Shown here: positions 1 to 64,000 of the stretch, one piece after another
Layout of the letters: every line of letters starts with the position of its first letter
How positions within the stretch are numbered: position 1 is the first letter of the stretch
Assembly (NCBI GenBank): GCA_000708835.1
Contig: DF237273.1
Coordinates: 1-64,000 of the forward strand
DNA length: 64,000 nucleotides
Direction: 5' to 3'
Origin: Klebsormidium nitens
Taxonomy: Eukaryota > Plantae > Klebsormidiophyceae
The notes under the pieces: model-generated
The model's input: only the letters and a program-made list of their open reading frames with translations
Databases searched by the model: none
What the model was told of the DNA's origin: nothing
Program-made: the position numbers and the translations under genes

Positions 1-1330
1 GTTTGCGGCTCTTCCAGGGATGATCAGTCTTGTTCCAAAGTCAAAATCTGGGTCCTATGCGATGCTTGTGCTTATCATGGAAGGCAAGTTTTGACTGCTG
101 GTCGGCGTCATCAACTACAAGCTTCTGACAGGCATGATTGGTCTCGTTTTAAAAAGTCAAATTTTGGGCCTTATGCGATGAAGGAGCTTATATTGAAAGG
201 AACTTTTGACTGCTGGTGGGCGCCATCAACTACAAGCGTCCGACAGGAATGGTGGGTCTGGTTCCGGAGTCAAAAGTTCGGCCGTTAGGAGCTGCAATGC
301 TTTGATCTTGAAAGGAACTTTTGACCGCTCGGCTCAATAAACACAATATTCTCTGGAATTTTGCAGGGGATGGTCGACCTTGCCTACGAGTCAAAAGTTT
401 TGTCAGGAAAGTCTGATAAGCTTATACTCATGAGGGAAGTTCTGACTCCTTTGCGCAATCATGCACAACATTCCTTGGAATTCTGCAAGGGATGGTCGAC
501 CTTGCCTACGGGTCAAAACTTTTGCCATGAAAGCCTGAGATGCTTTATCTTGAGGGGAAGTTTTGACTGGACCGCACAACCGCTCACACTATGCTTCAAG
601 ATTCTTGGTGGAATGGCCGACCTTGCCTATGAGTCAAAGCTTCTGCAACGAAGTTCCGAGATGCTTTATTCTGGGAGAAAGTTTTGACTCAGACCGCACA
701 ATCGCACAGAACGACCAAAAATGATGGGTGTAATCAGCGGCTTGGCAACGAGTCAAAACTTCTGTCTGGAGATTCATAGAAGCTTATACCCACGAGGGAA
801 AATTGAAAGTCTGAGATGCTTATATTGGAAGGAAAGTTTTGACTGGTCGGCGCCATCAGTCACAGCGTGTCTCGGATCTAGAACGGAATGGCCGGCCTTG
901 CCTGCGAGTCAAAAGTTGGGCCGTTAGGAGCTGCTATGCTCATACTGCGAGGGGAAGTTTTGACTGGTCAGCGCCATCAGTCACAGCGTGTCTCGGATCT
1001 AGAACGGAATGGCCGGCCTTGCGTGGGAGTCAAAAGTTGGGCCATTAGGAGCTGCTATGCTCATACTACGAGGGGAAGTTTTGACTGGTTTGCGTTGTCA
1101 GTCACAGAGCATTTCCCGGAGATGAAAGGATTGGTCGGACTTGGCTGCGGGTCAAAAGTTGAGCCGTGGAAAGCTGGTATGCTGATGCTACGAGGGCAAC
1201 TTTTGGCTGCTGGTTGGCGGAGCGCCATCCATTACAAGCTTCTCGTAGGACCCGGATGGTCGGTCTTGTATCGAACTCAAAGCTTGGGGCCTGATGAAAC
1301 TGAGAGGAACTGCCAATATGACCAGAGTGC
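1..1330 (+). repeat. Array 1 of the ~120-bp double-hairpin repeat family (~11 units; begins before the window)
   Basis: AGTCAAAA-type arms start at about 39, 155, 268, 389, 511, 632, 751, 907, 1028, 1150 and 1274 (spacing mostly 113-124 bp). Each unit reads AGTCAAAA(G/C)TT..ATGCTTATACT..GAGGG(G/C)AAGTTTTGACT, then GGTCGGCGCCAT..variable..GATGGCCG(G/A)CCTTG. Confidence 0.95.
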
Positions 1331-1385
1331 TTGGATGAAACCGCTTTGAACTGATGCAATTCTAACGAGGCCCTTTTACTTGCAG

Positions 1386-3932
1386 GTATGGTCAAAAAGT
1401 GCAAATGCGTGACACAAAGAGCTCAAGTCTGAATCGTGCGCACACGGCATACTACAGAGCTCCACGAAGCAGTCCGATGGCCAGGGGACGTCTACCAGGC
1501 GCAAGGTCAGTCTTCACCAGCCACACATGGACACATCGGATACTTGCACTCGTCATCTGTAGCCTCCAGATACATGCAAACCTCGCCAATAGACCTTGCT
1601 TCAGCATGAATATCGACGTCGGCATCCGCTTCAGCTTCAGGGTCGACGGGGTGGAAGAGCAGGTCATGAAATTCAGCGACTATAGAGGCGAGGTCCTGAT
1701 GCTCAAAGCCCCCCTTGCTCATGAATCTTCGGAACAGATGAGCCCAATTCAGGTTGGTCGTCTTGCAGCATCTGCACATCTCGCGAAGATGGCGGATGGT
1801 GAGATTTGCTGCATCGTAACTGAGGTCACTGCCCTTTCTCTTTGCAGGAAGACGGCATCTTCAACTTTTCCGGCACCAACCTCATCTCGCACGGCCTCCT
1901 CTTGCGCAACCACTTTGCGGCGGCCCTGGGGGCGGCCCACAGCCTCAACTTTGAGGCGGGGGACATGGCGACGAGGTGCCTCGAGGGGCCGAACGTCCCT
2001 ACGCTGGACGACCGGGTGTTCGACTCGGCGATGCAGGCCTTCAACGACCTGGCGGCACGGTCTCAGATCCGTCACGTGTGCTCGCGCGTCGAGTGCGCGC
2101 ACCTCTACACGGGCGAGGTGGAGGCGGCCGAGGCGTAGGCCCGAATGGCTGGCAAACCCCCGAGGCCGGAGCGAACGGAGGGGCCGAGCTCTGAGCTGGC
2201 CACGTACGCTTTTGGGCGGGACAAGGTCATCACCTTTGATGGGACATTCTTTGCCAACTCGAGCGCGATGCGAGACTCCGGCACGAAAGCGTCCTTGCAC
2301 AGCATCTGCGAACCGGACCCGAAAGCGCCGAGGGTCTCTGGGGGCTTCACTCCTCTGAGCGTGGGCGGGGTACGACCTTCGGATGTGCCCTTGGAGGGAA
2401 TCGACTGCCCCTGGAAGTATAGGAACGGGCTGTCAGAGCTTAGACCAGCGGTGCGAGCTTTTGCGCTGAGGTGGTGCAACTTTCGCAAGGCTCCAGCGCA
2501 AGGGAACAACGCGCCTCTGAAGCTGGAGGAGTTCGTCGCCATGCGAGAGGGGCTTCCGGCGAACGTCGCCGCTCTGATCGACCTCGTGACGGAGTCGGGA
2601 GCTTGTGGCGATCCTGCCACGTGTGCGATTTGCAAGGCGGTGCCGCGGCGACCATGGATGGCAGGGTTCCTCAAGGACGGGCCCGTGGGAGCGACCGGCT
2701 GGTGCCCGACGCACTTTCAGCCGTACGGAGCCCTCCTCCACGCGCTGCTCATCCCCCGCTACTCGTGGGTTTTTGGGCACGTGGTCACGCTAAAGCTGCT
2801 GAGACACGTGCTGTTGGAGGGCCCTCTTTACGAGCGCGGACTGGCGTACCTCTCGAACGACGGCCCCATGGTGGCGGCCATCTTGCGCCTCCACCCCGTT
2901 GCCGGGGGGCTGTATGCCTTCCCACCGACGCTCCGTCCGCTCGTGCGCGACATCTATGCCACGAACCTCCTTTGCTTCGAGCCGAGCGCAAACCGGCCCG
3001 GTCCGTCCTCGCGATCGCCTCTGGCCGCTCTCCATGATGCTACCGAGCATCTGTGGACAATCGAAGCCGAGAGGCTGAGGCTCATGGGCCAGCTTGAGGC
3101 GGTCGCAATGGAGTACGTGGAGCGGCGAGGGGCGGCACTCAAGAGGGTCGCCAACTCGCTCCTGTTTGAGCTGGAGGTTCGCGAACCCTCGTGCTACAGC
3201 GGCGAAGAGTTCCTTCGAGCGCCATCGGCCGCTTATGAGGAGCGGGTCGGCGCCGTTTCGGTCTACTCTTTTCACCCCCTGCTGTATGGGCGGCCGCAGT
3301 TCACGGATTGGGAGGACGCTTCGGGTCGCGGGAGAAAGGGTTCCGAGGAGCGGCTCATGCAGCACTGCAGTGCTCCAAACCGCCGCTCGTCAAAGGGGCG
3401 CGCTGGGGTGTTCATCGCATGCTGTCAGGATCGAGCGCCCTTGGGGTACCACTGGCTGAAGGGCGGTGAGAGCGTCTCGGACCTTGGGACGGTGCTCCTG
3501 ACGCGGTTCCCTTTCAAGACGCTGCGGGGCATGACCATCGTGGAGGACGCCGCTTGCAACGCGCAGGAGTGGTTCTTGAACCGGGTGCCTCAACTGGCCA
3601 AGTTCATGCTGTTCGTCGTCGACCGCTTCCACTCGGGTCCCGTGAGCTGCGCACCGGCGGGGGCGAAGCGCTACGCGACGCATACGTGTGCGTCTACGCT
3701 TTTCATCGACTCCTTTCCGCAGCATGGCCACACAATCACAACCGCGTCGGAGGGCATCAATTCTGGGCTGAAGAGATGTGCAGCTAGCCTCCTGCAGATC
3801 ACGAGCATCAAGAGGTTGATAAGCCGTGTGACGACCATCCTTGACACGCTTTTCGAACGGTCGAAGTATGCTGTCTATTGGAGCGAGGCTAGCAATCCGT
3901 TGAGAGACTTGATCAGGCGGGCGCGAGGCTGA
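1386..3932 (+). pseudogene. KDZ (Kyakuja-Dileera-Zisupton) transposase, spliced, one in-frame TAG
   Basis: ORF 2145-3932 has VITFDGT, GVFIACC..LGYHWLKGGES, IVEDAAC..WFLNR.P, FVVDRFH..H.C and TTASEGINSGL, matching KDZ core motifs. Upstream ORF 1842-2138 (EDGIFNFSGTNLISHGLL, CxC5-like) is in the same frame, separated by TAG 2136-2138. A phase-0 GT-AG intron at 1753-1847 joins it to ORF 1399. The 5' end is uncertain. Confidence 0.78.
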
Positions 3933-3941
3933 CGTGCGGCC

Positions 3942-4615
3942 TTATTCCTCTATTACTCATTACCCACCGTCTCAAGTTCCATTCTCTTTGTACATTTGTC
4001 ATGTGGTGATGGAGGCTTTGCAAGAGGTTCCATATTCAAATAATCAATGGGTAATAGAGTAATAGGGTAACAGAGATGTGTGCTTGAGGCTTCTTCATGG
4101 GTACAGTCATGTGTGTGTGTGTGTGTTATAAGATAATGAAGGGGTAATAAGCTATTTGGTACTCAACGACTTCAGGAAGGTTTGTCTTTCTTGCTTTCTC
4201 GGGTCAATATGTGCCCCTCCTCATCCCTTCTCACCACCAACATATGACAGCTGGAGCAAGGGTAGAATCATGATGGAGCGATGCTGCTGATCTCCTGTAT
4301 TACTCGTTACTCTATTACCACTGTCTCAAGTTCCATTCTCTTTTGTACATTTGTCATGTGGTGATGGGCTTTAGAAGAGGTTCCATATTCAAATAATCAA
4401 TGGGTAATAGAGTAATAGAGTAATAGAGATGTGTGCTTGAGGCTTCTTCATGGGTACAGTCATGTGTGTGTGTGTGTGTGTTATAAGGTAATGAAGGGGT
4501 AATAAGCTATTTGGTACTCAACGACTTTAGGAAGATTTGACTTTCTTGCTTTCTCGAGTCAAACAATGTGCCCCTCCCCATCCCTTCTCACTACCCACTC
4601 ATGATGATTCGAGCA
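3942..4615. repeat. Tandem ~355-bp duplication; each copy has an inverted repeat of GTAATAG(A) iterons and a (GT)n tract
   Basis: 3942-~4260 aligns with 4298-~4615. TATTACTCGTTACTCTATTACC (4298-4319) pairs with GGTAATAGAGTAATAGAGTAATA (4403-4425); the first copy has the same arrangement at 3942-3965 and 4049-4070. Confidence 0.93.
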
Positions 4616-7333
4616 AAACGAGCACTTTTGCTCTGCGGCGGATTGTCGCGACTCTTTTGACTCTTTTGAAGCATCAACAAGCTCCTGAAGAGCTTTGGAA
4701 TCTGTCATCCATGGCCCTTCTTCATCCTCGGTATAGTCGAGCCGTTGCCAGGTGTCTACCCATTCCACAGTCGAGCTCATAAGCTTGCCTTTATGGAGAG
4801 CCTCGCAGATAGCGCCCTGTGGGGCAAACCACCATCCCTTATGGGTTCGAACCCCCTGAATGGAGCGTGCCTGCGGTCGCATATTGAAAACGGCATTGAG
4901 AGAGCGCATCAAGACGTTGACGCCGGTATGGCGGTCTTCTTTGATGTCCATCTGATGCAGGAGCGTGTCATAAGTCCGCTTGATGTCTGTCGATGCTACC
5001 CACGTCTCCAAAGAAGGGTGAAAGCACCCGTTCTCGAGCAGCGCTTGCATCATATTGACGTGGGGTGGAATGGAGTGTTCTTTAAGGCCTTCCCCCCAAG
5101 TTGTGACTGGCATCTTCTGAGAATTCCAATTGGATATTTCAATGGATGATAGATATCGATGGAGGTGATATGCGGTCTCGGGTTTCTCCAACTGCTCCAC
5201 GAGCTCATCAAAGTATTGCTTGTTTCCCATCTTGGCATCTGAGACTTGCTGGCAAGAGTATCGGCGATCGTCTGCCTCTCGTTTGACAGACCAAAAGTTG
5301 TTTGTGGTGAAGACGATATTGCTTTTGTCATCCACGCTGATAGGGTCTTGGCCTTTGCGCTCCATACACGTCGTCTCCTGAGTGATTAGGGACTTTATCC
5401 GGTCGTTCATCCGATACGCTCCGCCCCAACTGCCACATTCGTCCAACACAATCAACAACCTGTTGGCTGCTAGTGAGTTGAATTTGCCAATGATCTTTTC
5501 GATTTCGTTGCAATACAAATAATATATGGCGCCAAGGATCATCCGTCCAAAAAAGTCCCACAATACAGACTTTCCGCACCCTTGCCCACTGCGAAACACG
5601 AGAGCGACACCAATCTTCCTCCAAGGCTTCTGAACGGCGTGCGCCATCCAACGAAGGTTGTAGTCAAACCGCTCCTTTGAGCCATCGCACAAGATGTTGC
5701 GGAGGTGCCACATGAGCTTTGGCATCTGTTCCTCGCACTTCACGAGCTCCGACTCCGTCAATCTGCGGTCGAGCGGTTTGAATTTCAGCCCGGAGAACAG
5801 ATTGAAATGTCGTGATGACCCCTTTGACGGGTCCGGCTCGAATACGATTCGATCGTATTCCCGGCGTTTAGGACTGCTCTCCCAGAATCTGGCAACCTCC
5901 TTGCTTTTTCCAGGTAGGCTCTGGAGTTGGAAATTCCCGCAGACCTCCAAAAAGTTGCGGCCGGACCGAGCGATGGTCTCCTGGGGCTGAAGCTGCCCAT
6001 TCTCGTCTCTCGAGTAGATCATTTCCAGATAAACAGCCTTTGTCGAGCGGACAACGGCAAAGTAATGGTTCATGATACGCAAATCGAGATCGAGCAAGTC
6101 CAGTTTTGCTTTCCTTGTTCGTACGTCATCTTCCTTTTTCTTCCTTTTCTCGTCGCTTTCATCCGTGGACGGCTCGAAGGGAAGAATGTAGCTCTCGCAA
6201 GTCTTGAAAAGTTCCCCTTCCGCTCTCAGAGGCAAACACTCGGGCCAAAAGTGAATGCCCAGCAGTTGCTTTGGTCGATCAATGCACCCTGGACTGAGAC
6301 AGCGGTACACAAGAATGCATCCGTTGCTCATGATGCTAAACTGGTTCGAATCGTGTTGATGACCATTTAAGCAAGTTCGCGTGCCGTTTGTTTTGAACTT
6401 TAGGATCTGCCACCCATTAGGGGTCATTTCTCCAACACCGTTGAACGTGCCGGTGTCGTCTTGCACCTTATCACGCAGCAACCTCTTGATCTCTTGGAGC
6501 GCGCCTTCCAATCCGGGCAGGGCCTCCGTGTTTTGCACATTTCCAAGAGGTGCTGATGACATCGATGTTGAGTTCTCAATAACAGGTGAGGTGGCATTCG
6601 AGTCATTCTCACGTGACATGTGCTTATTTGATGTCTCAATCTTGTCTGTTGCGGTCTGTTGAACGTGATCGTTGAGAAACTTTGCAAGCCAGAGAGGCAT
6701 GTCATGGCATGCATCAAAGCTTGGAGGCCCGTTGAGCCATTGGTATGTTGCAAGCTTTCCCTGATCCTTGACGTAGCTTGCGGGGTGAGCATAAACGACT
6801 CCTCCACCAGCTCGACCGTCAATTCTATAGACAGTGTTGCCAACCTTGATGGTCTCAAAGTTACGGGTGCATTTGAGGCCAGGCGAAGTCGCCTTGAAGT
6901 AGAAATGAAGCCCGCCAGAACCTGTTTGAGCTTTGAGTGTTTGGGGCTCGCCATGTTCCTTAACAAGACGGTTCCAGAGCTCGATTCCCGGCTTTTTGTT
7001 ATCTTTGTTGGACACATCAATATCAATCACAAACACCCGACTGGGACGTGTCAGGATCGCGACTCCATTGGCGTCCTTCCTCTGCCGCATTGCTTCATCG
7101 ATCGAATATTTCCACAATTCGGGCGTCGTGATGTGTGCGTACTTGTGTGGAAAGTCGGCACCTTTCGTACCCTCTTTTTCATTCCAGAACATGCGCACGG
7201 GAATTGCATAGAGCCCAACATTGGAGAGTCGTTGAATCTCGTCTGCAATGGCTCGGGGCCCTACGGGCCTGGGGACATGAGCGGCCTGAGGTTCTGAGAG
7301 GCTGGCCTGGGCGTCTGCCATTTCTTTGTACAT
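4559..7333 (-). CDS. Primase-polymerase (bifunctional Prim-Pol-like AEP) + Zn-binding linker + D5/NrS-1-like SF3 helicase, 924 aa, intronless
   Basis: VFVIDIDV and QTGSGGLHFYF primase motifs; C..GHQH...RCLSPGC; Walker A FRSGQGCGKS; Walker B IVLDEC; motif C FTTNN; ADDRRY. Confidence 0.9.
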   Translation of the reverse strand: MYKEMADAQASLSEPQAAHVPRPVGPRAIADEIQRLSNVGLYAIPVRMFWNEKEGTKGADFPHKYAHITTPELWKYSIDEAMRQRKDANGVAILTRPSRVFVIDIDVSNKDNKKPGIELWNRLVKEHGEPQTLKAQTGSGGLHFYFKATSPGLKCTRNFETIKVGNTVYRIDGRAGGGVVYAHPASYVKDQGKLATYQWLNGPPSFDACHDMPLWLAKFLNDHVQQTATDKIETSNKHMSRENDSNATSPVIENSTSMSSAPLGNVQNTEALPGLEGALQEIKRLLRDKVQDDTGTFNGVGEMTPNGWQILKFKTNGTRTCLNGHQHDSNQFSIMSNGCILVYRCLSPGCIDRPKQLLGIHFWPECLPLRAEGELFKTCESYILPFEPSTDESDEKRKKKEDDVRTRKAKLDLLDLDLRIMNHYFAVVRSTKAVYLEMIYSRDENGQLQPQETIARSGRNFLEVCGNFQLQSLPGKSKEVARFWESSPKRREYDRIVFEPDPSKGSSRHFNLFSGLKFKPLDRRLTESELVKCEEQMPKLMWHLRNILCDGSKERFDYNLRWMAHAVQKPWRKIGVALVFRSGQGCGKSVLWDFFGRMILGAIYYLYCNEIEKIIGKFNSLAANRLLIVLDECGSWGGAYRMNDRIKSLITQETTCMERKGQDPISVDDKSNIVFTTNNFWSVKREADDRRYSCQQVSDAKMGNKQYFDELVEQLEKPETAYHLHRYLSSIEISNWNSQKMPVTTWGEGLKEHSIPPHVNMMQALLENGCFHPSLETWVASTDIKRTYDTLLHQMDIKEDRHTGVNVLMRSLNAVFNMRPQARSIQGVRTHKGWWFAPQGAICEALHKGKLMSSTVEWVDTWQRLDYTEDEEGPWMTDSKALQELVDASKESKESRQSAAEQKCSFCSNHHEWVVRRDGEGHIV

Positions 7334-7369
7334 TCTGACAAGATTTTAAATGAGGCGTTTCAAACGCGC

Positions 7370-7774
7370 GTGCGTTCGGTCTCGGGTCGCGCTGATTTTC
7401 TTACCATGATATTAGTACTCAGCATGGAGTCGCATAATGAAAGCGCTTTGAATGATTGCTGCACTTGCAAAGCGTGCGAAACTATCAAGCAATTTTATGA
7501 AAAGCATCCGGATGCTCGAAAGACTTACACAAAAAGGTACTACTACAAACATAGAGATGCAATCTTATTGGCCCAAGCCTTTGAGCGCTACAAGAACGGG
7601 CATGCATGTCAACAGAAGACTTTAAAGCGCCTTTTCGATGCCGGCTTTCCGGTGAAGATTCCGTTTAATGCATGGCAGCACGATGATCATCAAATGGCGT
7701 CTTTAGACACGTCAGATGTGATCAAAGTGCCCTCGCTCCATTTGGGCGCATTCACAGGGATCCAAGTGTCTTGA
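7370..7774 (+). CDS. Small basic hypothetical protein of the viral type (true start may be a downstream ATG)
   Basis: Intronless ORF between the primase and recombinase genes with CCTCKAC and K/Y/R-rich KQFYEKHPDARKTYTKRYYYKHRDAIL. Confidence 0.5.
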   Translation: MRSVSGRADFLTMILVLSMESHNESALNDCCTCKACETIKQFYEKHPDARKTYTKRYYYKHRDAILLAQAFERYKNGHACQQKTLKRLFDAGFPVKIPFNAWQHDDHQMASLDTSDVIKVPSLHLGAFTGIQVS

Positions 7775-7810
7775 AGGCAGCTTCCCGGTGGCGAGCAAAT
7801 TGTAAACCGT

Positions 7811-8866
7811 TCAAAACTGTATCCGAGTTCCATCAGGATTGAATTTCTTCTCATATGTCCGCTGTGCCATAGCTGCCGTGTGCAACATGCTCCGCGCGAG
7901 GTCGTCGCGCTCGGCAATGCTCGGAGCATCTTTAAAGAGGTTGCTGACGCAAATTTTGCGAAGGAGACACGAACCCACACTCGCGTCCTTAAAAAGGCCC
8001 GTGCTACAAAACTTGGTCAGATAGTTTCGACTCATCGGTTTGTCGGGCGACTTAATCTGAGACAAGAGGTATTTTCTGGGAAAGACCTGAAGGCTTTCGG
8101 CAATGACATTGTTGCATCGGGTCGACATGTCTATCGAAGTGGGTCCGTGGTGCTTGACGGTCTTATAATCGTTCAATACCAAACGAAACTGATCTTGTGC
8201 AATCTCTAAGAGATAGTTTCCGGAACCGGACATGATCTCACGTACCTCGGCCGTTTTGATGTCCTTCAAGCGCACAATGGGGCAATCGCTGTAGTCATTG
8301 CGGATTGCTGGTTGATAGCTATAAAGGCACAGTATGAGGTGGCGAAAAAGCACAAATTTGTCCTCATCGGTCAATTCTTCGGGCCTCTTGTGCAGGATCT
8401 TACGGTTCACGTGCCTTTGCAGCTCCACTCGGCGATCACTTATCTGATTGAGTGTCTTCCAATTGGCCGCTTCCCGCTCTGTCAGCTGCTGGGGAGGAGG
8501 CTTCGCATCTTCCATGAGCTTACGAACCTCTATGTACCGCTTGTAATAGGCATCATAGAGCTGTTTATCGTCGGAGAATGCTTTGCGCACTAGAACCAAG
8601 AGCGGATTGATCCCAGTGGCCTGCATTGACAGCTTTGTGGAATATGTTTCCTGAAAGTACTTGATGATTCCGTCGGCATCCTTGATCCAATCGAAGCTGG
8701 TGAAGTCTCGTTGTCTTTTGAACCCTTGAAACAAGCGCACGACATGCTTCATATATTGTTGAATCGTCAGGTCCTTTCGAGTACCATCCTCGAACGCCGA
8801 GCGCAGCAGCCTTTCTCCCTGGGTTACGGTGATTATGCGTCTCGTGGTTTCAACAGACCCTTGCAT
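7811..8866 (-). CDS. Tyrosine recombinase/integrase, 351 aa
   Basis: Catalytic residues in the expected order: PAIRNDY (R), DYKTVKHHG (K), CLLRKI (HxxR-like), LARSMLHT (H/W), AQRTY (Y). Confidence 0.88.
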   Translation of the reverse strand: MQGSVETTRRIITVTQGERLLRSAFEDGTRKDLTIQQYMKHVVRLFQGFKRQRDFTSFDWIKDADGIIKYFQETYSTKLSMQATGINPLLVLVRKAFSDDKQLYDAYYKRYIEVRKLMEDAKPPPQQLTEREAANWKTLNQISDRRVELQRHVNRKILHKRPEELTDEDKFVLFRHLILCLYSYQPAIRNDYSDCPIVRLKDIKTAEVREIMSGSGNYLLEIAQDQFRLVLNDYKTVKHHGPTSIDMSTRCNNVIAESLQVFPRKYLLSQIKSPDKPMSRNYLTKFCSTGLFKDASVGSCLLRKICVSNLFKDAPSIAERDDLARSMLHTAAMAQRTYEKKFNPDGTRIQF

Positions 8867-9133
8867 CTTTCACAATTTCTGGATACTCTCAAGAAAATTT
8901 TTGACCACCTCAAAGTCCCCAATTTCAGATACCATGAATGACTACGTTCAAAATCAATCTCACGAAATTGAGATGGGTAGCAGCTTTTAACGGTAAAAAC
9001 GGTTATGAGTGCGTGTAAAAGCCGCCTAAAAAGCGAGATGGCCACTCAATTTTCAGCTGAAATTATACTGGCGCTGGATACTGTGACTGGAAGAATACAA
9101 AAATGAAAGATGGTGACTTTTGGCGCATTCATG

Positions 9134-9682
9134 TTATCTGGGCGACGTGATTTTAGAGACTTCGTTAGCAATTCGAGCTTTCAGCGGGTTCGCAAGCATC
9201 TCGAGTCCCAAAACTGGCTCGTTGCTGTCCCAGATTACGCTTGGGGTGCAACGTGGTGATTCAAAAGACGCATTGCTATCCGTGTATTGAGGCAAAGCCA
9301 TCTTGCTTCCTCGATGCTCCGAGGTAGATCGCGATCGACGTTCAATGCGGCGGTTCTCATGATGAGCATATTTAGCATCTTTCAATGCTGTTCGCCAGCT
9401 TACAACTACGGAATATGGTCCATGGATTTCGAATTTGTCCCAGAAGGCGTCGAAGCCATCTTTTGAACGGGCACGAACCAGAGCTTTGGTTATATGCTTC
9501 AAATTATAGGGAGCAGCAAGTGCACGAAGGCCAGCAAGGGTGCCCACATCCAATATCGTATCATGCATGTTGAATTCCTTGTAGCAACGGATGATTCTAG
9601 TCTTGGCTGCGTTCAGAACCATTCTATCCATCTCTTCGATGGTTGCATTTGTTGATGGCCGGTATTTGAGAACAATATCCAT
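9134..9682 (-). CDS. Hypothetical protein, 182 aa, in the recombinase/primase module
   Basis: ATG-initiated intronless ORF, co-oriented with the recombinase; no recognised motif. Confidence 0.5.
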   Translation of the reverse strand: MDIVLKYRPSTNATIEEMDRMVLNAAKTRIIRCYKEFNMHDTILDVGTLAGLRALAAPYNLKHITKALVRARSKDGFDAFWDKFEIHGPYSVVVSWRTALKDAKYAHHENRRIERRSRSTSEHRGSKMALPQYTDSNASFESPRCTPSVIWDSNEPVLGLEMLANPLKARIANEVSKITSPR

Positions 9683-9923
9683 ACCTTGCTAAGGTTTCAA
9701 TAAAAAAGTGGATAATCAAAGCGTTCTTCGAATTATGGTGTGACGCCCGCCCTAAATCGAGCGAGCGCCAAAAAGCCTGTTGTGGTAAGTCTCATGGGCA
9801 CCGCCCTTCAAAAGTTCATGACCGAGTTTTGAGTACAATCTGGCAGATTGTGTCGTCAAAAGTAGGATCCGAGCATGCACCGGAGCCCTCAATCGGAATG
9901 CCCACAATCTCCACCGTAAAGCC

Positions 9924-10300
9924 TCACGGCCCGTAGTGACCCCTGCCTCGATTGATGCGATGCACTCTCGCCGCCATCCCCGACCCAGTGCGAACTGGTG
10001 CAAAAACGGTATGGTGTTTGATATCGCGTCCGACAAATCCGAGAGGAGTCTCACAATCCGCCAGGACAAATATGCCAATAGCGTAGGTGTCATACCCGTT
10101 CCCCGAATGCTTGCGAAGCACGAGCTCCTGGCTGGGTCGAAGCTTGCGAACGAGGTCTCGACGGCCTTCAAAGCTGACTCCAACGGCTCGAAATAGCATG
10201 CGTCCATCTGGAAGCTGCTCCATTGGAGGGTTGGCCCAAGGTTGGCCGGTGTATTCAGCCAAGCTCTCTCCTAAGTATGTATGCGACCCGCGAGCTTGAA
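9924..10300 (-). CDS. HIRAN-domain exon, probably part of a larger spliced gene
   Basis: FRAVGVSFEGRRDLVRKLRPSQELVLRKHSGNGYDTYAIGIF...LGFVGR matches the HIRAN pattern (VAGV.F...L.REP.N.YD.NAI.V...GYVP). Candidate AG acceptors lie near 10270-10297. Confidence 0.75.
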
Positions 10301-10439
10301 GGATGAACAACTTCGAGCTATGTGCTAGATTATCACACCGACAAAGCGCTCGGCATGGTTGAGGGGGCGCCCGTCGACTTGCACCATCGTGATATACAAA
10401 GAAGCCTTCACAACAACGCAAATTGACGGCTCCGAGCCG

Positions 10440-11235
10440 TGCCGACCAGTCAAAACTTGCCTCCATAATATAAGCATATCAACTTCGAAAGGGACAATTT
10501 TTGACTCGCAGCGAAGGCCATCTTCGAAGCATTGTGAGTAATGGCGCCGACCACTCAAAAGTTGCCTCGGAGTGTAAGCTTATGAGCTTTCAAAGGCTTA
10601 ACTTTTGACTCGCATGCAAATACGGCCATTCCACTACCAACGTGAGAAACGTTGTAAGTGATGGCGCCGACCAGTCAAAAGTTGCCTCGTAGTATAAGCA
10701 TGTGAGCATTCAAAGGCTTAACTTTTGACTCGCATGCACGTACGGCCATCTCGCCCATGACCTTTGTTATACGTTGTAAGTGATGGCGCTGACCGGTCAA
10801 AACCCGCCTCGTAGTATAAGCATGTGAGCATTCAAAGGCTTAACTTTTGACTCGCATGCACGTATGGCCAGTCCACCCACAAGCTTTGGAAACATTGTAA
10901 GTGATGGCGCGGGCAGTCAAAAGTTGCCTCGTAGTATAAGCATGTGCGCATTTTAAAGGCTGAAGTTTTGACTTGCATGCACGTACGGCCATCTTGCTCA
11001 TGATCTTTGACATACTATACGGTGTAAGTGATGGCGCGGACCAGTCAAAATCTGCCTCGTAGTATAAGCATGTGAGCATTCAAAGGCTGAAGTTTTGACT
11101 TGCATGCACGTAAGACCATTCGATGAAATCAAGATATCTTTAACAATGGTTGAAGTCATAGCGCCGGGAGTCAAGATCTGCTTCGCAGTATACTGAGGCA
11201 TACCAGCCTCCAATGGTACAGCTTTTGACTCTGTC
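10440..11235 (-). repeat. Array 2 of the ~120-bp repeat family (7 units; ~97-bp near-identical repeat plus 22-29-nt variable spacers)
   Basis: Arms at about 10448, 10553, 10673, 10795, 10915, 11043 and 11169; reverse orientation relative to array 1. Confidence 0.95.
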
Positions 11236-11959
11236 ACTACGCAAGACAGAATTCATGCTGAAGTCGATGATCAAAGTGACTCGCAAAACAAGGACGCCAA
11301 TTCTGCCCTCATAATGAATAACATTAAGAATTTTTGAGAGCTTTTGCGACAACTCTACTTGTTCTGGCCACCATCAGTAGCTACTCCTACGGCCGTATAA
11401 CACAACCCTCTACCGGTAGTGTCGCCTCGTACTCATCAAGCCGACCGTACTTCTCTCGCACTTCCTGCCATAGCAACGGCTTGAAGAGGTGAGGCCGGCC
11501 AGCTACAAACTTCCCGTTCGACTTCTTCGGAGCGACGTGGTTGAGCCCGAGGCCTACGTGGAGAACCTTCTTGATGGCGTTGCGCTTCATCGTCGCCGTC
11601 AGACTCTCAGCCGTCTGGTCCATCCCGTAAAAGTCGCGAACGAAGCTGAGCCGTTCAGGCGTTGGCCCGAGCATCGTGTCGTGAATCGCTTGCAATGCAT
11701 CCTCCTCGACCGCAAACCCGTCCTCTTTGCACCTTTCCACCTCCCCCGGCTGGCAGCCCAACAATTCTGCTGAAAGCATCACCGCAAAGGGAATCCGACG
11801 CGACATGTCGCCCCTGGCAGCGACGTACTCCTTCGTGACGCCCTCCATGTCCCCTTCCCTCAGGGCTCTCGTGAAGTCGTCCATGATGTCGGAGAAAGGG
11901 GTCGTTTGGAACCTGTCCAGGAGAGCCTTTGCAGAGTCATTAACTCCATACATCTTATG

Positions 11960-12055
11960 CCTTATGCAAGAGACACTTCTTTTTAAGGCAGGGAGAAGGC
12001 AGGGCAATGCAAGAGACACTTCTTTTCAAGCAGGGAGAAGGCAGGGCAAAGCTGA
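11960..12055. repeat. Short tandem duplication (AGAGACACTTCTTTT..GCAGGGAGAAGGCAGGGCAA x2) in a predicted intron
   Basis: Two ~42-bp copies visible directly. Confidence 0.85.
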
Positions 12056-13389
12056 AGCAAGAACGACGTGCAAAGAGGCAATGCCCAGAAGCAACGATTG
12101 TTTGGAGCAAGGAGACGATCTCGCATTTGATTCGATAGAAGAAAGAACAGAGCAAAGCATAACCGAATCATCTAAGCTGATCAACCTAGCCGCAACTTGC
12201 TTGGATCTTCATAGTGTTTCCCGCTGACCTGATGTAGTTCTGGAACGGGACGAGCTCCTTTCCGCAGTGCACCACCTCGTAATTGTGGTCGACTCGACGG
12301 GGATCGACCTTGTGCACATTGCGGATGCACTCGTAGATGTGTCTCTGCCGCACCTCCACCTCGTCCAGGGTGTCAATTTCATCCTTCTCAAGGAGTTTGC
12401 GGTACGCCTCGTCATCGACCACATACCTGGCCCGCCAAACATCGTCGGCGAGGTCCTTGTCATCGTCGTTGCCAACTCTGCGCACCTGAACAGAGGGGGC
12501 TTCGTCGTCCAGATATACCTCATGGACGACGAAGCCCTGCTTGATGAGGTCAGCGCGCAAAAGCTCTCCGTAGTTCCGGAAGCTGTTGGCGACCGTGAGG
12601 ATGTTGTTCGCGTACAGGACGCAGCCGGGGGAGTTCCTGTCGCAGACCGGCCGCGTTCCCGAGGGGGCCAGCAGGAAGTCGAGATGCTCGGTGCTGCCAA
12701 GCAGCTTGGCGAGCTCGCGATCTTCGTCTTCGATCGCGCAGAAAACGTCTTCCACGGTCGAGGGAAGCGACTGGGGGCCCGCGCCTTCCTTCACATAGAT
12801 CGTGAAGTTGGTGACAGTGCGATCGCGGAAGAGCTGCTGGAGGAACGTCTCGACGGTTGGCCCCCGCTCGAAGCTGTTCATGGCGAAAGCAATGAGCTTG
12901 TCAAAGTGGGGCCGCTCTCACGAGATGCCGGGGCCGATCACGGGCGAGGAGGCGCACAGGTCTGCCGTCATGTGAGTGTCGGGATCGGTAACCGCCAGCT
13001 CGAGAGCGTCTTTTGCCGCTTTTGTCGTCGGTTTGGAGTAGAAGAACTTTCCCGACTTGGCAGTCCGGCCGTCGCTCGGGAAGCGCTGCTTGAAGGCTTC
13101 CTCGAGCTTCAGGACGTACGTCTTGCTAGACGAGGGCGCCTGCAAGGAGAAAAAGTGATGCCCCATTGGAACCAAAGTTGCGACCAGATTCTGAAACTTC
13201 TACAACGCAGTTCGAAGTAGAGGGGTAAGGCTCGAGTGTGATCGGAACGTGTAAAAGTGGAGCGCCCAAGAGTGCAGATGTATGTAACCTGCGTGTTTTC
13301 AATATTATTTGCTGACCACGGATCTCTCGGGTCAGTCTGTTATGAATCTCGTAATAACTAAGTTGACAGTCCTCACGTTCATTTTCTGA

Positions 13390-14100
13390 GAGCGTGATTC
13401 AAACTTGGGTCGGGGCGACAAGAAATTTCTCCTGCTGACGCAGCAGTCTATGGTTGATCCATTAGAAAAAGGATCGCGTGCTGCCACGTCAGCGGATTCT
13501 ACCTCTTGAAGTTAGGGTGGCCGGGAAGAGCAGGGCAGTCTTGACGTTTGTGTTTTGAAAGCTTAAAGCAGATTCCGGTTGGGGCGACAAGAGATCTCCT
13601 TGCTTACACGACAATTTGAAACTGATTCCGTGCAGAAAGGAAACAGGCGGTGCCACGTCAGCTGACTCCAATTCTCGTTGATCTGGCCTGGAAGGGCAAG
13701 GCAGTCTTAACGTCCCATTCCACAGGCTGATCGATTCCAAAAAGATTCAATTGCTGCCACGTCAGGAGACTACAATCGAACTTCGATTCTAGCCCAGAAG
13801 ACTCCGGGGAAGGTTTAACGTATATGTTGAAGAGCTTGCAGGATAAACACGGTGAAAAGAAGCACGCCCGGACCAAAACGCCACGTCACCAAACTCCAGG
13901 TCATCTCTTATTCCGGTCGGGAAGCACTGAACAGATACGACGTTCCTTTTTGGAGCTTGACACAGATTTGGGTCGGGGTTTCAGAGCTTTCCTTCTGCTA
14001 ATGCGTCAGCTCAAGCAATTCGCCCGCCGTTTCAAGATAAGCAGAAAAAACGAAAAGAAGAGATCACCACGGACCAAGCACCGGCTGCCACGTCAAAGAC
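13390..14100. repeat. Degenerate intronic repeats carrying five co-oriented GCCACGTCA motifs
   Basis: GCCACGTCA at 13483, 13652, 13756, 13880 and 14087. The first two lie in ~169-bp related units that also share GGGGCGACAAGA and GGCAGTCTT.ACGT. Confidence 0.8.
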
Positions 14101-15014
14101 TTTGATTTCGTTCAAGGTCTGTACGCGAGCTACCAAACACGACGTTCGTTCCTGAAGCTTCAAAGTTGCGTCCAGGTGTGAAAGGGTTTTCTTACTGACG
14201 AACTCACTATGACGTGCTCGCCTCTCTGCAGGGACTCCATCGTCTCAGCAATGGCCGGGCCGTAGGGGTCCTTTTGGAACCGCTTGGTCGCCGGGATGTA
14301 CTTGATCGTGGCCTTCCGTTCACCCGGGTACACCCCGCGGTTGCGGATCGTGTGCAAGGCAGCTTCTGGCCGGACCATGTGCAGCCACTGCATGACCCGG
14401 GGGCTGCCGATGTTGGCGTCCATCCCGAGCACAATCTTGGCATGCCGCGTCACCCCTTCCAGCGCCAGAAAGACCATCTTCTTTCGGGCCATGACGTCCG
14501 AGTTCATGTTGGACAGGATCATGTCCATCTCGTCCATGATGACCACGTCAAAGCTGGCGGCCAGCCTGGGGAGGGAGTTTACGCAGACAACGACCCTGCC
14601 GTCGTCAATCCTTCCAGTCACATCGAGGTAGAGCGTCGCCTCGATGCCGCGCCGCGTCAGATCCTCCGCATATTTCCTGGCGAGTGTGACGTTTGCTGCG
14701 ACCATGACGAAGTTTGCAAACGGAAATCTTTGCAGCAGCCTCTCTAGCCAGTCGTTCCCCTCCTTCGATTTGCCAATGCCCTTGTTGGCCGACGTCAGGA
14801 TCGTTTTCCTGGCAGGGGAGTTGATGGAGAAGGGCGGATAGGGGCGCATGCCGTCCACCTTGACGTAGTCCTCCGTCCAGCCCGTGATTTGCCCCGTCTC
14901 CAAATGGAGCAGACGTGCGATTCCGCTGCAGAACGAGAGGGCACACGACACCTTATTTACAACTCTTTATGATCCAACGACCGTTCTAGCTCGAAGAAGA
15001 GGGATTCATAAACG

Positions 15015-15470
15015 GAAGGGATGGCCGGGCTTGGCTACAAGTCAAAAGTTCCGTCGTGAATACCTGGAATGCTTATACTCACAAGGGAGGTTTTGACTGG
15101 TTGACACTGTTAGTCGCAAAGGATAATCAAAGACGGAGTGGCGGGGCTTGGCTGTGAGTCAAAAAATCCGCCGTGGAAAGCTGCAATGATTATACTATGA
15201 GGGCAGGTTTTGACTGGTCGACGCCATTAGTCACAAAGTTTCACGAACAACAAGGGATTGGCCGAGCTTGACTACGAGTCAAAAGTTCCCCCGTGGAGAG
15301 CTGCAATGCTTATACTCTGAGAGGAAGTTTTGACTGGTCGGCATGTTGATCACAGAGGCTAGTCCCGAGACGAAAGGAATGGCCGGACTTAGGCTTCGAG
15401 TCGAAAGTTTAGCCGTCAGAAGCTGCTACCCTTATATCATGAGGGCAAGGCTTGACTGATTGACACACAA
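15015..15470 (+). repeat. Array 3 of the ~120-bp repeat family (4 units) inside intron 14926-15680
   Basis: Arms at about 15040, 15157, 15277 and 15399; antisense to the host primase-helicase transcript. Confidence 0.95.
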
Positions 15471-18293
15471 GTGGCGAACAGATCCTACATTCGACCCTGA
15501 GGTATCTTGCATCATCTCACGACGCTAGTGACGGAAGCTGATTTGAAAGCATAAACTACGGCGACTCGGTTCCGATCTCGACCTTCCAGCCTGGGGCCTC
15601 CGAAAACGTACTTCATGGGACCGTTGCTCGGAAGGTGGGAAATCAAATCAAAGTGATTCCCGTTGCCCGTGATGGCTCACCTGCAGGTGGCGGAGTGGCA
15701 CTTGTAGAATGCCACCCCCGGCCGGGACCGGCGGTAGAGCAGGTACGTGTTGTTGTTGCCCGGGGACGTGTGCGGACGGCCAGCGAGGAGACATGTGGGC
15801 TCCGGCACGTCGAAGTGGACCGTGAAGACCCCCGAGCCGACGACGTGAACGCGCGCGAGCGTAGCGCCGGGGTGCTCCTGCTGATAGTACTCCACCAGCA
15901 CGCGCTGCTCCTGCTCGCCCAGGTCCGCCCGATTCTGCCCGCCATCTTCCGGGAGGCCCGCATCTCTCACGCGCATCGTGGGGCGCTGCGGCCGCGACAA
16001 CGTGGGGGCGTGCTGCTGGAGGTACGCCTCGAGGCGCGCCGCGTCTAGCTGGGCGCAGCACTGCAGCTCCGCAGCCGAATAAAGCCCCGCGAGGTGGTCC
16101 ACGATGAGCTCCGAGCTGCCCTCGCTCGGCTCGAGGACGCGGTCGCTCCCCTTTTTGCTCGACCACAGCATACGCCAATTCTGGAACTTGGAGTAGACCG
16201 TGCCGTCCCAGATCAGCTTCGGGCGGCCCCGCTGATCCTCCGTCCAGACGAACTCGGCGCTGCGCGCCAGATGGGGGGGCGGGTTCTTCTGGAAGTGGTC
16301 GAACGCTTTTGCAAACAGGCTCCGCGCTCGGCTATCCTCCAGGTAAAACCCCTTGAGCACCCCGTGGACGCTGTACCTGAACCCCCCCGCGACTGCCCCA
16401 TGCGCCGTGCTCTCCTCGAACCGGACCGCCTCTCCCAACACTCCCAGAACCGCCTCCAGAAACCCATCCCTCAGCCGCTCAAAGTGCTGCTTCCGCTCAG
16501 CAAAATCTGCATCCCGCGCCCCGACCGCCTCCTCGGAGTCGCCCGCGCACACGCTCAAAGGCACGTAGTAGTCCAGGCCGAAGTAGAGCAGCGAAGGTGT
16601 CTCTTCGAGCAGACACTCGTACCGGTGCTTCCTCTGGCCCCTGAGGCGTGCGCAGTAAGCCAGCAGCGCAGGGACGTCCGGGAAGCTGGTGAACATCTTC
16701 GCAGCGGAATCTCGCGCGGAGTCAGCGGCGACGACGATGCCGTGGCCGTGGAGGGTCTTCCAAGCCACGGCGAGATCCTTGGGGCCCCGGCCGGTCGGAC
16801 TCTCCTTGCTCTTGAACCACTGCTGACCGTAGACCGCCGTCGTGTGCCTCTGCAGAGTTGGACAAATGCCATCAGGAAAATGTGCGGCTGATCGTGCGAC
16901 TGATAGAGCTTCGGCTTTCAAGTGTGGTCCTCAAGCTCAGTGAGCCCGTGCAGAGTTGCAACGACAGATCTAAGTCAAACTCTCGGACTCAGATTGTCAA
17001 CCAGGGGAGCGATAGTCGTCCGAAAGCAGGGATGGTATGCACAAGTGCTGCAAGAGAGACCCGTGTCTGCCCGTGCTTAATCCTCAGGCAGCGAGGTATT
17101 TCTCGGAGGAAATGAAGCATCTCCTTTCTATGCCGCTTTCATTTAGTGTTCTCGCAGCCGAGAAAAGGTCGATGTACACCAAACTCGAGTGCTCAAAAGA
17201 CCATGTGGCCGCTTTAGACCAAAGGTAGATTACCGATTCGAAGTCGCGCACGCTCTCACCAGCAGACTGCCAACGGAGTCTTGATCTCTGGTTGGAGCTA
17301 GCTCGGTCGTATCCTGCCTGGCCTCCAACCCCATTTCCTGCACGCAAACGCAGACCTTTATGAGCACGTGCGCAAAAGACGGACCTGGAGATCCTCTCGT
17401 CCGCGGCGTCGAAACTAGACAACGCCCAGCAGTACAAGCGTGCAACTTTCCGATTGCGGACGATGTGATGCAAAAGCAAGGGCGGCCATCACACCTGGCA
17501 GCGCGCTGACCAGCAGCCAGGCTGATCTTGATTTCATCTGGCATGCTTGCCGAATTTAACGACCAGATCCGATCGGTCTGGTCGACATTTGGACGAACAG
17601 CGCGACTTCTTGTCGCACGCAAGACCTTTGGAATAGCTTCCAACATCATTCAGTAAGAGTGATCCTCTCTGAGAGTTGGGACATGAAATCCGGATGCTTA
17701 CCTGTACAATCGGAGCCCCGCCCACAGGATGATGCTCGGCAAGCTCCCCGGCGGGAGGCTCCGGGTTCTCCTCGGGCGCATCCTGACAATAGACTCTTGC
17801 CGCGTGAAGTTCCTGGGCACATGCACATGATGACATGATTGAAAGAGTGGAGCCTGCAAAAACCCTAATCATGAAGATATTGTTTGTGAACCAACTTTCA
17901 GAAGAGGAGAAGCGGGCGCGCGCCTCCGCGAATCGCGCTCCAGAGGCCCGGCACTTCCTACTAGACATGAGAACCGGGTTCTGAAGTGCTCGAGTTGAAC
18001 CAGAGGTGTTGCTTCTCACCCCTCACTGATTGCACACACGCAGCTGGCACCGGACTTCTCTTTCGAAGGCAATATTACACGTGTGGCAGCGCCCGAGTTG
18101 TAATGCAGCTTACCGTTTCGCACGGGCTTCCGGTCCTCTAGAACCGGAGGGCGCTGGGGAGCTCTCCCTGCTCGAGGAGGCCCTTTTTCTGTCCGCGACC
18201 TCCTGCACACAAGAACCAGGCGCTCGCTCGATTCAAGAAGGGTGTCACACAGGCTTAGGGGGAACGCTTTGGCACTCCAAGGGCATCGGAATC

Positions 18294-18756
18294 ATGGGCT
18301 ACGACACCAGATCATGGCCGCTTCGCCTTTTCTCGCTCTCTGACCGCCGAAGAGTGCGCGATTTTGGAAGCAGTGCACGACCACCGCCACGAGGACGACC
18401 TGGAGCTACCTTATGCGGCTAACGAGGAGCGCCCGGTCACCATCGAGCGAGAGGTGATCAAGCCCTTGTACGTGGGCGAGGGCTTCGACTACCTCACGAG
18501 AAAGTACCCCTCCTTCTATTGCCAGTGGACGGTCTCACCCAACAAGCGCGCTCTACTTTGGGACAAGGGGGAGAAGTTTTACAGTTATGTGGGCTGGCTC
18601 GAGTACCTCATCTCCCACATTTTTGAGGTATGGGGGTTACAGCTCAGCGGGACCATCACATGGAAGGGGACGAATCGGGGCGACAGGGGTTCGATCACGG
18701 TCGAGGGCAACAAGATCATGGTCAAGATGCCTCTGGCCCGAGTGGACTCACCGTAG
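18294..18756 (+). pseudogene. Phage/giant-virus-type small conserved protein with an early frameshift
   Basis: MGYDTR-(frameshift at ~18312)-HGRFAFSRSLT...YCQWTV...WDKGEKFYSYVGWLEYLISHIF..WGLQLSGTITWKG..RGDRGSITVEGN resembles a family I recall from phages and nucleocytoviruses (MGY.T.F.G.F, WDGGEKFY.Y..WL.YLI); not searched. Confidence 0.65.
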
Positions 18757-18894
18757 GTGCCGGCTCTGTAGCACCGGGATGGGGGCCGCTCGCAGGATGC
18801 GGGTCGCTGCTGGCGGGGCCCGGGTCCTGCAAGTGCGCAAGGGACTTTGTGAAGAGCCATCAATCGGGACGCTCTAAATGAAGCAGCGTTCATT

Positions 18895-19215
18895 CTCGCC
18901 GCCAGCAGTCAAAAGTTCCTCTCAGTATAAGCACGCTCTTCGTAAACAGGCCCCGAGTTTTGACTCCGAGATGAGGTCAACCATCCTTGTTTGAGAAGCT
19001 TGCGATTGATGGCGCCGCCCGGCAGTCAAAAGTTCCTTTCACAATAAGCACGTTTATTGCACAAGGCCCAAGGTTTTTGACTCTGACATGAGACCGCCAG
19101 ACTATCCCACTCAAGCGTTTGAACAAAAGCGCAGGTCAGTCAAAACTTGCCTCTCAGTCTAAGCATATCAGCTTTCAGTGGCGCACCTTTTGACTTGCAG
19201 GCAAGTCCGTCCATC
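18895..19215 (-). repeat. Array 4 of the ~120-bp repeat family (3 units)
   Basis: Arms at about 18907, 19024 and 19138. Confidence 0.92.
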
Positions 19216-19222
19216 CTGTCCA

Positions 19223-22200
19223 CTACTGTTGAAGCTTGAGCCGGGACCAACGAGGAGCGTATGCGACCCAGAACTCGGTGCTCACCCGACTGATAGTCTG
19301 GGGTCGCAGACGCGGCACGATCATGCACAGATTTGTAAACTCCTCCCCAAAGTCCGATTCGTCGAAGCCGCCATCGTCTTCGGGTTCTAGCGGACCGTCG
19401 GAGCTAGCGCTGGCGTCAGGCACGAGCACATCGCCCCCCGGGTGCTGCACCTCCTCCTCCGACCCAGCAGCACCGCTCCGCCTTGCCGAAACGCTGCCGT
19501 TCTCACCCGAGGACTCCGATGATGGGAGCAGCACCCGACGGCGCCGCCTGGTTTGTGGAGAGGGGGTTGCCTCATCACAAACCCGCCGCTTTCGGAGCTG
19601 CTGATGAGCCTGGGCAGCCGCCCACCGCCCGTTGCTTGCGGAAGAACCCTGCGAAGGGCTGCCCTCCTCGGCTGAGCACTTCGACCGGAGAGGCAGGAGA
19701 CGGGCTCCCGGCTTGAAGCCCTGAGCCTGAAGCTGAGAAACGTCCAACTCGGAGTCGGATTCCCTGGCGGCACGAAACCTGCCTTGCGCAACCACCGGAT
19801 TCTCTTCGTCTTGACTTCCGTCGTCGATCATGAGGCGATCTTGGGATGTCTCCACGTCCCCAGATTCGCCCACGCTCTCAAACTCCGCCCCCTCAATGTC
19901 CTCGCCTTCTTCTTCAGATCCTGATCGCCCAAACCCGGACTCACTGGCCGCACTCGTCGCCGACCGCTGGTTGCCGCCGCTTTTCTGGACGAAGGATGGG
20001 CCTTTTGTCAGAAATTAATCAAGAGACGTCTTCTGCAAATCAGCGCCGAGGGCATCCCGTGGAAGCAAGGCAGGCCGTCATCACGAATTGTTGACGTGGT
20101 CCAAAAGCTTCAGATAGAACCTCAAATGTTTCTTGCAGCGCGTGGACTCTGACCATCTGGAGCCAACCCAATCTGAAAAGGTCTCGCTAAAGAGACATGC
20201 GAGGAACAACGAACGAGTTCAACACATTCCTTGCTGGGAACGCATCACAACCACTCAAAATCTCAGCAACACTAGCATTGCCGAATCGCAGTTCTGGCCC
20301 TTGAAGCAGATCTCAAACGAACCGCTTTCGAGATGCGTACAACTTATACAGCTTGAACGAGCTCAGATCAATCCATAGTTCTCACCTCTGCTGTGGCGCC
20401 GCAACCCTTGACTGCAGCGCCAGCTGTCTCTCCCAATGAAGTGGACAGCCGGTCCTCTTCGTCTGCTCTGTTGTCTTCCACCTTGAAAGACGATGAGTGA
20501 CATTCGATCAGAACATGCGGAGCACATTCTTACCACAATTTCAATAAGCATACAACCAGCGTATGCAAACCAGTGTCGCAGCACTCCACCCTACTCACAG
20601 TCTTAAAATACGAAGTGCAATGCAAAGCAAACGAACGTCGCCAATGCGCAACAGATGATCAATGCAAAAGGCTGGCCCTCACATATCATCCAAGGTGATA
20701 ATGAAGACCTACTTTGGCACAATTTGCAGCACGACATTTTTCGAAAGCCAGCCCCTCGAGTCGCCTTAAAGACTCGGAATGCTTTGACTTCGTTAGTCGA
20801 GACGAAATGCATCCGTGGCAGCTTCCGATCGTGGTGCTAGAGCAAAGATACACATCTTACCAGGGCAGTCAGGAGGCCGTCTTCTATCCTGTCCAAATGA
20901 CTGAGCTCTCTCTGGAGCAATTCCGCGTCCGCCCTCGGCATCTCTTCCGGGAACTCGGGCCTTTCGATGCCCCCTGTCACCACGCGGTCAGATGCTCGAG
21001 AGGCAATGCCTCCCTTCGAATCTGCAGGGCTGGGGTCCACCTGGAAAATGGAGAGGTGAACGGGTCAACTTACACGCATGAGCAGGTGCTCTGAGGAGTC
21101 ACCGCGCAGCTTTCTCGTTGGCACAGTTGTGGCAAAACTACTGTCCCTATCAATTGACTTGCAAAAACGCGATACCCATGTTTCCTGCAACAGCGATGAG
21201 TGGCCTGGGACGAGCATTGGAAACGTCTTCGATCACTGGATCATGGGCGCCTTAACTGTTATGCGACAAGTGTTAAGTGCTTACCTGCTCGTAAAGCTTC
21301 CCATTCTTCTGCCACTTCTCAAACTCCTCAGGAACAGCGCGCTGACCACATGCCGGCCGCCAGCTCTGTTCGACGTCCTGCACAACGGCCTCTCTTCTTA
21401 CCATCAGGTTTCGTCTGTGGGTTACGAGTTCAGATGACGCTACCATTCCAAAAGCAGAAAGAAGTGATGCGACCGCAGAACGGTCTGACAGGCTCAAGCA
21501 AAGCTTTGAAGCAAAGCACTGCACTCGTTGTTGTAAACTATCACAGAGCCGTGCTACGAGTTGTTGAGTCAGCATGGGCTCGTCCTCACCTCTCGAGAGG
21601 GCAAATTCACAAGCTGACGGCAAGGGCTGACATCAGGTGCAGGTGCGTCCTTATTCTCGTTTCCCTGTGATTGGAGCGCTGGCCCAGGATTGCTTTCGAC
21701 GCCGCCGATCAGCAGAAGCTTTGCTGCAAAATGAATGCCAATGATGGACAAGCGAGCCAAACCGACAGTTCAGGTCATGAAAGAAGCAGATGGCGTGCAC
21801 GCCTCTGTTGACGGACCACACCTTGTCAATAATAATAAAGAAACCCACTCTCAGCACTTTAAGGCCATGTGCAATGTGTGGTCCAGCAGACTGTCAGACC
21901 GGCTATCCGGTCACACTCTTTTCGGCCAAACAGAAGAAGGGCAGCTACAAGCAGCCCGCACCTATTTGATAGAGTGACTCACCATTGAGGAGCTTGCTCT
22001 TGGGGGTCGCATCCCACCTGAAGTTGTCATGCTGATATCCGTCGCATGCTGTGGAAGATAGGCAAACATATTGAGTTGGCACGTGAGTAGGCAAGGTTTG
22101 GTTTCAAGCTCGACAGGATTCTCTTTGAGAGACATCGTAGAGGTGGGGTTTCAGGATTAGGAGAGACCAAGCAAAGTACAAGCAGCAGAACAGTCCATTG

Positions 22201-24175
22201 GGAGTAAGATTGTGCAATGAGTCCGGGATCAACAAGCAAGAGTCAGCTTGCTCTTTGCCCGAGAAAACCTCACCATGCCTACTCCCGAGCTCTGCCTCCT
22301 CGTCAAGCGCCCGCGCTAGCTCTTTCTTCAACTTGAAAGCTTCACAGACACGTGCCCACTCTGGAAAAAAGGCACGATGCACATGTCTTTGCGATAAGCG
22401 CTTACATGCAGGAGAGTCGTTGGCTTGTCGACGACAGCCAGCATGCCTGCTCAGTCTCAAGATTTGCATTTGCAAACTTGCATGGTTGGACCAGGCAAGC
22501 TCTTTGCCAAATGATTGACGGCGCGCCGACACAGCGGTAGCCGCATAGAACTCACCTGCCCGGGCCTTCTCAATCTGGAAGCAGCGAGTTCTGACTGGGC
22601 GATGCGCACCGCAGAAGCACTTGAGGTTGCCCCCTTCCTTGCCTCCACGCAGCGCATAGGTCGCGGGGTTGCTGCATTCTCCGCAAAGGAGACCGTGTGG
22701 AACTGGAAGGGAAAGCACAAACAGTCGAAACCAGTTCGGAAAGCGTCACGCATGTAAAGTCCTGGTTGATTCATGCGTACCTTCTCATATATCCCCGGCC
22801 ATACACACAAGAGTCTTGTACAGTTGCAAACTCCTAGACCTAAGGCTCAGATGCCCTCCCCCAAAGCGCTGACTCCGACTCCCGCAAGGCCCTATTAAGG
22901 TGCTTCATCAAGATGGCCCTATTAAGGTGCTGCTGCTCACCCTTGGCCCCAAAGAGGTAGCTGGCCAGTAGCTCCTTTGCTTTCCTCGCTTTCCTGGAAG
23001 CGCCACCAGCTGGGGGGCGGGCCTGGCTCGTTGCCGCTGGGCTCGCGGCCGCCGGGCTTGCGGCAGTCCTGTGAGCTCCACGGGAGGCGCTTGCTGGTCG
23101 CTGCAGCCCCTCCATGTGGGCCTGCCTGATCGACGTCAAGACCTTCTCGAAGCCCTCTTGCAGGCCCGCGTCTGCAGTGCCCGCCAGCGCCTGGAGACCA
23201 GCCATCGCGGCATGCAGGCTCCCATCCCAGGCAGCCTTCGACCAGAGGAGGCCTGCAGACCCGAGCTCCTCTCGAGCGCGCTGGCACAGGGTTCCCGCCA
23301 CCTTCCGGAAGATGCGGTGGCCTCTCTTGGAGTAGGTGAGGAAGCCTCTGGCCGCGCTCGCCACGAGCGCTCTGATGGCCGCCGGCGGGAGAGCATCATC
23401 GCGGGGTGGGCCGCATGTGTCCTGCAAGGAAGCCAAGGGGGCACGATGCGTCAGACCTCATGTCATCTCGAAGGAGCGAGCAGACACTTCTTCATCGGGT
23501 GAAAGCCAGTGCACAACTCTGATGAGAAGTGCGGTTGAGGGCAGAATCGGGCCAAGGCCATTCAACCCATCATCCTGAGCATTGAGACCGACCAGTCAAA
23601 ACTTTCCCTTAAAGTATAAGCATTCCAGATTTTCACGACAAAACTTTTGACTCCCGCCCTGGCCCTCATCCTAACAGTACTGTAAGGGTTAGCGATGGGG
23701 CCAGTCAAATTTTGCCCCATGAATATAAGCATTCCAACCTTTGAAGGCAGGACTTTTGACTCGCATAGCTCCCAAGCCAATCCAAACCGGGATCCTGAAC
23801 AAGCGGGAGCGCCCACCAGTCAAAACTTCCCTGAAGAGTATAAGCATTCCAGACTTTCACGACAGAATTTTTGACTCCCGCCCTGGCCCACGCGTTGTGA
23901 GAGGTAGCGCTTGGGGCCGTCAAAATGTGCTCCATGAATATAAGCATTCCGGACTTTCAGGCAAAGTTTTTGACTTGCAGTCAACCTGGCCATTTATCCC
24001 ATGATCCTGAAGATCTTGTTAGCGGCATTCAAGACGCTGGCCTTACCCCAGTCCTCGCAGGACCAGCTTTTATCTCCGCGCCACTGTTCGCGCCGTAAAC
24101 CACCTCATGCATGGGGTGGGGCGGGGGGGTGCTCGAGTTGGGTGCGGCAGCAGATGAGCGCGTTGCTCCACTTCC
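19223..24175 (-). other. Run of exon-like segments of one or more uncharacterised spliced genes of the element
   Basis: Minus-strand AG/GT-bounded open segments near 24175-24047, 23425-22941, 22703-22557 (Cys motif), 21725-21589 (2A-like), ~21420-21290, 21040-20862, 20480-20390 and ~19990-19223 (acidic/basic low complexity). Connectivity is not established. Confidence 0.45.
23585..23997 (-). repeat. Array 5 of the ~120-bp repeat family (4 units, alternating dimer structure)
   Basis: Arms at about 23594, 23703, 23818 and 23918; unit 1 resembles unit 3 and unit 2 resembles unit 4. A GG|GTAAGG donor lies upstream at ~24046. Confidence 0.93.
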
Positions 24176-24269
24176 CCCCTGCATAGGGAGAGTTCGAGAT
24201 GACGACAGGGGAGGCACATGTGTCTCTGCTGCTGTCTGGCTGTGTGTCTGGCACGCAAAGCACTGGTCT

Positions 24270-24610
24270 ACGCACTTGAGCTTCCAAGCCAGAGCAAACT
24301 GTCGAGTCTGTGCGCCATGAACCTCACAAGAACCTCAGAAAAGTGCGCGGGGGGGCTGACAAGCTGCACCAGCTGGTCTAAGCATTCTAGCCTCCAAGCC
24401 AATGCAGATTGTCCAGTCTTTGCACCATGAAGCACAGAGGAAGCTGGGAAAGTGCCTCGCGGGGCCTGACAATCTGCACCAGCTGGTTTCGGCATTGAGC
24501 CTCCAAGCCAATGCAAATTGTCGGAGCTTTGCTCTGCTGACTGCAGAAGGACCAAGGAAAGTGCCTGGCAGAAGTTCGCAGTTTGCACCAGCTGGTCTAC
24601 GTAGCTGGTG
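24270..24610. repeat. Three ~109-bp tandem repeats (unrelated to the hairpin family)
   Basis: GCCTCCAAGCCA..GCA.A.TGTC and TGCACCAGCTGGT recur at ~109-bp intervals. Confidence 0.85.
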
Positions 24611-26360
24611 CATGTATTTTAGCTCCAAAAGTTGGTCTGTTAGATATGAGCTTCGATTGGTCTGTTCCACATGACTTGACTGTGTGGACCTCGCACGCAT
24701 TGGATATTTGAGCCATCAGCGTTGATGAGCTCACCCCAATGGAAGGCGGTGATCCAGCAGGACGAGTGCCTTCCTTGCCATCAGACAGCGAGGCTGCCGG
24801 CCCCTGCTGTTGTGGTGTGGTACTCTCTGCCATCTGCTGCAAGAAATGACCAGACAACACTCAGAGATCCCTCAAGGTTTGAGGACACATTGACGAGCAG
24901 TTGCTGACAGGAGAGGATTGAGGTAGGCCATCAGCTGAGATCAGTCCTGCTTTCAAAGCACAATCCTGCGAGCCAGCAGGTGTGCAGGCCACCCAGCTGC
25001 AAAAGCCTATTAATTTGGGCGCAAGGGCTTACCTTGAAAGTTGAAGCGCAGCGCGGCTGTCCACACACTCTGCTGTCGTCGCTGAGCGATCAACCTGCAC
25101 CAAGGCCATGAAACAATATTTGCATGCATGCATGCGGGCATGCAAGATGTATTGTCGGATGTGCCAAGGCATTTAAATGTTGCTAATTGCCAACACAATT
25201 GCACGCTGATGCTGCTGATGCAATAGGCATGCCTGGTCATGCTTCAACATGCCCAACAGCCTCCTTTTGCGAGCGCACAAAATCCAGAAACATCCACTTG
25301 AAGCAGACAGCAAAGGCCCTCAGGATTGTCAGAAAGAATGAGAGGCAAGCTGCTCTTACCTGGGCATGCCCAGACGCCTGCGTGCACGACGCGCTGACCG
25401 CGGACTGCCAGCTTCTGAGCTCGCTCCAGAGCTCCCTCCAGAAATGGACCCTTTGCTGTTTGGAGAAATGAAGTTGGGGACCATTGCACCCCATCAAAAC
25501 AAGCTCATTGGGCTGCCAAAGGATGCCAGAGAGCGCCATCGGGTGCCGCCGCCAACTGTGCCAAGTCATCAATTGCTGAATCAATGCTGACTCAAAGAAG
25601 CATCTTCTTGCTTCTAGAAGGACACCTGGCAGCAAATCCAGCGTTTTCAAGCTCCGCCGCGGGGCGCCAAAAGACGCCAGACCTTGCCAATGCCACCTGT
25701 CCCAGATGACCTGGCTGCTGAGTCACCTCTGGAACTCTCTCGAACGAAGCTCAAGGAAAGATAATGCCAGCATTCAATCAGCACTTGAAAGCTGATACGC
25801 GCCGTGATGCGCCGCCATGACTCACTCACACGAGCTCAAGGCTGGAGAAAACTCTACGATCAACCCTGGCTGCTACCCTTGCTTTAAGAGCCTCAGTCTG
25901 TCTGCTTGAATATGCAGAGAACTCGGACTTCAACTGGGTGGGAACGGTCTGCAACAGCGTGGTAATGGTGAGCCGGCCCACAGAGCTAGGTGCCAGGCCC
26001 TAATGGGCAGATAGCCATGCGAAGGGCCGGCGGAGTTGGGTGGGAATGTAAGGGACACGTGCGCCAACTGTGCTGCTTGCGGCCGACTCTGGCACGCAGG
26101 CCTAACGGAGTGCGTCAGGGTTTCAAGGTTTTAAAATCCTGTGCACTGAGTCTTCAAGCGACCGTCGGCGACCGTCCCTAGCCGTCGCAGATTCATCGCA
26201 CGGCCGAAAACTGCTGTGCGCGAGCAATTTGCAGCCACAGGTTAGTTAGGTACCCGACCCACGATTGATCACTCCAGCGGGGTTACCAAGGTCCGGGATC
26301 AGCAGTGCGAAATTAAGTCTCAGGTCTCTCGTCTCCTTGTCATTTGTATTGCTTCAAGTG

Positions 26361-26752
26361 CATTATTGCAGCTGGAACTAGTCATATTCAATCATTGAAT
26401 GACGAGTTCATGGCCGCACGTCGGCATCTAATTGCATGCCACTGCATGCGCAATCGGCACTAAGCTGCTTGGCGGCTTCTTGCGGCAGCTTCTCGCTGGT
26501 CGGAACGACGAGGACTGATGTCCTGAAATTGCAAAGCTGCGCGGTTGGCATCTTAACTGCATTATTGCAGCTGGAACTAGTCATATTAAATCATTGAAAG
26601 ACGAGCTCATGGCCGCACAGCGGCGTCTAATTGCATGCCATTGCATGCGCAATCGGCAGCTGCGTGGCGGCTTCTTGCGGCAGCTTCTCGCTGATCGGAA
26701 CGACGAGGACTGATGTCCTGGAATTGCAAAGCTGCGCAGTTGGCATCTTACA
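26361..26752. repeat. Tandem ~197-bp duplication
   Basis: CATTATTGCAGCTGGAACTAGTCATATT...GTTGGCATCTTA occurs at 26361-26552 and again at 26560-26750. Confidence 0.92.
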
Positions 26753-27482
26753 AGTTCTCAACCCATGAGAACGTTTCAACACAGATAAGACGAAGCTAGG
26801 GCGAGACACGGGTGCACGGCACATGCAATGGTTAAAAGTTTGACGTTCATCATGGGCCGTTAAAGTCTGGAGTGCCACTAACAACGTTGAGATAAAGGAG
26901 GATAGATGCGAACAAGCCGCTCTGGTTTAAGATGTGGAAGCAAGCAAGCGAAGAACCATGTTCAATCATGACGTCCAATATCACTATGTTCAATCTTTTC
27001 TCAATTTGACTTGAATTACCAAGGTCGGCAAGCTTTGGACTGATGTGATAGGAGCATATAGTGCCACAGATGCCTAGTAGCCAAATACAATGATCAATTG
27101 CATGCACAATAATTGTACGCAATTCATGATGGAGATGCTTTGGATTGTGTGGAAAGTAATACTAGCAAGAATTAAGCCTTTCCACTAATGTCATATCAAA
27201 CAAAGAGTATTTGTAATAGAATCACCCCCGGAATTGCTCACAAATGGAGTCTGAGTATCAAAGCGGCAATCAGGGATTGAAAAGGCATTTGATTTGAGTA
27301 TCCCCCAGCGAAGGCCCCAATGTTGCGCGCAACACCGAATCCATTAGAAGGGAAGCTTATGGGGTCTGGGGTTGGGTGTGACCCCAGGAAAGGCCCCACC
27401 CTACCCTACACACAACTTTAAAGGGAGCGGGAGAATGCACGGTCGCGATCGGAGGGGCTTAACAAGTCTCGCTAGTACCAAA

Positions 27483-30400
27483 CTATCTCCCCCCCCGCTT
27501 CCACTTGTCCACCAGTCCTAGCTGTGAATCTAGCGCGCCGAACGCCACTTCAGCGTGCGTGTGTGCAACAATCTGTACAGATCCTGCTTGCGCTCGTGTG
27601 CTCCCCAACTGCGCTGGCTTCTGCTTAGTGTGCGGAGAAACCCCATTCGTGATGAGATCACCTGGCACGACGTAGCAGAACGTCACCTTCACAGACTCGA
27701 GCTCCGCGTCGCCCAGCCACGGCTTGATGTTGCTAATATGCATCGCCGTTTGGCTCGAGTGACCATGCTCCTCCGCCGACTGCAGCGTCACTTGGACTTT
27801 CGTGAGCCGATCAACGGACCCTGCAGAAGGCGCGAACGAGACAAGATCACAAACGTCAGCAATTTCCTGAAGAACTTCGGATTGCAGCCACATCAACAAT
27901 CTCGACACAGCACTTTTGAGGCATCCGCGACGATTCTGTAATCGGTTTGCTTATTCTGCCATAATTCAACCTAATCTTTGCTGACAACGTGCTTGGTGTC
28001 AGACGTCAGGGCCATGTCCCGAATTACCTTGCGTTACGCTGGATTAGGCGTGAATGACGGCAGTTGAGCGAGGCTTCTACCCAAACCCTACGTGTAACTC
28101 CCAAACGCAGGTCTTCACTGCCCACCGAATACTCTGGCCGGTACGTGCTTCCGGATTTTAAAGAGCACGCTATTTGAAACCCAGTGCAAGCAGACCACTG
28201 ACCAGTTCGCTAGCAGCCAGCCCGTAGAAAAGGGAAATCAAGCTCCGGTGACATCACTATCAGCTCCTTGCCAAATATTAGCCAAAGTTCGCCTAAGGTT
28301 TGCGGCTAAAAATCTGCCACAACAGTCACAGATGTCCCAAATTCGCTGTATCTAGCAACATCGAAGACCTTGTGTAGGCAGTCACGAAGCTGCTCTAATA
28401 TCAAACTACCTACAAACCGTCGATAACAAATCAGCAACACTTTAGCCTTCGGACAGGCACGTGGTAGTACCACTGTATTATATGAACTGGACGCCAATAG
28501 CGAGTCAGCTGCATTAAAAGAAGCTCATGACTCCGGATGCTCACCAAGCTCCTGCCCACGCCTCTTGAGCACCAGGATGGCCATATCCATGGCGGGGTAG
28601 AATGGCGTCCGAGGCACAAAGCAGACAATGCGCGCCCCCAGTCCGCTCTTCTGAAAGTCCGTGATTTCGGTCAGGACAGCAGGGGCCTCTGCGCCGCGCT
28701 CAAAGAACACCAGCTTGACCTGCTCCTCCTTCGAGTCCTGAAGCACTGCCTTGTAGCCCCCCCCGTCGACGATCGCACCTATGGCACAGCGCTCCGCAAG
28801 CAGTCCAGCTACCGCAGGTACCCGCTCCCCCTCAAGCTCGGACCTCAGAGTGGCCCAGACTGCCACATCACTGTAGAAGACAGCGCGCCCTTGCACCTGC
28901 TCCACGAAGTGCGCGATCGCCTCTCGCACTAGCGGAAACGCTGGCCGCACTCTGCCCCCCTCCACCGCCACATTCCGCAAATCGATTTCGTCCCAATCAG
29001 TGAGATCGAAAGCGACAAACGACTCGTTGTAAACCATCTTCTTCATTTGGCGGATCCACTTCTCAACTTTTTCCCCCCCCTTCGCTTTGACCTTCTCGTA
29101 GATTCGCTCGAGGCTCCTGGTTATCTGCACCACCCGATCACACTCCAAGAACCGCTCCCAGGCCGCCCAGTCGTACTTCGCCTTCTCCCCAGTCTGCTCA
29201 CTCTCAGCCCCCCCCTCCTTGCGAGATTCTTCCGACCTGATGGCCCCGCCCCCTCCAGCATCCGCTGAGCTCGCCTCAGCCTCCTCGTGCGCCTCCGGGC
29301 CCGCCGCCTGCCGAAACGGATTCACACCCGCTGCGCGCCCTTCATCCCCCCCCTTGGTCCCCAATGCTCCTCCCCGTGCGTTTCCCTTCCCGACGCTGCC
29401 GGGCAGTTCTCCTCCCTTCACCGGTTCCAAGCGCCCCACTTCAAACCTTGGGCTTGCACCAAAGACGCTGTGGACGAGGTATTCCCCCGCGCGTCTTTGG
29501 TAGTAGGCTTCGTGCCAATCCGCCAGGCACCCTGCTACTCCCCCGAGCTTTTCCCTCACAAGGCGTTGGACAGCCGGGGTGGAGCACTCTGTCCCGTAGA
29601 TGAGGTCGTACAGCTTTTGCTCTTCCTGTACAGTGCAGGTCTGATTAGAAAGCTGAAGTGAAAGAATTCTAACCCTGCCTCAATCCAGTGGGCATTCCAC
29701 GTTTCTGACCCTAATTTCATAGGAAGGAGCTAAGGAACTGAGGCCTTACTCGACCTAGCAATGACACCATCTTTTTAAGAGAAGCAACACTCCCAGTCCA
29801 CACAAACAAAAGTGAACACTGAAGAAGGCCTCTGCCTGCTCACGGATTTCTATGCGCGCAGACAGCTACTTAATTGCCCTACTCCAGAGCTGAATGACCA
29901 GACTCATCTTAAAACATTTAAGGTAGATAGCAATTCAAGAGCTGCTCAGCTGCACAGGATATGATCCAGCAAACCTCGATTACGTACCTGAGTGAGCCCA
30001 TCGTGCACTGGGAACATGTAGGCCTCCTTATGCAGCGTCTCGTTCTCTTTCGTATGCTCCTCACCCCCTGCGCTCGTGACCACAACTTTTCTGAAAAAGC
30101 GGAGACTTGCATCCAACACCTTTTTTGCACCTGGATCGGCGAAGAGATCCTGGTACTGATCCAGGCACCAGAGGAGTTCCTCCTCCTTCTTGCTCAGGAA
30201 GTCCTCCAGATCTTCCATTGAGTTCAGGCTTGCAATTTCTTCGATCATCTCCTCATTCCCGGCGTACGCCCATGCAAGGGCCTGCTTCATCGCCTCAACT
30301 CTCTTTTCCCTAAAGTATCCACAATCCAGGATTGGCGCCACGCGCCGCTCCTTTCCTTCCCATGCTGCTGCAAGGTAGATCACCAGTTGCAGGATAAGGT

Positions 30401-31871
30401 GCGTTTTGCCAAACCCTGCAGGCCCGTGCACGAGGATCTTACGCCCACCGCTCGGCAGCTGTCCGTCCATCAGCTGGACTGCGCGATCTACCAAGGCCTT
30501 GAACTGAGACCGACCCATGACAGCAACCCCCAGCTTCTCTTCAACTTTCACCACCAGCAACCGGAGATCCTGGGTTCTCAAGACTTTTGCCTGCGGCAAG
30601 ATGCTCCAGCCGTTCAAGACATCAGCTCCCACGTCTCCAGTCTCTACCTTCCTTTTCTTCACCAGCTCCTTTGCAATACTCCCGGACTCCGCTGTTTCGT
30701 CGTACCTGAGCCGCTTGGATTTGGGTATGGATGGAACCCCTGCAGACCCAAGCCAATGGTTAGATTGACTTTGCCTTGGAAGAGCACGCTAACTTAGCTT
30801 CCATGCTTTTAGGCTAACTTTGCGTCATGTTAATCGCCTCAAGGAAACAACTTCACAATCTGGAAGCTTACATTGTAAAATGATGTCAACGTTGAACAAA
30901 GTGAATCCTTGCGTCTACTAGAACCAGAGACCTCCAGCACTGTGCCCCACCAGCAGGAATGGACAATCAAGACCATCAATGAGGAGTGGCAGGCAGCAGT
31001 CCAGGCCCAAAATTCCACGGAGCACGCCTGTGGGTCCTTTCTGATATGCTCAAGGATGACAGATGAGAATCTCAGACAATGTCAGATTTGCTGACAGAGT
31101 GTCGGCTTTGTTCGTTGACAGCGATGGTATGCTAAGAAAAAAAGGCCAACTTCCTAAGCATGCAGCGGCTATGCTGACAGACTCTTCCTGCCTCTTTGTT
31201 GCAATCATCATTGTTGCACCTTCTGTGATCAGAGGCAAGTAACCATTTAAGCTTGCACCTGCCGAACCGCAGGAAGATGCTGGCATAAGGCTTGCAAAAG
31301 AATTCAACTCATGGCGCCCAAGACTCATATCCAACCTGACAAGACCTTCACTGTGCATATTGTTGCAAAAGAAAATGAGTTTGTTGAGAGACTCGTTGAG
31401 CCTGGCCTTGCAGCAAGCAGAGGCTGCCATGAGAGTAAACTGAAGGTGATTTCAGAGTTGCTTCAGGCACAGCTGGATTTCCACAACCCCCAACCCTACC
31501 AGATCCCTGGCCAGACAGGTGAAAGAACCCAGGAGAGCAAAGGGAAATGCTTAAAGAGGCACCGACACACTGGAGGGGTGGTGTGAATCACTGCATCTAC
31601 AATTAACCAGAAAGCTCCAGCACTCTGCCAGATTGCAGGCATGCACGATTGCTACTGCATCAAGGGGAAACCAACCTGCTGGCTGCAGCCGAGCCTTCTC
31701 CTCAAGCAGAAGGTTCCAACTCTGCTGCAGGGAGGCCAGACGCTGCTCTAGAGCCAGACGCAGTGCTGCACCATCGGCTTGTGCCTTGACAACCTTAATC
31801 TCGTCCTTCACTTCCGTAATCTCTGCTTCCACTTGCTTGATCTTTAGCTCAACACCCTCGATGGAACTCAT
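27483..31871 (-). CDS. Crinkler/RHS-type (CR) protein: helical N-terminal header + P-loop NTPase + PD-(D/E)xK-like REase, multi-exon
   Basis: Exon 31871-31676 is a coiled coil (MSSIEGVELKIKQVEAEI..). It is followed by ILVHGPAGFGKT and LDQYQ (NTPase), FVPRTPFYPAMDMAIL, then VQVT..H and FCYVVP in ORF 27483-27908, the layout of CR NTPase+REase proteins. Confidence 0.62.
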
Positions 31872-33047
31872 CTTCGAACCTCTCCTGCTTTCCTTTGCAG
31901 AATGAGATGCCGCCTGGCCGCCTTTTAGAAATGTACTCAGCCACCCTGGTCCAACCCCAGTAAAGATCAGGAAGACCCCGACTCTGGAAATGCAAAAGCG
32001 GACGGCGCTTTCCCGTTTGGAGTGAGCTCTGCTCCCCCACGCCTTGTTGTGTCTGTTGGCGTCGAGCCTGCATGTGATGCCTTTGAACGGGAATTGTGGC
32101 GCTGTGGAGAGAGATGACAGCGCACAGTTGCCTTGATTTCTGAACTTCTGACCTTGGCTGCGGTCACCCCCACGGGACAACGGTCTAGCACTGCAGTGTT
32201 CGGTAATGACGGTTGGAGCGCATATGGGCGTATGGCACATAGCTTATGCAAAATGGACGTGGCCGGGGCGGAGTTGGGTGGGAATGTAAGGTCGCGCCAA
32301 CTGCTAGAGGCTAGCTGCCGCCCGCGCGGCCGCGCAAGGTCCCCATGAGGGGTTTTACCAGGGTTTTGCAAATGCTCTGGCTGCGCTGCAGCCGGAATTG
32401 CACATGAAACCAACTTCAGTCCGCTACGGCGCTAGGATACTATATCGCCGTCAGCGCTAGAGCTTCAGTCTGCCTTTCTCGGAGTCCAACTTCAAGCTAG
32501 GCCAAGCCGGGCGCCCTTGTGCCCAGTACGTTGGGTGGACTTTCATTGCCAGGCCCTGCTCACCCAGCCGAAATCACATTGAGCCCTCGCTGGAGGCAAG
32601 AAGCGATGGCATCGGTGCCGTATGAGGTGAGATTCCGGTTGAGATGAAGTTCCAAGCATCTGCGACGAAGAGTGTGCGGGAATCGACTGGAAGCACACGG
32701 GGTGGGCCGGGGAACTCAAGCAGGGTTTGAAAGTCTGGTCTTAAAGCAAAGGCAATTGCGGTCCAGACGTTGAATAAGGCAATTGGTATTCAAACGCAGA
32801 CCACTGGAGTTCTGCATACAGGCTAGCTGACCATCAGCGTTGATGCCAACAGTGATCCACTCCTGTGCCCTCAATCTCTTCTGTGGCCCTGTCCCATAAA
32901 TACAATCCGGCTTGACATCACTGACAGTGATGTTCCCCTCTGACGACAGTCACGAGGTTCCCCAGGATCTGTCCCACCACATTCTGCCTTGCCAGACGAT
33001 AGGGCTTCATCATACTCAAATCAAGTATTGCTCTTCAGCTGCCATTG

Positions 33048-35746
33048 ATGCCCGACGCTGCATTCCTGCAGGAGGCACTGGCCACCCTTCAGAGCATGTT
33101 TGGAGGCCTTGACCGAGACATCATCATCGATGTCCTGGAGCAGAATGGGTGTCAGATGGAGCCCACAGTGGATGCACTTCTGATCCTCAGCGGCGCACAG
33201 GGGGCCAGCCCGAGGGAGGGGCAAGTGGGCGGCAATTCTGCAAAGCTCAGGCAGAGCACGCGGCGAAGTTTCTCAAGTAATGTGAGGGTTTTCCCTATCC
33301 CCCTGCATTTGCAAAGGCCAGAATGTGCCACTCAGTGTCATTCGAAGTTCTGTAGTCGAGTGTGGAGAACGTTGCACTGAGAGGTTGGGAGTGACTGTAT
33401 GACCTGACTCGCAATTTCCTGAGCTCAAGCCGAGACCACTTAGATACGGTGAGCGAATGATTCTGCATACAAGCAATGCTCGTATAATCCGAGCTCAATT
33501 TTGAGCTTGGACCACTGTCCGCTATTTGCCTATTTTTGTGGGTCGCCATGAGTACATGTTTTTACCAAACTAAAGCCAGAACCCAGTGAAACCGTATCCC
33601 CTCTCCAGCCACCTTGCCTTCGTGTTACTCCAGGTCCTGCACCTCTTCTGGGGCACCATCCTCTTGGTGTTTGTCGAATCTGAGCATTCCTATACAAGGC
33701 CCAGCCTGCCCCTGTCTTTGAAGCACTTTGCTCTAAGATGCCCCGTTTGACTGATCTAAGGGCCCTCTCGTTCGGCTGTCGTTCTATGGAGCCTCGACAA
33801 AACTCTCTGATCAGCAGCTTCAAAGCCACGTAAATTGGTTGTAAGTAACCAGGAATCTCTGTTGTTTCCCTTCTTCCTTCCTGGTGGCTCCTTTTCTTCC
33901 ACTGCCCCGTGCATGAGTTCCATCAGCATTCTCCGACTGGTTTTTTCTTTTCTCAGGACCCTGTCCGGAGAACATCTGCTGAGGCGGGACATCGATTAGA
34001 GGGCTTTGGATCAGGGGAGCCGCATCCGAAAGAAGAATACGAAGATGCTCTAGGTGAGGACTTAGCTCGTTTCCGATACTTGAGTTGGCCTGGCGGCAGG
34101 CTAATCGGTGCAGCCGGATCTGACCGGGTCTAATCGAGCTCACCCCCGCATCTTCCAACTTTGCGTCTACCAATCCTGCAATTGGCCTTGCCGTCGAGCA
34201 CGGTTCCCATTGGATTCTGCTCCAGAACAACTCAGGCAGGCCCCTTAGTATGCACACCGAAAAAGTGAGAGTCTGGCTTGGCCGCTCGTCAAGGAACTTG
34301 AAACGCTCTTGTTGTACGCAGTGAGTGGAAGCCTAAAAGAGAAGGTAGCGACTGCCCCCAGCCGAACCATTTCAGCAGGCAGCGGTGAGGCACCGACTCT
34401 CTCTCCTCGTTCCCTGGCCTTCGACATGTCTCTCAAAAGATTGCCGGGTAACCACATGGCTCTGCAGTGATCCCTGCGCAGCAAATCCAGCTTCCGTCTT
34501 GCGGAGAAGTCCAGTCGCAAGGCACTGCATTCAGCGACTTGGGATACTGGCATACGGGCCATCTGCTCGCCGCAGCGTTGCGGATTGACACGACGCCCTC
34601 TTTTAGGAAGTTGCGGGACCAAGCATCCTGCCTGCGCGTGTCTCGTTCACCTCTGCTACGTTTTTCAGCCTCTTGCCTGCTTTTTTCCTTGTTGGAGACT
34701 GCCTTCGAGAACGCCAGCAGGGACGAAGTCGGAGTTCGATGGGGTTTTGGTCAATATGGAGGGATGTTTCAAACGTCCCAATCTAGATCCCGTGTAGATG
34801 TGAAGTTGAAAACATGATAAACGGTCGTGCAAGTTGCGAAGCAGCTGTACGCAATTCTTGACGGTGCGTACTGCCCTTCCCAGCCGCTATGAGGAAGCTG
34901 ACGGAGGTCTTGGCGGATTGGGGCCTCACGTCTAGGAGAAGCAGCAGCGAATACTCGTGAGTGCGCTCTGGCTCAGTTGGCCCCCCAAAAACATAGTGCA
35001 TTCGGGTTTCAATCGAAGTACTATCGGACAGGTCGTCTAATGGTCGCACTTTAGCAAGTTTTGACTCGCAACACCTCTTCAGATTGCGAGCTCGTAAGCC
35101 GACTCGATCTCGAGAAGTGGAATTCTTGCCGAACGGGAGGATAGCAATGCTCCGCAAAGGATGTCGACTCCTTTTGCCTATCGAGCACTTCCAACAATTC
35201 TTTGGCAAGACCGATTGCGCCCCCTGCAACACTCTCCGCGAATTTGCCTACCTTTTAGGAGGAACGTAAAGAAAAGATTGCAGGAAGTACAGGAGAGTTT
35301 TCCAAGGACCCAAGCAACCAATCATCTCCGTCAGATGCCTTTACTGTGCCTCAACTTTCAAACTTGCACTACTCTTTCTCTCCATATCTCAAGTCGCCCA
35401 TCTTGGGGTCGCTCCTCCCCGCAGGCTCGCCCACGAGAACGAGTACCGCACCAGCGCCCTCGACGAGGACCGCCCCTCCGCGAGCACTTCGTACGCCCAA
35501 ACGGCCGGGCAGCTGTTGGACACGGTACAGACCGCGACCGCGAACGCCATCGGCGGCGTCTCGTCGTCCTTCCGGAGGGCGAGCGACGTGAAGCATCGGC
35601 AGCGCGCGGGACGCGAGGGGCAGTCGCTTCTAGCGCACGACGACGATTTTGAGGACGGGGCAGTGCTGAGTAAACAGGAGACGAGGAAAGGTGGGCTGAC
35701 TGTTCGCCGGCGCCGATGTTATGCCACGCCTTCCCTGTGTTCCTAA
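33048..35746 (+). CDS. CUE-domain (ubiquitin-binding) protein, multi-exon; 3' structure uncertain
   Basis: LATLQSMFGGLDRDIIIDVLEQNGCQMEPTVDALL fits CUE. Later exon candidates at ~33956-34053 and ~35425-35746. Confidence 0.6.
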
Positions 35747-37464
35747 ATAGTGGGAATCAATACGTGCTGCTTGGCGAATGTCAAATTTGTCCGGTCTGCG
35801 AGCTGGATTCTGTTGCATTGATCAGCTCGTGAGCCTCCAGTGCAGTCTGTATGTCGCTAGGTACCATTTTGATCTCGTTGTCCGGCGGCATATCATACCC
35901 AGAGTTCTAGCAAAACAATCAATCAAAGCGTTCTGCGCCATCGGACGGCGCTTCTGCACCAAGGCCTCCCGGGGCAAGGCGGTTGCTATGTTTGAGTTCT
36001 TCGCATGCAAGTGGAGGCAACTGCCATCCTCGTTCGTTTGGCCGTTCACTGAATATCACTTGGGTTTCCCGTGGCAGAGGAGTCGCGGTCACTCAATAGT
36101 GGATGGGAAGAAGACGAGGAAGAGGACGAGGGGTTCATTAAGAAGGAGCACTGAGGGGCCGGGGCTTGGGCGTAGCGGCGGCCTTTCACGAGGTTAACAG
36201 TTGAAACCATCACGTGTTGTACATTAGATGGTAAGATAGCAAGCGGGGGGCGTCGGATTCGCTTGTAGTAGAGAGCTTCGCGATGTACATAGCTGAGGCT
36301 AAGGTGTACAGAGCCTGCGGTTTCCGTAGGAAAGTGAGTCGGGTCTTACAAAGATCTTCACAGTAACTCGCCCTTAATGGGTCCAGCGGGAGACTCCCAG
36401 TTGGTTCCAAGAGCGAGAGAAGTGAATTCTAGTCCGGTCAGGACTGCGGTTCTGGCACGTCCAAGTCCAGAGTTTTAGTACCATCTTGACCCATCAGGGA
36501 GAAGCCTCGCTGAACGGACAAAAGTCTTTGGAGGCCTGACCCGTCTGATTGCGCATGAGTCACTCATGCAACCAGAACTCAGCCTATCCAAGCGGATCAT
36601 GCTACGCTGGCATGTCACAGTGCAGGCTGGCGGTGCCAGCCGTTTGCTGGCAGCTCGATCTCATATTCTCCGATCACCTGACTTCAAGAAGTAACAATAT
36701 GTCCAGCTCGAGTGCTGATGCGCGCGGTCACGCTTCTATCATTGCCCTGAGAATGTGGCAACGTCATGAGACATGTGCGGCCCGCTTGTCGGCTTTTGTT
36801 TAATTTATACCCTATTTGTATATTAATTGTTGTATGCATGATCGCATGACGGTCGACTCAAGGCCCGCTAAAGGAATTACAGCTATTATAGATAACGTAC
36901 TCTCCTAAGGATAACATGTGCATACTAAACCGAACCCCACGCAAGTTATCCGACATGTAGACATGAACTTAGCTCTGAAGATGTCATGCATAACGGGCCA
37001 GCGAATAGCTAGGAGAAACATGTGTATCATGATCGATCGTGGTATACATGCCACATGGCATGATGCATATCATTATGCACATGAGCCAGTGGCCCCAACA
37101 TGCTCAGTGGCATGCACTGACTAGCTGAGTGCATGCAACGTTGTGCCAGTCTCTAGGCCGGGCTGGGCCGGGCGGCCAGGCCCCTACTGAACTTAGTAGT
37201 GGCCACTTCAATGCAGTGGAAGTTGGTGAAAGCTCGTCGGGTTTCCCGCGCGTCTGTTTAGAGTTGCGGCGGGTGGCCACAGTTATGTGGAAAGCACGAT
37301 CAACAGATTCGATTGCTAGTAGCATCGGGCTAAGCTGCATGGACGTACAACAGTGAAGTTAGTAACGGATCTGCTCAGAACAATATGCTTTATTTGGCCC
37401 AATGCAAAAATAAGACCTTTTAAATCTGGTCCTTTGCAAAGCTCAACAGCTTTGAGTCAAAGTT

Positions 37465-40400
37465 TCATCGTAGTCGAGGCCGCTTCCCTCGATAAAAGGG
37501 GGGCGGACTCCAAATGCCGGCATCGACAGACATCGTAAGAAGCGAAACTGGCTGCTGCTTAAGCTCCCTTCTTGGCCAAAGACTGACGAGCTCGACAAAG
37601 TCGCTTGGGAAGCTCTGTCGTGTGCGAAACTCTGACATTGTCATCTCCGGTAATCGCCGCTTCAAGCTTTCCCCTTGTACCGTCCCCTCCAATACTTGCC
37701 ACGCTTTCCGTGGGTCACCGTGCGCCTCAGCGCTGACAGTATCCTCGTCTTGTTCGTCGGCCGCTTCTTCGGAATGCACGGCTCCATTTGCGCCGTCTCG
37801 ATGTTGGGTTGTTGCCTCGCTTTGCTTTTCAACCTGCGGATGCGCTTCAATGTCATCCGAAAAATCCTCGTCCTCTTGGCTCCAATGAGCCTCTTTGCCA
37901 TCCGATCGACTGGTGCTTGGTGCCGCTGCATCCGGTTCAAAACGAGATCGCTGGTCTGATGCTCCACCGGCTTCGTCTGCTTTTCGCCGGGGTGCCTCAG
38001 CCCCGCTGCCAATCGCTTCCTGCCCGCCTGTGGCCCCATCAAGCGACAGGGCCACCCCGTGCTTCTCTGGCGCCTCAGAAGGGACGTCGGCCTCCGCCGC
38101 CTCTGCCGTTCCCGCTTCTTCTGGCTCGTCCCGTGCCCCTTGCACCGCGCTTTCCGTTCCCCCTTCCCCTTTACGGTCTGCTCCGCTGACTGCCGTACCC
38201 CCTCTTTCCAAGCTCCCCTTGTCCGCAACAGGTTCTTCGCAGGCTTCGTTGGCGTCAGTGTTTGGTTGTAACGTCACCCCTGCGGAATCCGTCGCCGGGC
38301 CCGCTGGTCCCTCCAAAGCGGAACGGCCGTAAGGGCTGACGTCGAAGTTCGGCTGTAACGTCACCCCTGCGGGTTCCATTGCCTGACCCGCTGGTCCTTC
38401 CGGGCGTTCCGCTTCGCCCTCCGCCGCCTTCTTCCTGGACCGAGTTTCTCGCACGGTAAAATTCTCGAAGGCTCCCCTCCCAGCTTCTGGCAACTTCCGA
38501 TCGGCCAACTCAGGCAGCTCCGCCCTCTCGCTTCCCGCCGCTTCGGCGGGCCGCCCGCCCGACGTCAGCGCGTGACTCACGGCAGTACCAGCTCTGCCGC
38601 TCCTGGTGGTCGGGCGCGCATGCTGGGTGGAGTCGGAGAGTTGCGCGACGTTCTTGCTGAGTGCGGTGGCGGCGGTGAAGGCAGAAGACGTGCCCACCCG
38701 GGCAGACGACTCCCGAGCCGCCTCCGCAGCCTTGGCCGCGGCATGGACTCGCTTTGAGATGGCCGCGGTTCGGGCGGAGGGACGCAGGGAGGCGGGGGCG
38801 TCTGCGGGGGCTGGCTGCTTTTCTACCCGGACGTCCTGCACAAGGACCGAGGCTCCCATGACATCAGGTGCCGTGCTAAGCCAAAGGAGGGCGGTGTTGT
38901 GAGCGCTAGCCTAAGCAGGGAATGTTCATCTCACGTCAGTGAAGAATAGCAGGCTCCGTGAAGAACAGCAGGCAAGGCAAGCGATGGGGACCGAAAGCAG
39001 AGTGCACTGGATACAGCTTGCGTAATAAGTATTACCACCACCCGCAACGGCACCCTCGGGAAGAGCAAAATTGTCAAATGCATCACATTCTGTGGCATGA
39101 CAGAAACCTGGTTCAAAGTTGTTGTACCGGGAAAGGGAGAGGATGACAGAAAATTGCAGGGTAAAAGACCGACTGAAGCGAATGCAAGCTCACCCCCGAC
39201 ACCCCCGACTTTGACCCGTTCACGGCCTTCTTCCGTTCCCTGTTCCTGCCTAGCCTTGAAGCTGTCTCCTGGCTTGACGCCGGTTCCGCGACCGCATCTT
39301 GAAACACTTCCTCGTCCTCCTCTTCTCGTTGTTCTTCAGCCACCGGCCCTTCTTCTTCTTCTACAGATTTTACAAGCTCTGCTGGTTTCGCCCTTATTTC
39401 AGGGCCGGTATCCTGTCCCTTCTCCTCAACCCCATCCTCTTCTACTTGCTGCACAGCCTCCTCAGTGGCCTCAACTTTGTCCTCGTTCTCAGGAGTCGGT
39501 TGCTCCGACGGGCGGTCCAAGACCTCTGCAGCTTCTTCTGGTTCGTCGCCTGAGGCGGACTCGTCCTCTCTCTCCTGAGTCAGACCCTGTGGAGCTGTTT
39601 CGGCCAGGAAGGGCAGCAGCGAATCGAACCCTGGGTCTTGGGTCATTGGCTGAAACTCATCGAACCTCCTGCAGGAAAGAGGGGGTAACCAATCTTAGAA
39701 ACTTTGCAGTCTCGAGCATCTTTACCTCACAGCCTGAAGCCAGAAGCACCTGTCAACAAAGAAAACAAGCTACCCATGATCTAAAAGTCAAGAGGCGTTC
39801 ATAGGTACCAGCAACACAATTATAAGCCGGTCTGGGATTGAAAGTCAGAAGGACGAGTGATGGAAGGAGGAAAGTGCTCGGAGGAAATCATCCTGGAAGA
39901 AAAGGTTTTGCTTGCAAAGGTGCCTGTAGAATGTGGCAGCTTGAGCTTTGAAAGATGTGTGCGGATGTCAATCGACAAACTTCCATCTGGGGAAGTCGAG
40001 GCAATTCATGCGACTTCAAGTGGTAATTATCAGGAGGGAATGGAAACAGAGCTTACGCGTCGGGGGCAGAGGCGGCAGGATCCGCTGCAGGTGGTTGACT
40101 CTCAACAGGAGCCGCTTCTTCCGTCCCATCCTCAAATGCTTCATTGTAGCTGTCAGCTCGGTTAGGACTGTCCAAGTCTTCATCTTGTGAAGTGAAGCGG
40201 GCCGGCTCCTGGAGATCCAAGAAGCCGCCAGTCGCCTGGATCTCATCTTCAACTGAATCCTGCTATGAAAACATATACAGCAATCACTATCAATCTTTAC
40301 AAGGACTTATACCTTTCAACGAAGAGAAGCTGTTTGCTACCTTGTAAAATCGCTCCAAGGAGTCGATAACTCCTCAGAATGTGCCGCCATTGGTAGACGA

Positions 40401-41990
40401 CAAGACTCAGGCACAAAAGTGTCACTTTGCTCAACTAGCAGCGATGCACAGATAGAAATCCTAAACTTGTAAGGCAGATCTTGGAAACTTTGAATGCAAA
40501 AACCACAACACTGCAAAACCTTGAGGTGGCGTACCTTGAGGCCCGATGCATCTTCTTGCTGCACACCGAGGTCTGCCTGTTCGACAGGCACAGTGTCCTC
40601 TTCTGCATCTAGTGGGGTGAAATCATCGCCATACTGCGCTGGGCCCCAGCCTGCAAGGTCCACAGAAGCGCTGATATGAGATTACCAACATGAGGCTCTT
40701 CTTACCTTGCTAGCCCTCTGTGCAGAAGTGACTGATAGCAACTGACTCTCATCATTGATTGTCTGCCACCGTTGCACGCCAACTCTGAACACAGGGGTTC
40801 TATAGAACTTACTTCAGTTCTTACCCTCATGAAAAAGTCCTTGACAGAGGCAAATGCGGGGATGTAAAAAGGCTGCAAGATGCTTTACCTGGTATCTGAG
40901 CAAGCGCTTCTGCCTGGTCAGCTGGGATAAGCGCCCTGCGGATAGCCTGAAGGTTGACAAGCAAAACTCAGAAAGGTTTTCTTGTCGTTGAGTTTCATTT
41001 GTGCCTCCTCTGAATTTACCATCTGCCCCGTTTGTGCCAGGTCGAATGCAAATCATAATCGAACCTCAATTGATTACGAAGCTCAAATTAACACCTCTGA
41101 CTACATCATCAAAAGCTCATCAAGTATCTTGGCAATGCACCACTTCTACTTCTTTCTGCATAAGTATTTGAAGAGGGGCACTCAAGTTTACCAAGGTTTA
41201 TCAACTTTTACCAGAAACAAAGAAGTTGATCATCCTGCAAGTTGGGTGTTTGTCCTTGAAGCAGAAAATATCCTCTCTAAAGTAGTACGCAACATTTCTT
41301 GCAGCTGGACCATACTGGCCACAATGTGACATACAAAGAAAGCAAGGTCTCAGTTTCTCACATTGCTGTATAAATCTGCAGACATTGTCCCACCAGCTCT
41401 TATTTTCCCAGCAAAACCAAAAAAAGGCAACCCTGCAGATCGTTGATGCAGTTCTTTGGGCGCAACTCGAAGTGCCACCTACAAGTAATGCAGGTGCAAG
41501 CTTCTGCTCAGCACACCTCTTCCTTCCTCAACAGTGGACACCAGAATGCCGTCTTCGCATAAACTGTTCTGCACATCATGCTGCCAACAGCATTGCCTAG
41601 TACGGTAGTAGCTTAGGCATCCATGGGTATTGGGCAACCTGACTCAGTGCTGCAGCCTGGCCCTCAGCCTGCACTGGCAGGACCAAAACTCAAGACTCGA
41701 ATGATGAATCAGGTTTGCCGGCGCAATTTGCGCTGCGGCAGTGTATTTCAGGCAGGGGGGTATAAAAAATTGGCATCTTAGCCCCCAGCAGGGTTTTGGA
41801 GTACTTTTGTGACTTGTCCCATGCGCCACGTAATCACCTAAAATCGCATACAAGCCCAGTCAGAATCCACAAGCATGCCACGTCATCTATAAACCAAGAA
41901 GCTATACTGTTACGAGTCACGAGAAAGTGCACATTGAGATACCGAGACCTGATCTGCTTCATCGAGTATATCATCGAGCTTGCGTTTCAT
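37465..41990 (-). CDS. Uncharacterised multi-exon protein with long acidic/low-complexity C-terminal half
   Basis: Candidate start MKRKLDDILDEADQ at 41990, several short GT-AG exons, and long open frames at 39113-39646 and 37465-38859. Confidence 0.55.
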
Positions 41991-42360
41991 GAACGTTGAA
42001 TGAGCCGGCGTCGATTGATGTCTGCACGATACATCTGAGTCGAGGCAAAGCGGATGTACGTCTTCATGATTTGGCGGCCTCGCAGTATGTCGGAGTCTAA
42101 GTTGACGTACAAGTACATGAGCATCATCATGGCTTGAAAAAGAGGAGCTTTTGCAAAATCTGCCCTGTACGTATCACGGTTTCGATTCAAATAACGAATA
42201 GCCAGCGGCACATGCATGTCACTAACACCACATGCGCAGGCTCAAATTCGGTCCTATCCTTACAGACGCAATACTGATACTTATTGCGTGGACAATGATT
42301 GCTACGATCTCAGTGCATCATGTCGCATGTGATTTTACACTCTGTTGATGGGCAACTTTA

Positions 42361-45300
42361 CTAAGACTCTTTCTTTTCAAGCGTCCTTTCAAGCTGAGTT
42401 CGACTTGTAAACACTTTCTTGTTTAGATACAAAACCAGAAGAACGAAGTGTACGAAACCATAGGAAGTCATTGCTGCGGCTTTCAGGTAAGGGTACTGTG
42501 CTGGCGGCTCAAGAAATAGAGCTCCTAAATGTATCACCACAACTCCGATCAGAGACGCCGGGAACGCAAGTCGAAACCACACGCAAGAATCCCCAAGCCC
42601 TGACGGCGGTGGATTTGCTATCAGGAGGTACAGGACTTGCGAGGCAACGTACGTGAGCGCCTGGCCGTCTCTCACAAGAAGGGGGAACATGCTGAAAGCT
42701 GCAATTGGTGCTAACCACTGTACCACCCAAGGGCTGTCCAACGCGAGCATTGTTGCGGGCAGTAGCGGCAGTAGAATCGACTTCTCGTGCACTGCAAAGA
42801 TCAAAGGATTATCACATAAGCCAAAACTTCGCAGATTTTTAGGCAAAATTTCTCGACGACCAGCGAGCAATATGAGCGCAGCAACTCAGCTCTGTCAGTG
42901 TTCTGTTAAGATGCAGTGATGACAACCAATCAGGTACTTATTCCGCTGACCAGAGAGACCAAGTTCCCAAGTTGCGATGACGGAAGGCTCAGCTCGAACG
43001 AGCAGGACAAGACATCCGAAAGCAGTCAACAGCTCAACAAGTGCATCTTCGCACCAACCCCTATGACCTCGAGACGCCCCACCCAAGGCCGATGAAATTC
43101 TACAGCAATGTTCTGTCCCACCCAAGGCAGAAAGCAAGGAGCCTGCTATACACAACACTTCGTCCCCTCACCCTGGAAGGAAAAGAGGAAGAAGGCCAGG
43201 CCCGAGATAAGCATTCCCCGAATGAGGCCCTGCTTGGACGGCCGTCGGATCTCGTTCCACATGAACGGCAGGCATGCCGTGACAGTCGTCGCTCCCGCCA
43301 GGCGCGCCGCAGCCTCGACGCTAAGGCGCTTCTTCCACTTGAAGGCGCGCACCGGCAGCATCGAGGTGGTGCACCAGAAGTTGGCCACGTGGTCCTCCCA
43401 CAGGCCGCGTTTGAGAGGCGCTAGGCGGCTAAAGACCTGCGACAATCAGTTGTCGGCAAATTGTGATTAGATGATTGGCATTTAGTCACAAAGGTCTTGA
43501 CAAAAGACGGTTTACGCAAGACTTCAGAGAGGTCAGAGTTTAGGTACGCTCAGCCACTCCCTCAGCCGAGCAGTCCTTGAAAAGCTGCGCTTGGTCTCTA
43601 CTGCGAGGGATTGACAATCGGTTCAACGGAGAGCGGCATCTACTTCGGGGGGATTGCTTTTCACACCGTCCTTCCAATCAAAGCCGGGGGTCCCCCGTGA
43701 CAACGTTCGCCTTCTCAACGCCGCAAACCCCATCCGTTTATACTCATTGTCCAGCTCACGGAATACGGAATTCTTCTCAACACGTAAAGTGGCCGCTCTT
43801 CAAACGAGCTTGCCCGTTACAAATCAGGGCAGAACGACTGCAACGACTCTGCAGCGAACCCCGTCCGGTAGTGACAAGAACATGGTTCAACCTCGCTTGT
43901 TAAATGCAATTGAGAGATAACGAAGCATATCGGGCTGTCTGACCTGGAGAACCGCTTCCGCAGAACTGAGGTACGGCGCCCAGAGCACAGCGAAGGTGGC
44001 GATGACAATGACGCCCAGCTTGATGACGTGCAGCAGGGGCCGCCGTTTCTGGAAGGAGCGGCCCAGGAGGTGGGCGAAGAAAGCGGGGGCCAGGTACATG
44101 CTCATCTGCGGAGGGGAGGGGCGAGTGGTTGGCAGCAAAGAGAAGAGCGAACGGTACAAGTGTCGGGGGTTGGGATCGACGATGTATCATGATTTGATAG
44201 ATACTACGGGCTCGTTGTCGAGGATTGATGAGAGGAGGTTACATTGGGGAACCCTGAAGACGATGAGCTGAACTTTGCCTTCGACAAAATCAGTGGAGTA
44301 GAAGCATGTGCTATTGAAAAGTTCACTCGAAAGGCAAGCCTGTGAGTGCCAGCGAGAGACTGATACTCGATCGGAAGTATCACTGTATGCAGAAGAGGCG
44401 GCCCTCGTGATTCCAACATGCTCACGAAAATGCTCAGTATCAGAGATGGGAGATGCTTATTCTACGGACGTTTTTTTGTCACGTTTTTACGAGAAGGGGC
44501 GAACGCGCTCGGAAGGTTCGGGGTTTACCTGCTTGTGGTTGAGAGACAGGCAGAAGAGCACGCTCCCCACCACCTCGTACTCCTGGATGATGGCAGCTGC
44601 GGCTGCGAGAGCAAACCCGAGGCTGATGCAATTGTACTGCAGCACAAGCAAGAGCTGTGATGTGAGGCGCGGTCTACGAAGCAATGACCGTTCAAAGTCC
44701 TGATCCCAAAGGTTTGAAAGTAGCTTCGAAGGTGAAGTTGAGTCAAACTGTGAACTCGCAAAGATTGGGGTCCGAAACGCACTTCCATGCACATGGGTTG
44801 AAGCTCAGCTACAGTCAATGGTAAACCGCTCTGTGGCGGCCTAATGATTCTTCTCAGGCCTCGCTCTTTATCTTGCCCGACCGGATGTTGATGATCGTGA
44901 AACGATCTTCGATTATAACCCATCACGAGTTCAGAGTAGAAGGGGGCAGGAACGAATTCTCCAAGTGGTTCGAGGTCAAGCATATTCATGCCACCACTCC
45001 TTGACAACATGGTCAATCACAGCGGTCCAAAACTCACGAGGTGATCTGCCTGATTATACACACTGGGGGCTACAGTAGTGCTCGACGGCACACTCGGTCA
45101 CTTTCAGTGGATCTTGATCAAACAACTGTGGCAGTCAAAGAACGAAGACGATGAAAGTCACAGCAAGTGACTATCATCACGAGCTTCCTTGGAAAGGAAG
45201 CAGGGCAGCAAGATAGTTCGAGGGAATCTTTCACCTGGAAGTGTCCATGGTCCACCAGCAGGCTGGCAGGCTGCAGCAGCAAGATGGATAGCGCCCAGGC

Positions 45301-46359
45301 CTGCTCCGTCCCGCTTCGTCCACCATAGTATGCCCGCACAAACCACCAGGCCGCCGGGAAGAAGACGAGGACGTCCGACAGGAGTACCGTCCACCGCATG
45401 AGCAATTTGCTGTGGTATTGACAGAGAAGGTGAGTCGGTCATTGATTCACAACTGGGTACGATTCCTCTTGCATCAGGCAGACACGGTGATTTTGATGAT
45501 GGGTCCGCTCAAGAGTGGAGGTGGTTGCAACCTACAGACTGGCCCAGATAGGGTGGTAAGAAAGATTTCTCAATTAAGTCACTATCACCAAAGCGCAATC
45601 GTCAACTTGCAGACTTCCATATCAGCCCTGACGACCATGGACTATTGACTTTGTAAGAGAACAGTCTGATTGTACACTGCCCCGCGTCAATTCAAGCTTG
45701 GTCTCGGCGCCCACCTGCTTGGCGTCTCATAACCCCTAGAGGACTCCAGTCCCACCGCCTCAGGTTCGAATGCTGACACAAACAGGCCGTGCAGGTAGCT
45801 CTGGTAGGCTGTCAGGGGGGGGTAGTCCAGGCCCCAGTACGTGAGGTTGTTCTGGGGGGTCTCGCTGTACCACTCTCGCACGGGGGTGTGGAGGGTGATC
45901 TCCATCCAGTGGCGCTGAGCCTCATAGTCTCCAAAAGTGGGGGGGTTGCCAGCACCTTGCAAACGAGCAGGCTTCAGAACTCGGCATCTTCTGAACGAGT
46001 CAAAGAATCTGAAATGTACCATGACTTTGACAGCAAGGGCAAACCAGTTTGGGCAACTTCCCTCACGTTGCCCCCTTGTCTCCAACCAGCACGCTTGTCT
46101 TCGGTTCTAGAAGAACTTGAGAATGTAGCCTGACGTTCAGGAAAGTGGTGGTGGTCACCTCTCATCACGGTCTTCTGCTGTCGGGTACATGAACAAAGAC
46201 AACCTGGACATCACCACCTTCTTTATGCTGAACTGGGGGGAGTTTCTCACCACTGTATGACGAAAGGCCCACCAGTAGGCGCACCAGGATGGCCAGGAGG
46301 AAAACGAACTCCACTGCCACATTCTGACGGGCGAGAGAGCCAAGAAATCTTGCAAACAT
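42361..46359 (-). CDS. ALG6: Dolichyl-PP-Man9GlcNAc2 alpha-1,3-glucosyltransferase, multi-exon
   Basis: FGDYEAQRHWMEIT, YWGLDYPPLTAY, LVDHGHFQ|YNCISLG, LNHKQ|MSMYLAPAFF, AVHEKSILLPLLP. Confidence 0.93.
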
Positions 46360-47236
46360 ATTGAAGCCCAGATACAATGCAAGGCAGGGCGATCAATCCC
46401 TCAGATTGCAGATTGCATGCCAAGGATGCATCCGACCACCACCTAATAATCAGAGGTTCAACTATATCAGGGATGCGGCGCAACTCCGCAACATGGTGAA
46501 GACTTTGTCTCTTTTGCTTTTGCGAAAAAGACAGCCACAGCACCACGAAGGTAGCTCAAATTGAAAAGGAGGAGGAACACGATTCAAGAAGGCTTCAAAT
46601 GATGTTTGAAATTGACCCTCCACCAACACGATTCCGTCGACAGATATTGCTCCAGCGCACACGCAAATTGAACATTATTCTCGAAATTTGAAACTTATTA
46701 ATGACACTGGCGTTTCAATATAATACCGCAAGTTGCTATTTGAGATATACAGCGTTAAATTTCTTAAGTCTAAGAGAGATCTATTCCCAGTGTCGGCCAT
46801 GGCTCTTATACGCGGATTTAAGGAGCTATATAAAATATATACAGTAGTTACTAGTTACCATGGTTTCTAGCGGGCAGATCAATGCACGACGTACAGCATA
46901 GGGTGATTCGTGGAGCAGGTCGCTGGGAATTGGAGCCCTTGCCAGGGCCGTTAAGCATGGGGACGAGCACCTAGCTGCAGCCCTTACATTGTTCTCTATC
47001 GTACCTGTTGCTGGTTGCTTGAAGTTCAAGGGATTGTGACAGCGATGAAGCGAGGGCGCACTTTTGGCCGGACGTTGTGCTGAGCACCCATTCTGAGGCA
47101 CCTTACGATCCCGCTGCGAGTTCACCAGATTAGCTACGATGGCCTTTTTTACTGTGTCCCATCAGAAAGGCCCGCCCTTTACTGGCAGCAAACCCGGTGG
47201 ATGATGAGCTCAAGTCGGCACGCATTGGCAGGAACA

Positions 47237-50200
47237 ATGCAGGGTTCTGATGTAGCTTTCATCCTAGAGTTCCTCCGTCAGCATGATCTCAAGGTGGCGG
47301 AAGAGGCCCTCCGCAACGAGTTGGCAGCAAAGGGCAACCTGCTGTCAGATCCACCTGTTGGCAAGGCCAGTGGGAAGGTTTCTGTTTCAGGGAACGGAAG
47401 CATCAGCCAGCTGGGACTAGCTCAGTTGGTGACAGGTCCTGCTGCTCCTAGTGTTGAAGATGCAATCCCTCAAGGCCTGGCTCCAGTGAGGATCCATTCG
47501 AGCCATGATCTCCTCAAGGCAGGAGAAGAGCCGGTGGAAGAAAAGGGGAAGCGGAAATCAGTCTCCGACCTATCCATGGTCCCCCCGCCCCTTCCTATCG
47601 CCGAGCCAGTCACTTCCCCTGCCATCTCACCCCCTACACATGAGAGTAGTTCGGGCTCAATTAAGCACCATAATGTGCCTGCAAAACACAAACCCCGGGG
47701 GACGGGACACAAGAACCAGAAGCAGCCAGGTGTGCATCCAATTCTGATCCTGCAGTACTTGTCTACCTCCCCAACAGTTTCAGTATTTGACTTCCTGAAT
47801 GCATTTGATTCGTCTGCGTGGATTGGCACGTTTCAGCACGAACAGAATTGTGCTGCTGCCATATATATCCTTATCTGCTTGAGATGCGAAGAAAGCCATG
47901 AGATGTACTTTTTTTCTCAGCACACAAGTTGCAGACAATCAACCAGTGGATGGTTGTATGTTCTACAGGTGGGATGCATCTTGTCGGCCTTGTGATGTCG
48001 AGCTTGACAGAAGCAGAGAAATTGGAGAATGCAAGTACCAACGTCAAACCACCTTGCAAGCTTGGTCTTTTTGAATTGCTACCATACCTGCTGATGCACG
48101 CTGTTGTGCAGGGGCGGCCGATGGGAAGGCCGCTGGCTTCAAGCCAACCTGGGCGCGGCGGGAGTCCACAGAGAAGGGGGAGCCTGCAGAGCCTACTTCC
48201 CTGCAGCAGGCACGGGAGATGCTGCTGGGATTGGCAATGGGCGGAGAGCAGGCGGTGAGAGCCACTAAGGGCTCTGTTGCAGTAGCACTGCTGCCTTGCA
48301 AGGCAATCTGTGTGATACCATAAAGAAACTTAATCTGCGCCAGCTTTTGCCAGGCTTAGGGAACGGTAGGGTTTCACTAGCTGGTGGTGTGGCGGGCATT
48401 TGAAAGCAACCAGGACGAGGTGGAGAAGACTTGCGGTGATAGCCTCACTTCAGCATAAATGCAGGACTTGTGAAGGCAGCTGCCCTAAAGTTGCCTATTG
48501 CGGGTGCGGCAATCAATTAAGCAGAGCTTGAGTTCAACTCGACTTATACTGGCTGAGCTTTCGGTGTCGGAAATGCTTATGTTGCATGTTCACGGGACTG
48601 AAGCGATATTATTGTGCGGACACTTCGAGTTTGCAAGTTGGAAATTTAGAAGCTTGATTGCTGTACAGCATTCTCCTGTACGATCGCCTGTGGTTGAATA
48701 GAGCAATAATATTTGGGGGTACATAGTGGTGGCGCGATGCCGTTGCAGTGTTGCTCCTTTTCTGGATTATTAGAGAAGGCAAAATCAGTGCATCAACATA
48801 CTTCAGTGTGGCTGCATTGATCCAATTTCTTTGACTATGTCAACGTGTCGCTGTTCACTTTTGCCAATCGACCATCAAAGAAGAACACTATGTGCTACAG
48901 CTCTTGCCTTTCCTCATCAGGTTGTCTGAATCTGCTTGCTCCTCACTTGTCCAAGACTATTCCTTTGTGCCCACTTCCTTAACACCTCTTGTCTTGTCCC
49001 CGCCAGTCTGGGACACGGCCGGCGGAGGAGGAGTGGGACAGCGACGAGTACGAAGACGAGGACGATGTTGGGTATCACCGGCAGGCCATAGAGGACGAGG
49101 AGGCCTTCCTGGCGAATGAGATTGAGACGCCCCCCGAAGAGGACGAGGGCCGGAGGACCAGCGCAGGCGGCGAAGGGGCGCACGAAAAGAAGGAGGGCAT
49201 TGGGGATGACCCGTCGTTTCAGGAGGAGGCGTACTTCTCAGGGGAGGAGTACTACAAGCTGGAGGGGAAGCCTCAGGAAGACGACGACGAGACGTCGTCC
49301 GAGGCGAGCGTTCGCGAACTGGAGCAGGCCCAGGCAAAGGCGCTGTCGCGGCAGAGCTCGGGGCTGGGGGATGAAAGCGCCGTGGTAGAAGTGGAGGACT
49401 TTGGGATTCTGACCGCTCCAGAGGGGGTGGTGGAAAGGCAGCGGCCGGGGGAGGGGGACGAGAAAGCGAGGAAGAAGGGCCTGGCGGACCTGCTGCAGAA
49501 GCTGACGGCAAAGCCTACGGAGAGGACGAGCAACGGCCGCCCCGCGGAAGAGATCCCGGGTAGCGAGAAGCTGACGGGAGTAGAAGCAGAGGCGGCCGAG
49601 GCTGCTGCAGTGCTCGCTCAGTATGAGAAGGCTGCTGAGGGCGCAAAGAGGGCCCCGGGCGCGCCGGAGGAGGGGCTCTCAGGGTTCTCCTTCCCCGAGC
49701 CCGCTTCCGTGGACATTGCGCCTCCGATAATACTCGAAACAGGGGGCAAGTCGGTGTGGTCGGTGGACAACTTGTCCCCTGCAAGGACCGACCCCGAGGC
49801 GAACAACGAGTCCCCGCCCCTGGCGATGCCCGACGCAGACGACATGCTCGCGGGGTTTCTGCGCAAGAGCAACGAGACGTCGCCGGTTGCGAGTCCGAAG
49901 GAGGAGGTGCGAAATGAGGAGGGGCAGGAGGACTTGGATGACGACAGGGGGGATAGCATGCGCGCGGAGGAGGGGGATGACGACATCGACGCGGCGCTGG
50001 AGGAGGGTGACGAGGACGCGGCGGTGCACGAGCAGCTGCAGCGGATGAAGGCGGAGGAGGAGGAGTTCGAGGTGTTTGACTTGCGAGTGATCCACCGCAA
50101 GAACAGGTGCGCAGGCGGACCGTTGGAAGGAACAGACCTGGTGCCTTCTTAGGAGGGAAGCCAAAGAGAGCTTCTGGGAGGAGATGCAGAGAAGATGTCT

Positions 50201-53157
50201 TTCCATTCTATGACAGGGAGGACATAGTACCCTTTTCTAAGTGGACCTTCGGGCCTACGTGTAAGATCGTGACGCTATTGTGTGGGGCGTCTGCATCTCC
50301 TTTTAGGTTTAGTCAAAGACTGTTGTCTGTCGAGTATGCCGAGTGGCAGTCGGCTATTGCGGTCCTTTGTAATGATTGTAATTCTGCTTAGCACTCACAC
50401 CTGTGAAAATTTTGTCATATGAAGAAGTGTCTGCAGTGAGAACAATTCCCACCTGTTCACACACGTCTGCTCAGATCGTGTTTGAAGATGCCCTCCCTCC
50501 CATGTGCAGGACCGGGTTCGAGGAGGAGAAGGACTTCCCGGTGCAGCTGAACGCGGTGGTCGCGGGGCGGTACCACGTGACGGAGTACCTGGGCAGCGCG
50601 GCGTTCAGCAAGGCGATCCAGGCGCACGACCTGCAGACGGGGATGGACGTGTGCATGAAGATCATCAAGAACAACAAGGACTTCTTCGACCAGAGCCTGG
50701 ACGAGATCAAGCTGCTCAAGTACATCAACAAGCACGACCCCGCCGACGAGCACCACATCCTGCGCCTCTACGACTACTTCTACCACCGGGTGAGCGCCGG
50801 GGCAGCGCACGTGACCGAGCTCGAGAGCAAGTGGTTTAGTTGACAGCCATAAGTGGGGTCGTACTGGGCATCCTTGTCAAACATGGTTGTGACAGGCTAC
50901 TGTTGGAAGCGTTGCATATGCAAACAGAATACTATCAAATCACCAGATGCCAAGTGAATTGGCGCTGTTTGCCCATGTCTGATCGAAATTGGGTCGAAAG
51001 CACGGAAAGCTACAAACCTGTTGACAGGTCAAGGAAACCCTTCACGTGCGGCTGACGGCACAGGAAGGTACGAAGTGAGTTGCACGGTCTTTGGCTGAAG
51101 TGAGTAAACAGGAGGGGTGGTTAACGTCCGCCTGCGCTGCTTTGCAGGAGCACCTGTTCATTGTCTGCGAGCTGCTGCGCGCTAACCTGTACGAGTTCCA
51201 CAAGTACAACCGGGAGTCTGGCGGGGAGGTCTACTTCACCATGGCACGGATACAGGTGCGGCCACTTACCACTGCGATCGGTTTGGGGTCTGTAAACTAT
51301 TGGAAGACACCTCCTTTTTGTCTAACGATTTGTAAGATCTTGGTCCGCCGTTTCTTGTCGTACCCCTCGTTGCCATCATGGATGATATAGACAGAGTTCT
51401 CTACTTTCCCGTGCTAGAGAGTGGTTGTTGCCTTCTCCAGGGAATAGTCATCCTTGGGCGTACTGTAGTGTCCACCCCCTGCAGCGGCTTCAGCACCAAC
51501 TATTAGGAAGGCGGTAGTTCGCTTCTCTTTGTGGACCAAGCAGTCTTACTTTCGCCCGTCAGCTTCCTTTACTGATAATCTCTCCCGCCCTCGTCAGCCG
51601 GAAGCCTACATAGACCCTCTTTCACGGCGAAGTTTTTGGTGTCTTCCCCCGAAGCCGAGTACCCTTTCCCTGTGACGCTGCTCCTGAACCGCCCCTCGCC
51701 CCTCTCTGCTCGCAGTGCATCACGGTCCAGATCCTGGAGGCGCTGCACTTCCTGCACGGGCTGGGCCTGCTGCACTGCGACCTGAAGCCGGAGAACATTT
51801 TGGTGAAGAGCTACTCGCGGTGCGAGATCAAGGTGATCGACCTCGGCAGCAGCTGCTTTGCGACGGACCACCTGTGCAGCTACGTGCAGTCGCGCAGCTA
51901 CCGCGCGCCGGAGGTCATCTTGGGCCTCCCGTACAGCCACAAGATCGACATCTGGTCGCTCGGCTGCATCCTGGCGGAGCTCTGCAGCGGCACGGTCAGC
52001 GCCGCAGCCCCGATACTCCTGCTCTAGTTCTCATATCGCTGGCCACATATGTCAAGAATTCACGGGTCAATTGATTGCTAGAAAGATGGCCAGAATGGAG
52101 GCTCGATGGATGACGGTGCCCCGAGTCTCTGGATGCTACGTGGCTCATTTCTGGGGTGGATGCTGTGGCCGTAGATATTAGGGTATCGCGTTTCGGTGTT
52201 GCTTTTTAGAGGGTGTCCAGGCAGGAGGAGCTCGGATGGTATGACGGTTTAGGCGGCAAGAAAGGTTCAGCGGTACCTGTTTGGTGTCCGTGAAATAAAC
52301 ACCAAACAACATTCTGGGGGCTATTGAGCAGAGTCGGAGCCCGCAATTGACGCATCCCACAAGTATATGGTGAACGACAAAGCAAAGAACCAGCAGTTTG
52401 TTTGAATCAGCGGACTTTGTCGATCGTAGCTCTGTAATCTGCTCTATGGGCCGCGCCTCAAAGTGCGTCCCCTCGTGCCTACAGGTTCTCTTCCAGAACG
52501 ATTCTTTGGCCACTCTGCTGGCTCGCGTTGTTGGCATCCTGGGCCCCATCGACCCGGCCATGCTGGCTCGAGGCAAGGACACCCACAAGTACTTTACCAA
52601 GGCCAACATGCTCTACGAAAGGAACCAGGTGCGCCGAACAAGAGGCCTACCTTTTAGAAAGACGTTTCGTATCGTCCTTGCTAAGCAGTTCTGTTATCGC
52701 CGAAGGTCCGGATGCAAAAGTTGTGTATTCAAACCAACCTTCGCTGACCTTTGCATTCTTCTATAAGGGTTTCAAAGGTGCTGAGAGCAGGGCAGGAGAG
52801 TATAATTGCAAAAATTGGTCGCCATTCCATTGCCATGCCATTGATCTGCTGCGTGATCTTGCTCTGTATTCCAGCCATTCCATTGTTCGATCTGCTGCGT
52901 AGTCTGTAGTCTTGTTCTGCACTCCAGCAACCGCAATTAACTGACAGGCCCTGTTTGCTTGGAACTCGCAGGAAACTGACCGACTCGAATACCTTATTCC
53001 AAAGAAAACGTCCCTCCGGCACCGCCTCCCCACTGGCGATGCTGGCTTCACCGAGTTCGTAAGCACGCTGCTAGAGACGAACCCCGAAAAGAGGCCTTCT
53101 GCTGAGGAAGCCCTCAGGCATCCTTGGTTAAAATTTCCTTACGAACCTTTCAACTGA
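47237..53157 (+). CDS. Plant-type DYRK-family Ser/Thr kinase (DYRKP-like) with N-terminal LisH-like helix, multi-exon
   Basis: RTGFEEEKDFP, YLGSAAFSKA, KIIKNNKDFFDQSLDEIKLL, HCDLKPENIL, YVQSRSYRAPEVILG, IDIWSLGC, FQNDSLATLLARV. Confidence 0.92.
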
Positions 53158-54448
53158 CAAGAAGGTATGACCAGGGCAAGAAAGGCTTAGAACGAAGTCA
53201 CACATTAAGCTCATGAATGAGTTGATCACAGCATAGTCGGCTCCAAAGAGTCGAAATAAGGAAGTGTTTGACAGGTTAGCATGGACGCCCAGTCCGGTAA
53301 CGAGAGCCAGCAAGGCATGAGTTTGTTGTGCGCCTGCCGTTTTGTACCATATAGTTGGTTCCTGGTCCTTAAATGTCCACCTTTTGAAACAATGACCGAT
53401 CAAATGATCCTACTAAGTTTCGTGATCTTGTAGACATTTTATGTGTCTCCGACATGGTCTGCATACTGGCCGCATTGCATGGTCCACGCCTGTATGCATA
53501 CGCGAAAAATAAAGAAGCTATATCCAGTGATTGTCGACATATATGTGTACACATGTTCTAATATCTTATTCAGGATATTGCCTGACACACATGTGGCCGC
53601 TATTTTGAGCTGACGGTGAAATGCAATCGCATTAACCTGGTCGACATTCTTGCTGTTGGACATGATGCTCCAAGTCTTCGAGAGCAAAGTACAGTCACAG
53701 GCTGGGGCCATGATCGATGCATTTGAATACGAAATTAATCTTTTGCAAGTAGGTTTGGGCATCGTGTCAAAACACCTGTGCAGTGGCGTCCGGACCTCCG
53801 GTTTTCCGAATTTTCTTGACGGGGCTGGTGGCCGGTTCTCGGAGCTCCCTGGCGAAGAGTCGAGGTGGCTGGTGGTCGGTGCCCGGCTGAGCATTTTCGA
53901 CAGCTTTTAAAACCCACAAAAATGTCGGAAAGTCTGCCTATAGATACTGCTCAACCTCGTGTACGTGTACCATACGGGTTGCCAGCTCCCTGCGAGAAGC
54001 CGCATGGGAGAGGCCACACCAACCGACCGGTCTGGAACGAAATGGTCAAACGGGAAGTTTTGTCCTCCATTGAAGGGTCCGGCTGCATATGTAATCGGGT
54101 TATTGCCTTATACGGCTCTGAGTCGCACACGAGCCCTTTGCAAGTAGACTGGTTCGAATTCTAAACCTGGAGTGATTGATTGCGCGCGCAGGCCCCACCC
54201 TCGTATATCTATCTAATCCCAATTTCTTCTGCGCCGCGGCTTGGGTACCCCTGGTGGCCGGTTTTGTCTGTATCTTTTTCTGCTCGCACCCCCCTGGTGG
54301 CCGGGTTTTTTTTCGGAGGTCCGGACGCCCTTGCAAAAGTGTTTTGACACGATGCCTTGCTCACATGATTGAGATCAGATTCTTAGTTTTCCTTCTTCAT
54401 GATCCGAGGCCAAGCGAAGTCAAGGTGCCCAAAATGAGGCAATCTATA

Positions 54449-54738
54449 CCGTAGTCCAACGTGATCATTCCGAATGAATTTTTCGAGTAATATTCTCCAA
54501 CAATCCGACCACGCATGCCGAATTATTTATGCGGATTCCGACCAGAATCCGAATGCCCTATGTTCACACTTGAAGAAGCATTTTAGGGCTGATCTGAGCA
54601 ATTTTCCGCCTTCCGATGACCAATTTTAATTTACGTAACCTTTCCGAATTTCCGGTTTCCGAACGGAAAATCTGAATTTCTGACTTTCCGAATGCAAATA
54701 ATTATTTATTTATTCGGATTCATTACCTTGGACTACGG
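54449..54738. mobile_element. Tc1/mariner-type MITE (290 bp, TA target-site duplication)
   Basis: TA|CCGTAGTCCAA..GT.AT ... AT.AC.TTGGACTACGG|TA terminal inverted repeats; interior rich in TTCCGAA/CCGAAT repeats. Confidence 0.85.
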
Positions 54739-55083
54739 TAGTTCATGGATGAAGCCGGTCGTTGTACATAACCAAAGTGCACTCGCCTGATGCACTAGTA
54801 TGAGCATTTGATCTTTTATGTGTGCCGTCCAAGTACTAAGCTGCGATACAACCACTCCATTTGCATACCAAGTGTGGAGCTGTTCGAGATCCCTGTATTT
54901 CATGCACTCCCAAGCACTACCACCCCGATGCACACTTCCTCTGCCAGTCAAAACCAGTTTCTGAAAAGCTTCTCGAAAAGTGGAACTGATGCACAGTTCT
55001 AGATTGCAAGCAAAATCTTTTGAGACTTTTACTTTCCAATTCATGCCAGGGAATTTGACAAGGAGATGAACTGCTTTAAGAAC

Positions 55084-55583
55084 CTATTGTTGCCCTGCAA
55101 TTTGACTTTTATACTGTGGAAAGCGAGCCAAGAAAGTGTCCTGCAAAGCAGACCCATAAACTGTCTTCCTCAACATTTCTGAAAGGTGAAATACCACCAG
55201 GTAAGTGGAAGACCTCAAACATACAATCGCTAACTTACAAACACAAACATCTTCTTGGCATTGCAAGTATCAACTCGTTCTCAAGCCTCGACAGTGATTG
55301 CGTGCTGAGGACTTACGCTGACGTAGCTGCATGATGGAATGACAGCCATGTTCCCCAACTTTGCAAACTCAAATGCCGCCTTGCTGAGTTCCGCTGCAGC
55401 TCCCTGGCCACGCCCTTCAGGTGGAACATATGTGTGATACAGATCTAGTGCCTTTTGTTGCCCATGCTGGATTACAGCATACTCGATGTATGCAAGGATT
55501 CCTGTGCCATTACTAACATCAAGAACAAACCTGTGCCGGTCAGGCTCATGTAGAACAGGAGTGGCATTCATCGGCGCTGTCAT
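55084..55583 (-). CDS. Small GNAT-fold acetyltransferase-like protein (YjdJ/NATD1/At1g77540 type), 2 exons
   Basis: HEPDRHRFVL...LAYIEY...LDLYHTYVPPEGRGQGAAAEL..AAFEFAK...VIPSCSYVS|DTFLARFPQY. Confidence 0.85.
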
Positions 55584-56602
55584 TATGTATACGTACCAAA
55601 GCACCAAAGCACCAAAGCACCAACGCATGAGCTTGCAGGACTGCAGATGCTCAAAAAGCACCCAACTCGTCACGCCATTGGCATTGCCTGCACATTCCTG
55701 CGACGGTCACCAGACTCACCACCTTAGGCTTCGGTCCCTGCAATGCCTGCATCAGTGCATGCCGCAGCTTGCCGCCTTCTTCCACATGAGTGAGTAAGGT
55801 ACAAAAAAATGGTACATGCCAGGTCAACGTGATCTTCCGAAAAGCAACCATGTCAAGAACCGGGTTGTTGATGAGTAGTGGAAGCTTGCCTTGCGCGCCC
55901 GGTGAAAGCTGAAAGGGCGACCAGCAGTACACATTGCGTACCAGCAAAGAGCCGCGGGCGGCGGGCATGAGTCTGCATATGACTCTCGAGTCTGAGTCTG
56001 CCGAGTTGACTGCGGCGAAACGCAGCTCTCTGAGTCTGGGTTGCACACGACTCGCAGAACAGGAATCAGGGATGGACTGCGAACTGGCAGGGAGGGGTCA
56101 CCATGAAGGCGCGGGGTCCCTGCAGGCGCACGGATATTTGTGCTGATTATATGCGCCTGTAGATCCAGGGGGATGCCAGAAAAGATGCAAAATTGGGCAG
56201 TCGGTAGTTCAGGAAGAAGCGTTTGCTGCCGTTCTCGACAAGTTGCATCATAAGAAGCATTTTTGGTTTGAACAAGCATTAAAGAGGATGCATAGATATT
56301 TTGACCCATCAGAGGACGTCCCTCTGTAGTTCACAGTGTGGGTAACGGATTGAAGGAAAGCGGGCAGACTGCCAAGGATGTTGGAGTGTTAGGCAGGTTC
56401 GGCAGCGTTCCCTGCAAGGGGTGTAGGCTCGCTGTTAAAGAGTCAGCCAAGAAGTCTGGGAAGGGGTACTGCTGACCATCCATGGGATTCTAGGAGCGAT
56501 TGTTCTACGACGGAGCGGCCTTGACAAGCAAGCAGACTGATTCAGCAAAGGTTGCTGGGTGTTCTGCAAGGAGGGGAAACGTGGGCAAGAACAAATCGAG
56601 GG

Positions 56603-59600
56603 ATGGAACCTCGCATAGGAAATAAGTACAGGCTAGGGAGGAAAATTGGGAGCGGGTCCTTTGGGGAGATATATTTGGGTACGGAGAATTCCAAAGCATT
56701 CCTTCAGTTCCTTGAAAGGAGGCTATGCCTTTCCCTATTTATTGCATAGCAGTCGCAAAAGAGCAGCGTCCGCATCTGCATCCAAGGTTTTACTTCCATT
56801 TTCGTGTTGTTCACACACAACGGATCCTGCTTTACCATCACTTGAGAGGGTCCTTGGGATTGTGCTCAAGACTTGCCCCTTTTGGAACCCTGATCGAGTG
56901 TCCCCTGTTTTTCTTGCTTATCTTCGCTTTGAATTTGTTGCAGGGACCAACATTCAGACAAATGAGGAGGTCGGAATCAAATTGGTAAGGTTCTCTCTAT
57001 TTGGAAGTGCGGTCTTGTCAGCGTCACTGCTGAAGTCTGGCTGTGTTTGTTTCAGGGGGCCTCCAAGTGCCCTATGTTCTGCTCGAAAATACTTGTATGC
57101 AGTCTTTGACGCCATATACTGGCTTTTGAAGAAGAGGCAAAAGTTGCCAACCTGGTTTGTTTGGTGCTGCAGGAGTCCGTGAAGACAAAGCATCCTCAAC
57201 TTCTCTATGAGTCCAAGCTCTACAGAATCCTGCAAGGTGGAAGTGAGTTGGTGAACCTCGTCTTTGGGCTGGCAGTTGAATATGTCCTGCAACCCCGCTT
57301 TTGGTTGTGAGGGCCCTTTCCTGTCGGTCTTTGGGTTGCTGCTTTGGGTTGCTGCAAGTTGCAAGGAGTAAGCCCTGTGCCCTGCAACGCTCTGCAGGGT
57401 AATTGATACACTTTTGTTGCAGCTCTCTGGGCAGTTTCCTGCAGGTCCTCCGATTTGTTATGTCAGGGGTGCTCCTTCTCGGCTTCTTAGGTGCCTGCTT
57501 CTCTTTTGCAGCGGGAATTCCTAACATCCGATGGTTCGGAGTAGAGGGGGATTACAATGTGATGGTGCTGGACCTGCTGGGCCCCAGCTTGGAGGACCTG
57601 TTCAACTTTTGCAGCCGCAAGTTCTCCCTCAAGACTGTCCTTATGCTGGCCGACCAGCTTGTGAGCATCCCAGTCATTGCTGCTGCTCGAGCAAGTGCAC
57701 GCAAAGGATTCAAAAGTGGCTCCTGAGCTTGCCTCCTTGTAGGGTTGTCCTGTTTTCGTTTGTCCTAAGAGGAATGTACGATCCGATGAACCAATTCTGA
57801 CGTACACCGACGCAGCTAGAGCGGGCTAAGCAGTTATCCACATCATGAACGCCTGAGTATTATAAACTCCTGAAGCAGGGTCTAAATAACTCCTCAGATG
57901 GTGCCTGACGTTGCAAAACGGCTGTCCAGTCAATGCTGCAAGGCTGGGGGACGGCTTTTGTTGACAGGAGGCTGCCAAGCGCCTAGTAGCATTGTAAAGG
58001 CTTGGCTGCACGGCACCCTCATTTAGAACATTGCTCAGCTCCTGCTCTGTAAAAGCTGTAAATCTCCACTGCTTTGCTTTGTTAAGCTACAGTTGCGGCA
58101 TTTGTAAGCAAGGCAGTAGGTTAAGAAGGCAGCCTTTCGGGGCAACAGGTCAGCGGCAAGCAGAGTATGCAGACGGAATCTTTGACACTCCTCATACGCG
58201 GCTTGCAGATCAACCGCATTGAGTATGTTCACTCCAAGAGCTTCCTGCACCGTGACATCAAGCCAGACAACTTCTTGATGGGGCTGGGGAGGAGGGCGAA
58301 CCAGGTGTACATAATTGACTTTGGACTGGCAAAGAAGTACAGGGATCCCACCACACACCAGCACATCCCCTACAGAGAGAACAAGAATCTCACAGGGACC
58401 GCGCGGTATGCGAGCATCAACACGCATCTGGGAATTGGTGAGTTGTCCATTTTAGAATTGCTGATCCTGCTCAGTGTGCTTGAAGCTGTACCACAGTGGT
58501 TGGAGCCAGACCTTCATGCTCCACTTTCTTGTCAAGTTTCTTGCAAAGTTTGAGGGGTGGAAGTGTGGAGCGGGCAGCTTTTAGGGTTCCACCTCACTGC
58601 CCCAACACTGTATCTGACCGTTGCCTTTATTACGTGCAGAGCAAAGTCGGAGGGACGATCTGGAGTCGTTGGGATATGTGCTGATGTACTTCCTGCGAGG
58701 AAGGTGAGAGGCTGCAAGCTGCAACCTGTTAGAGGGGGGCCTGGGGGATCGCTGAAGCTTTCGCGAGCCGGTGTCAGTGACCATCAACCGGGCTGAACGC
58801 TGGTTAAGTGTCGGCTTGTTGACAGAGACAGTTCATTATTATTTGTGGTGTTCGTCTATGCCTGGCAAGGTGAGGGCTACCTTGCAGTAGGGCCCTGTGG
58901 TGCATAGATCGGTCATGCTTGCTGTTTTGACCATTGATTGTTTGGTTCTGCAGCCTGCCGTGGCAGGGCCTCAAGGCAGGGACGAAGAAGCAGAAGTACG
59001 AGAAGATTAGCGAGAAGAAGATGTCGACACCGATCGAGGTCCTCTGCAAGAATTACCCCTCTGAATTCGCCTCCTACTTCCACTTCTGTCGGCGCCTCCG
59101 GTTCGACGACAAACCTGACTATGCCTACCTCAAGAGGCTGTTCAGGGACTTGTTTATCCGGGAAGGTGCGCAAGTGGTGTCTCCGCAGGGCCCTTTCTAT
59201 TCCCTCTTGTTCTGAGAAAGTATCCGCCAGTTGTATGTTGCCGCACGTATTTCCAATGATTCTATGTCGTCTCCCCTCTTTGCTTATGACCTGCAATAAA
59301 AGGAGCATCAACCTTTCTGAAAGACCCATGCAGGGAGTTCTGTCGTACCTCAGGCTGCTGCGGTCACCTGATATTTGACCTCCTGCGTCAAGAGGCGCTA
59401 TTTTCAGCTTGCTCATCAGCATCGTCTCTTTTTGCAGGTTACCAATTTGACTATGTCTTTGACTGGACAATTCTGAAGTACCAGCAGTCGCAGATCGGGG
59501 CAGGCCCGTCCGCAGGGAGAACCTTGGTGAGTCTACTGCGGTGTAATCCTCCTGCGTCGGACCTTTCGGCGTCTGAATCTAAAAACCTGCGCCTCCATTG

Positions 59601-60618
59601 CATCAGGTGTGTGTCCCAATTCCCGTTGTGCACTATATTTTGTCCTTGTATCCTAACGTGCATGATTTCTTGGCGCAGGGGGCTGGAGCGGGAGCTGCAG
59701 GAACAAGCAGTGCGGCGGTGCAGGGTGGGGGGCAAACAGATCGAGCAGGTAACGCCGCGACCAGCCTGTTGGAAGTTCCTGGCTTGCTGCAGGCTTGTTG
59801 TAACGTTGTGTTGTAGTTGCTGGTCTCAGATAGGACAAATTTTTCAACATTAGTATCCCACGAGATGCTTTCAAAGTCAGTGTTGCTCAAAAAGAAAGGC
59901 GCAGATTTTTGAGTCATCAAAAGTGACAGGATGCAGAGAGCCAAAGTGCTCAAAGCTGCATCCGTCAGGTAGTCAAGTGGGCCTACTGGCGTAGTTGCTG
60001 ACACCGCTGTGCTTGCTGCTCTCTGCAGGAGGGACCAGCACTCCTGTGAACGCTGGGGATACGCCTGAGGGCACGAGGAGGCGAATGGCGAGCGCCATTG
60101 ATGCCACCAAGCCGAGGACGAGCAATGATGAAACCAAGGAGGTGAGCTGTTCCTCCTTCACCTGGCAGAGCACGCTTTATGCAGACTCCTCGAGGTTGGA
60201 AGATTGAACCTGCTAAGTACGTTCCACTGCACGGCGCTCTTTTTCTTCTGTTCTGTAAAGGTTTAGTCATCAACCTTTGTAAGAGATATATGTCTCTTAA
60301 GGTGAAGAGTAGGGCAGTCTGCCCGTGCGCTGGGCCTTTCCGACGTGTTTCGCCAGCTTATTCTGTTTCTGCGTTGGTGTGCAGGAGCAGGAGCGGTTGC
60401 ACAGCAGTGCGTTTGCGCGCGCTGGCAGTGCTTCCAAGCGGGCCGTGGCGGGGACAACGCGGGTGGGTAGCTCAGCTGCAGCTGCGGCGGCGGCAGACGC
60501 CACTGCCCTGACAAACAAGATGGGCCCCATTAGTCTGAGCCGCACTTCTGTCCAGCGGCCATCAGGCGTATCTGGGTCAGAGCCAAAGAAGCCAGTCCAT
60601 TCGCGTCCTTTTTCTTAG
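56603..60618 (+). CDS. CK1: Casein kinase 1, multi-exon
   Basis: [97 protein letters not shown]. Confidence 0.97.
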
Positions 60619-62655
60619 AATGGGGCGCGAGGATGCATGTAAGTTCTGGAATCGGTTTCGCTTTGGTTTCTTCAAGTCAGCCCTTTTTGAAATCCGTCGC
60701 CGTTGCGCCTTCTTGTTATGTGAGTGTTGTGAACAACGATTCAGAGCACATTCAGTTTACAAAGGGCACAAGCATGTATTGCACCTTGTCTGCATGCTTT
60801 GTTACACTCAGAAAGTGACGTCTCTTATTCGTGGTTCCAGGCAGCATTGCGGCGGTTGGCCGTGTGTGGATCCAAGGATGAGGTAGAAGCCCCTCAAGGG
60901 TGAGGCAGAACCAGGCGCGCTGCTTTTGCTTGTGGCGTGTCCAAAGTCGGCGCTTCAAGGTGGACTTTTGATACATGCTCCGTCCATGTAAATAGTGCTT
61001 ACTTTGTCGAAGATTAACGAACTTGAAAATGTCCCCCGACCTTGGATCACTTTGCCATGGCTGCCTCAATCGACAGTGGTCTGAAAGCATAGGCTTGGCA
61101 ACGTGATCGCTGCGCAACTGCCTACGGTCTGGCATGTTCATGCTTTGTACTCCTGTTGGCGCCAAACTTTCCTTGGGGTTCCAACTTCTCTACCCGATCT
61201 TGAGTCGTACGATGCCTTTTTTTGATGATCGGACGGTTTTAAGATCAGAAACTAGGCTGGGAACATTTGCAATGGATGGCATCTTCGACGCAAACATTCT
61301 GTGCAGTCTCGTCTACTATTCATTGCATCGTGCATCCAAACCTGTGGCATCCAAGAATGCCACGTAGTTGCACCTTGCAAAACTCCCTGCACTGTTGCAT
61401 AAGCTACAGTGGCTATGATTATGGCCAGACGGCTTCGATCAAATTCAACTCCTTCTGAGTACATTGTATTTCGAGGCAGATCCTGATTTTGTATATTGTT
61501 GATTCATAAGTTATGGTGCGTATTGATTTTCAGTTTCTGGGCGCACATACACGCGCGCAAGAGTCCAAAGATTAGCTAGTTCAAATGCAGTGAGCCTTGC
61601 CGCTGGGCCAATCCATAGGCTGGCACCTGCCAGGCTGCCACCATTTCGTAGTATGCATAGGACTAGCAACCGTAAGCAATTATTCAATAACAATGACGTT
61701 CTCTTTTCAAAACGCCGTAGCCACATGGGCCATAGGCTTCCATGGCATGTACATGGGAATCAATGTTTGAGTTGCGGACGCCTAGATGCAATAATACAAA
61801 CAGAAGGCGTTGGCCAAGCTGCCAGAGCCTGAGGAGTTCGCTATTAGATTGAAATACCGGTACACCAAAAGTTCATTGGCGAAATCCCTTGGCGGTATCG
61901 AAGGTACTAGGTACCGGTAGTTTAGGTACCTACCTAGCTACTTCCTATAGGAAGATTCACTGAAGATATTGCACGGATACGGGTAAGGCCGTACCAACAG
62001 GTAGTAGGTACCTGCTGATTCCGGTAGGTACTGATACCAGGTACTGACTCCCGCTGCCTGGGAGTGATAGGGAACCGTGCATGGGGGGTTGGGGCAGGTT
62101 GGGGTTTTGAATCAAGGTTTGTGCCCATCTGTTGCATCCAACTTCCACACCCAACTTGCAAGGTCCGCTTCAGAATCCAGCTCAACTGGCGTCACCCGGG
62201 CCGATGACCATGAGATTCAGATCTGGGGATTCTGGGTGGAGGCTTATGAGCCGCTCAGATGACAACGACGGCACAGATTTATCCACATGGGCACGAACAG
62301 TGCGACGGCCAACCAGTATCTGCAGAAAATCATGCTGGAAGGCCGAGTGATGTAACTGTGGTACGTACCGCAGGAAGGTCGTCCCGGCCTAATCTGTCAA
62401 GCGTACACACGTGTCATCTTTTCGGGTACAAACAATAATATCTCAACCGACCACTTTCCGGGAAAAATGGATGATATTTTGAAGGTAACACCAACCGGTT
62501 GAACTCTTCCGGCCCGTCTGTACGAAGACGTACCGCGGTCCGACTTAGTGCCGGTAGGGACCGCGTTGTGTACTCAATCCCAACACCAACAACTGTGGGT
62601 GAAGGACAACGGGTTTGGGGGCAAACCCGTCCACCTCGAGGAGATCAGCAGATCA

Positions 62656-63558
62656 GCCTCTGTGAGGCAAAACGTACAAAGTTTGCGAATAGAATTTGGG
62701 AGAATGGGCTGCGGACGGTACCGGGCCAGAAATGGCAGCGTACGGTATGCACCGTCGCTGCTCGTCGCGGTACCTAGCCCTGGCTACCGCCGAAGCAACC
62801 GGGCAGTCTTAGTGACTTTAGGGTTAAGTCAGAAAGCAGTGACGGTGTGTTAGGGTTACGCCACTTCCCTGTGACGGTTTGTTAGGGTTAAGTTCCTTCT
62901 CTGTGACTGCTCTACGATTAGGGTTCTTACAAACGGTTAAGCCCAGTGTTTCCCCTGCCGGCCCACTCTCTGGTAAAATGGCCGGCAATGGTCAAACCGG
63001 GCCGGCAATGGGGGCCGGCCTCCGGCCCATCCGGCCGGCATTGCCGGGCACGGGCCGCCGGCAATGAAAGTTCATAGCTGGCCCTGTCATCGTATTCCGT
63101 GTGTAAAACGATCAGGATTTCAGGAGATTTAAAGGTTATTGTCGAAAAAAACCTTCCCTCGGGGACTTCTGGCCAGCAGTATCCCTCAATGATCCCTTCG
63201 GTAGGACAGGTAGGAAGTTGGTCGATAATTTTACACGTAGATAAGCTAGAGACTTATGAAAGTATTGTAAAGTCGAATATATGGGGTGCGCGCGCGCGGA
63301 AATTCCACATATTTTGCCGGGACTTGGGCCGGCAATGGCGACCTCGGCCCGGCCCAACGGGCCGGCAAACTCAGGCCCCGGCCGGCCCGGCGGCCAGCAA
63401 TTAAAATAATTAGGGGAAACACTGGTTAAGCCACTGTCCATAGGATTTTGGTATAATTACAGGTCCACCCGAGCACTTCTTGGTGTCCGAACAGGGTGTC
63501 CGCGTCCGATTCTCCCAAATTCTATTCGCAAACTTTGTGCCTCTTGCCTCAGTGAGGC
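62656..63558. mobile_element. Non-autonomous element with ~60-bp terminal inverted repeats hosting a nested hAT MITE
   Basis: 62656-62716 (GCCTC..GAGGCAA..ACAAAGTTTGCGAATAGAATTTGGGAGAAT..GCGGAC) is the reverse complement of 63498-63558; no TSD identified. Confidence 0.75.
62944..63424. mobile_element. hAT-type MITE (481 bp)
   Basis: TIR CAGTGTTTCCCCT / AGGGGAAACACTG; perfect 8-bp TSD GTTAAGCC at 62936-62943 and 63425-63432; subterminal GCCGGC repeats at both ends. Confidence 0.93.
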
Positions 63559-64000
63559 CGTGCAAAACACACTGACGACCGCAGGGCTGGTGAGCAGAGC
63601 CAGTGGCAGAGGGGAGAACCACCACTGGCTTTCATGATCTCTAAGTTTGAAGAAGGCTGTTCACTGGTTCCCTGAAGCTCCGTTTCCTAGATCTGGGGTT
63701 GGTTGTCCCGTTTGACAAATCTGGTGATCCGTGCTCAGCTTTTTAGCTTGTCTTTCAGGTGTGCAGGCAGCTTTGCGAAGGCGCTTGCCAGCATGGCCGC
63801 CGCCGCCGTGCACTCATGCGCCACCTCGCGCCTGTTTGCCCCGCGCCTGCCCCTTGCGCAGCAGCGCGCGCAGCCCTCTGTTAGTGGCTCTCCCCTGCCG
63901 CAGGGTGCTTTCCATGGGCGCGAGCGCTGTTCTGCTGACTCTGCTGCGCCCTGCAGCTCGCGGAGGCCTGAAAAGCTGAGGGGAGATTTCTTGGGGGGTA

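Follow-up and report, generated by a model that had tools for sequence, protein, structure and literature searches.

Several systems are known in which transposases are accompanied by additional genes or are joined to viral replication genes. Giant KDZ transposons of algae reach 30.3 kb in Ectocarpus (PMC12477816) and 31.7 kb in Chlamydomonas, where Zisupton-3_cRei was described (PMC9977147), and the passages on these elements report nested inserts that are fixed, additional genes that are transcribed, and a transposase that is often broken. The fungal KDZ elements Kyakuja, Dileera, and Zisupton carry TET/JBP dioxygenase genes as cargo; KDZ target site duplications (TSDs) are 7 to 8 bp long, and terminal inverted repeats (TIRs) are found in Zisupton but not in Kyakuja (PMC12730594). 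Plavaka, which is unrelated to KDZ (PMC12730594), is associated in Amoebidium with giant repeats whose gene cluster of up to 50 kb includes tyrosine recombinase (YR) genes (PMC11244446). Polinton-like viruses (PLVs), as well as virophages, combine an OLV11-like YR with an AEP or a primpol-SF3 helicase (PMC4642659; PMC12220804; 10.64898/2026.10.13.758929), and in polisuviruses YRs are paired with AEP replicases, and DDE integrases with pPolB (10.64898/2026.10.13.758929). In Teratorn, piggyBac is fused with an alloherpesvirus in elements of 41 to 182 kb that have capsid and polymerase genes, TIRs, and demonstrated activity (PMC6431247). Among the top-ranked matches in the open-access literature, none described a KDZ element carrying a primase-helicase or YR cassette, and the two recent PLV and polisuvirus papers searched for the term "KDZ" did not mention it.

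Here, we analyzed a stretch of 64,000 nucleotides from Klebsormidium nitens (the window), the first 26 kb of which had been proposed in an earlier note to be a giant composite of a KDZ transposon and viral-type replication genes. The features are listed in Table 1. A core located at 1.8 to 8.9 kb consists of a KDZ exon lying tail-to-tail with a Prim-Pol/helicase gene, followed by a YR gene, and an arm of further genes extends to 26 kb. Our main reading, to which we give a probability of roughly 0.55, is that the locus is a giant KDZ transposon carrying a replication-integration cassette of the PLV type. The window copy has decayed. The locus resembles the giant KDZs of Ectocarpus and Chlamydomonas in its algal transposase of about 1300 aa, its size range, its extra transcribed genes, its fixed nested inserts, and its broken transposase; unlike it, those elements have defined ends and TSDs, and the sections describing them mention neither a primase-helicase nor a YR as cargo. 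It shares a KDZ transposase with cargo with the fungal elements, whose cargo is a dioxygenase and for which TSDs of 7 to 8 bp have been demonstrated. A DDE transposase beside a YR-containing cluster is also found in the Amoebidium repeats, but these clusters are intron-poor, tandem, and Plavaka-based, and the sections describing them name no primase-helicase. The YR and primase-SF3 helicase module and the YR fold near algal virus proteins are PLV- and virophage-like features, whereas here the cassette is paired with a KDZ DDE transposase and no capsid or packaging ATPase was detected in the window. Finally, Teratorn likewise joins a DDE transposon to viral replication genes including a primase and a helicase, but it retains a whole virus, TIRs, and shown activity. 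The core is a new form of known kinds, namely, the giant cargo KDZ and the transposon-virus fusion.

Table 1. Features of the K. nitens window, with positions counted from its first nucleotide
Feature	Position	Strand	Basis
Array 1, 11 units and 1 partial unit of the ~120-bp repeat	12-1295	+	Profile
Exon-like pieces without match to any fetched KDZ model	1385-1799	+	Sequence; no tblastn match
KDZ (CxC4-group) transposase catalytic exon	1848-3932	+	Pfam by transitivity, aligned motifs
Tandem pair of ~355-bp units (91% alike) where the KDZ and helicase genes converge	3943-4604		Sequence
Prim-Pol and SF3 (DUF5906) primase-helicase, 920 aa, intact	4559-7321	-	Pfam
Small 116-aa ORF located between the helicase and YR genes	7424-7774	+	ORF only
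Tyrosine recombinase (YR), 351 aa, intact	7811-8866	-	Predicted fold
Junction ORF between core and arm	9134-9676	-	No family
HIRAN-like ORF, weak	9924-10301	-	Pfam below cut-off; PHROG
Array 2, 7 units, separating the 3' end of UL9 from the HIRAN-like ORF	10437-11236	-	Profile
Spliced gene of AEP primase and UL9-like origin-binding helicase	11387-16930	-	Pfam, Atlas, frame
Predicted intron, 1056 bp, with a second degenerate repeat	13140-14195	-	Splice prediction
Predicted intron, 755 bp, with array 3	14926-15680	-	Splice prediction
Array 3, 4 units, in the 755-bp predicted intron	15013-15467		Profile
Phage-like ORF	18259-18756	+	phrog_38666, E 2.5e-16
Multi-copy gene of several exons, one of them Cys/His zinc-finger-like	18752-25611	-	Splice prediction
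Array 4, 3 units, inside a predicted intron of 459 bp	18881-19222	-	Profile
Array 5, 4 units, inside a predicted intron of 625 bp	23572-24003	-	Profile
Right edge of the multi-copy stretch	25950-26137		Depth 84 to 20.7, unique contig from 25950

The KDZ ORF had no match in a direct Pfam scan and was assigned by transitivity. Of 45 scanned homologs, drawn from 117 matches, 28 carried Pfam KDZ and/or CxC4, 7 were Ig/PKD-type chance matches, and 10 had no domain. CxC4 matched below the cut-off in four of the six long homologs, and the N-terminal part that would hold this cysteine cluster is absent from the window. The GxFxxxC, D, DRFH, and ExxNS motifs of the ORF aligned with those of the homologs, and we take D34, D470, and E538 of its 597 aa to be the catalytic D/D/E core. 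These results bear out the proposed KDZ transposase gene. The transposase of the window copy is nevertheless broken and non-autonomous: full-length homologs have 1250 to 1330 aa, their first 608 aa matched nothing in the window, the 5' exons of the gene are missing within the window, and the catalytic exon is interrupted by an in-frame stop at 2136-2138. The absent 608 aa and the stop had previously been overlooked. Within the region of the exon-like pieces upstream, sample X5 contains a related stretch (1470-1775, 44 differences). Long open KDZ homologs are present elsewhere, and the gene model KFL_003240015 is 100% identical to the window ORF.

The second core gene matched Pfam Prim-Pol and DUF5906 with E values of 3e-15 and 4e-19, and its ORF is open, with the DxD, H, Walker A/B, and motif C residues all kept. 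That the element may be self-replicating is inferred from these intact motifs. The YR had no Pfam family at E ≤ 1. Its structural model (pLDDT 84.9) matched the fold of Cre/Xer recombinases with an E value of 8e-6, which upholds its identification as a YR, and residues R190, K235, R303, H329, and Y338 fit what we take to be the YR signature, with the first His replaced by Cys. Starships carry a DUF3435 captain YR as their first gene and occur in Pezizomycotina; a Starship was rejected here, as this YR belongs to no Pfam family at that threshold and the host is an alga. The best fold matches of the YR were proteins of Tetraselmis virus 1 and of Heterosigma and Aureococcus viruses, and an Aureococcus virus protein has been named among OLV11-like recombinases (PMC4642659). 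The gene model KFL_003240020 joins the start of the window YR to the window helicase at 98 to 100% identity; with KFL_003240015, it identifies the window as K. nitens DNA close to a scaffold's start. The small ORF between the two genes matched neither Pfam nor PHROG, and the models P0055 and P0097 matched 7488-7781 at 60%, indicating that the small-ORF DNA adjoins the YR in another copy too. On the other side, the helicase stop lies inside the second ~355-bp copy, beside the KDZ 3' end, and this unit is also tandem in other copies ("goes back 334" joint, depth 283).

We next considered how often the core genes occur together, with same-contig linkage assigned by matching contig sizes or adjacent gene numbers. 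KDZ was found on the same contig as 15 of the 21 helicases of the window's DUF5906 subtype (window counted), and all three core genes were found together on 10 contigs. None of the seven helicases of the sister subtype (D5_N) was linked to KDZ, and three were linked to a YR; the contrast in KDZ linkage between the subtypes was significant with the window left out (Fisher p 0.002). In the K. nitens assembly, a KDZ model adjoins a helicase model on each of scaffolds 00324 (the window), 00274, 00892, 01383, and 01136. The sixth case is a single model, P0009, that passes from YR via the helicase into antisense KDZ, so that order and convergence are kept. The YR is fused N- to C-terminally to the helicase in six other gene models, five with the window's helicase subtype and one with the sister subtype. 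In a YR tree of 39 rows, including two long outgroup rows and leaving out shorter fragments, the KDZ-linked YRs fell outside a 22-row group (support 97/67) that held the D5_N-linked YRs. These linked copies differ from the window copy by 5 to 20% in KDZ and are therefore not assembly duplicates; across different assemblies, some contigs may represent the same insertion. Summed contig depth in run X1, which is not copy number, was 106 to 340 over 1335-9338 versus 13 to 22 for unique contigs. Among the best 40 rows, differences between copies were biased to third codon positions in 22 of 38 rows (p 0.002), including 7 of 8 for KDZ and 8 of 12 for YR, and the bias was absent from the helicase (1 of 5) and UL9 (1 of 4). 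The earlier note had named a pile-up of unrelated insertions as the outcome that would refute its proposal; because KDZ, Prim-Pol, and YR recur together on other contigs, such a pile-up is unlikely for the core.

Gene identities across the linked copies were correlated weakly or not at all (KDZ versus helicase, rho 0.39, p 0.053; helicase versus YR, rho 0.30, p 0.13; KDZ versus YR, rho -0.02), in comparisons whose power is reduced by partial and chimeric gene models, and co-divergence of the three genes appears to have no clear support. In length-limited searches, 20 of 35 KDZ contigs had no helicase and 36 of 46 YR contigs had no KDZ. Two of the partnerless KDZ genes, P0087 and P0092, are full length and mid-scaffold; four others (P0037, P0049, P0089, and P0094) are first on their scaffolds and cut at the 3' end and are therefore uninformative on a missing helicase. 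These observations bear on the main rival reading, itself unlikely, in which YR and Prim-Pol/SF3 form a capsid-less mobile element of their own that is integrated by its YR site-specifically at KDZ 3' ends, perhaps at the ~355-bp unit, and the association is one of nesting and not of fusion. The discordant identities of linked genes, with one linked helicase at 49% versus its KDZ at 80%, would fit such nesting, as would the 16 YR contigs of at least 20 kb without a KDZ match, the sister cassette (YR and Prim-Pol/D5_N) that lacks KDZ in seven of seven cases and has a YR in three, and a report that replicase modules may move alone (10.64898/2026.10.13.758929). However, only one subtype is linked, order and orientation are constant where visible, the end of the helicase ORF falls within the tandem unit beside the KDZ 3' end, and no att-like direct repeat was seen around the cassette.

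The DNA on both sides of the core carries a repeat of about 120 bp. We found 29 units and one partial unit in five arrays, all within 12-24003, in agreement with the proposal that one repeat family unites these genes. No unit was found in the other 40 kb of the window, and the reversed window gave 0 matches; because the profile was built from these same units, only the absence elsewhere counts as a test. Each unit contains inverted arms (GTCAAAA...TTTTGAC) spanning 56 to 57 bp end to end. The term "hr-like" used for these arrays is an analogy only. The unit was also considered as a loxP-like site and rejected, as its arms lie about 42 bp apart, unlike the 6- to 8-bp spacers of YR recombination sites. 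Arrays 3, 4, and 5 lie within predicted GT-AG introns, a location that had been overlooked. The repeat is common to the left flank of the core, on the KDZ side, and to the arm. Junctions of exon and array are also seen elsewhere: in X3, a contig from another copy passes from an AEP-UL9 exon into array 3, and further contigs from other copies connect a repeat unit with the 19.3-kb exon. The region of array 5 is covered in sample X5 as well. The repeat pattern had no match among viral contigs, and pattern searches of metagenome contigs gave 227 and 31 matches, none of which was confirmed.

The arm begins at a sharp change. Depth fell from that of the core to 23 at about 9.2 to 9.3 kb (23 over 9339-10005), and three X5 contigs diverge from the window sequence at 9090. 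The junction is spanned (9177-10118) by a contig unique to the window copy, and the junction ORF (Atlas best 0.77, model pLDDT 37.7) is unique to the window copy at the 85% identity level. The composite proposal stands for the recurrent Prim-Pol/SF3 and YR genes and not yet for a link to AEP-UL9, which the note had stressed; because the core-arm junction is unique to the window copy, the arm is only possibly part of the element. The HIRAN claim was only partly sustained, as the Pfam match was below the cut-off (E 4e-4) and a weak match to phrog_18569 was found (E 1.6e-5). The AEP was recognized by Atlas (0.98), with AEP_C962R on 12 to 37% of cluster members, and resembles Nucleocytoviricota AEP_C962R and herpes UL52 clusters; a PDB sequence search with it gave no match. 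The origin-binding domain matched Pfam Herpes_ori_bp (E 4e-13), and the two parts join in frame over two predicted GT-AG introns, so the locus does hold two primase-helicase systems, as had been claimed. A joint at 13145>14202 in X1 and X2 omits 1056 bp, exactly the intron length, in other copies. An in-frame stop at 12918-12920 (codon 734) interrupts AEP-UL9 and had also been overlooked.

Farther into the arm, the phage-like ORF stood up to the PHROG search and is repeated and tandem at other places (depth 141 to 189, "goes back 515" joint). The zinc-finger-like gene has 10 exons giving 558 codons with no stop. In run X6 (RNA by guess), splice-like joints occur at the predicted sites in paralogs of this gene, and a piece at 19285-19903 with 0 differences ends at the predicted donor 19285; the gene is probably transcribed. 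For 1300-10400, no RNA sample was listed, which speaks neither for nor against transcription there. Its exon at 22557-22700 is EsV-1-7-like by its Cys/His pattern only and had no Pfam match at E ≤ 1, so that this claim was not confirmed. The CpG ratio of the gene is 0.75, a host-like depletion, versus about 1.0 over 1.8 to 17 kb, and the gene shares a 25-bp upstream motif with a neighboring gene outside the stretch. Beyond the junction, most X1 bins had depths of 30 to 76, with 41 to 132 over 21.2 to 26.1 kb followed by a drop to 20.7 that fits the proposed right edge. Another repeated gene family follows at 28 to 32 kb, and to the right of 33 kb are presumably ordinary spliced genes (CUE-like, glucosyltransferase-like, and kinase), named from their translations. 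Sample X5 had no coverage over 32.3 to 36 kb.

The arm genes are repeated, array-bearing genes, and the odds that the arm belongs to the element are about even. It is quite unlikely that only the core is one repeated unit and that the arm is a pile-up, at a scaffold end rich in repeats, of repeated genes of separate origin together with a 120-bp repeat residing in introns. The depth steps between segments, the unique junction, the arrays in introns, the host-like appearance of the zinc-finger-like gene, and the further repeated family at 28 to 32 kb all favor such a pile-up, but the first 24 kb contain five of five arrays whereas 40 kb of host genes, which are rich in introns, contain none, one and the same repeat flanks both the KDZ exon and the genes of the arm, and other copies show the exon-array junctions again. 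No TIR or TSD was found, the left end being outside the window, and no inverted match above chance was found between 1-1850 and 24 to 33 kb. Kyakuja elements lack TIRs, and the absence of TIRs in the window therefore does not exclude KDZ. That the whole 26 kb is a single element is about an even bet.

It is very unlikely that the locus is a piece of a decayed endogenous giant virus or PLV with KDZ as a passenger, since, although the AEP is nearest to Nucleocytoviricota clusters, the YR fold is nearest to the algal virus proteins, and several NCLDV inserts are reported from K. flaccidum/nitens (PMC5294986), Pfam searches of ORFs of at least 100 aa and predicted exons in 1-28 kb (which divergent capsids may escape) found none of the core markers capsid (MCP), packaging (A32) ATPase, PolB, and VLTF3, viral contigs held no relatives of the helicase, the AEP, or the YR (single sequence and alignment), many spliceosomal introns are present, and the core is found again and again with KDZ beside it. 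The NCLDV-type content is confined to accessory-type genes (AEP-UL9 and HIRAN-like), and the locus is not a gene-dense, intron-poor block. The idea of a KDZ-mobilized endogenous virus was thus not supported among the scanned ORFs.

If the locus is a giant KDZ transposon, the transposon would have taken up a YR and Prim-Pol/SF3 cassette of the PLV kind. The KDZ enzyme from intact copies would cut and paste the whole element, and the window copy would need KDZ in trans. Priming and unwinding of the element's DNA may be the task of the Prim-Pol/helicase, and excision or resolution of circular forms that of the YR; replication of these forms would raise the copy number. The lower-copy arm, with its HIRAN-like, AEP-UL9, phage-like, and zinc-finger-like genes, would be likely variable cargo of the same element, and the 120-bp arrays would mark element DNA, possibly as protein-binding or exchange sites. 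A broader idea, which we hold to be doubtful, is that streptophyte algae harbor a family of capsid-less, self-synthesizing giant elements that have two integration systems, the KDZ DDE transposase and a YR of the algal-virus type, along with one or two primase-helicases, undergo circular excision and replication, swap arms via the palindromic 120-bp arrays, and ferry giant-virus genes into spliced, expressed algal genes.

If the main reading is true, the K. nitens locus would show that, besides the route taken by Teratorn, there is a second way for a cut-and-paste transposon to become joined to viral replication genes, in this case without a capsid and in an alga closely related to land plants. 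The locus would break the reported pairings of DDE with pPolB and of YR with primase and would provide a testable case of a replicase module outside a virus. It would also hint at how giant-virus genes amplify and gain introns in algal genomes.

Contigs assembled from the two DNA-type sequencing runs, X1 and X2, were compared with the window. Two contigs in each run skipped exactly the 1,056 bases of the predicted intron in the gene for the AEP primase and origin-binding (UL9-like) helicase, as if other copies were without this intron. It is possible that the intron is a recent gain through insertion. Three unrelated local tandem duplications are listed with the other features below.

Features of the window
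Feature	Position	Strand	Description
Predicted intron	13140-14195		1,056 bp; own degenerate repeat carrying GCCACGTCA
Repeated gene	28525-31870	-	First exon coiled-coil; NACHT/AAA-like ATPase
Local tandem duplication	11964-12049		43 bp
Local tandem duplication	24263-24596		110 bp
Local tandem duplication	26356-26750		199 bp
Inverted arms	53758-54356		43 bp, 91%, spaced ~510 bp; MITE-like
Inverted arms	62656-63558		61 bp, 87%; enclose 32-bp tandem repeat with TTAGGGTT; candidate small non-autonomous element

At 18372-19479, the best contigs of runs X1 and X2 differ from the window at 21 positions, compared with 0 for neighbouring unique contigs; either there is a second, almost identical copy or the window has errors here. 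In the multi-copy zinc-finger-like gene, one exon (21590-21723, minus strand) encodes LLLIGGVESNPGP, which resembles a 2A ribosome-skipping motif with the usual Asp replaced by Gly.

Summed contig depth, which is not a copy number, was 121-232 over the first exon of the repeated gene, which is presumably Crinkler-like. An exact 25-bp direct repeat (26029-26053 and 32267-32291) lies upstream of a different multi-copy minus-strand gene at each copy, and depth falls back to the single-copy level near both. This repeat is either a promoter motif or an element end.

Klebsormidium also has a sister cassette of a tyrosine recombinase (YR) and Prim-Pol/D5_N/SF3 (proteins P0015-P0020 and P0022; YRs P0059 and P0063). 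No KDZ gene was seen adjoining this cassette, which is possibly a free capsid-less element.

What the first reader, a model, noticed from the sequence alone, without database searches (positions are those of the whole stretch)
1..24000. Dispersed family of ~120-bp double-hairpin repeat arrays threaded through a transposon/virus-like region
Seen: five arrays (1-1330, 10440-11235, 15015-15470, 18895-19215, 23585-23997; about 29 units; both orientations), and none noticed in the host half of the window. Each unit has two stems. Stem 1 is AGTCAAAA(C/G)TT..AAGTTTTGACT around a ~36-nt loop with conserved TGCTTATACT. Stem 2 is GGTCGGC(G)CCAT..ATGGCCGACC around a variable loop. The arms stay conserved while units diverge strongly elsewhere, which suggests selection on structure or protein binding. 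Inference: a cis-acting or ncRNA component of the element, with three alternatives. (a) Replication origins/enhancers analogous to baculovirus hrs, bound by the adjacent UL9-like origin-binding protein. (b) Recombination sites for the adjacent tyrosine recombinase or KDZ transposase. (c) Processed structured RNAs or guide arrays.
Basis: partly seen in the sequence, partly recalled or inferred. Interest (0 to 1): 0.92.

Follow-up and report, generated by a model that had tools for sequence, protein, structure and literature searches.

The report
Origin-like repeat arrays in algal element
A large mobile element in the green alga Klebsormidium is threaded with arrays of ~120-bp repeats that look like docking sites for one of the element's own replication proteins, much as insect and animal DNA viruses mark their replication origins; this has not been tested at the bench.

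Summary
The arrays are real. A profile of the unit finds 30 units in five arrays between 10 and 24036 and none in the other 40 kb. Only "stem 1" holds up: an 8-bp inverted repeat (AGTCAAAA / TTTTGACT), 95-97% conserved, with a fixed 41-46-nt spacer of lower GC. "Stem 2" is no more conserved than its surroundings. There is no covariation, no excess folding energy and no Rfam match, so this is a split protein-binding palindrome and not a double hairpin.

The host is Klebsormidium. The element carries a KDZ-like transposase, a PrimPol-SF3 helicase, a tyrosine recombinase, a UL9-family helicase and a PrimPol-like protein. Related elements keep arrays at the same positions, but the arm sequences differ between lineages. 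The arm family follows the UL9-like helicase module. It does not follow the KDZ, tyrosine recombinase or PrimPol-SF3 genes.

Best reading (confidence 0.45): hr-like or iteron-like cis sites, acting as origins and perhaps enhancers, recognised by a lineage-specific replication protein, most likely the UL9-like helicase. Recombinase sites and structured RNA are disfavoured.

Limits: few lineages, possible linkage between arrays and helicase, and no genome-wide scan.

The parts
1..1305 (+). Array 1: at least 12 units of 109-122 bp, cut by the window start. It is the positional equivalent of the terminal array in relatives.
   Evidence: Equivalent to L003 18465-19669 and L001 21042-21729.
2145..3932 (+). 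KDZ-like transposase gene: an intact 595-aa ORF.
   Evidence: No direct Pfam hit. Residues ~350-560 match proteins (E 1e-15 to 1e-8) whose matching region is Pfam KDZ PF18758, often with CxC4.
4559..7333 (-). PrimPol plus DUF5906 (SF3, NrS-1-like) primase-helicase gene: an intact 924-aa ORF.
   Evidence: Pfam PF09250 at 3.4e-15 and PF19263 at 3.8e-19. PHROG DNA primase families. Klebsormidium nitens homologues at 65-90% identity.
7811..8866 (-). Tyrosine recombinase gene: an intact 351-aa ORF.
   Evidence: AF2 model with pLDDT 83. Foldseek top hits are Cre, XerA, XerH and TelA, with prob 1.0 and E 4e-6. R189, K235, R303, H329 and Y338 are invariant or nearly so.
9134..9682 (-). Small conserved ORF (182 aa) of unknown function.
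   Evidence: 35-46% identity to the syntenic ORF in relatives. No family hit.
9924..10466 (-). ORF (180 aa) with a weak HIRAN likeness. Its 5' end runs into array 2.
   Evidence: Pfam HIRAN E 8.8e-4, below the gathering cut-off. Syntenic hits in relatives. L249 has a HIRAN gene.
10438..11249 (-). Array 2: 7 units, downstream of the UL9-like gene.
   Evidence: Equivalent to L003 6407-6839. The near-identical copy L253 has 8 units.
11387..14966 (-). UL9-family (Herpes_ori_bp) SF2 helicase gene. In the window it is read as four ORF pieces with three interruptions: one in-frame stop and two gaps that may be introns or breaks.
   Evidence: Pfam PF02399 at 3.8e-13, 48.9 bits against a cut-off of 20, on ORF 14160-14951. 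PHROG 4913 'replication' on two pieces. The K. nitens relative is a 1301-aa multi-exon model. 78-93% identity to L003.
15013..15457 (+). Array 3: 4 units, directly upstream of the UL9-like gene.
   Evidence: Equivalent to L003 2403-3002.
15677..16921 (-). PrimPol-like (AEP) protein gene: an intact 414-aa ORF. The assignment is weak.
   Evidence: PDB profile hit to human PrimPol 5l2x/7jk1 at E 0.0035. Foldseek top 10 hits are human PrimPol, but the model pLDDT is only 49. Found only in L003, L253 and L249.
18907..19250 (-). Array 4: 3 units.
23551..24041 (-). Array 5: 4-5 units. The 98%-identical copy L253 has 13 units.
24263..24596 (+). Array 6: three ~110-bp units of a sister repeat family with arms around TGCAC / TGCA. 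It probably comes from another lineage of the element.
   Evidence: Same family as L247 8415-9359 and L248 8691-8931.

Best explanation
The arrays are cis-acting stacks of binding sites on double-stranded DNA for a sequence-specific protein encoded by the element. The most likely binder is the UL9-family helicase, through its fast-evolving C-terminal region. The arrays would work like baculovirus homologous regions, plasmid iterons or herpes-type origins.

Each unit offers two inverted 8-bp half-sites at a fixed distance across a spacer of lower GC. A dimeric initiator could bind the half-sites and open the spacer. The dispersed arrays would then act as multiple origins, and possibly also as enhancers of the neighbouring genes.

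Shown: the anatomy of the unit, its conservation, the shared positions of the arrays in relatives, and the co-variation with the helicase module.
Inferred: binding, the identity of the binder, and origin or enhancer activity.
For: 1. Selection acts on the arm sequence, not on pairing. Arms are 0.95-0.97 conserved against 0.59-0.77 elsewhere. Arm identity is equally high between arrays kilobases apart (0.93) while the rest of the unit falls to 0.52.
2. The geometry is fixed within each family. Arm spacing is 41-46 nt in family A, 38-39 in B, 39-40 in B2 and 30-33 in C. Spacer GC is 0.35-0.47 against 0.51-0.59 in the rest of the unit.
3. Relatives keep 103-126-bp arrays at the same intergenic positions, but with different arms. 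Both arms change together and every array of an element carries that element's own arms.
4. The arm family follows the UL9-like helicase. The helicase core is 89% identical between window and L003 (same arms) and 77% between L002 and L245 (same arms). It is 55% between those two and L001 (related GTACC arms), and 33-49% or undetectable for all other pairs.
5. The helicase C-terminal region diverges faster still and shows no detectable similarity between arm families A and B.
6. The other proteins do not follow the arms. KDZ is 71-91% identical in all pairs, and the window's closest relative at 91% (L247) has different arms. The recombinase is 89% between window and L002 (different arms) but 71% between window and L003 (same arms). 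PrimPol-SF3 is 63% between L002 and L245 (same arms) but 78% between L002 and L003 (different arms). This holds domain by domain.
7. Two relatives with recombinase and PrimPol genes but no UL9-like gene within 10 kb on either side have no arrays.
8. Unit number differs between 98%-identical copies: 13 against 4, and 8 against 7. Baculovirus hrs are known to vary in the same way (general knowledge).
9. From established knowledge: herpesvirus UL9 binds inverted sites flanking an A+T-rich spacer, and baculovirus hrs are dispersed palindrome-bearing arrays that serve as origins and enhancers.
Against: - No binding or replication data exist.
- Only four arm families in six informative loci.
- Arrays 2 and 3 flank the helicase gene, so linkage may explain part of the co-variation. 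A 'backbone' history, in which only the KDZ-PrimPol-recombinase block was exchanged between lineages, would also make neutral sequence follow the helicase.
- In the window's own family the spacer is only mildly GC-poor (0.47 against 0.54).
- Known herpes-type origins are single palindromes, not tandem arrays.
- The window's UL9-like gene is not one open frame.
- Another protein of the same lineage-specific module, such as the 414-aa PrimPol-like protein, could be the binder.
- The genome-wide distribution of the unit could not be scanned.
Confidence: 0.45

Rival explanations
1. These are the subterminal and internal repeats of a giant KDZ-type DNA transposon. In this reading the arrays are binding sites for the transposase or a helper protein, like the subterminal repeats of CACTA/En-Spm elements, or they are sites for the tyrosine recombinase, and they serve excision and integration.
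For: The element carries a KDZ-like gene and a Cre/Xer-fold recombinase. The largest array lies 200-700 bp from the conserved terminal segment in relatives, where homology to other copies ends and a host kinesin gene follows. In the window, arrays 1 and 5 are the outermost and are in inverted orientation. Giant KDZ elements of 10-30 kb with accessory genes are known in algae (PMC12477816).
Against: KDZ proteins 85-91% identical, and recombinases 89% identical, sit with unrelated arm sequences. The ~140-bp terminal segment shared by all lineages is a better substrate for these shared enzymes. Three of the five arrays are internal. A 30-46-nt spacer does not fit the 6-8-bp crossover region of tyrosine recombinase core sites (established knowledge).
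Confidence: 0.15
2. These are arrays of binding sites for a different element protein, used for transcription (enhancer or promoter arrays) or for tethering and partition of an extrachromosomal form. EBV oriP family-of-repeats and plasmid centromere-like sites work this way. Initiation of replication is not involved.
For: All arrays are intergenic and lie 5' of at least one gene. The spacer holds a conserved, oriented motif containing TATAAG. Array orientation is conserved between the window and L003. Tandem multiplicity suits cooperative binding.
Against: The TATAAG strand does not point consistently toward the adjacent gene (orientations set against the ORFs). No dedicated DNA-binding regulator was identified among the ORFs. 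The co-variation with the helicase module holds equally under the main explanation.
Confidence: 0.15
3. This is a fast-turnover satellite with no function. Tandem repeats were seeded in intergenic DNA of the element and homogenised by unequal crossing-over and gene conversion. The inverted arms are an accident of the founding unit.
For: Copy number differs between 98%-identical copies. Units diverge strongly (mean column identity 50%). Different lineages carry different sequences.
Against: Homogenisation would keep whole units alike. It would not keep two 8-bp arms at 0.93 identity across arrays while the rest drops to 0.52. Four families independently keep inverted arms with fixed spacing and a GC-poor spacer. 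Array positions and orientations persist across lineages down to 53% PrimPol identity.
Confidence: 0.12
4. The arrays are transcribed into structured or processed RNAs: hairpin RNAs, guide-like arrays or small-RNA precursors.
For: Stem 1 is predicted as a hairpin in most single-strand folds. Two sister families fold better than shuffles (z -2.7 and -2.8).
Against: No Rfam family matches. RNAalifold keeps 5 pairs at -0.63 kcal/mol with no compensatory change. For the named two-stem structure, 78.9% of cells pair against 79.3% in shuffles. Window units have z from -1.2 to +0.95. Arrays lie in both orientations relative to the genes.
Confidence: 0.06

Closest known systems
Baculovirus homologous regions (hrs)
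   Same: Several arrays are dispersed in intergenic DNA of one element, in both orientations. Each unit carries a palindromic protein-binding core. Sequences are specific to the lineage, copy number varies between near-identical genomes, and arrays sit at the borders of recombined blocks.
   Different: Units are 105-126 bp. The palindrome is split by a 30-46-nt spacer. The host is a streptophyte alga. No baculovirus gene family was found in the ORFs scanned. The binder is unknown.
Herpesvirus-type origins bound by the UL9 origin-binding protein
   Same: The element encodes a UL9-family helicase (Pfam PF02399). Each unit has inverted arms flanking a spacer of lower GC. The arm family follows the helicase.
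   Different: There are tens of tandem units in five arrays in place of one or two palindromes. The spacer is longer. The C-terminal region is not alignable between the element's own lineages.
Iterons of plasmids and phage P4 (ori and crr bound by a primase-helicase)
   Same: Repeated short sites occur in direct and inverted order, in two or more separate clusters, matched to the element's own initiator. Specificity groups differ between relatives.
   Different: Here the PrimPol-SF3 helicase does not follow the arm family, either as a whole or by domain. The element is eukaryotic.
Subterminal repeats of CACTA/En-Spm and giant KDZ transposons
   Same: A KDZ-like transposase gene is present. The largest array lies next to an element end. 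The element is over 24 kb and carries accessory genes, as reported for algal KDZ elements (PMC12477816).
   Different: Arrays also lie deep inside the element. The arms do not follow the transposase.

Membership tests
Baculovirus hrs | Several dispersed arrays of one repeat family within one genome or element | tested here: met
   Five arrays with 30 units in 24 kb. Relatives show the same.
Baculovirus hrs | Each unit centred on an imperfect palindrome | tested here: inconclusive
   An inverted 8-bp pair is present but split by 41-46 nt. It is not a contiguous ~30-bp palindrome.
Baculovirus hrs | Resident in a baculovirus genome, with a baculovirus-type transactivator as binder | tested here: not met
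   The host is Klebsormidium. No baculovirus family appears in the Pfam or PHROG scans of the ORFs.
Baculovirus hrs | Origin and enhancer activity | not testable with these tools
   No functional data are available.
Herpes-type origin with UL9-family binding protein | The element encodes a UL9-family SF2 helicase | tested here: met
   PF02399 at 48.9 bits against a cut-off of 20. Relatives have a 1301-aa protein with PF02399.
Herpes-type origin with UL9-family binding protein | Inverted binding sites flanking an A+T-rich spacer | tested here: inconclusive
   The inverted arms are present. Spacer GC is 0.35-0.47 against 0.52-0.54 for the locus, and only mildly lower in the window's own family.
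Herpes-type origin with UL9-family binding protein | Specific binding of the helicase to the arms | not testable with these tools
   The only evidence is indirect co-variation.
Tyrosine recombinase core site | Inverted arms flanking a 6-8-bp crossover region | tested here: not met
   Arm spacing is 30-46 nt in all four families.
Tyrosine recombinase (the 351-aa protein) | Two-domain Cre/Xer fold with conserved R-K-R-H-Y residues | tested here: met
   Foldseek prob 1.0 to Cre, XerA and XerH. R189, K235, R303, H329 and Y338 are conserved. There is no direct Pfam hit.
KDZ transposase (the 595-aa protein) | Match to the KDZ catalytic domain | tested here: inconclusive
   There is no direct Pfam hit. 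Homologues at E 1e-15 to 1e-8 carry PF18758 in the aligned region.
Transposon subterminal repeats (CACTA/KDZ type) | Repeats confined to the ends of the element and matched to its transposase | tested here: not met
   Three arrays are internal. KDZ proteins 85-91% identical occur with unrelated arms.
Structured non-coding RNA family | Match to a known family, compensatory changes, or stability above shuffles | tested here: not met
   No Rfam hit. No covariation. z from -1.2 to +0.95.

The most novel reading that the evidence does not exclude
Klebsormidium carries an undescribed family of giant elements that can replicate themselves. They combine a KDZ-like transposase and a tyrosine recombinase with two primases and a UL9-type initiator. 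The dispersed repeat arrays are their origins. Initiator and origin co-evolve into distinct specificity groups, in the manner of plasmid incompatibility groups, while the integration and primase-helicase block is freely exchanged between the groups.
Probability: 0.3. Interest if true: 0.8.

Novelty: new variant of a known kind. Interest (0 to 1): 0.62.

Why it matters
If the reading is right, a relative of land plants hosts a multi-copy element of over 24 kb that joins transposon-type integration genes to a virus-type replication module. That module would use hr-like origin arrays whose specificity changes together with a UL9-family protein.

This would extend the arrangement of a palindrome-bearing array plus a matched initiator, known from baculoviruses, herpesviruses and plasmids, to a new kind of eukaryotic element. 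It would also give a natural series of matched protein and site pairs for studying how DNA-binding specificity evolves.

Full-text searches found no description of this element family or of its arrays.

Tried and rejected
1. Scans of metagenome contigs and viral contigs with AGTCAAAA-N36-50-TTTTGACT. The pattern was too loose for collections of that size. The question of whether the unit is a genome-wide satellite therefore stays open.
2. Exact look-up of the window's PrimPol protein: not on record.
3. IMG/VR search for relatives of the PrimPol and recombinase proteins: none found.
4. Direct Pfam and PDB sequence searches of the 595-aa and 351-aa proteins found nothing. The assignments came only from a predicted fold and from transitive homology.
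5. The AF2 model of the 414-aa protein has low confidence (pLDDT 49), so its PrimPol likeness is weak.
6. A search of the window for an inverted copy of the relatives' conserved terminal segment found none. The right end of the element is undefined. L253 proved to be a near-identical copy or allele that stays collinear out to 25821, so it gives no boundary.
7. Rfam search on the terminal segment: no hit.
8. The TATAAG motif in the spacer as a promoter: its orientation relative to neighbouring genes is inconsistent.
9. PrimPol-SF3 as the binder, by analogy with phage P4: rejected, because neither the whole protein nor any of four segments follows the arm family.
Full report
**Observation**

TRF reports 115-121-bp tandem units in arrays 1, 2 and 3. 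A profile built from actual units finds 30 units at 10-1302 (+), 10451-11249 (-), 15014-15454 (+), 18910-19234 (-) and 23597-24024 (-), and none in the remaining 40 kb. The arm motif occurs 50 times against 2.6 expected. The paired-arm pattern occurs 15 times against none in 100 shuffles.

**What a unit really is**

In an alignment of 25 units, the outer 8 bp of the two stem-1 arms (AGTCAAAA and TTTTGACT) are 0.95-0.97 conserved. Every other segment, including the proposed stem 2, lies at 0.59-0.77. Arm identity is 0.92-0.93 within and between arrays, while the rest of the unit falls from 0.60 to 0.52.

The two-stem structure pairs in 78.9% of cells, against 79.3% after shuffling partners, so there is no covariation. 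The ninth position of stem 1 is mismatched in 19 of 25 units, and the outer helix of stem 2 pairs in only 59.5% of cells. RNAalifold keeps five invariant pairs at -0.63 kcal/mol. As single strands, window units fold no better than shuffles (z from -1.2 to +0.95). Rfam has no match.

An 8-bp repeat around a ~43-nt spacer would not be expected to extrude as a cruciform from duplex DNA (general knowledge). The unit is therefore best described as a split inverted repeat with fixed spacing. Spacing is 41-46 nt, and spacer GC is 0.47 against 0.53 for the rest of the unit. It is not a double hairpin.

**Host and element**

The 924-aa ORF at 4559-7333 (-) is a PrimPol plus DUF5906/SF3 primase-helicase. 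Its relatives at 65-90% identity are multi-copy proteins of Klebsormidium nitens and of two JGI samples.

The 351-aa ORF at 7811-8866 (-) has no Pfam hit, but its model (pLDDT 83) matches Cre, XerA, XerH and TelA with probability 1.0. R189, K235, R303, H329 and Y338 are conserved. It is a tyrosine recombinase.

The 595-aa ORF at 2145-3932 (+) is KDZ-like by transitive homology.

The span 11387-14966 (-) holds a UL9-family helicase (PF02399, 48.9 bits; PHROG 4913). In the window it is read in four ORF pieces with three interruptions: one in-frame stop and two gaps that may be introns, since the K. nitens model is multi-exon.

The 414-aa ORF at 15677-16921 (-) is weakly PrimPol-like.

**Relatives**

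Window 1842-18744 is collinear with L003/L004 at about 80% nucleotide identity. L003 carries the same unit family at the positional equivalents of arrays 3, 2 and 1, in the same relative orientation.

Other lineages (L001, L002, L245, L247, L248, L249) have 103-126-bp arrays at corresponding positions but with different arms. These are built on TGTACCA, GTACCCA or TTTGCAC, and each is again inverted, with a family-specific fixed spacing (38-39, 39-40 and 30-33 nt) and a GC-poor spacer. Each locus contains only its own family in all of its arrays.

In relatives, the largest array is followed within 200-700 bp by a ~140-bp segment conserved across all lineages. Homology stops after that segment, and in K. 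nitens a host kinesin gene follows. This array is therefore subterminal. The window starts inside it.

**Which protein goes with the arms?**

Pairwise identities of the best single HSPs give the following picture.
- KDZ is 71-91% identical in all pairs. The window's closest relative (L247, 91%) has different arms.
- The recombinase is 89% between window and L002 (different arms) but 71% between window and L003 (same arms).
- PrimPol-SF3 is 63% between L002 and L245 (same arms) but 78% between L002 and L003 (different arms). None of its four segments follows the arms.
- The UL9-like helicase core is 89% between window and L003, and 77% between L002 and L245. It is 55% between those two and L001, whose arms share a GTACC core. 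It is 33-49% or undetectable for all other pairs.
- The helicase C-terminal region is 66-69% between L002 and L245, and 34-37% to L001. It has no detectable similarity to the window, L003 or L249.
- Two relatives with recombinase and PrimPol genes but no UL9-like gene within 10 kb have no arrays.

**Interpretation**

Three observations together are the signature of a cis site matched to a trans-acting protein:
- strong purifying selection on two short arms at a fixed distance;
- uniformity of the arms across all arrays of one element;
- concerted replacement of both arms between lineages.

The exclusion of KDZ, the recombinase and PrimPol-SF3 is fairly firm. The positive assignment to the UL9-like helicase is only consistent with the data. 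Arrays 2 and 3 flank that gene, and a history in which only the KDZ-PrimPol-recombinase block (window 1842-10286, bounded by arrays 1 and 2) was exchanged between lineages would give the same pattern. The conserved terminal segment is a better candidate substrate for the shared integration enzymes.

By analogy with UL9 at herpes-type origins and with baculovirus hrs (established knowledge), I propose hr-like origin and enhancer arrays, with confidence 0.45.

**Other points**

L253 is 97-98.6% identical to window 5756-25821 but has 13 units in array 5 where the window has 4, and 8 units in array 2 where the window has 7. The arrays therefore expand and contract quickly.

A sixth array at 24263-24596 belongs to the TGCAC family of another lineage. 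It suggests a remnant of a second element next to array 5.

**Limits**

- There are four arm families in six informative loci.
- The right end of the element is undefined.
- The genome-wide distribution of the unit was not tested, because my collection scans were badly designed.
- No expression data were available.
- Full-text searches found no description of this element or its arrays. Giant KDZ elements with accessory genes are known in other algae (PMC12477816).

While working I noted, in my reasoning, the place of one interruption in the UL9-like gene. The printed labels and one notebook entry give the bounds of ORF pieces and of a repeat inside that gene. I have not repeated those places here and have deleted nothing.

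Profile HMMs of the repeat unit were built from actual copies for searching only. 

All comparisons of the UL9-like gene were made ORF piece by ORF piece.

Noticed in passing
window 24263-24596: Three ~110-bp tandem units of a sister repeat family (arms around TGCAC / TGCA, as in L247 8415-9359 and L248 8691-8931). They lie 220 bp to the right of array 5 and are probably a remnant of another lineage of the element.
   Followed up: partly
L001 22125-22262; L003 20250-20388; L247 10066-10204; L245 20657-20796: A ~140-bp segment conserved across lineages that have different arrays. It lies 200-700 bp outside the terminal array, and homology ends right after it. It is a likely element terminus or attachment sequence. 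There is no copy in the window and no Rfam hit.
   Followed up: partly
window 1842-10286 against L001 and L002: Mosaic structure. The KDZ-PrimPol-recombinase block is about 80% nucleotide-identical to lineages whose helicase module and arrays are unrelated. The block is bounded by arrays 1 and 2.
   Followed up: partly
L253 (JGI 3300060285, Ga0590115_0002479) against window 5756-25821: A 97-98.6% identical collinear copy or allele. Array 5 has 13 units against 4 in the window, and array 2 has 8 against 7.
   Followed up: yes
window 13367-13779: Direct repeats of ~105-170 bp carrying CCACGTCAG, of a family unrelated to the arrays, inside the span of the UL9-like gene. L245 has a 195-bp repeat with TGACGTCA-type motifs at 17438-18095.
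   Followed up: no
window 4014-4562: A 353-bp tandem duplication with a (TG)n run, between the convergent KDZ-like and PrimPol genes. It is also present in L247 2494-3149, and as double matches in L001, L003 and L005.
   Followed up: no
L002 5555-6397; L245 5227-6426; L001 6348-7511: The C-terminal part of the UL9-like protein is Pfam DUF8368 in the GTACC-arm lineages. It has no detectable similarity to the C-terminal ORF pieces of the window, L003 or L249.
   Followed up: partly
window 29946-30662 (-): An ORF with a weak NACHT/STAND NTPase likeness (E 1.1e-5, just below the Pfam cut-off) in the non-element half of the window.
   Followed up: no
window 62818-62907: 32-bp tandem repeats containing TTAGGG, with a nearby 61-nt inverted repeat pair at 62656-62716 and 63498-63558.
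   Followed up: no
window 26356-26750: A tandem duplication of ~200 bp at 92-96% identity, to the right of the arrays.
   Followed up: no

Follow-up and report, generated by a model that had tools for sequence, protein, structure and literature searches.

A repeated element of Klebsormidium nitens that appears to combine a KDZ-type transposase with a virus-like recombinase and primase-helicase

The closest described systems are Polinton-like viruses (PLVs) and polisuviruses, which, in the portions of the literature drawn on here, are integrated and multi-copy, and combine an AEP-type primase, joined in one protein to an SF3-type helicase, with a tyrosine recombinase (YR) that belongs broadly to the family of the one described below (PMC10120064; bioRxiv 10.64898/2026.10.13.758929). 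According to excerpts of the polisuvirus preprint, YR and AEP replicase form a stable pairing, and DDE enzymes pair with pPolB while YRs pair with AEP or PolA (bioRxiv 10.64898/2026.10.13.758929). In K. nitens, the part of the supplementary material cited here records seven PLV capsid loci, which are possible donors of viral genes (PMC10120064, Table S5). Here we analyse a 64,000-nucleotide stretch of K. nitens contig DF237273.1 (the window), in which a YR and a primase-helicase lie beside a KDZ-type transposase gene. Unlike PLVs, this element has no visible capsid gene, ATPase or terminal inverted repeat (TIR), and is tied to a DDE transposase. We put at roughly 55% the probability that it is a composite KDZ transposon, truncated at its 5' end in the window copy, which carries a YR and primase-helicase module captured from a PLV.

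An initial annotation had proposed that positions 3942..9700 hold a younger, separately mobile satellite or integrative plasmid nested between a KDZ and a HIRAN gene. Its gene calls held up well. The frames of the helicase, the small ORF, the YR and the 182-aa ORF all proved open and intronless in an ORF check of the window (Table 1), with the YR followed by the helicase on the same strand and the KDZ gene convergent to them. The predicted Prim-Pol/SF3 helicase was confirmed by matches above cut-off to Pfam Prim-Pol (E 3.4e-15) and DUF5906 (E 3.8e-19), by PDB matches to 6k9e/6k9c 'Primase' (E 1.9e-10) and by PHROG primases; 452 phage records also match the protein, at about 27% over the helicase part. 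Its sequence contains GQGCGKS at 583 and LIVLDE at 627, which we take to be Walker A and Walker B, and TTNN at 676.

Table 1 Features of the locus on contig DF237273.1
Feature	Position	Strand	Remarks
KDZ-type (Kyakuja-Dileera-Zisupton) transposase gene, 3' exon	1848..3932	+	pseudogene in window copy
Tandem ~355-bp repeat, two copies	3943..4650	no strand	candidate replication origin
Bifunctional primase-polymerase and SF3-type (NrS-1-like, DUF5906) helicase	4559..7333	-	924 aa, open
Small ORF	7370/7406..7774	+	122-134 aa; open frame, without family match
Tyrosine recombinase (YR)	7811..8866	-	351 aa, open
YR upstream region	8867..9200	no strand	~9200 is the right limit of sequence common to most copies
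182-aa ORF, variable passenger or flank	9134..9682	-	minority of copies

The 351-aa ORF is a YR of the virophage/Polinton-like-virus type, as the annotation's recombinase call had implied in part. Searches of Pfam and PHROG gave no match of note, and 50,697 phage records gave none; the predicted model (pLDDT 80.7) matches Cre/Xer/lambda integrases (best E 3.8e-6) together with giant-virus and virophage proteins (best E 3.4e-10). The residues R189, K235, R303, H329 and Y338, whose catalytic roles are established for this family, are present in the expected order, and comparison with the YR of the PLV-like contig L002 by hhalign yielded 96.8%. A metagenome scan recovered five distant YR loci (26-28%), none belonging to the close family. 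In a YR tree made by a quick method (79 rows, 341 columns), the 23 close relatives fall into a single starred set that divides into three; because the PLV row sits on a long branch and the Klebsormidium origin of some rows is assumed, the tree names no donor. An imperfect palindrome at 9041-9072, considered as a YR site, was equalled in 25 of 200 shuffles and set aside. Five public K. nitens gene models merge YR and helicase pieces, which has hidden the family; a single spliced YR-helicase protein was rejected, as the point of fusion varies among the five models.

The remaining ORFs are less informative. The stretch containing the small ORF, for which Pfam and PHROG hold no family, is kept beside the YR elsewhere too, at the least in copy P0006. 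For the 182-aa ORF there was no match in Pfam, PHROG or ESM Atlas, and its model (pLDDT 37) was unusable; the contig covering 9177-10118 is unique, with one more copy at 82% over 9364-9610. An Rfam search of positions 1-25000 returned no match. No RNA sample was listed as containing the sequence, a result that has no bearing on expression.

The window copy of the KDZ gene is a single 2.1-kb exon that lacks the first ~608 of ~1300 residues and carries one in-frame stop (2136-2138). We found 21 protein relatives, of which the full-length ones (1254-1331 aa) align only from residue ~572-633 onward. Pfam places their E values at 8e-4 to 6e-3 for CxC4 and at 0.038 for KDZ, in every case below cut-off, and for the window's partial protein a single source, ESM Atlas, gave a top match of 0.95 to a CxC5/KDZ cluster (196/256 features; families KDZ, CxC5 and CxC6). 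VDRFH and xEG(I/L/V)N occur in 13/13 relatives, (V/I)EDxxC in 12/13 and an FDG-type motif in 10/13; we assume that these motifs represent the DDE triad of a KDZ transposase. A GTDB scan with a full KDZ protein found no relative. GC content is 64% in the KDZ gene against 45-51% in the module, some 14 points apart. Contrary to the initial annotation, the KDZ neighbour is not intron-rich here. Hairpin-family repeats are indeed absent from 3942-9700, but this is not special to the block: the hairpin-free stretch spans ~1.3 to 10.4 kb, and so covers the KDZ and HIRAN genes too.

Comparison of copies ties the KDZ gene to the module. The same KDZ-type transposase is found on 14 of 19 other contigs that hold the helicase family, and all three genes (KDZ, helicase and YR) on 9 of these 19, where genes were paired by equal contig sizes or locus tags and several contigs may share one sample. 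On three other K. nitens scaffolds the locus tags are adjacent (KFL_013830010/020, 008920020/030 and 002740165/170), and in the model KFL_014570010 the YR is followed by the helicase and then by the reverse strand of the KDZ gene, as in the window. The association is also kept in a deep subfamily of two contigs (38474 and 44300 bases), whose helicases differ from each other by 9% and from all others by 29-48%, with corresponding KDZ distances of 12% and 20-29%. Since the YR/helicase pair recurs beside the same KDZ gene in many copies, the three genes likely make up one composite, apparently capsid-less element.

Read depth in two samples marks the limits of the shared sequence. It is elevated over ~1.85-9.2 kb, a range that includes the KDZ gene and leaves out most of the 182-aa ORF, and it is raised over KDZ gene and module alike, with KDZ not above module, although summed contig depth is not copy number. 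Depth falls from 215 at 9176-9239 to 17 at 9240-9303 in sample X1 and from 226 to 24 across 9175 in sample X5, and most copies continue differently beyond ~9.2 kb. The repeated unit therefore ends near this point, leaving most of the 182-aa ORF outside, and the boundaries 3942..9700 were not confirmed. Of the two flanks whose constancy would have argued against a free-standing satellite, the KDZ side recurs and the HIRAN side varies; nesting between these genes thus fails on the KDZ side. No TIR of the kind expected at the ends of a 15-30 kb PLV was identified, in that, hairpin-family repeats aside, no long inverted match links 1150-2300 with 8800-26000, the left end being truncated here, and no target-site duplication enclosing the cargo was found in the 5'-truncated window copy.

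The first 700 bases of the originally noted block, just after the helicase gene, consist of two copies of a 355-bp repeat, a feature absent from the initial annotation. Within the unit, opposed TATTACTC / GAGTAATA-type 8-mers flank a spacer of ~80 bp (60-64% AT). The unit also carries a TG run, and in it the final codons of the helicase are repeated; positions 4175-4258 are matched by the helicase C-terminus at 79-82%. The repeat has a hairpin z of -2.7, and a 365-nt contig that loops back on itself has a depth of 280, against 16-19 for unique contigs. This layout would fit a satellite-like iteron origin, which we regard as a candidate, the 8-mer motif having been derived from the repeat itself.

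These features allow a tentative elaboration of the composite reading, one that we consider possible although we would not wager on it: a self-copying, capsid-less KDZ transposon of a streptophyte alga, in which a DDE transposase is fused to a PLV-type YR/AEP/SF3 module with an iteron origin of its own, and which multiplies as extrachromosomal DNA while its copies swap replication modules. Under the composite reading as such, the KDZ transposase would cut and paste the whole unit. The primase-helicase would attach to the opposed 8-mers that lie directly beyond its gene, open the spacer and replicate the excised DNA, so that copies multiply. Dimers or circles formed in this way would be resolved by the YR, which would also trade modules from copy to copy and thereby account for the mosaic make-up of the family. 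With its dead transposase and intact module, the window copy would move only with the help of another copy.

The composite reading has to be weighed against a version of the initial proposal to which a target has been added, and which we judge unlikely: YR and helicase would form a satellite or integrative plasmid that lacks a capsid, moves independently and is inserted site-specifically by its YR at the KDZ 3' end. The combination of integrase and primase-helicase is a phage-satellite trait, as is the lack of a visible capsid gene (an absence that was weakly tested), and the difference in GC between KDZ and module and the position of the origin-like repeat, placed as in the SaPI satellites treated in the cited part of PMC9371898, both suit this proposal. 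So do the patterns of divergence: YR and helicase distances correlate (rho 0.67, 28/2000 permutations), whereas YR and KDZ distances do not (rho 0.28, 359/2000), and the correlation between helicase and KDZ distances (Mantel rho 0.53, 31/2000) disappears when the deep pair is left out (rho 0.16, 565/2000), so that fine-scale co-divergence with KDZ is missing. In addition, 24 of 37 KDZ contigs are without a listed helicase and 5 of 19 helicase contigs without a listed KDZ gene; the 22 contigs with two sister YR subfamilies show neither window-type KDZ nor window-type helicase, and on a contig of 6906 bases a sister YR occurs together with a different Prim-Pol/D5 helicase. However, several of the helicase-less KDZ models are cut at their 3' end by a scaffold edge and are not evidence of an empty state. 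Among the joints listed, in contigs that drop rare forms, there is neither a module-skipping (empty-site) joint nor an end-to-start (circle) joint. The att-like sites that the annotation had suggested seeking did not emerge, as no direct repeat around the module rises above chance and an 8-mer common to 3903 and 9155 was dismissed as an att core at chance level. The depth over the KDZ gene, no higher than over the module, and the link kept in the deep subfamily likewise speak against a satellite, and the supposed youth of the insertion is unsupported, given that many sister copies have a broken YR or helicase gene. What endures of the original proposal is a mobile, multi-copy YR and primase-helicase module with the PLV trait of both genes together, in which no capsid gene is visible and whose base composition differs from that of the gene to its left.

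Nor does it seem probable that we are dealing with the replication part of a larger, capsid-encoding PLV that has merged with a KDZ element or entered one, much as Teratorn unites a herpesvirus with piggyBac, and whose capsid half is lost here beyond ~9.2 kb. Such a virus would accord with the divergence of most copies past this point, as well as with the setting of L001 and L002, whose YRs, at 26% identity the closest ones with surroundings that could be read, sit among genes that are presumably capsid-like (a PDB search of these gave no match). The seven capsid loci recorded in K. nitens in the excerpt of PMC10120064 would also be in keeping with it. Against this, Pfam found no capsid in the module ORFs or in 81 window ORFs, as initially stated, although this capsid search is weak, Pfam having also missed the L002 capsid-like controls; tblastn of the window copy with the L002 capsid-like proteins gave no match, and no packaging ATPase was matched by Pfam in 1-2200, 9650-34000 or the module ORFs of this copy. 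None of the seven capsid contigs equals any listed contig in size, a comparison that does not hold between scaffolds and contigs for large records, and IMG/VR scans, for which the YR and KDZ alignments, the helicase and two distant YRs served as queries, yielded no confirmed, and no close, relative. We consider it very improbable that the locus consists of defunct genes brought together in a single event and then multiplied by segmental duplication in repeat-rich DNA. While the damage to the window KDZ copy and to many sister YR or helicase copies would be expected of remnants, long frames are retained in copies whose proteins are 5-48% apart, variant sites listed favour third positions in KDZ (11/18) and YR (9/15), if not in the helicase (only 1/5), and the common limit near 9.2 kb is sharp in two samples.

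If the composite reading is right, K. nitens offers a culturable case of a PLV replication module without capsid genes inside a KDZ transposon, in which a DDE transposase stands with an AEP replicase and a YR, contrary to the pairing customary in PLVs. It would also bear on the unsettled issue of whether modules of this kind are mobile by themselves and how viruses turn into transposons. The locus also holds intact candidates for direct tests: the YR, the helicase and the origin-like repeat.

In the literature searched we found no description of a combined KDZ, YR and primase-helicase element. As in KDZ transposons, the large multi-copy transposase has a CxC4-like cluster and conserved acidic motifs, but the cargo here is a viral replication-recombination module. 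The cargo of fungal KDZ elements reportedly consists of TET/JBP and chromatin domains (Iyer 2014). Cryptons are similarly capsid-less and have a YR, to which the Klebsormidium element adds a helicase and a DDE transposase; to our knowledge, Cryptons have no primase-helicase. The Plavaka giant repeats of Amoebidium resemble it as intron-poor repeated gene clusters with a YR beside a transposase of a group described with KDZ, but reach 50 kb and, in the cited sections, come with no mention of a primase-helicase (PMC11244446); assignment to this class was rejected, the Klebsormidium transposase being KDZ-like and without a Plavaka family match. Like SaPI/PICI and P4, as described in the part of PMC9371898 cited, the element has an integrase, a primase and an SF3 helicase, and short repeats in opposed orientation that flank an AT-rich spacer directly behind the helicase gene; unlike them, it lies in eukaryotic nuclear DNA, with no att sites, helper or helper-interference genes seen. 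Transpovirons are also capsid-less and helicase-bearing, but are, in the passages cited, linear plasmids of mimiviruses with an SF1 helicase (PMC3671162), an identity rejected for this Prim-Pol/DUF5906-type helicase in an algal scaffold. Teratorn, too, joins a DDE transposase to viral replication genes, but according to the cited excerpt it unites piggyBac with a whole alloherpesvirus, capsid genes included, over 41-182 kb in fish (PMC6431247). A self-copying KDZ transposon, if such it is, would represent a third route from virus to transposon beside Polintons and Teratorn.

The four reading frames of the module are intronless and open, and the Klebsormidium nitens gene model KFL_003240020 matches its YR (tyrosine recombinase) and helicase frames at 98-99.9% identity. 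Pfam assigns a Prim-Pol domain (E 3.4e-15) and a DUF5906 domain (E 3.8e-19) to the 924-aa helicase, and the protein also carries Walker-type motifs. For the 351-aa YR, Pfam and PHROGs returned no family; its predicted model (pLDDT 80.7) has a fold that matches Cre, Xer and lambda integrases, with algal giant virus and virophage proteins giving better matches than these. Residues R189, K235, R303, H329 and Y338, whose roles are well established in tyrosine recombinases, occur in the usual family order. A YR profile search recovered 4,456 representatives at E up to 0.001; relatives with readable DNA share 26-28% identity and include those on two overlapping metagenome contigs (L001, L002), whose capsid-like and polymerase-helicase-like genes we take to be those of a Polinton-like virus (PLV), probably the source of both contigs. 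Family and structure searches gave none of these YR-neighbour genes a name. A sister YR (P0010) shares a 6906-base contig with a different Prim-Pol and D5-type helicase (P0045), so this YR family is not tied to a single type of helicase.

Coordinates of features in the window and in two metagenome contigs carrying distant YRs
Feature	Position	Strand	Remarks
Coding-like frame	1510-1860	-	stops where the intron of the KDZ exon starts
KDZ exon	1848-3932	+	last exon only; in-frame stop at 2136-2138
355-bp repeat	3943-4650		two units
Helicase	4559-7333	-
Small ORF	7370-7774	+
YR	7811-8866	-
182-aa ORF	9134-9682	-
HIRAN-domain ORF	9752-10466	-	two overlapping frames; Pfam E 9e-4, below cut-off
Hairpin arrays	40-1300, 10440-11230, 15020-15440, 18900-19215, 23590-23980		five arrays, ~120-bp unit
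UL9-like origin-binding helicase (herpes) and 414-aa ORF	12186-16930	-	split gene or gene pair
phrog_38666 match (phage family)	18259-18756	+	165-codon frame, E 2.5e-16
Multi-exon gene	28525-32243	-	coiled-coil start; NACHT/STAND-like P-loop E 1.6e-5, below cut-off
Host-like intron-rich genes	42000-60000
YR, two capsid-like genes, polymerase-helicase-like gene	L002 1-12409; L001 1-5892		metagenome contigs

The module is real and mobile, as in the initial annotation. In run X1 (X1-X3 are one sample, possibly the assembly's source), unique contigs have a depth of 16-19. Summed depth, which does not equal copy number, reaches 101-285 across the KDZ exon and 144-418 from helicase to YR, against 20 at 9341-9807. 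At 80% likeness the X1 depth is 215 before about 9240 and 17 beyond it; a different sample, X5, shows a drop from 226 to 24 near 9175. One more copy of the 182-aa ORF (82%) occurs in X1, while X5 has diverged pieces of it. Past a near-unique gap, HIRAN forms a repeat of its own (up to 245). The ends first proposed, 3942 and 9700, are therefore revised, since depth drops near 9175-9240 and is raised over the KDZ exon too. The search for other copies, ends and att-like sites yielded copies and a shared limit near 9.2 kb, and no TIR or att repeat; the run-contig matches listed include no circle or empty-site joint. An X5 contig shows dense C-to-T differences at 10025-10059, and X5 as a whole has a C>T excess, which may reflect methylation-driven decay or a converted library.

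The left neighbour is probably a KDZ-type transposase, judging from an Atlas match of 0.95, CxC4 and KDZ matches in Pfam (both sub-threshold) and conserved acidic motifs. Part of its frame matches the gene model KFL_003240015 at 100% identity, and full-length relatives have 1254-1331 aa. The minus-strand frame stops at the KDZ intron start, which suggests that DNA was lost or inserted at a junction near 1775-1850.

The analysis reached other copies by way of proteins, contigs equated by equal base count, locus tags and run contigs. With the window's own scaffold and P0045 left out, KDZ lies on 14 of the 19 contigs carrying the window's helicase family, and all three genes on nine; the five helicase contigs with no KDZ among the matches listed have 4681, 6033, 24264, 25666 and 113040 bases. 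The module, initially annotated as stand-alone, is likely part of a larger KDZ-linked element. Conversely, a listed helicase occurs on 13/37 KDZ contigs, in searches that took only proteins near query length and expanded some clusters, so that misses do not prove absence. In the window's YR subgroup helicase is found on 9/19 contigs and KDZ on 8/19, and in two sister subgroups either gene on 0/22, some rows being assigned by identity instead of tree. In four further K. nitens gene models YR is joined to helicase by splicing on one strand, and one of these models runs on into KDZ antisense; the window's gene order and orientation are therefore found elsewhere. Five public models (P0035, P0039, P0041, P0042, P0089) fuse YR and helicase pieces at differing junctions; these fusions are probably mistakes of annotation, and they conceal both genes. 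Across 12 linked copies, distances correlate for YR and helicase (rho 0.67, 28 of 2000), not for YR and KDZ (rho 0.28, 359 of 2000), and for helicase and KDZ (rho 0.53, 31 of 2000) only through one deep pair, without which rho is 0.16 (565 of 2000). These sequence distances indicate that the link is old and the copies mosaics.

Each unit of the repeat after the helicase has TATTACTC-type 8-mers to the left and GAGTAATA-type 8-mers to the right of an ~80-bp spacer (60-64% AT), with the final codons of the helicase repeated at its end. The motif, derived from the repeat itself, matches 5 and 6 times per unit and 3 times in the other 63 kb. Because SaPI satellites carry opposed iterons flanking an AT-rich region directly after the helicase gene (available text of PMC9371898), and the repeat likewise has opposed short motifs, an AT-richer spacer and this position, we regard it as a candidate replication origin.

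Most likely (probability about 0.55), a KDZ transposon captured a YR and primase-helicase module of PLV type, giving a composite element. The KDZ transposase would provide insertion, helicase and repeat would drive copying, and the YR may resolve and shuffle copies. A satellite targeting the 3' ends of KDZ genes is less likely, as is a piece cut from a capsid-encoding virus. K. nitens has seven PLV capsid loci (PMC10120064 with Tables S1, S4 and S5, as available) and NCLDV inserts (PMC5294986, likewise). In agreement with the initial annotation, Pfam found no capsid or packaging ATPase family in the module ORFs or in 81 ORFs of >=95 aa from 1-2200 and 9650-34000, a weak test because it also missed the capsid-like control proteins, and tblastn with the L002 capsid-like proteins found no match across the window. 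Passive duplication is unlikely.

A second replication module, that of the UL9-like helicase, lies 3 kb from the first; Pfam gives this helicase E 3.8e-13, and two of its pieces match phrog_4913. The 414-aa ORF preceding it, separated by a hairpin array, has no Pfam match and presumably AEP-like motifs. The ~120-bp unit forms a GTCAAAA...TTTTGAC hairpin of 56-57 bases (19 exact motif matches, none past 24 kb); arrays 1 and 3 share an orientation and the other three are opposite. One possibility is that the arrays serve a second, larger element as origins or binding sites. Further right, the multi-exon gene resembles, we assume, Crinkler-type genes; among the host-like genes, presumably kinase-like exons lie around 50.4-52 kb and 56.6-59.9 kb.

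The combination of KDZ, YR and primase-helicase is apparently undescribed: the literature searched on Klebsormidium KDZ, Zisupton, polinton and tyrosine recombinase, which covers few subscription papers and not Repbase, does not describe the element, and the accessible portions of PMC5890265 and PMC9940879 contain nothing specific to it. As far as their available texts go, the nearest published cases include the Plavaka giant repeats of Amoebidium (PMC11244446), Teratorn (PMC6431247), transpovirons (PMC3671162) and polisuviruses, which show a YR-AEP pairing and independent replication-integration modules (bioRxiv 10.64898/2026.10.13.758929).

What the first reader, a model, noticed from the sequence alone, without database searches (positions are those of the whole stretch)
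11387..16849. Intron-containing PrimPol-ZnF-UL9-like helicase replication gene, hidden in four separate ORFs
Seen: four exons join into 1108 codons, with junctions TC|SG, EHVI|APSSSK and NYIR|FQTT, and helicase motifs in the expected order. Knowledge: AEP primases with a UL52-like Zn finger and UL9-like SF2 origin-binding helicases are typical of large DNA viruses. Inference: an endogenised viral replication initiator that gained introns, or a replicase of a self-replicating giant transposon. Further upstream exon candidates (~18205-18110, ~17985-17700, ~18830-18755) may extend it. The first AEP Asp reads Gly (LYFGLD, GGC at 16577-16579) and there is a TGA at 12918, so this copy may be dead.
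Basis: partly seen in the sequence, partly recalled or inferred. Interest (0 to 1): 0.78.

Follow-up and report, generated by a model that had tools for sequence, protein, structure and literature searches.

The report
Spliced viral replicase family in alga
A green alga carries many intron-rich copies of a giant-virus-type primase-helicase gene; this copy is spliced from 21 exons but broken, while an intact sister copy is transcribed, and the family likely belongs to a mobile element that would copy its own DNA.

Summary
The four exons, junctions, Gly-for-Asp change and TGA are real, but the gene is much larger. Spliced contigs from public runs show a 21-exon transcript from about 25,540 to 11,150. 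The window matches Klebsormidium nitens. The frame reads: N-terminal Cys/His protein, 2A-like peptide (LLLIGGVESNPGP), acidic linker, AEP primase (PrimPol fold), Zn finger, UL9-like SF2 helicase. This copy has three lesions (frameshift, catalytic Asp to Gly, nonsense codon), so it is a transcribed pseudogene. An intact paralogue, KFL_003870130, is also transcribed, with mostly synonymous differences. Fifteen K. nitens gene models on 15 contigs belong to the family. Those placed on a tree form one long-stemmed clade beside environmental and nucleocytovirus proteins. Divergent members appear to share an intron position. Twenty-nine paired-box repeats mark only the first 24 kb, next to a KDZ-like transposase and a Polinton-like-virus module; no capsid gene was found. 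The AEP-SF2 fusion is known; this spliced, 2A-bearing, multicopy form was not found in print. Best reading: replicase of a capsid-less mobile element; element ends and mobility are unshown.

The parts
11387..11912 (-). exon 21, C-terminal helical region and stop; 3' UTR contigs reach about 11144
   Evidence: 100% identical to K. nitens KFL_003240030 (P0012)
12229..13139 (-). exon 20, SF2 helicase motifs IV-VI and downstream region; nonsense TGA at 12920-12918
   Evidence: contig X4 record 18 spans the TGA with 0 differences; Arg in P0003 and P0013
14208..14925 (-). exon 19, UL9-like SF2 helicase motifs I-III (ANKGIGKS, DEMD, MDAN)
   Evidence: PF02399 E 3.9e-13, over cut-off; HSV-1 UL9 best PDB hit
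15681..16849 (-). exon 18, AEP primase-polymerase plus C-terminal Zn finger; motif I Asp reads Gly at 16579-16577
   Evidence: model pLDDT 87.7, best structural match human PrimPol E 1.4e-11; Asp in 47 of 48 rows at this column
17260..18826 (-). exons 14-17 (18826-18752, 18202-18114, 17812-17702, 17337-17260), low-complexity linker; the frame shifts by one base within 18140-17300, upstream frame ends at TAG 17300
   Evidence: joints in 4 of 4 runs; frames
19286..21377 (-). exons 10-13 (21377-21285, 21040-20861, 20481-20386, 19984-19286), acidic Ser-rich linker
   Evidence: joints; translation
21680..21721 (-). 2A-like (StopGo) peptide KLLLIGGVESNPG|P in exon 9 (21723-21590), residues about 339-352 of the frame
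   Evidence: same motif in P0001, P0002, P0016 and P0022
21983..24836 (-). exons 3-8 (24836-24735, 24178-24047, 23421-22941, 22702-22556, 22360-22274, 22048-21983): first in-frame ATG at 24833; Ala-rich helical region, CxxC-x18-CxxH motif, coiled region
   Evidence: joints; 67% identity to P0016 over 268 aa; no family match
25033..25560 (-). exons 1-2 (about 25540-25360, 25094-25033), 5' leader
   Evidence: joints and contig ends at 25537
15029..15465 (-). array of 4 paired-box units (AGTCAAAA ... TTTTGACT, 58-59 bp span) in an intron
18898..19206 (+). array of 3 paired-box units in an intron
23586..23984 (+). array of 4 paired-box units in an intron
10438..11235 (+). array of 7 paired-box units at the 3' end of the gene
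29..1213 (-). array of 11 paired-box units upstream of the KDZ-like gene
2139..3932 (+). KDZ-like DDE transposase ORF (by eye: EDAACN, VDRFH, SEGINS; label recalled, no Pfam hit); membership of the same element inferred only from the shared repeat
4559..8869 (-). intronless Polinton-like-virus-type module: Prim-Pol plus SF3/D5-like helicase (7345-4559) and tyrosine recombinase (8869-7811); probably a separate nested insert
   Evidence: PF09250 and PF19263; Atlas hits 0.98 to Preplasmiviricota clusters; GC3 0.59-0.60 against 0.81 for the replicase core
18259..18756 (+). antisense ORF nested in intron 18751-18203, virus-type protein of unknown function
   Evidence: phrog_38666 E 2.5e-16

Best explanation
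This is a spliced, transcribed but broken copy of a Klebsormidium family of virus-derived primase-helicase genes that likely serve as the replicase of a capsid-less, nucleus-resident mobile element. Shown: a 21-exon transcript; an AEP-Zn finger-UL9-like helicase core; a 2A-like peptide; three lesions in this copy; a transcribed paralogue with intact motifs; many dispersed paralogues. Inferred mechanism for intact copies: the host splices the mRNA; ribosome skipping at NPG|P releases an N-terminal protein of about 350 aa and a replicase of about 1,600 aa; the replicase binds the paired AGTCAAAA boxes, unwinds them with the SF2 motor, primes with the AEP domain, and host or its own polymerase activity copies the DNA, introns included; a separate recombinase, possibly the neighbouring KDZ-like transposase, would insert the copy.
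For: Fifteen K. nitens gene models on 15 contigs of different length, 31-89% identical to the core. The 11 Klebsormidium rows on the helicase tree form one clade (SH-aLRT 100, stem 1.18) joined (98) to 15 environmental and viral rows; one of these lies on a 548-kb contig with NCLDV capsid and PolB genes. Unspliced ORF calls of relatives only 35-46% identical (P0019, P0021, P0035, P0036, P0121, P0122) end exactly at the last Zn-finger Cys plus one residue, as the window exon does, which points to a shared intron and thus to spread at the DNA level after intron gain. Module mosaicism: N-terminal part 67% identical to P0016 whose core is only 40% identical, while P0001 and P0002 (76-79% in the AEP) match only 33-35% near the 2A. 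26 of 40 listed differences to the transcribed paralogue are synonymous against 29% expected (p 2e-6); that variant matches P0013 at 76 of 76 residues. 29 paired-box units, none in exons and none beyond 24.1 kb; 18 strict matches against a shuffle mean of 0.01. AEP-helicase replicases as possibly autonomous mobile modules are proposed in bioRxiv 10.64898/2026.10.13.758929 (passages).
Against: No element ends, terminal repeats or target-site duplication were found (12-mer inverted scan of 24.2-28 kb against 1-11.4 kb gave three scattered hits), and the left end may lie outside the window. No DNA of any paralogous locus could be fetched, so shared neighbours and shared repeats are untested. The K. 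subtile transcript is closer to this copy (96%) than any K. nitens paralogue, which fits a stably inherited orthologue as well as a mobile copy. No near-identical young copies were seen among the 15 models. The C-terminal region does not match UL9's origin-binding domain by sequence. The 2A-like motif has Gly or Cys where the canonical motif has Asp, and P0016 ends NPGW. The paired-box repeat could be an unrelated satellite or MITE. Some of the 15 models are partial and may be halves of one copy.
Confidence: 0.5

Rival explanations
1. A domesticated host gene family: one ancient capture from a giant virus, intron gain, then ordinary duplication; intact copies work for the alga in DNA repair, repriming or antiviral interference, and this copy is a recently lost member.
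For: Monophyly with a long stem, host-like intron density (20 introns), transcription in several studies, purifying selection, a 96% identical K. subtile transcript with Arg at the nonsense codon.
Against: High copy number with many partial or broken models, module swapping between subfamilies, a virus/retroelement-type 2A-like peptide, an antisense virus-type ORF in an intron, and mobile-element neighbours rather than host genes.
Confidence: 0.3
2. Scattered remnants of giant endogenous viral elements: each copy came in with a nucleocytovirus insert and is decaying.
For: Closest outside relatives include a nucleocytovirus contig; K. nitens holds several giant-virus inserts with five or six copies of core genes (PMC5294986 section 3.3).
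Against: 0 of 110 window ORFs of 128 aa or more match a capsid, PolB, packaging ATPase or VLTF family; apparent shared intron among 40%-identical members; excess of synonymous change; single long-stemmed clade.
Confidence: 0.12
3. The gene is the AEP-SF2 replicase of an endogenous Polinton-like virus or mriyavirus-like virus whose integrase is the neighbouring tyrosine recombinase.
For: AEP-SF2 fusions occur in Polinton-like viruses and go with tyrosine recombinases and in mriyaviruses; a Preplasmiviricota-type recombinase lies 2.5 kb from the 3' end.
Against: That recombinase sits beside its own intronless Prim-Pol/SF3 replicase with different GC3 and carries no paired-box units; no capsid gene in the window (spliced or very divergent capsids could be missed).
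Confidence: 0.08

Closest known systems
AEP-SF2 (UL9-like) primase-helicases of large DNA viruses: mimivirus R8, ASFV pF1055L, Ostreid herpesvirus 1 AAS00940, mriyavirus SF2_hel (bioRxiv 2024.02.29.582850, passages)
   Same: Domain order AEP, Zn finger, UL9-like SF2 helicase, C-terminal region, about 1,100 aa; full-length profile match to environmental relatives (hhalign probability 100, 1036 columns); fold search of relative P0047 ranks algal and amoebal giant-virus proteins first.
   Different: Viral genes are single intronless ORFs; here the core has 3 introns and is preceded in one transcript by 17 more exons with an N-terminal protein, a 2A-like peptide and an acidic linker; only 20-25% identity to the viral clade.
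Polinton-like virus AEP-helicase replicases and proposed mobile AEP-SF3 insertion sequences (bioRxiv 10.64898/2026.10.13.758929, passages; PMC11296320, passages)
   Same: Stand-alone primase-helicase replicase, multicopy and dispersed, next to integration enzymes.
   Different: SF2 rather than SF3 helicase, host-spliced, in a cellular genome, no capsid module seen.
HSV-1 UL9 origin-binding protein
   Same: Helicase domain is the best PDB match by sequence (E 1.4e-23) and by fold.
   Different: UL9 has no AEP domain; the match covers only the helicase part, not the origin-binding C-terminal domain.
Human PrimPol
   Same: AEP fold and motifs DxD/E, SxH, hD; C-terminal Cys/His finger.
   Different: Cellular PrimPol has no helicase; identity 17%.
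N15-like linear-plasmid phage RepA (Halomonas phage phiHAP-1)
   Same: One-protein primase plus UL9-like helicase replicase (architecture recalled); weak tblastn match E 4e-4 over the helicase.
   Different: Bacterial; primase of another class (recalled); 22% identity.
2A/StopGo peptides of RNA viruses and non-LTR retrotransposons (PMC3708506 and PMC12338488, passages)
   Same: Leu-rich run then (V/I)ESNPGP; a Klebsormidium LLRGGVESNPGP is listed twice as predicted class A, activity N/A, in the PMC12338488 supplement.
   Different: Gly or Cys replaces the Asp of GD(V/I)ExNPGP; context is a DNA replicase, not a retroelement or RNA virus.

Membership tests
AEP superfamily, PrimPol-like | RRM-like AEP fold | tested here: met
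   window exon model pLDDT 87.7; top ten Foldseek hits human PrimPol
AEP superfamily, PrimPol-like | catalytic motifs I (DxD/E), II (SxH), III (hD) in the family | tested here: met
   D 47/48, D or E 47/48, S 48/48, H 47/47, D 47/47 in alignment A6
AEP superfamily, PrimPol-like | motif I intact in this copy | tested here: not met
   Gly in the only one of 48 rows without Asp; covered by run contigs with 0 differences
UL52-type Zn finger | C..H..C..C ligands after the AEP domain | tested here: inconclusive
   H360 41/41, C384 41/41, C389 44/44 (the first Cys was not tallied); PF03121 hits only paralogue P0004, below cut-off
UL9-like SF2 helicases (PF02399) | helicase motifs I-VI in order and profile score over cut-off | tested here: met
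   48.8 bits against cut-off 20; motifs aligned with viral relatives
Herpesvirus UL9 origin-binding proteins | C-terminal sequence-specific DNA-binding domain | tested here: inconclusive
   no sequence match beyond profile position 223 of 820 for Klebsormidium proteins; C-terminal model of relative P0047 has pLDDT under 50
Giant endogenous viral element (nucleocytovirus) | core genes (capsid, PolB, packaging ATPase, VLTF3) in a dense intron-poor block | tested here: not met
   0 of 110 ORFs of 128 aa or more; window only
Polinton-like virus | double jelly-roll capsid, packaging ATPase, terminal inverted repeats | tested here: not met
   very divergent or spliced capsids could be missed and the left end may be outside the window
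KDZ transposons (Kyakuja, Dileera, Zisupton) | KDZ DDE transposase | tested here: inconclusive
   motifs recognised by eye from recall in ORF 2139-3932; no Pfam or PHROG hit
KDZ transposons (Kyakuja, Dileera, Zisupton) | 7-8 bp target-site duplication and defined termini (PMC12730594) | not testable with these tools
   no genome held; no paralogous loci fetched
Class A 2A/StopGo peptides | GD(V/I)ExNPGP motif with a hydrophobic upstream run | tested here: inconclusive
   GG/GC in place of GD, otherwise matched, at one position in 5 family members; similar Klebsormidium peptide passes a published class A profile
Class A 2A/StopGo peptides | peptide-bond skipping activity | not testable with these tools
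   needs a reporter assay; the motif alone is not sufficient (PMC3708506)

The most novel reading that the evidence does not exclude
A new class of capsid-less, self-synthesising giant DNA transposon in a streptophyte alga: a giant-virus origin-binding primase-helicase, made from a 21-exon 2A polyprotein mRNA, fires at arrays of paired AGTCAAAA boxes that act like baculovirus hr origins, and a KDZ-type transposase in the same repeat-marked block of more than 25 kb integrates the copies.
Probability: 0.22. Interest if true: 0.88.

Novelty: new variant of a known kind. Interest (0 to 1): 0.66.

Why it matters
Viral AEP-UL9 replicases are known only as intronless viral genes in the papers seen here. 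A family that became host-spliced, kept catalytic motifs under selection, is transcribed, and spread through an algal genome would show a route from giant-virus replication gene to nuclear mobile element or host gene in a close relative of land plants. It also offers a testable origin sequence and partner for an otherwise unstudied class of viral primase-helicases, and a likely natural 2A peptide in a DNA replicase. If only duplication of a domesticated gene is at work, it remains an undescribed virus-to-plant-lineage gene capture.

Tried and rejected
No whole genome is held, so copy number, ends and empty sites could not be examined. The search for related loci with P0013, P0047, A2, the KDZ-like ORF, the intronic ORF or the recombinase returned no locus (viral; metagenome; prokaryote genomes); the paired-box pattern found 0 in viral and metagenome contigs; these blanks likely reflect absence of Klebsormidium DNA from the collections. 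No listed run holder is on record as RNA; the runs are taken as cDNA only because their contigs skip GT-AG introns. Contig depth was not used to rank expression. Pfam does not detect the AEP exon; the profile and fold searches do. Paired-box units do not fold as stable hairpins (5 units, z -1.8 to +1.0), so a hairpin or MITE-stem reading was set aside in favour of paired binding sites. A programmed frameshift at the linker was considered: no X XXY YYZ heptamer lies in those exons, and only weak alternative splice sites would change the frame; not all joints were listed, so a minor isoform is not excluded. The N-terminal protein has no family (Atlas best 0.76; Pfam). The first tree did not finish; the second used a simpler model and left out 10 of 50 rows (P0007, P0065, P0066, P0068, P0072, P0074, P0098, L010, L012, L019), with SH-aLRT only, no root, and no named PLV, mriyavirus, herpesvirus or mirusvirus rows, so the donor is unresolved. 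VIA structural searches could not run. One search used an exon boundary off by one base; one search corrects it. The [ED]xNPG scan also hit one unrelated window site (39621) and a helicase site in P0005. Earlier-findings look-ups returned nothing. Literature searches found no description of this family; Figure S5 of PMC5294986 and bioRxiv supplements could not be seen and might list some of these loci.
Full report
Observation. They give 1107 codons plus a stop, with one internal TGA (12920-12918) and GGC at 16579-16577; the other frames have 26 and 21 stops. The last 392 residues are identical to K. nitens KFL_003240030, so the window is Klebsormidium nitens sequence, where only that fragment is annotated.

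The gene is larger. Contigs of public runs (labelled RNA only by guess) were laid on 10.3-26.3 kb (4 runs, 4 studies) and 20.5-28.4 kb (4 runs, 3 studies). They show 19 of 20 introns as joints with GT-AG ends. The 20th (15680-14926) is not among the listed rows but is backed by a loose end that translates as the paralogue's Zn-finger end and by model P0013. Listed pieces with no differing letter cover exons from 25537 to 11144, so this copy itself is transcribed and spliced; the joint 22702-22941 appeared only at the looser setting and may come from a paralogue. From ATG 24833 the frame runs 842 codons to TAG 17300, while the replicase frame is open from 18140: a one-base shift lies between them. 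A 1031-nt contig fits this structure to the base. With the Gly at a column that is Asp in 47 of 48 rows and the TGA, both covered by contigs with no difference, the copy has three lesions. It is a transcribed pseudogene; at most the N-terminal 842 codons could be made intact.

Domains. The AEP exon has no Pfam hit, but a family profile finds human PrimPol, and a model of the window exon (pLDDT 87.7) ranks human PrimPol first, then poxvirus D5/E5 and herpesvirus primases. His and two Cys of the finger are invariant. The helicase exon passes PF02399 and matches HSV-1 UL9 best in the PDB. A low-confidence model of an environmental relative, P0047 (pLDDT 54.7), also ranks UL9 first and giant-virus proteins first among viral models. 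The C-terminal 300 residues match no UL9 DNA-binding domain by sequence. Upstream lie an Ala-rich region, a CxxC-x18-CxxH motif, the peptide KLLLIGGVESNPGP at 21721-21680, and an acidic linker. The same peptide stands in P0001, P0002, P0016 and P0022. It differs from canonical GD(V/I)ExNPGP (PMC3708506, passages) at the Asp; a like Klebsormidium peptide is listed as predicted class A, untested, in the supplement of PMC12338488. Activity is inferred.

The family. Fifteen K. nitens gene models on 15 contigs, a K. subtile transcript and about 30 metagenomic fragments belong to it; some models are partial. P0013 (KFL_003870130) has Asp and Arg at the two point lesions. The divergent contigs in the runs match P0013 at 76 of 76 residues, and 26 of the 40 listed differences are synonymous against 29% expected (273 rows were not shown). 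Unspliced ORF calls only 35-46% identical end at the same place after the last finger Cys, which suggests a shared intron. The N-terminal part is 67% identical to P0016 whose core is 40% identical, which suggests module exchange. On a quick helicase tree of 40 rows (10 left out) the 11 Klebsormidium rows are one clade with a long stem, grouped with 15 environmental and viral rows apart from the mimivirus-type rows. One of those 15 lies on a 548-kb contig with NCLDV capsid and PolB genes. The tree is unrooted and does not name a donor.

Surroundings. The first 24 kb differ from the rest. Twenty-nine units of a paired inverted box (AGTCAAAA ... TTTTGACT, span 58-59 bp) lie in five arrays, 11 units inside introns of this gene, none in exons, none beyond 24.1 kb. 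They do not fold as strong hairpins. To the left lie a HIRAN fragment, an intronless Prim-Pol/SF3 helicase with a Preplasmiviricota-type tyrosine recombinase, and an ORF that looks like a KDZ transposase by recalled motifs but has no profile hit. An intron holds an antisense virus-type ORF. Beyond about 27 kb lie mostly ordinary genes (ALG6/8, kinases, GNAT). No capsid, PolB or packaging ATPase family was hit among 110 ORFs.

Mechanism. The most likely reading (0.5) is a replicase of a capsid-less mobile element: host splicing (shown), StopGo processing (inferred), recognition and unwinding of the paired boxes and priming (inferred from UL9 and PrimPol; UL9 acts as a dimer at origins, bioRxiv 2025.10.31.685793 abstract and introduction), copying with introns (inferred from the shared intron), integration by a separate enzyme (not shown). 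Against it: no ends, no paralogous DNA, no very young copies, and a K. subtile transcript closer to this copy than any K. nitens paralogue. Domestication with ordinary duplication (0.3) explains those points but fits less well with the broken models, mosaicism, 2A-like peptide and neighbours. Giant-virus remnants (0.12; K. nitens has several inserts, PMC5294986 section 3.3) and a Polinton-like virus (0.08) fit worse.

Comparison and novelty. The AEP-SF2 fusion is known from mimivirus R8, ASFV pF1055L, OsHV-1 and mriyaviruses (bioRxiv 2024.02.29.582850, passages) and from Polinton-like viruses, where autonomous mobility of AEP replicases has been proposed (bioRxiv 10.64898/2026.10.13.758929, passages; PMC11296320, passages). 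The protein works like these. It is not shown to be part of a giant-virus insert, a PLV or a KDZ transposon (termini as in PMC12730594, passages). Ten searches found no account of this family; PMC12846837 had no matching term, PMC12344493 mentions methylated viral genes in K. nitens (one passage), and PMC4166229 was seen as a listing only. Supplementary figures and bioRxiv supplements were not seen. Verdict: real, larger than reported, a new variant of a known kind, interest 0.66.

Noticed in passing
window 4559-9790 (-): Intronless, lower-GC block with Prim-Pol plus SF3/D5-like helicase, a Preplasmiviricota-type tyrosine recombinase and an unknown ORF (9688-9134), all with open frames; looks like a capsid-less PLV replication-integration module nested between repeat arrays.
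   Followed up: partly
window 3960-4562: A roughly 350-bp direct duplication (4014-4207 and 4367-4562) at the 3' end shared by the KDZ-like ORF and the Prim-Pol/SF3 gene; may mark an insertion end.
   Followed up: no
window 1386-3932 (+): Spliced-looking gene ending in a 597-aa ORF with KDZ-like motifs and Cys/His clusters; no profile hit.
   Followed up: partly
window 18259-18756 (+): Antisense ORF inside an intron matching phrog_38666 (E 2.5e-16).
   Followed up: partly
window 9924-10478 (-): HIRAN-domain fragment (below cut-off) directly downstream of a paired-box array.
   Followed up: no
window 13400-14100: A second intronic repeat with a TGACGTGGCA core occurs about six times in the 1068-nt intron.
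   Followed up: no
window 24263-24600 and 26356-26750: Other tandem repeats of about 110 bp and 200 bp in the first intron region and upstream of the transcript start.
   Followed up: no
window 28525-32243 (-): NACHT/AAA-like ORF with a short coiled N-terminal exon and a downstream domain, resembling Crinkler-like or STAND-type genes (label recalled).
   Followed up: no
window 62656-63558: 61-nt inverted repeat 781 nt apart enclosing TTAGGG-containing 32-bp repeats; possible small non-autonomous element.
   Followed up: no
P0041: An environmental AEP plus PriCT-2 protein is the nearest non-family AEP hit (E 2.7e-8).
   Followed up: no

Follow-up and report, generated by a model that had tools for sequence, protein, structure and literature searches.

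How a short tandem array of repeats came to lie between a primase domain and a helicase of the herpesvirus origin-binding family, and what it may do there, is the question raised by this locus. In the window (the whole 64,000-nucleotide stretch of DNA that was analysed), four repeat units at 15015–15464 are enclosed by a 755-nt interval on the minus strand, and the interval separates two coding blocks. The preliminary description had taken this interval for a spliceosomal intron that fuses primase to origin-binding helicase, and had proposed that arrays of this kind are generally housed in introns, as snoRNA or miRNA clusters are. Comparison with related copies supports the first of these claims but not the second.

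A conserved intron between primase and helicase

A 414-codon primase block on the minus strand (exon 1, 15681–16921) runs up to a GT donor at 15680. The donor reads CAG/GTGAGC, with GT at 15680–15679, and the open frame that precedes the intron (15680–16921) closes two codons beyond it. At the acceptor, a tract rich in pyrimidines closes with CAG (AG at 14927–14926), and the first helicase block (14208–14925, minus strand) follows in frame. Both sites are thus present in the minus-strand sequence where they had been described, and joining 15681 to 14925 preserves the frame in phase 2 and removes all four units. Read in the frame of exon 1, intron 1 (14926–15680) contains 13 stops; across the lineages compared the number is 8–13.

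Sequence and comparative evidence agree on this GT-AG intron. The donor TGCAG/GT falls at the identical codon in six lineages (window/L001, L003/L004, L005, L006, L008 and L002) that span 37–98% protein identity, and donor and acceptor, the latter with its pyrimidine tract and CAG, are both kept in every lineage whose DNA reaches far enough. Intron length varies among lineages (227, 574, 754, 755 and 906 nt), and every possible remainder on division by 3 is represented. Against L003/L005, the window shows 52–66% identity in the intron and 79–91% in the adjoining exons. The interval therefore combines the features of a U2-type spliceosomal intron, namely GT/AG with a pyrimidine tract, in-frame exons, a shared position and non-coding behaviour. 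We infer that intron 1 is real and evolutionarily old, its splicing being predicted from these comparisons. Its position is common to lineages merely 37–41% identical and lies exactly between the two domains.

The gene model P0014 of Klebsormidium nitens, one of the Augustus predictions available for this alga, spans the same junction: residues 2–212 align to the end of exon 1 and residues 222–469 to exon 2. In this model the intron at the primase/helicase junction is 227 nt long and free of repeat units, which therefore indicates that intron 1 predates array 3. A second intron (intron 2, 13140–14207, minus strand, 1068 nt) is also without repeat units and matches the position of an intron in P0014. 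The whole gene, with at least two introns and a provisional 5' boundary, is placed at 11387–16921 on the minus strand from profile, Pfam and relatives. Its further coding blocks, which extend as far as the stop at 11387, have counterparts in P0014, P0035 and L003, and for the C-terminal blocks no family match was obtained.

A profile built from the primase block and 18 relatives matches human PrimPol structures (E 3e-15). In primase motif II, Ser is kept in 19/19 sequences and His in 18/19, and in the window copy one acidic catalytic-motif residue that is otherwise near-invariant is not conserved. The end of the primase domain carries a UL52-type Cys/His finger, with Cys and His columns kept in 8/8 to 13/13 relatives; the window primase block gave no direct Pfam match for such a finger, and the relative P0033 bears Pfam Herpes_UL52. 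The first helicase block matches Pfam Herpes_ori_bp (PF02399), scoring 49 bits where the cut-off is 20, contains Walker A and B motifs, and matches UL9-type chains in the PDB (E 0.007). Only 34 proteins among 1.84 billion were matched by the primase block.

The window searches were run exon by exon, and the presence of both domains in one polypeptide is read from homology. P0035 and 38 relatives from metagenome contigs, with protein sequences of about 1,100–1,180 residues, carry both domains in one protein; where separate-gene homologues had been named as the disproof of fusion, these relatives point the other way. The full-length uninterrupted relatives share only about 25% identity with the gene described here, and one distant named match of theirs is a mimivirus 'DEAD-like helicase'. 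Taken with the conserved splice sites, the span of P0014 and the PrimPol and Herpes_ori_bp matches, they argue that primase and helicase are fused via intron 1. One in-frame stop is found in the helicase part of the window copy. This copy is probably out of use since recently, and the role of the arrays in it, whatever its nature, may have lapsed.

The combination of an AEP primase with a UL9-like SF2 helicase has been described for mimivirus R8, ASFV pF1055L and OsHV-1 (PMC10962738), and the same architecture of large DNA viruses is described in PMC3493329. The set of such fusions (NCVOG0024) also includes some yaraviruses. The gene described here shares both domains and their order with the viral R8 and pF1055L fusions, and its helicase passes Pfam Herpes_ori_bp. 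It differs from them in having at least two spliceosomal introns and in apparently belonging to an element that is present in multiple copies in the nuclear genome of an alga.

Anatomy and placement of the repeat arrays

The unit found in intron 1, here called type A, recurs in arrays dispersed over the first 24 kb (coordinates without strand). Array 1 (7–1238, about 9–10 units) lies upstream of the plus-strand gene A. Array 2 (10418–11230, about 7 units) is intergenic, between the conserved stop of the helicase gene at 11387 and the ATG of a HIRAN-like gene (about 10223), where conservation of the HIRAN frame begins. Array 3 (15015–15464) consists of the four units in intron 1 and has ATAAGC on the sense strand of the gene. 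Array 4 (18877–19227) has 3 units. Array 5 (23564–24007) has 4, and its counterpart in L001, a copy with 98% identity, has at least 8. A second unit type, B, with which the K. nitens copy L008 is filled, forms a short array at 24263–24532 (110 bp x 2.5). For arrays 1, 2 and 3 and the short type B array, the evidence includes TRF.

The units of array 3 are direct repeats of about 120 bp at a spacing of 117–122 nt (TRF). Each unit is built from two inverted arms of 8–11 nt, about 43 nt apart, with a fixed central ATAAGC that is TATA-like and lies about 25–30 nt ahead of the right arm. Among 44 aligned units from four lineages, only the arms and ATAAGC are invariant or near-invariant. The window contains 15 instances of the pattern of an 8-nt arm, 30–60 nt and the inverted arm, and 100 shuffles gave 0; for an 11-nt arm with one mismatch the count is 41 against 1.3 expected, and all but two of these lie within 1–24 kb. 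Dispersed direct-repeat arrays, each with an imperfect palindrome, are an arrangement of the type seen in homologous regions (hrs).

For the arrays in general, housing in introns is not supported. The splice-like signals that had been pointed out near 1385, near 24046 and before the HIRAN exon are present as letters, and in none of the relatives or models are exons joined across arrays 1, 2 or 5. Array 2 is intergenic, and arrays 1 and 5 are located upstream of the start codons used by the K. nitens models of the adjacent genes. Two K. nitens Augustus models put arrays in introns, as predictions only. On the comparative evidence, array 3 alone can be considered intronic.

Arrays in related elements

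Array 3 of the window is 70% identical to that of L003, versus 54–60% to other arrays, and arrays at matching positions in these two lineages are orthologous. Array 3 had been described as antisense to its host transcript, and it is indeed inverted relative to the gene-upstream arrays, an orientation kept in L003, L005 and L007. Position and orientation of the arrays are retained over about 20% sequence divergence, and the intronic array comprises 3–6 units among relatives. In L006 intron 1 is without an array; in L006 and L002, whose primases are 39% identical to that of the window, no arrays were found within the 11–13 kb covered. L008 and L077 have arrays of the same build with other arms in the same places, for example directly before the HIRAN-like gene.

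These copies provide a comparison of arms, backbone and primase-helicase. L008 has a backbone 69–90% identical to that of the window, a primase 38% identical and type B arms. L003 has a primase-helicase 85–88% identical and type A arms; its backbone (45–80%) is gene for gene no closer to the window than that of L008, with the two genes best kept in L008 not comparable. In L077 the helicase gene has no detectable similarity to that of the window, and the arms are of a third type, C. Arm type thus appears to track primase-helicase type and not the backbone, as judged from three arm types only, and the co-variation could arise from relatedness by descent. Although it has no type B primase, the window retains type B sequence in the short array and in a remnant resembling this type.

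The surrounding element

Gene A (2145–3932, plus strand), a 595-codon orphan with no family or PDB match, is the most conserved gene of the element, with 85–90% protein identity to K. nitens copies. The element copies of K. nitens are located on DF237459.1, DF237223.1 and DF237380.1. An uninterrupted 924-codon frame (4559–7333, minus strand) encodes a Prim-Pol plus DUF5906 (D5-like) primase-helicase, and an exact look-up of this protein returned no record. The HIRAN-like gene (9924–10223, minus strand) is conserved from its own ATG and scores 19.4 bits with Pfam HIRAN, below the cut-off of 24.7. In Pfam and NCBIfam, the other frames of 9–23.5 kb gave just weak HIRAN and weak CyRepA1 helicase-like matches. 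An open reading frame at 7811–8866, considered as a tyrosine recombinase, was dropped; it has no Pfam, NCBIfam or PDB match, and its single-sequence AlphaFold model has a pLDDT of 38.

Between 1 and 24.6 kb, the D5-like primase-helicase and the R8-like gene are accompanied by orphan frames, and no capsid, B-family polymerase, packaging ATPase or VLTF3 was seen. The element extends past the start of the window. Elements of this family abound in Klebsormidium, an algal genus that stands near the origin of land plants.

A proposed role as cis-acting sites

We consider it moderately probable that the locus is part of a virus-like element with a spliced primase-helicase, in which the arrays are lineage-specific cis-acting sites. 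On this view, the nuclear genome of a Klebsormidium-type streptophyte alga would carry a virus-like replicative element in multiple copies, and the window from 1 to about 24.6 kb would be one of them. The domain order of its primase-helicase gene is archaeo-eukaryotic primase, UL52-like Cys/His finger and UL9-family SF2 helicase. Host splicing would lead to expression of the primase-helicase as a single protein. In the lineage of the window, a dispersed array would have come to lie in the pre-existing intron 1, a spot where non-coding DNA would leave the gene unharmed.

The arrays would act as double-stranded sites, each element lineage having its own arm sequence, and a putative DNA-binding protein encoded by the element would recognise the arms. 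The primase-helicase is the best candidate for this reader because arm type follows primase-helicase type; counting against the proposal, no DNA-binding domain for the arms was identified. The arrays may serve as origin modules, enhancer modules or both, like the homologous regions of baculoviruses and the iterons of plasmids and phages. A more speculative and rather doubtful extension is that array 3 and the enclosing primase-helicase form a linked initiator/recognition-site module, its two parts staying linked through the location of the sites within the gene, which would be swapped as a unit between similar Klebsormidium elements, with the other arrays re-tuned to the incoming initiator.

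Baculovirus hrs are scattered direct-repeat arrays with palindromes, variable in copy number and with a compact 30-bp palindrome. The arrays described here are likewise scattered, contain direct repeats with an interrupted palindrome, vary in copy number and are mostly intergenic. They differ in having no sequence similarity to hrs, a unit of ~120 bp with arms 43 nt apart, one array within an intron, and origin or enhancer activity that is putative. The phage lambda ori lies inside gene O, in coding sequence, and plasmid Rep proteins go with iterons. As in such initiator-linked iterons, the repeated putative binding sites change with the initiator gene and one set is found within it; unlike in lambda, the sites are intronic and not coding, and there are five or more arrays, not one.

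GT-AG introns are known from virus-type genes read in the host nucleus, in endogenous giant viruses and mirusviruses (PMC9693826, PMC12768974), and mirusvirus introns can harbour homing endonuclease genes as cargo. Intron 1 is similarly a GT-AG intron in a virus-type gene. In contrast to those introns, its cargo is a non-coding repeat array and its position is conserved across 37–41%-identical lineages; unlike for endogenous giant viruses and mirusviruses, the 24 kb showed neither a capsid nor a polymerase hallmark gene.

Alternative explanations

The arrays might be a functionless satellite, selfish or neutral (expanded foldback or MITE-like), that has spread across this element lineage and is tolerated at harmless sites, among them introns, an explanation that we regard as possible but not likely. 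Copy number varies even among 98%-identical copies, as with neutral satellites, both in the intron (3–6 units) and in array 5, and the array-free intron of L006, the weak folds of the units and the decay of element copies would all fit. A satellite of this kind accounts less well for the three short blocks that stay invariant over 44 units while the intervening sequence drifts, for the stable position and orientation of the arrays, and for the same build recurring with different arms in the same places of other lineages. A metagenome scan with the type A unit, in a collection that evidently lacked metagenomes of relatives, returned 68 loci, each having a single chance match, and showed no type A arrays outside the element.

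A purely transcriptional role, in which the arrays would be tandem promoters or enhancers with ATAAGC as a TATA-like box and transcription from array 3 would yield an antisense or internal RNA, is unlikely in our view. It draws on arrays 1, 2, 4 and 5, each directly upstream of a gene block and sharing one orientation relative to the gene strand (array 1 is flipped, and gene A too), and on the distance of the TATA-like motif from the right arm. Array 3, opposite in orientation and inside a gene, departs from this scheme, and arm type follows the replication initiator, not the adjacent genes. Such a role is compatible with the proposed cis-acting sites because baculovirus homologous regions do both, having roles in replication as well as in transcription.

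That primase and helicase are separate genes, with the array in a spacer and no intron, is very improbable. Prokaryote-style gene callers do split the two, and an ATG is present 25 codons into the downstream frame. However, the 25 codons between acceptor and first ATG show 13 identical codons, 10 synonymous and 2 non-synonymous changes between the window and L005, a pattern of purifying selection, and the open stretch upstream of this ATG contains no earlier ATG. We rejected the separate-genes reading on account of this conservation, the GT and AG that divergent lineages share at an identical codon, and the fused domains of full-length distant relatives.

An intronic cluster of snoRNA- or miRNA-like hairpins released by processing of the host RNA is scarcely credible: the units are tandem, intronic and have inverted arms, but they are not stable hairpins (DNA folds of 8 units give z-scores of -1.8 to +0.95), the RNAalifold consensus is a 7-bp stem of -2.9 kcal/mol that has no compensatory pairs, the internal block of highest conservation falls in the would-be loop, most arrays are outside introns, and the whole window yielded 0 Rfam matches at gathering thresholds and no tRNAs in a tRNA scan. 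The analogy to intronic RNA clusters drawn in the preliminary description is not supported by these results, and its other suggestion, that the array acts as DNA, is the better reading given the weak folds, the missing covariation and the blank Rfam search.

Implications

Fused primase-helicases were already known, as were introns within endogenous viral genes. The conserved intron position, a repeat array as intron cargo and lineage-specific arm sets are new. The same two introns across lineages less than 40% identical point to a virus-type replication gene long resident in the algal nucleus. The natural comparison offered by these elements, with the same backbone, a different initiator and different arms, hints at which protein reads which DNA sites. 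If array 3 and the primase-helicase do form a linked module that is swapped as a unit, intron 1 would be a safe place for the replication origin of a virus-like element in a eukaryote, and the arrangement would be a eukaryotic counterpart of the lambda origin inside gene O.

Domain structure of the primase-helicase gene

The minus-strand gene at 11387–16921, whose stop at 11387 is conserved in L003 (one of several loci carrying related element copies), was searched exon by exon. Its upstream open frame (15680–16921, minus strand; 414 codons) closes two codons past a CAG/GTGAGC donor with its GT at 15680–15679, and the downstream frame (14163–14924, minus strand) is opened by an acceptor with its AG at 14927–14926, preceded by a pyrimidine tract ending CAG. 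The frame is preserved, in phase 2, when 15681 is joined to 14925. The intervening intron 1 is 755 nt long, contains 13 stops when read in the upstream frame and holds four direct repeat units (array 3, 15015–15464) spaced 117–122 nt apart, so that the repeat-bearing intron proposed at 14926–15680 in the preliminary description is borne out. Intron 2 (14207–13140, minus strand; 1068 nt) is repeat-free and common to the K. nitens gene model. The last coding block also carries a 43-bp tandem duplication (11964–12049; two copies, 95% matches).

Along the Walker A/B half of its helicase, the helicase block matches the Pfam family Herpes_ori_bp with a score of 49 bits (20 being the cut-off); it also matches solved UL9-type origin-binding proteins, weakly (E 0.007). 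The primase block searched alone returned no match in Pfam or PDB; structures of human PrimPol were matched, at E 3e-15, once it was combined with 18 relatives in a profile. The primase-family alignment shows conservation of Ser and His in motif II and of the terminal Cys/His finger, and Pfam Herpes_UL52 or PriCT_2 is present in two relatives. The Pfam and UL9 matches, together with the PrimPol profile match, indicate that the predicted product carries an archaeo-eukaryotic-type primase ahead of a UL9-family helicase. Rather than being encoded as separate genes in homologues, both domains occur in a single protein in the related P0035 (1116 residues, ~25% identical) and in 38 relatives from metagenome contigs (~1,100–1,180 residues).

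Evidence for splicing of intron 1

Five agreeing lines of sequence evidence back intron 1. The donor occupies the same codon position (AG/GT directly after the finger's final Cys codon) in the window and in L001 (98% identical to the window), L003/L004 (85%), L005 (82%), the K. nitens loci L006 (39%) and L008 (38%), and L002 (39%), and several metagenomic ORF calls end precisely at this donor. The acceptor and pyrimidine tract are retained wherever the DNA of relatives is seen, with intron lengths of 755, 754, 906, 574 and 227 nt that leave every possible remainder on division by 3. The window intron is 52–66% identical to those of L003/L005, with many gaps, versus 79–91% for the flanking 300 nt of exon. 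Of the 25 codons from the acceptor to the first helicase-block ATG, 13 are the same in window and L005, 10 differ synonymously and 2 non-synonymously, and no ATG was found in the open stretch upstream of them; the mostly synonymous change and the missing ATG argue that these codons are translated and reachable by splicing alone. Finally, the K. nitens model P0014 (GAQ89318.1) matches the end of exon 1 and then, ten residues on, the start of exon 2, with its DNA interrupted there by a GT-AG intron of 227 nt; this Augustus prediction represents independent software rather than transcript proof. The intron and the primase-helicase fusion, taken jointly, are very probably real.

The gene copies differ in their state. 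The window gene and its twin in L001 are free of frameshifts and interrupted by a single in-frame stop, in the helicase part; the L003/L004 gene has one stop and one frameshift, and that of L005 has neither in the part seen. L008 (DF237870.1) lacks the helicase core, and at 6807–7284 keeps the donor after the primase block; its annotated model P0010 reads through this donor. In the window primase one near-invariant catalytic-motif residue is not retained. Over 182 codons, window and L005 differ by 45 synonymous versus 33 non-synonymous changes, an excess which indicates that selection acted on the gene until recently.

Repeat units and array positions

The ~120-bp type A unit builds array 1 (7–1238), array 2 (10418–11230), array 3, array 4 (18877–19227) and array 5 (23564–24007), and its pattern occurs 15 times versus 0 expected. 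When 44 units taken from the window, L003, L005 and L007 are aligned, invariant or near-invariant columns are confined to three blocks: an 8-nt arm, the inverted copy of that arm ~43 nt further on, and a central ATAAGC; the rest drifts. The units had been described as hairpins, a reading that we find unconvincing: for eight folded as single strands z-scores ranged from −1.8 to +0.95, the consensus fold amounts to a 7-bp stem of −2.9 kcal/mol with 0 compensatory pairs, the ninth arm position is unable to pair in many units, and Rfam and a tRNA scan gave no match. A build of short invariant words separated by free spacers is instead the signature expected of protein-binding DNA, and the arrays are probably functional cis-acting sites.

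Arrays 2, 4 and 5, located upstream of minus-strand genes, share one orientation, and array 1, ahead of the plus-strand gene A, is flipped; these orientations are the same in L003, L005 and L007. Array 3 has an orientation inverse to that of the gene that hosts it, there and in the window, in agreement with its earlier description as antisense. The further proposal that the arrays are generally housed in introns is not supported beyond array 3. Array 2 lies between the conserved gene stop and the ATG of the HIRAN-like gene, where conservation begins, and arrays 1 and 5 precede the start codons that K. nitens models give the adjoining genes; two K. nitens models place arrays within introns, which is weak evidence. 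An intronic location is established for array 3 only.

Array 3 units show 70% identity with the units of the intron array in L003, versus 54–60% with the remaining arrays of their own genome, and arrays 2, 4 and 5 likewise pair with their L003 counterparts. The arrays are positionally stable and old. Copy number in the intron array varies from 3 to 6 units among relatives; window and L001 share the same 4 units in array 3, and array 5 has 4 units in the window versus at least 8 in L001 (1946–3278), in copies otherwise 98% identical. Since intron 1 of L006 (227 nt) is array-free and that of the window would be ~300 nt without its 450-nt array, the array arrived, or grew, in an intron that already existed.

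Arm types and the primase-helicase

Related elements without the type A unit have arrays of their own in the same places, with a 96–110-bp build and inverted 10–17-nt arms of different words. L008 has type B arrays and L077 type C arrays, in each case with one directly before the HIRAN-like gene; the others of L077 lie near the end of the element. Compared with the window, the backbone of L008 is 69–90% identical in four genes (50% in a fifth, 44% in the D5-like gene) and its primase 38%. L003, with type A arms, is gene for gene no closer in backbone (45–80%; gene A not comparable), and its primase-helicase is 85–88% identical. In L077, gene A is 85% and the D5-like gene 65% identical, and the primase-helicase is not detectably similar. 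Arm type thus appears to track the primase-helicase and not the backbone, among three types only. As exceptions, no arrays were seen in the available DNA of L006 and L002, and the window retains a short array of type B, the K. nitens L008 type, with arms unlike those in the five main arrays (24263–24532; 110 bp × 2.5), and a single type B-like remnant near the HIRAN-like gene (~10372–10430). With these exceptions, and for three types only, the association resembles cognate initiator–site pairs; that the primase-helicase itself reads the arrays is a tentative suggestion, somewhat short of an even chance.

Genomic setting of the element

The best named relatives of both primase-helicases, UL9-type and D5-like, are all from Klebsormidium nitens. 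Positions 1–24.5 kb are collinear with three K. nitens loci, and the D5-like gene (4559–7333, minus strand; Prim-Pol and DUF5906, uninterrupted, 924 codons) is matched by at least 11 gene models of K. nitens spread over different scaffolds, which makes the family of elements highly multicopy. Beyond ~24.6 kb lie ordinary multi-exon host-type genes (protein kinase, ALG6/ALG8 glycosyltransferase, GNAT acetyltransferase, CUE, and a NACHT-like NTPase at 29949–30788), and 24.6–64 kb is without arrays. Window 1 to ~24.6 kb is therefore one copy of a multicopy element integrated in the nuclear genome of a Klebsormidium-type alga. At 62818–62907 there is a 32-bp tandem repeat (2.2–2.4 copies) whose unit starts with telomere-like TTAGGGTTAAG; no chromosome end is visible nearby.

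Orphan gene A (2145–3932, plus strand) lies where G+C is 63%. It exceeds every other gene of the element in conservation: its protein is 85–90% identical to that of copies in K. nitens with primase identity of at most 38%, and it has no family or structure match. A minus-strand frame at 7811–8866 (351 codons), taken by eye for a tyrosine recombinase, was unsupported by Pfam, NCBIfam, PDB and AlphaFold (pLDDT 38). No capsid or polymerase gene was seen in the 24 kb of the element, which extends past the window start.

Relation to known systems

The dispersed palindrome-bearing arrays recall baculovirus homologous regions, and arm sites that change together with the initiator recall iterons; the lambda origin is situated inside gene O. 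Primase–UL9-like fusions (NCVOG0024; PMC3493329) have been described in mimivirus R8, ASFV pF1055L, OsHV-1 and some yaraviruses (PMC10962738). Klebsormidium carries methylated giant-virus-like inserts (PMC5294986, PMC12344493); endogenous giant viruses have spliceosomal introns, and mirusviruses are rich in them, some gene-bearing (PMC9693826, PMC12768974). What is new is that three features occur together: a conserved intron placed precisely where the two domains meet, a repeat array carried in it as cargo, and arm sets specific to each lineage.
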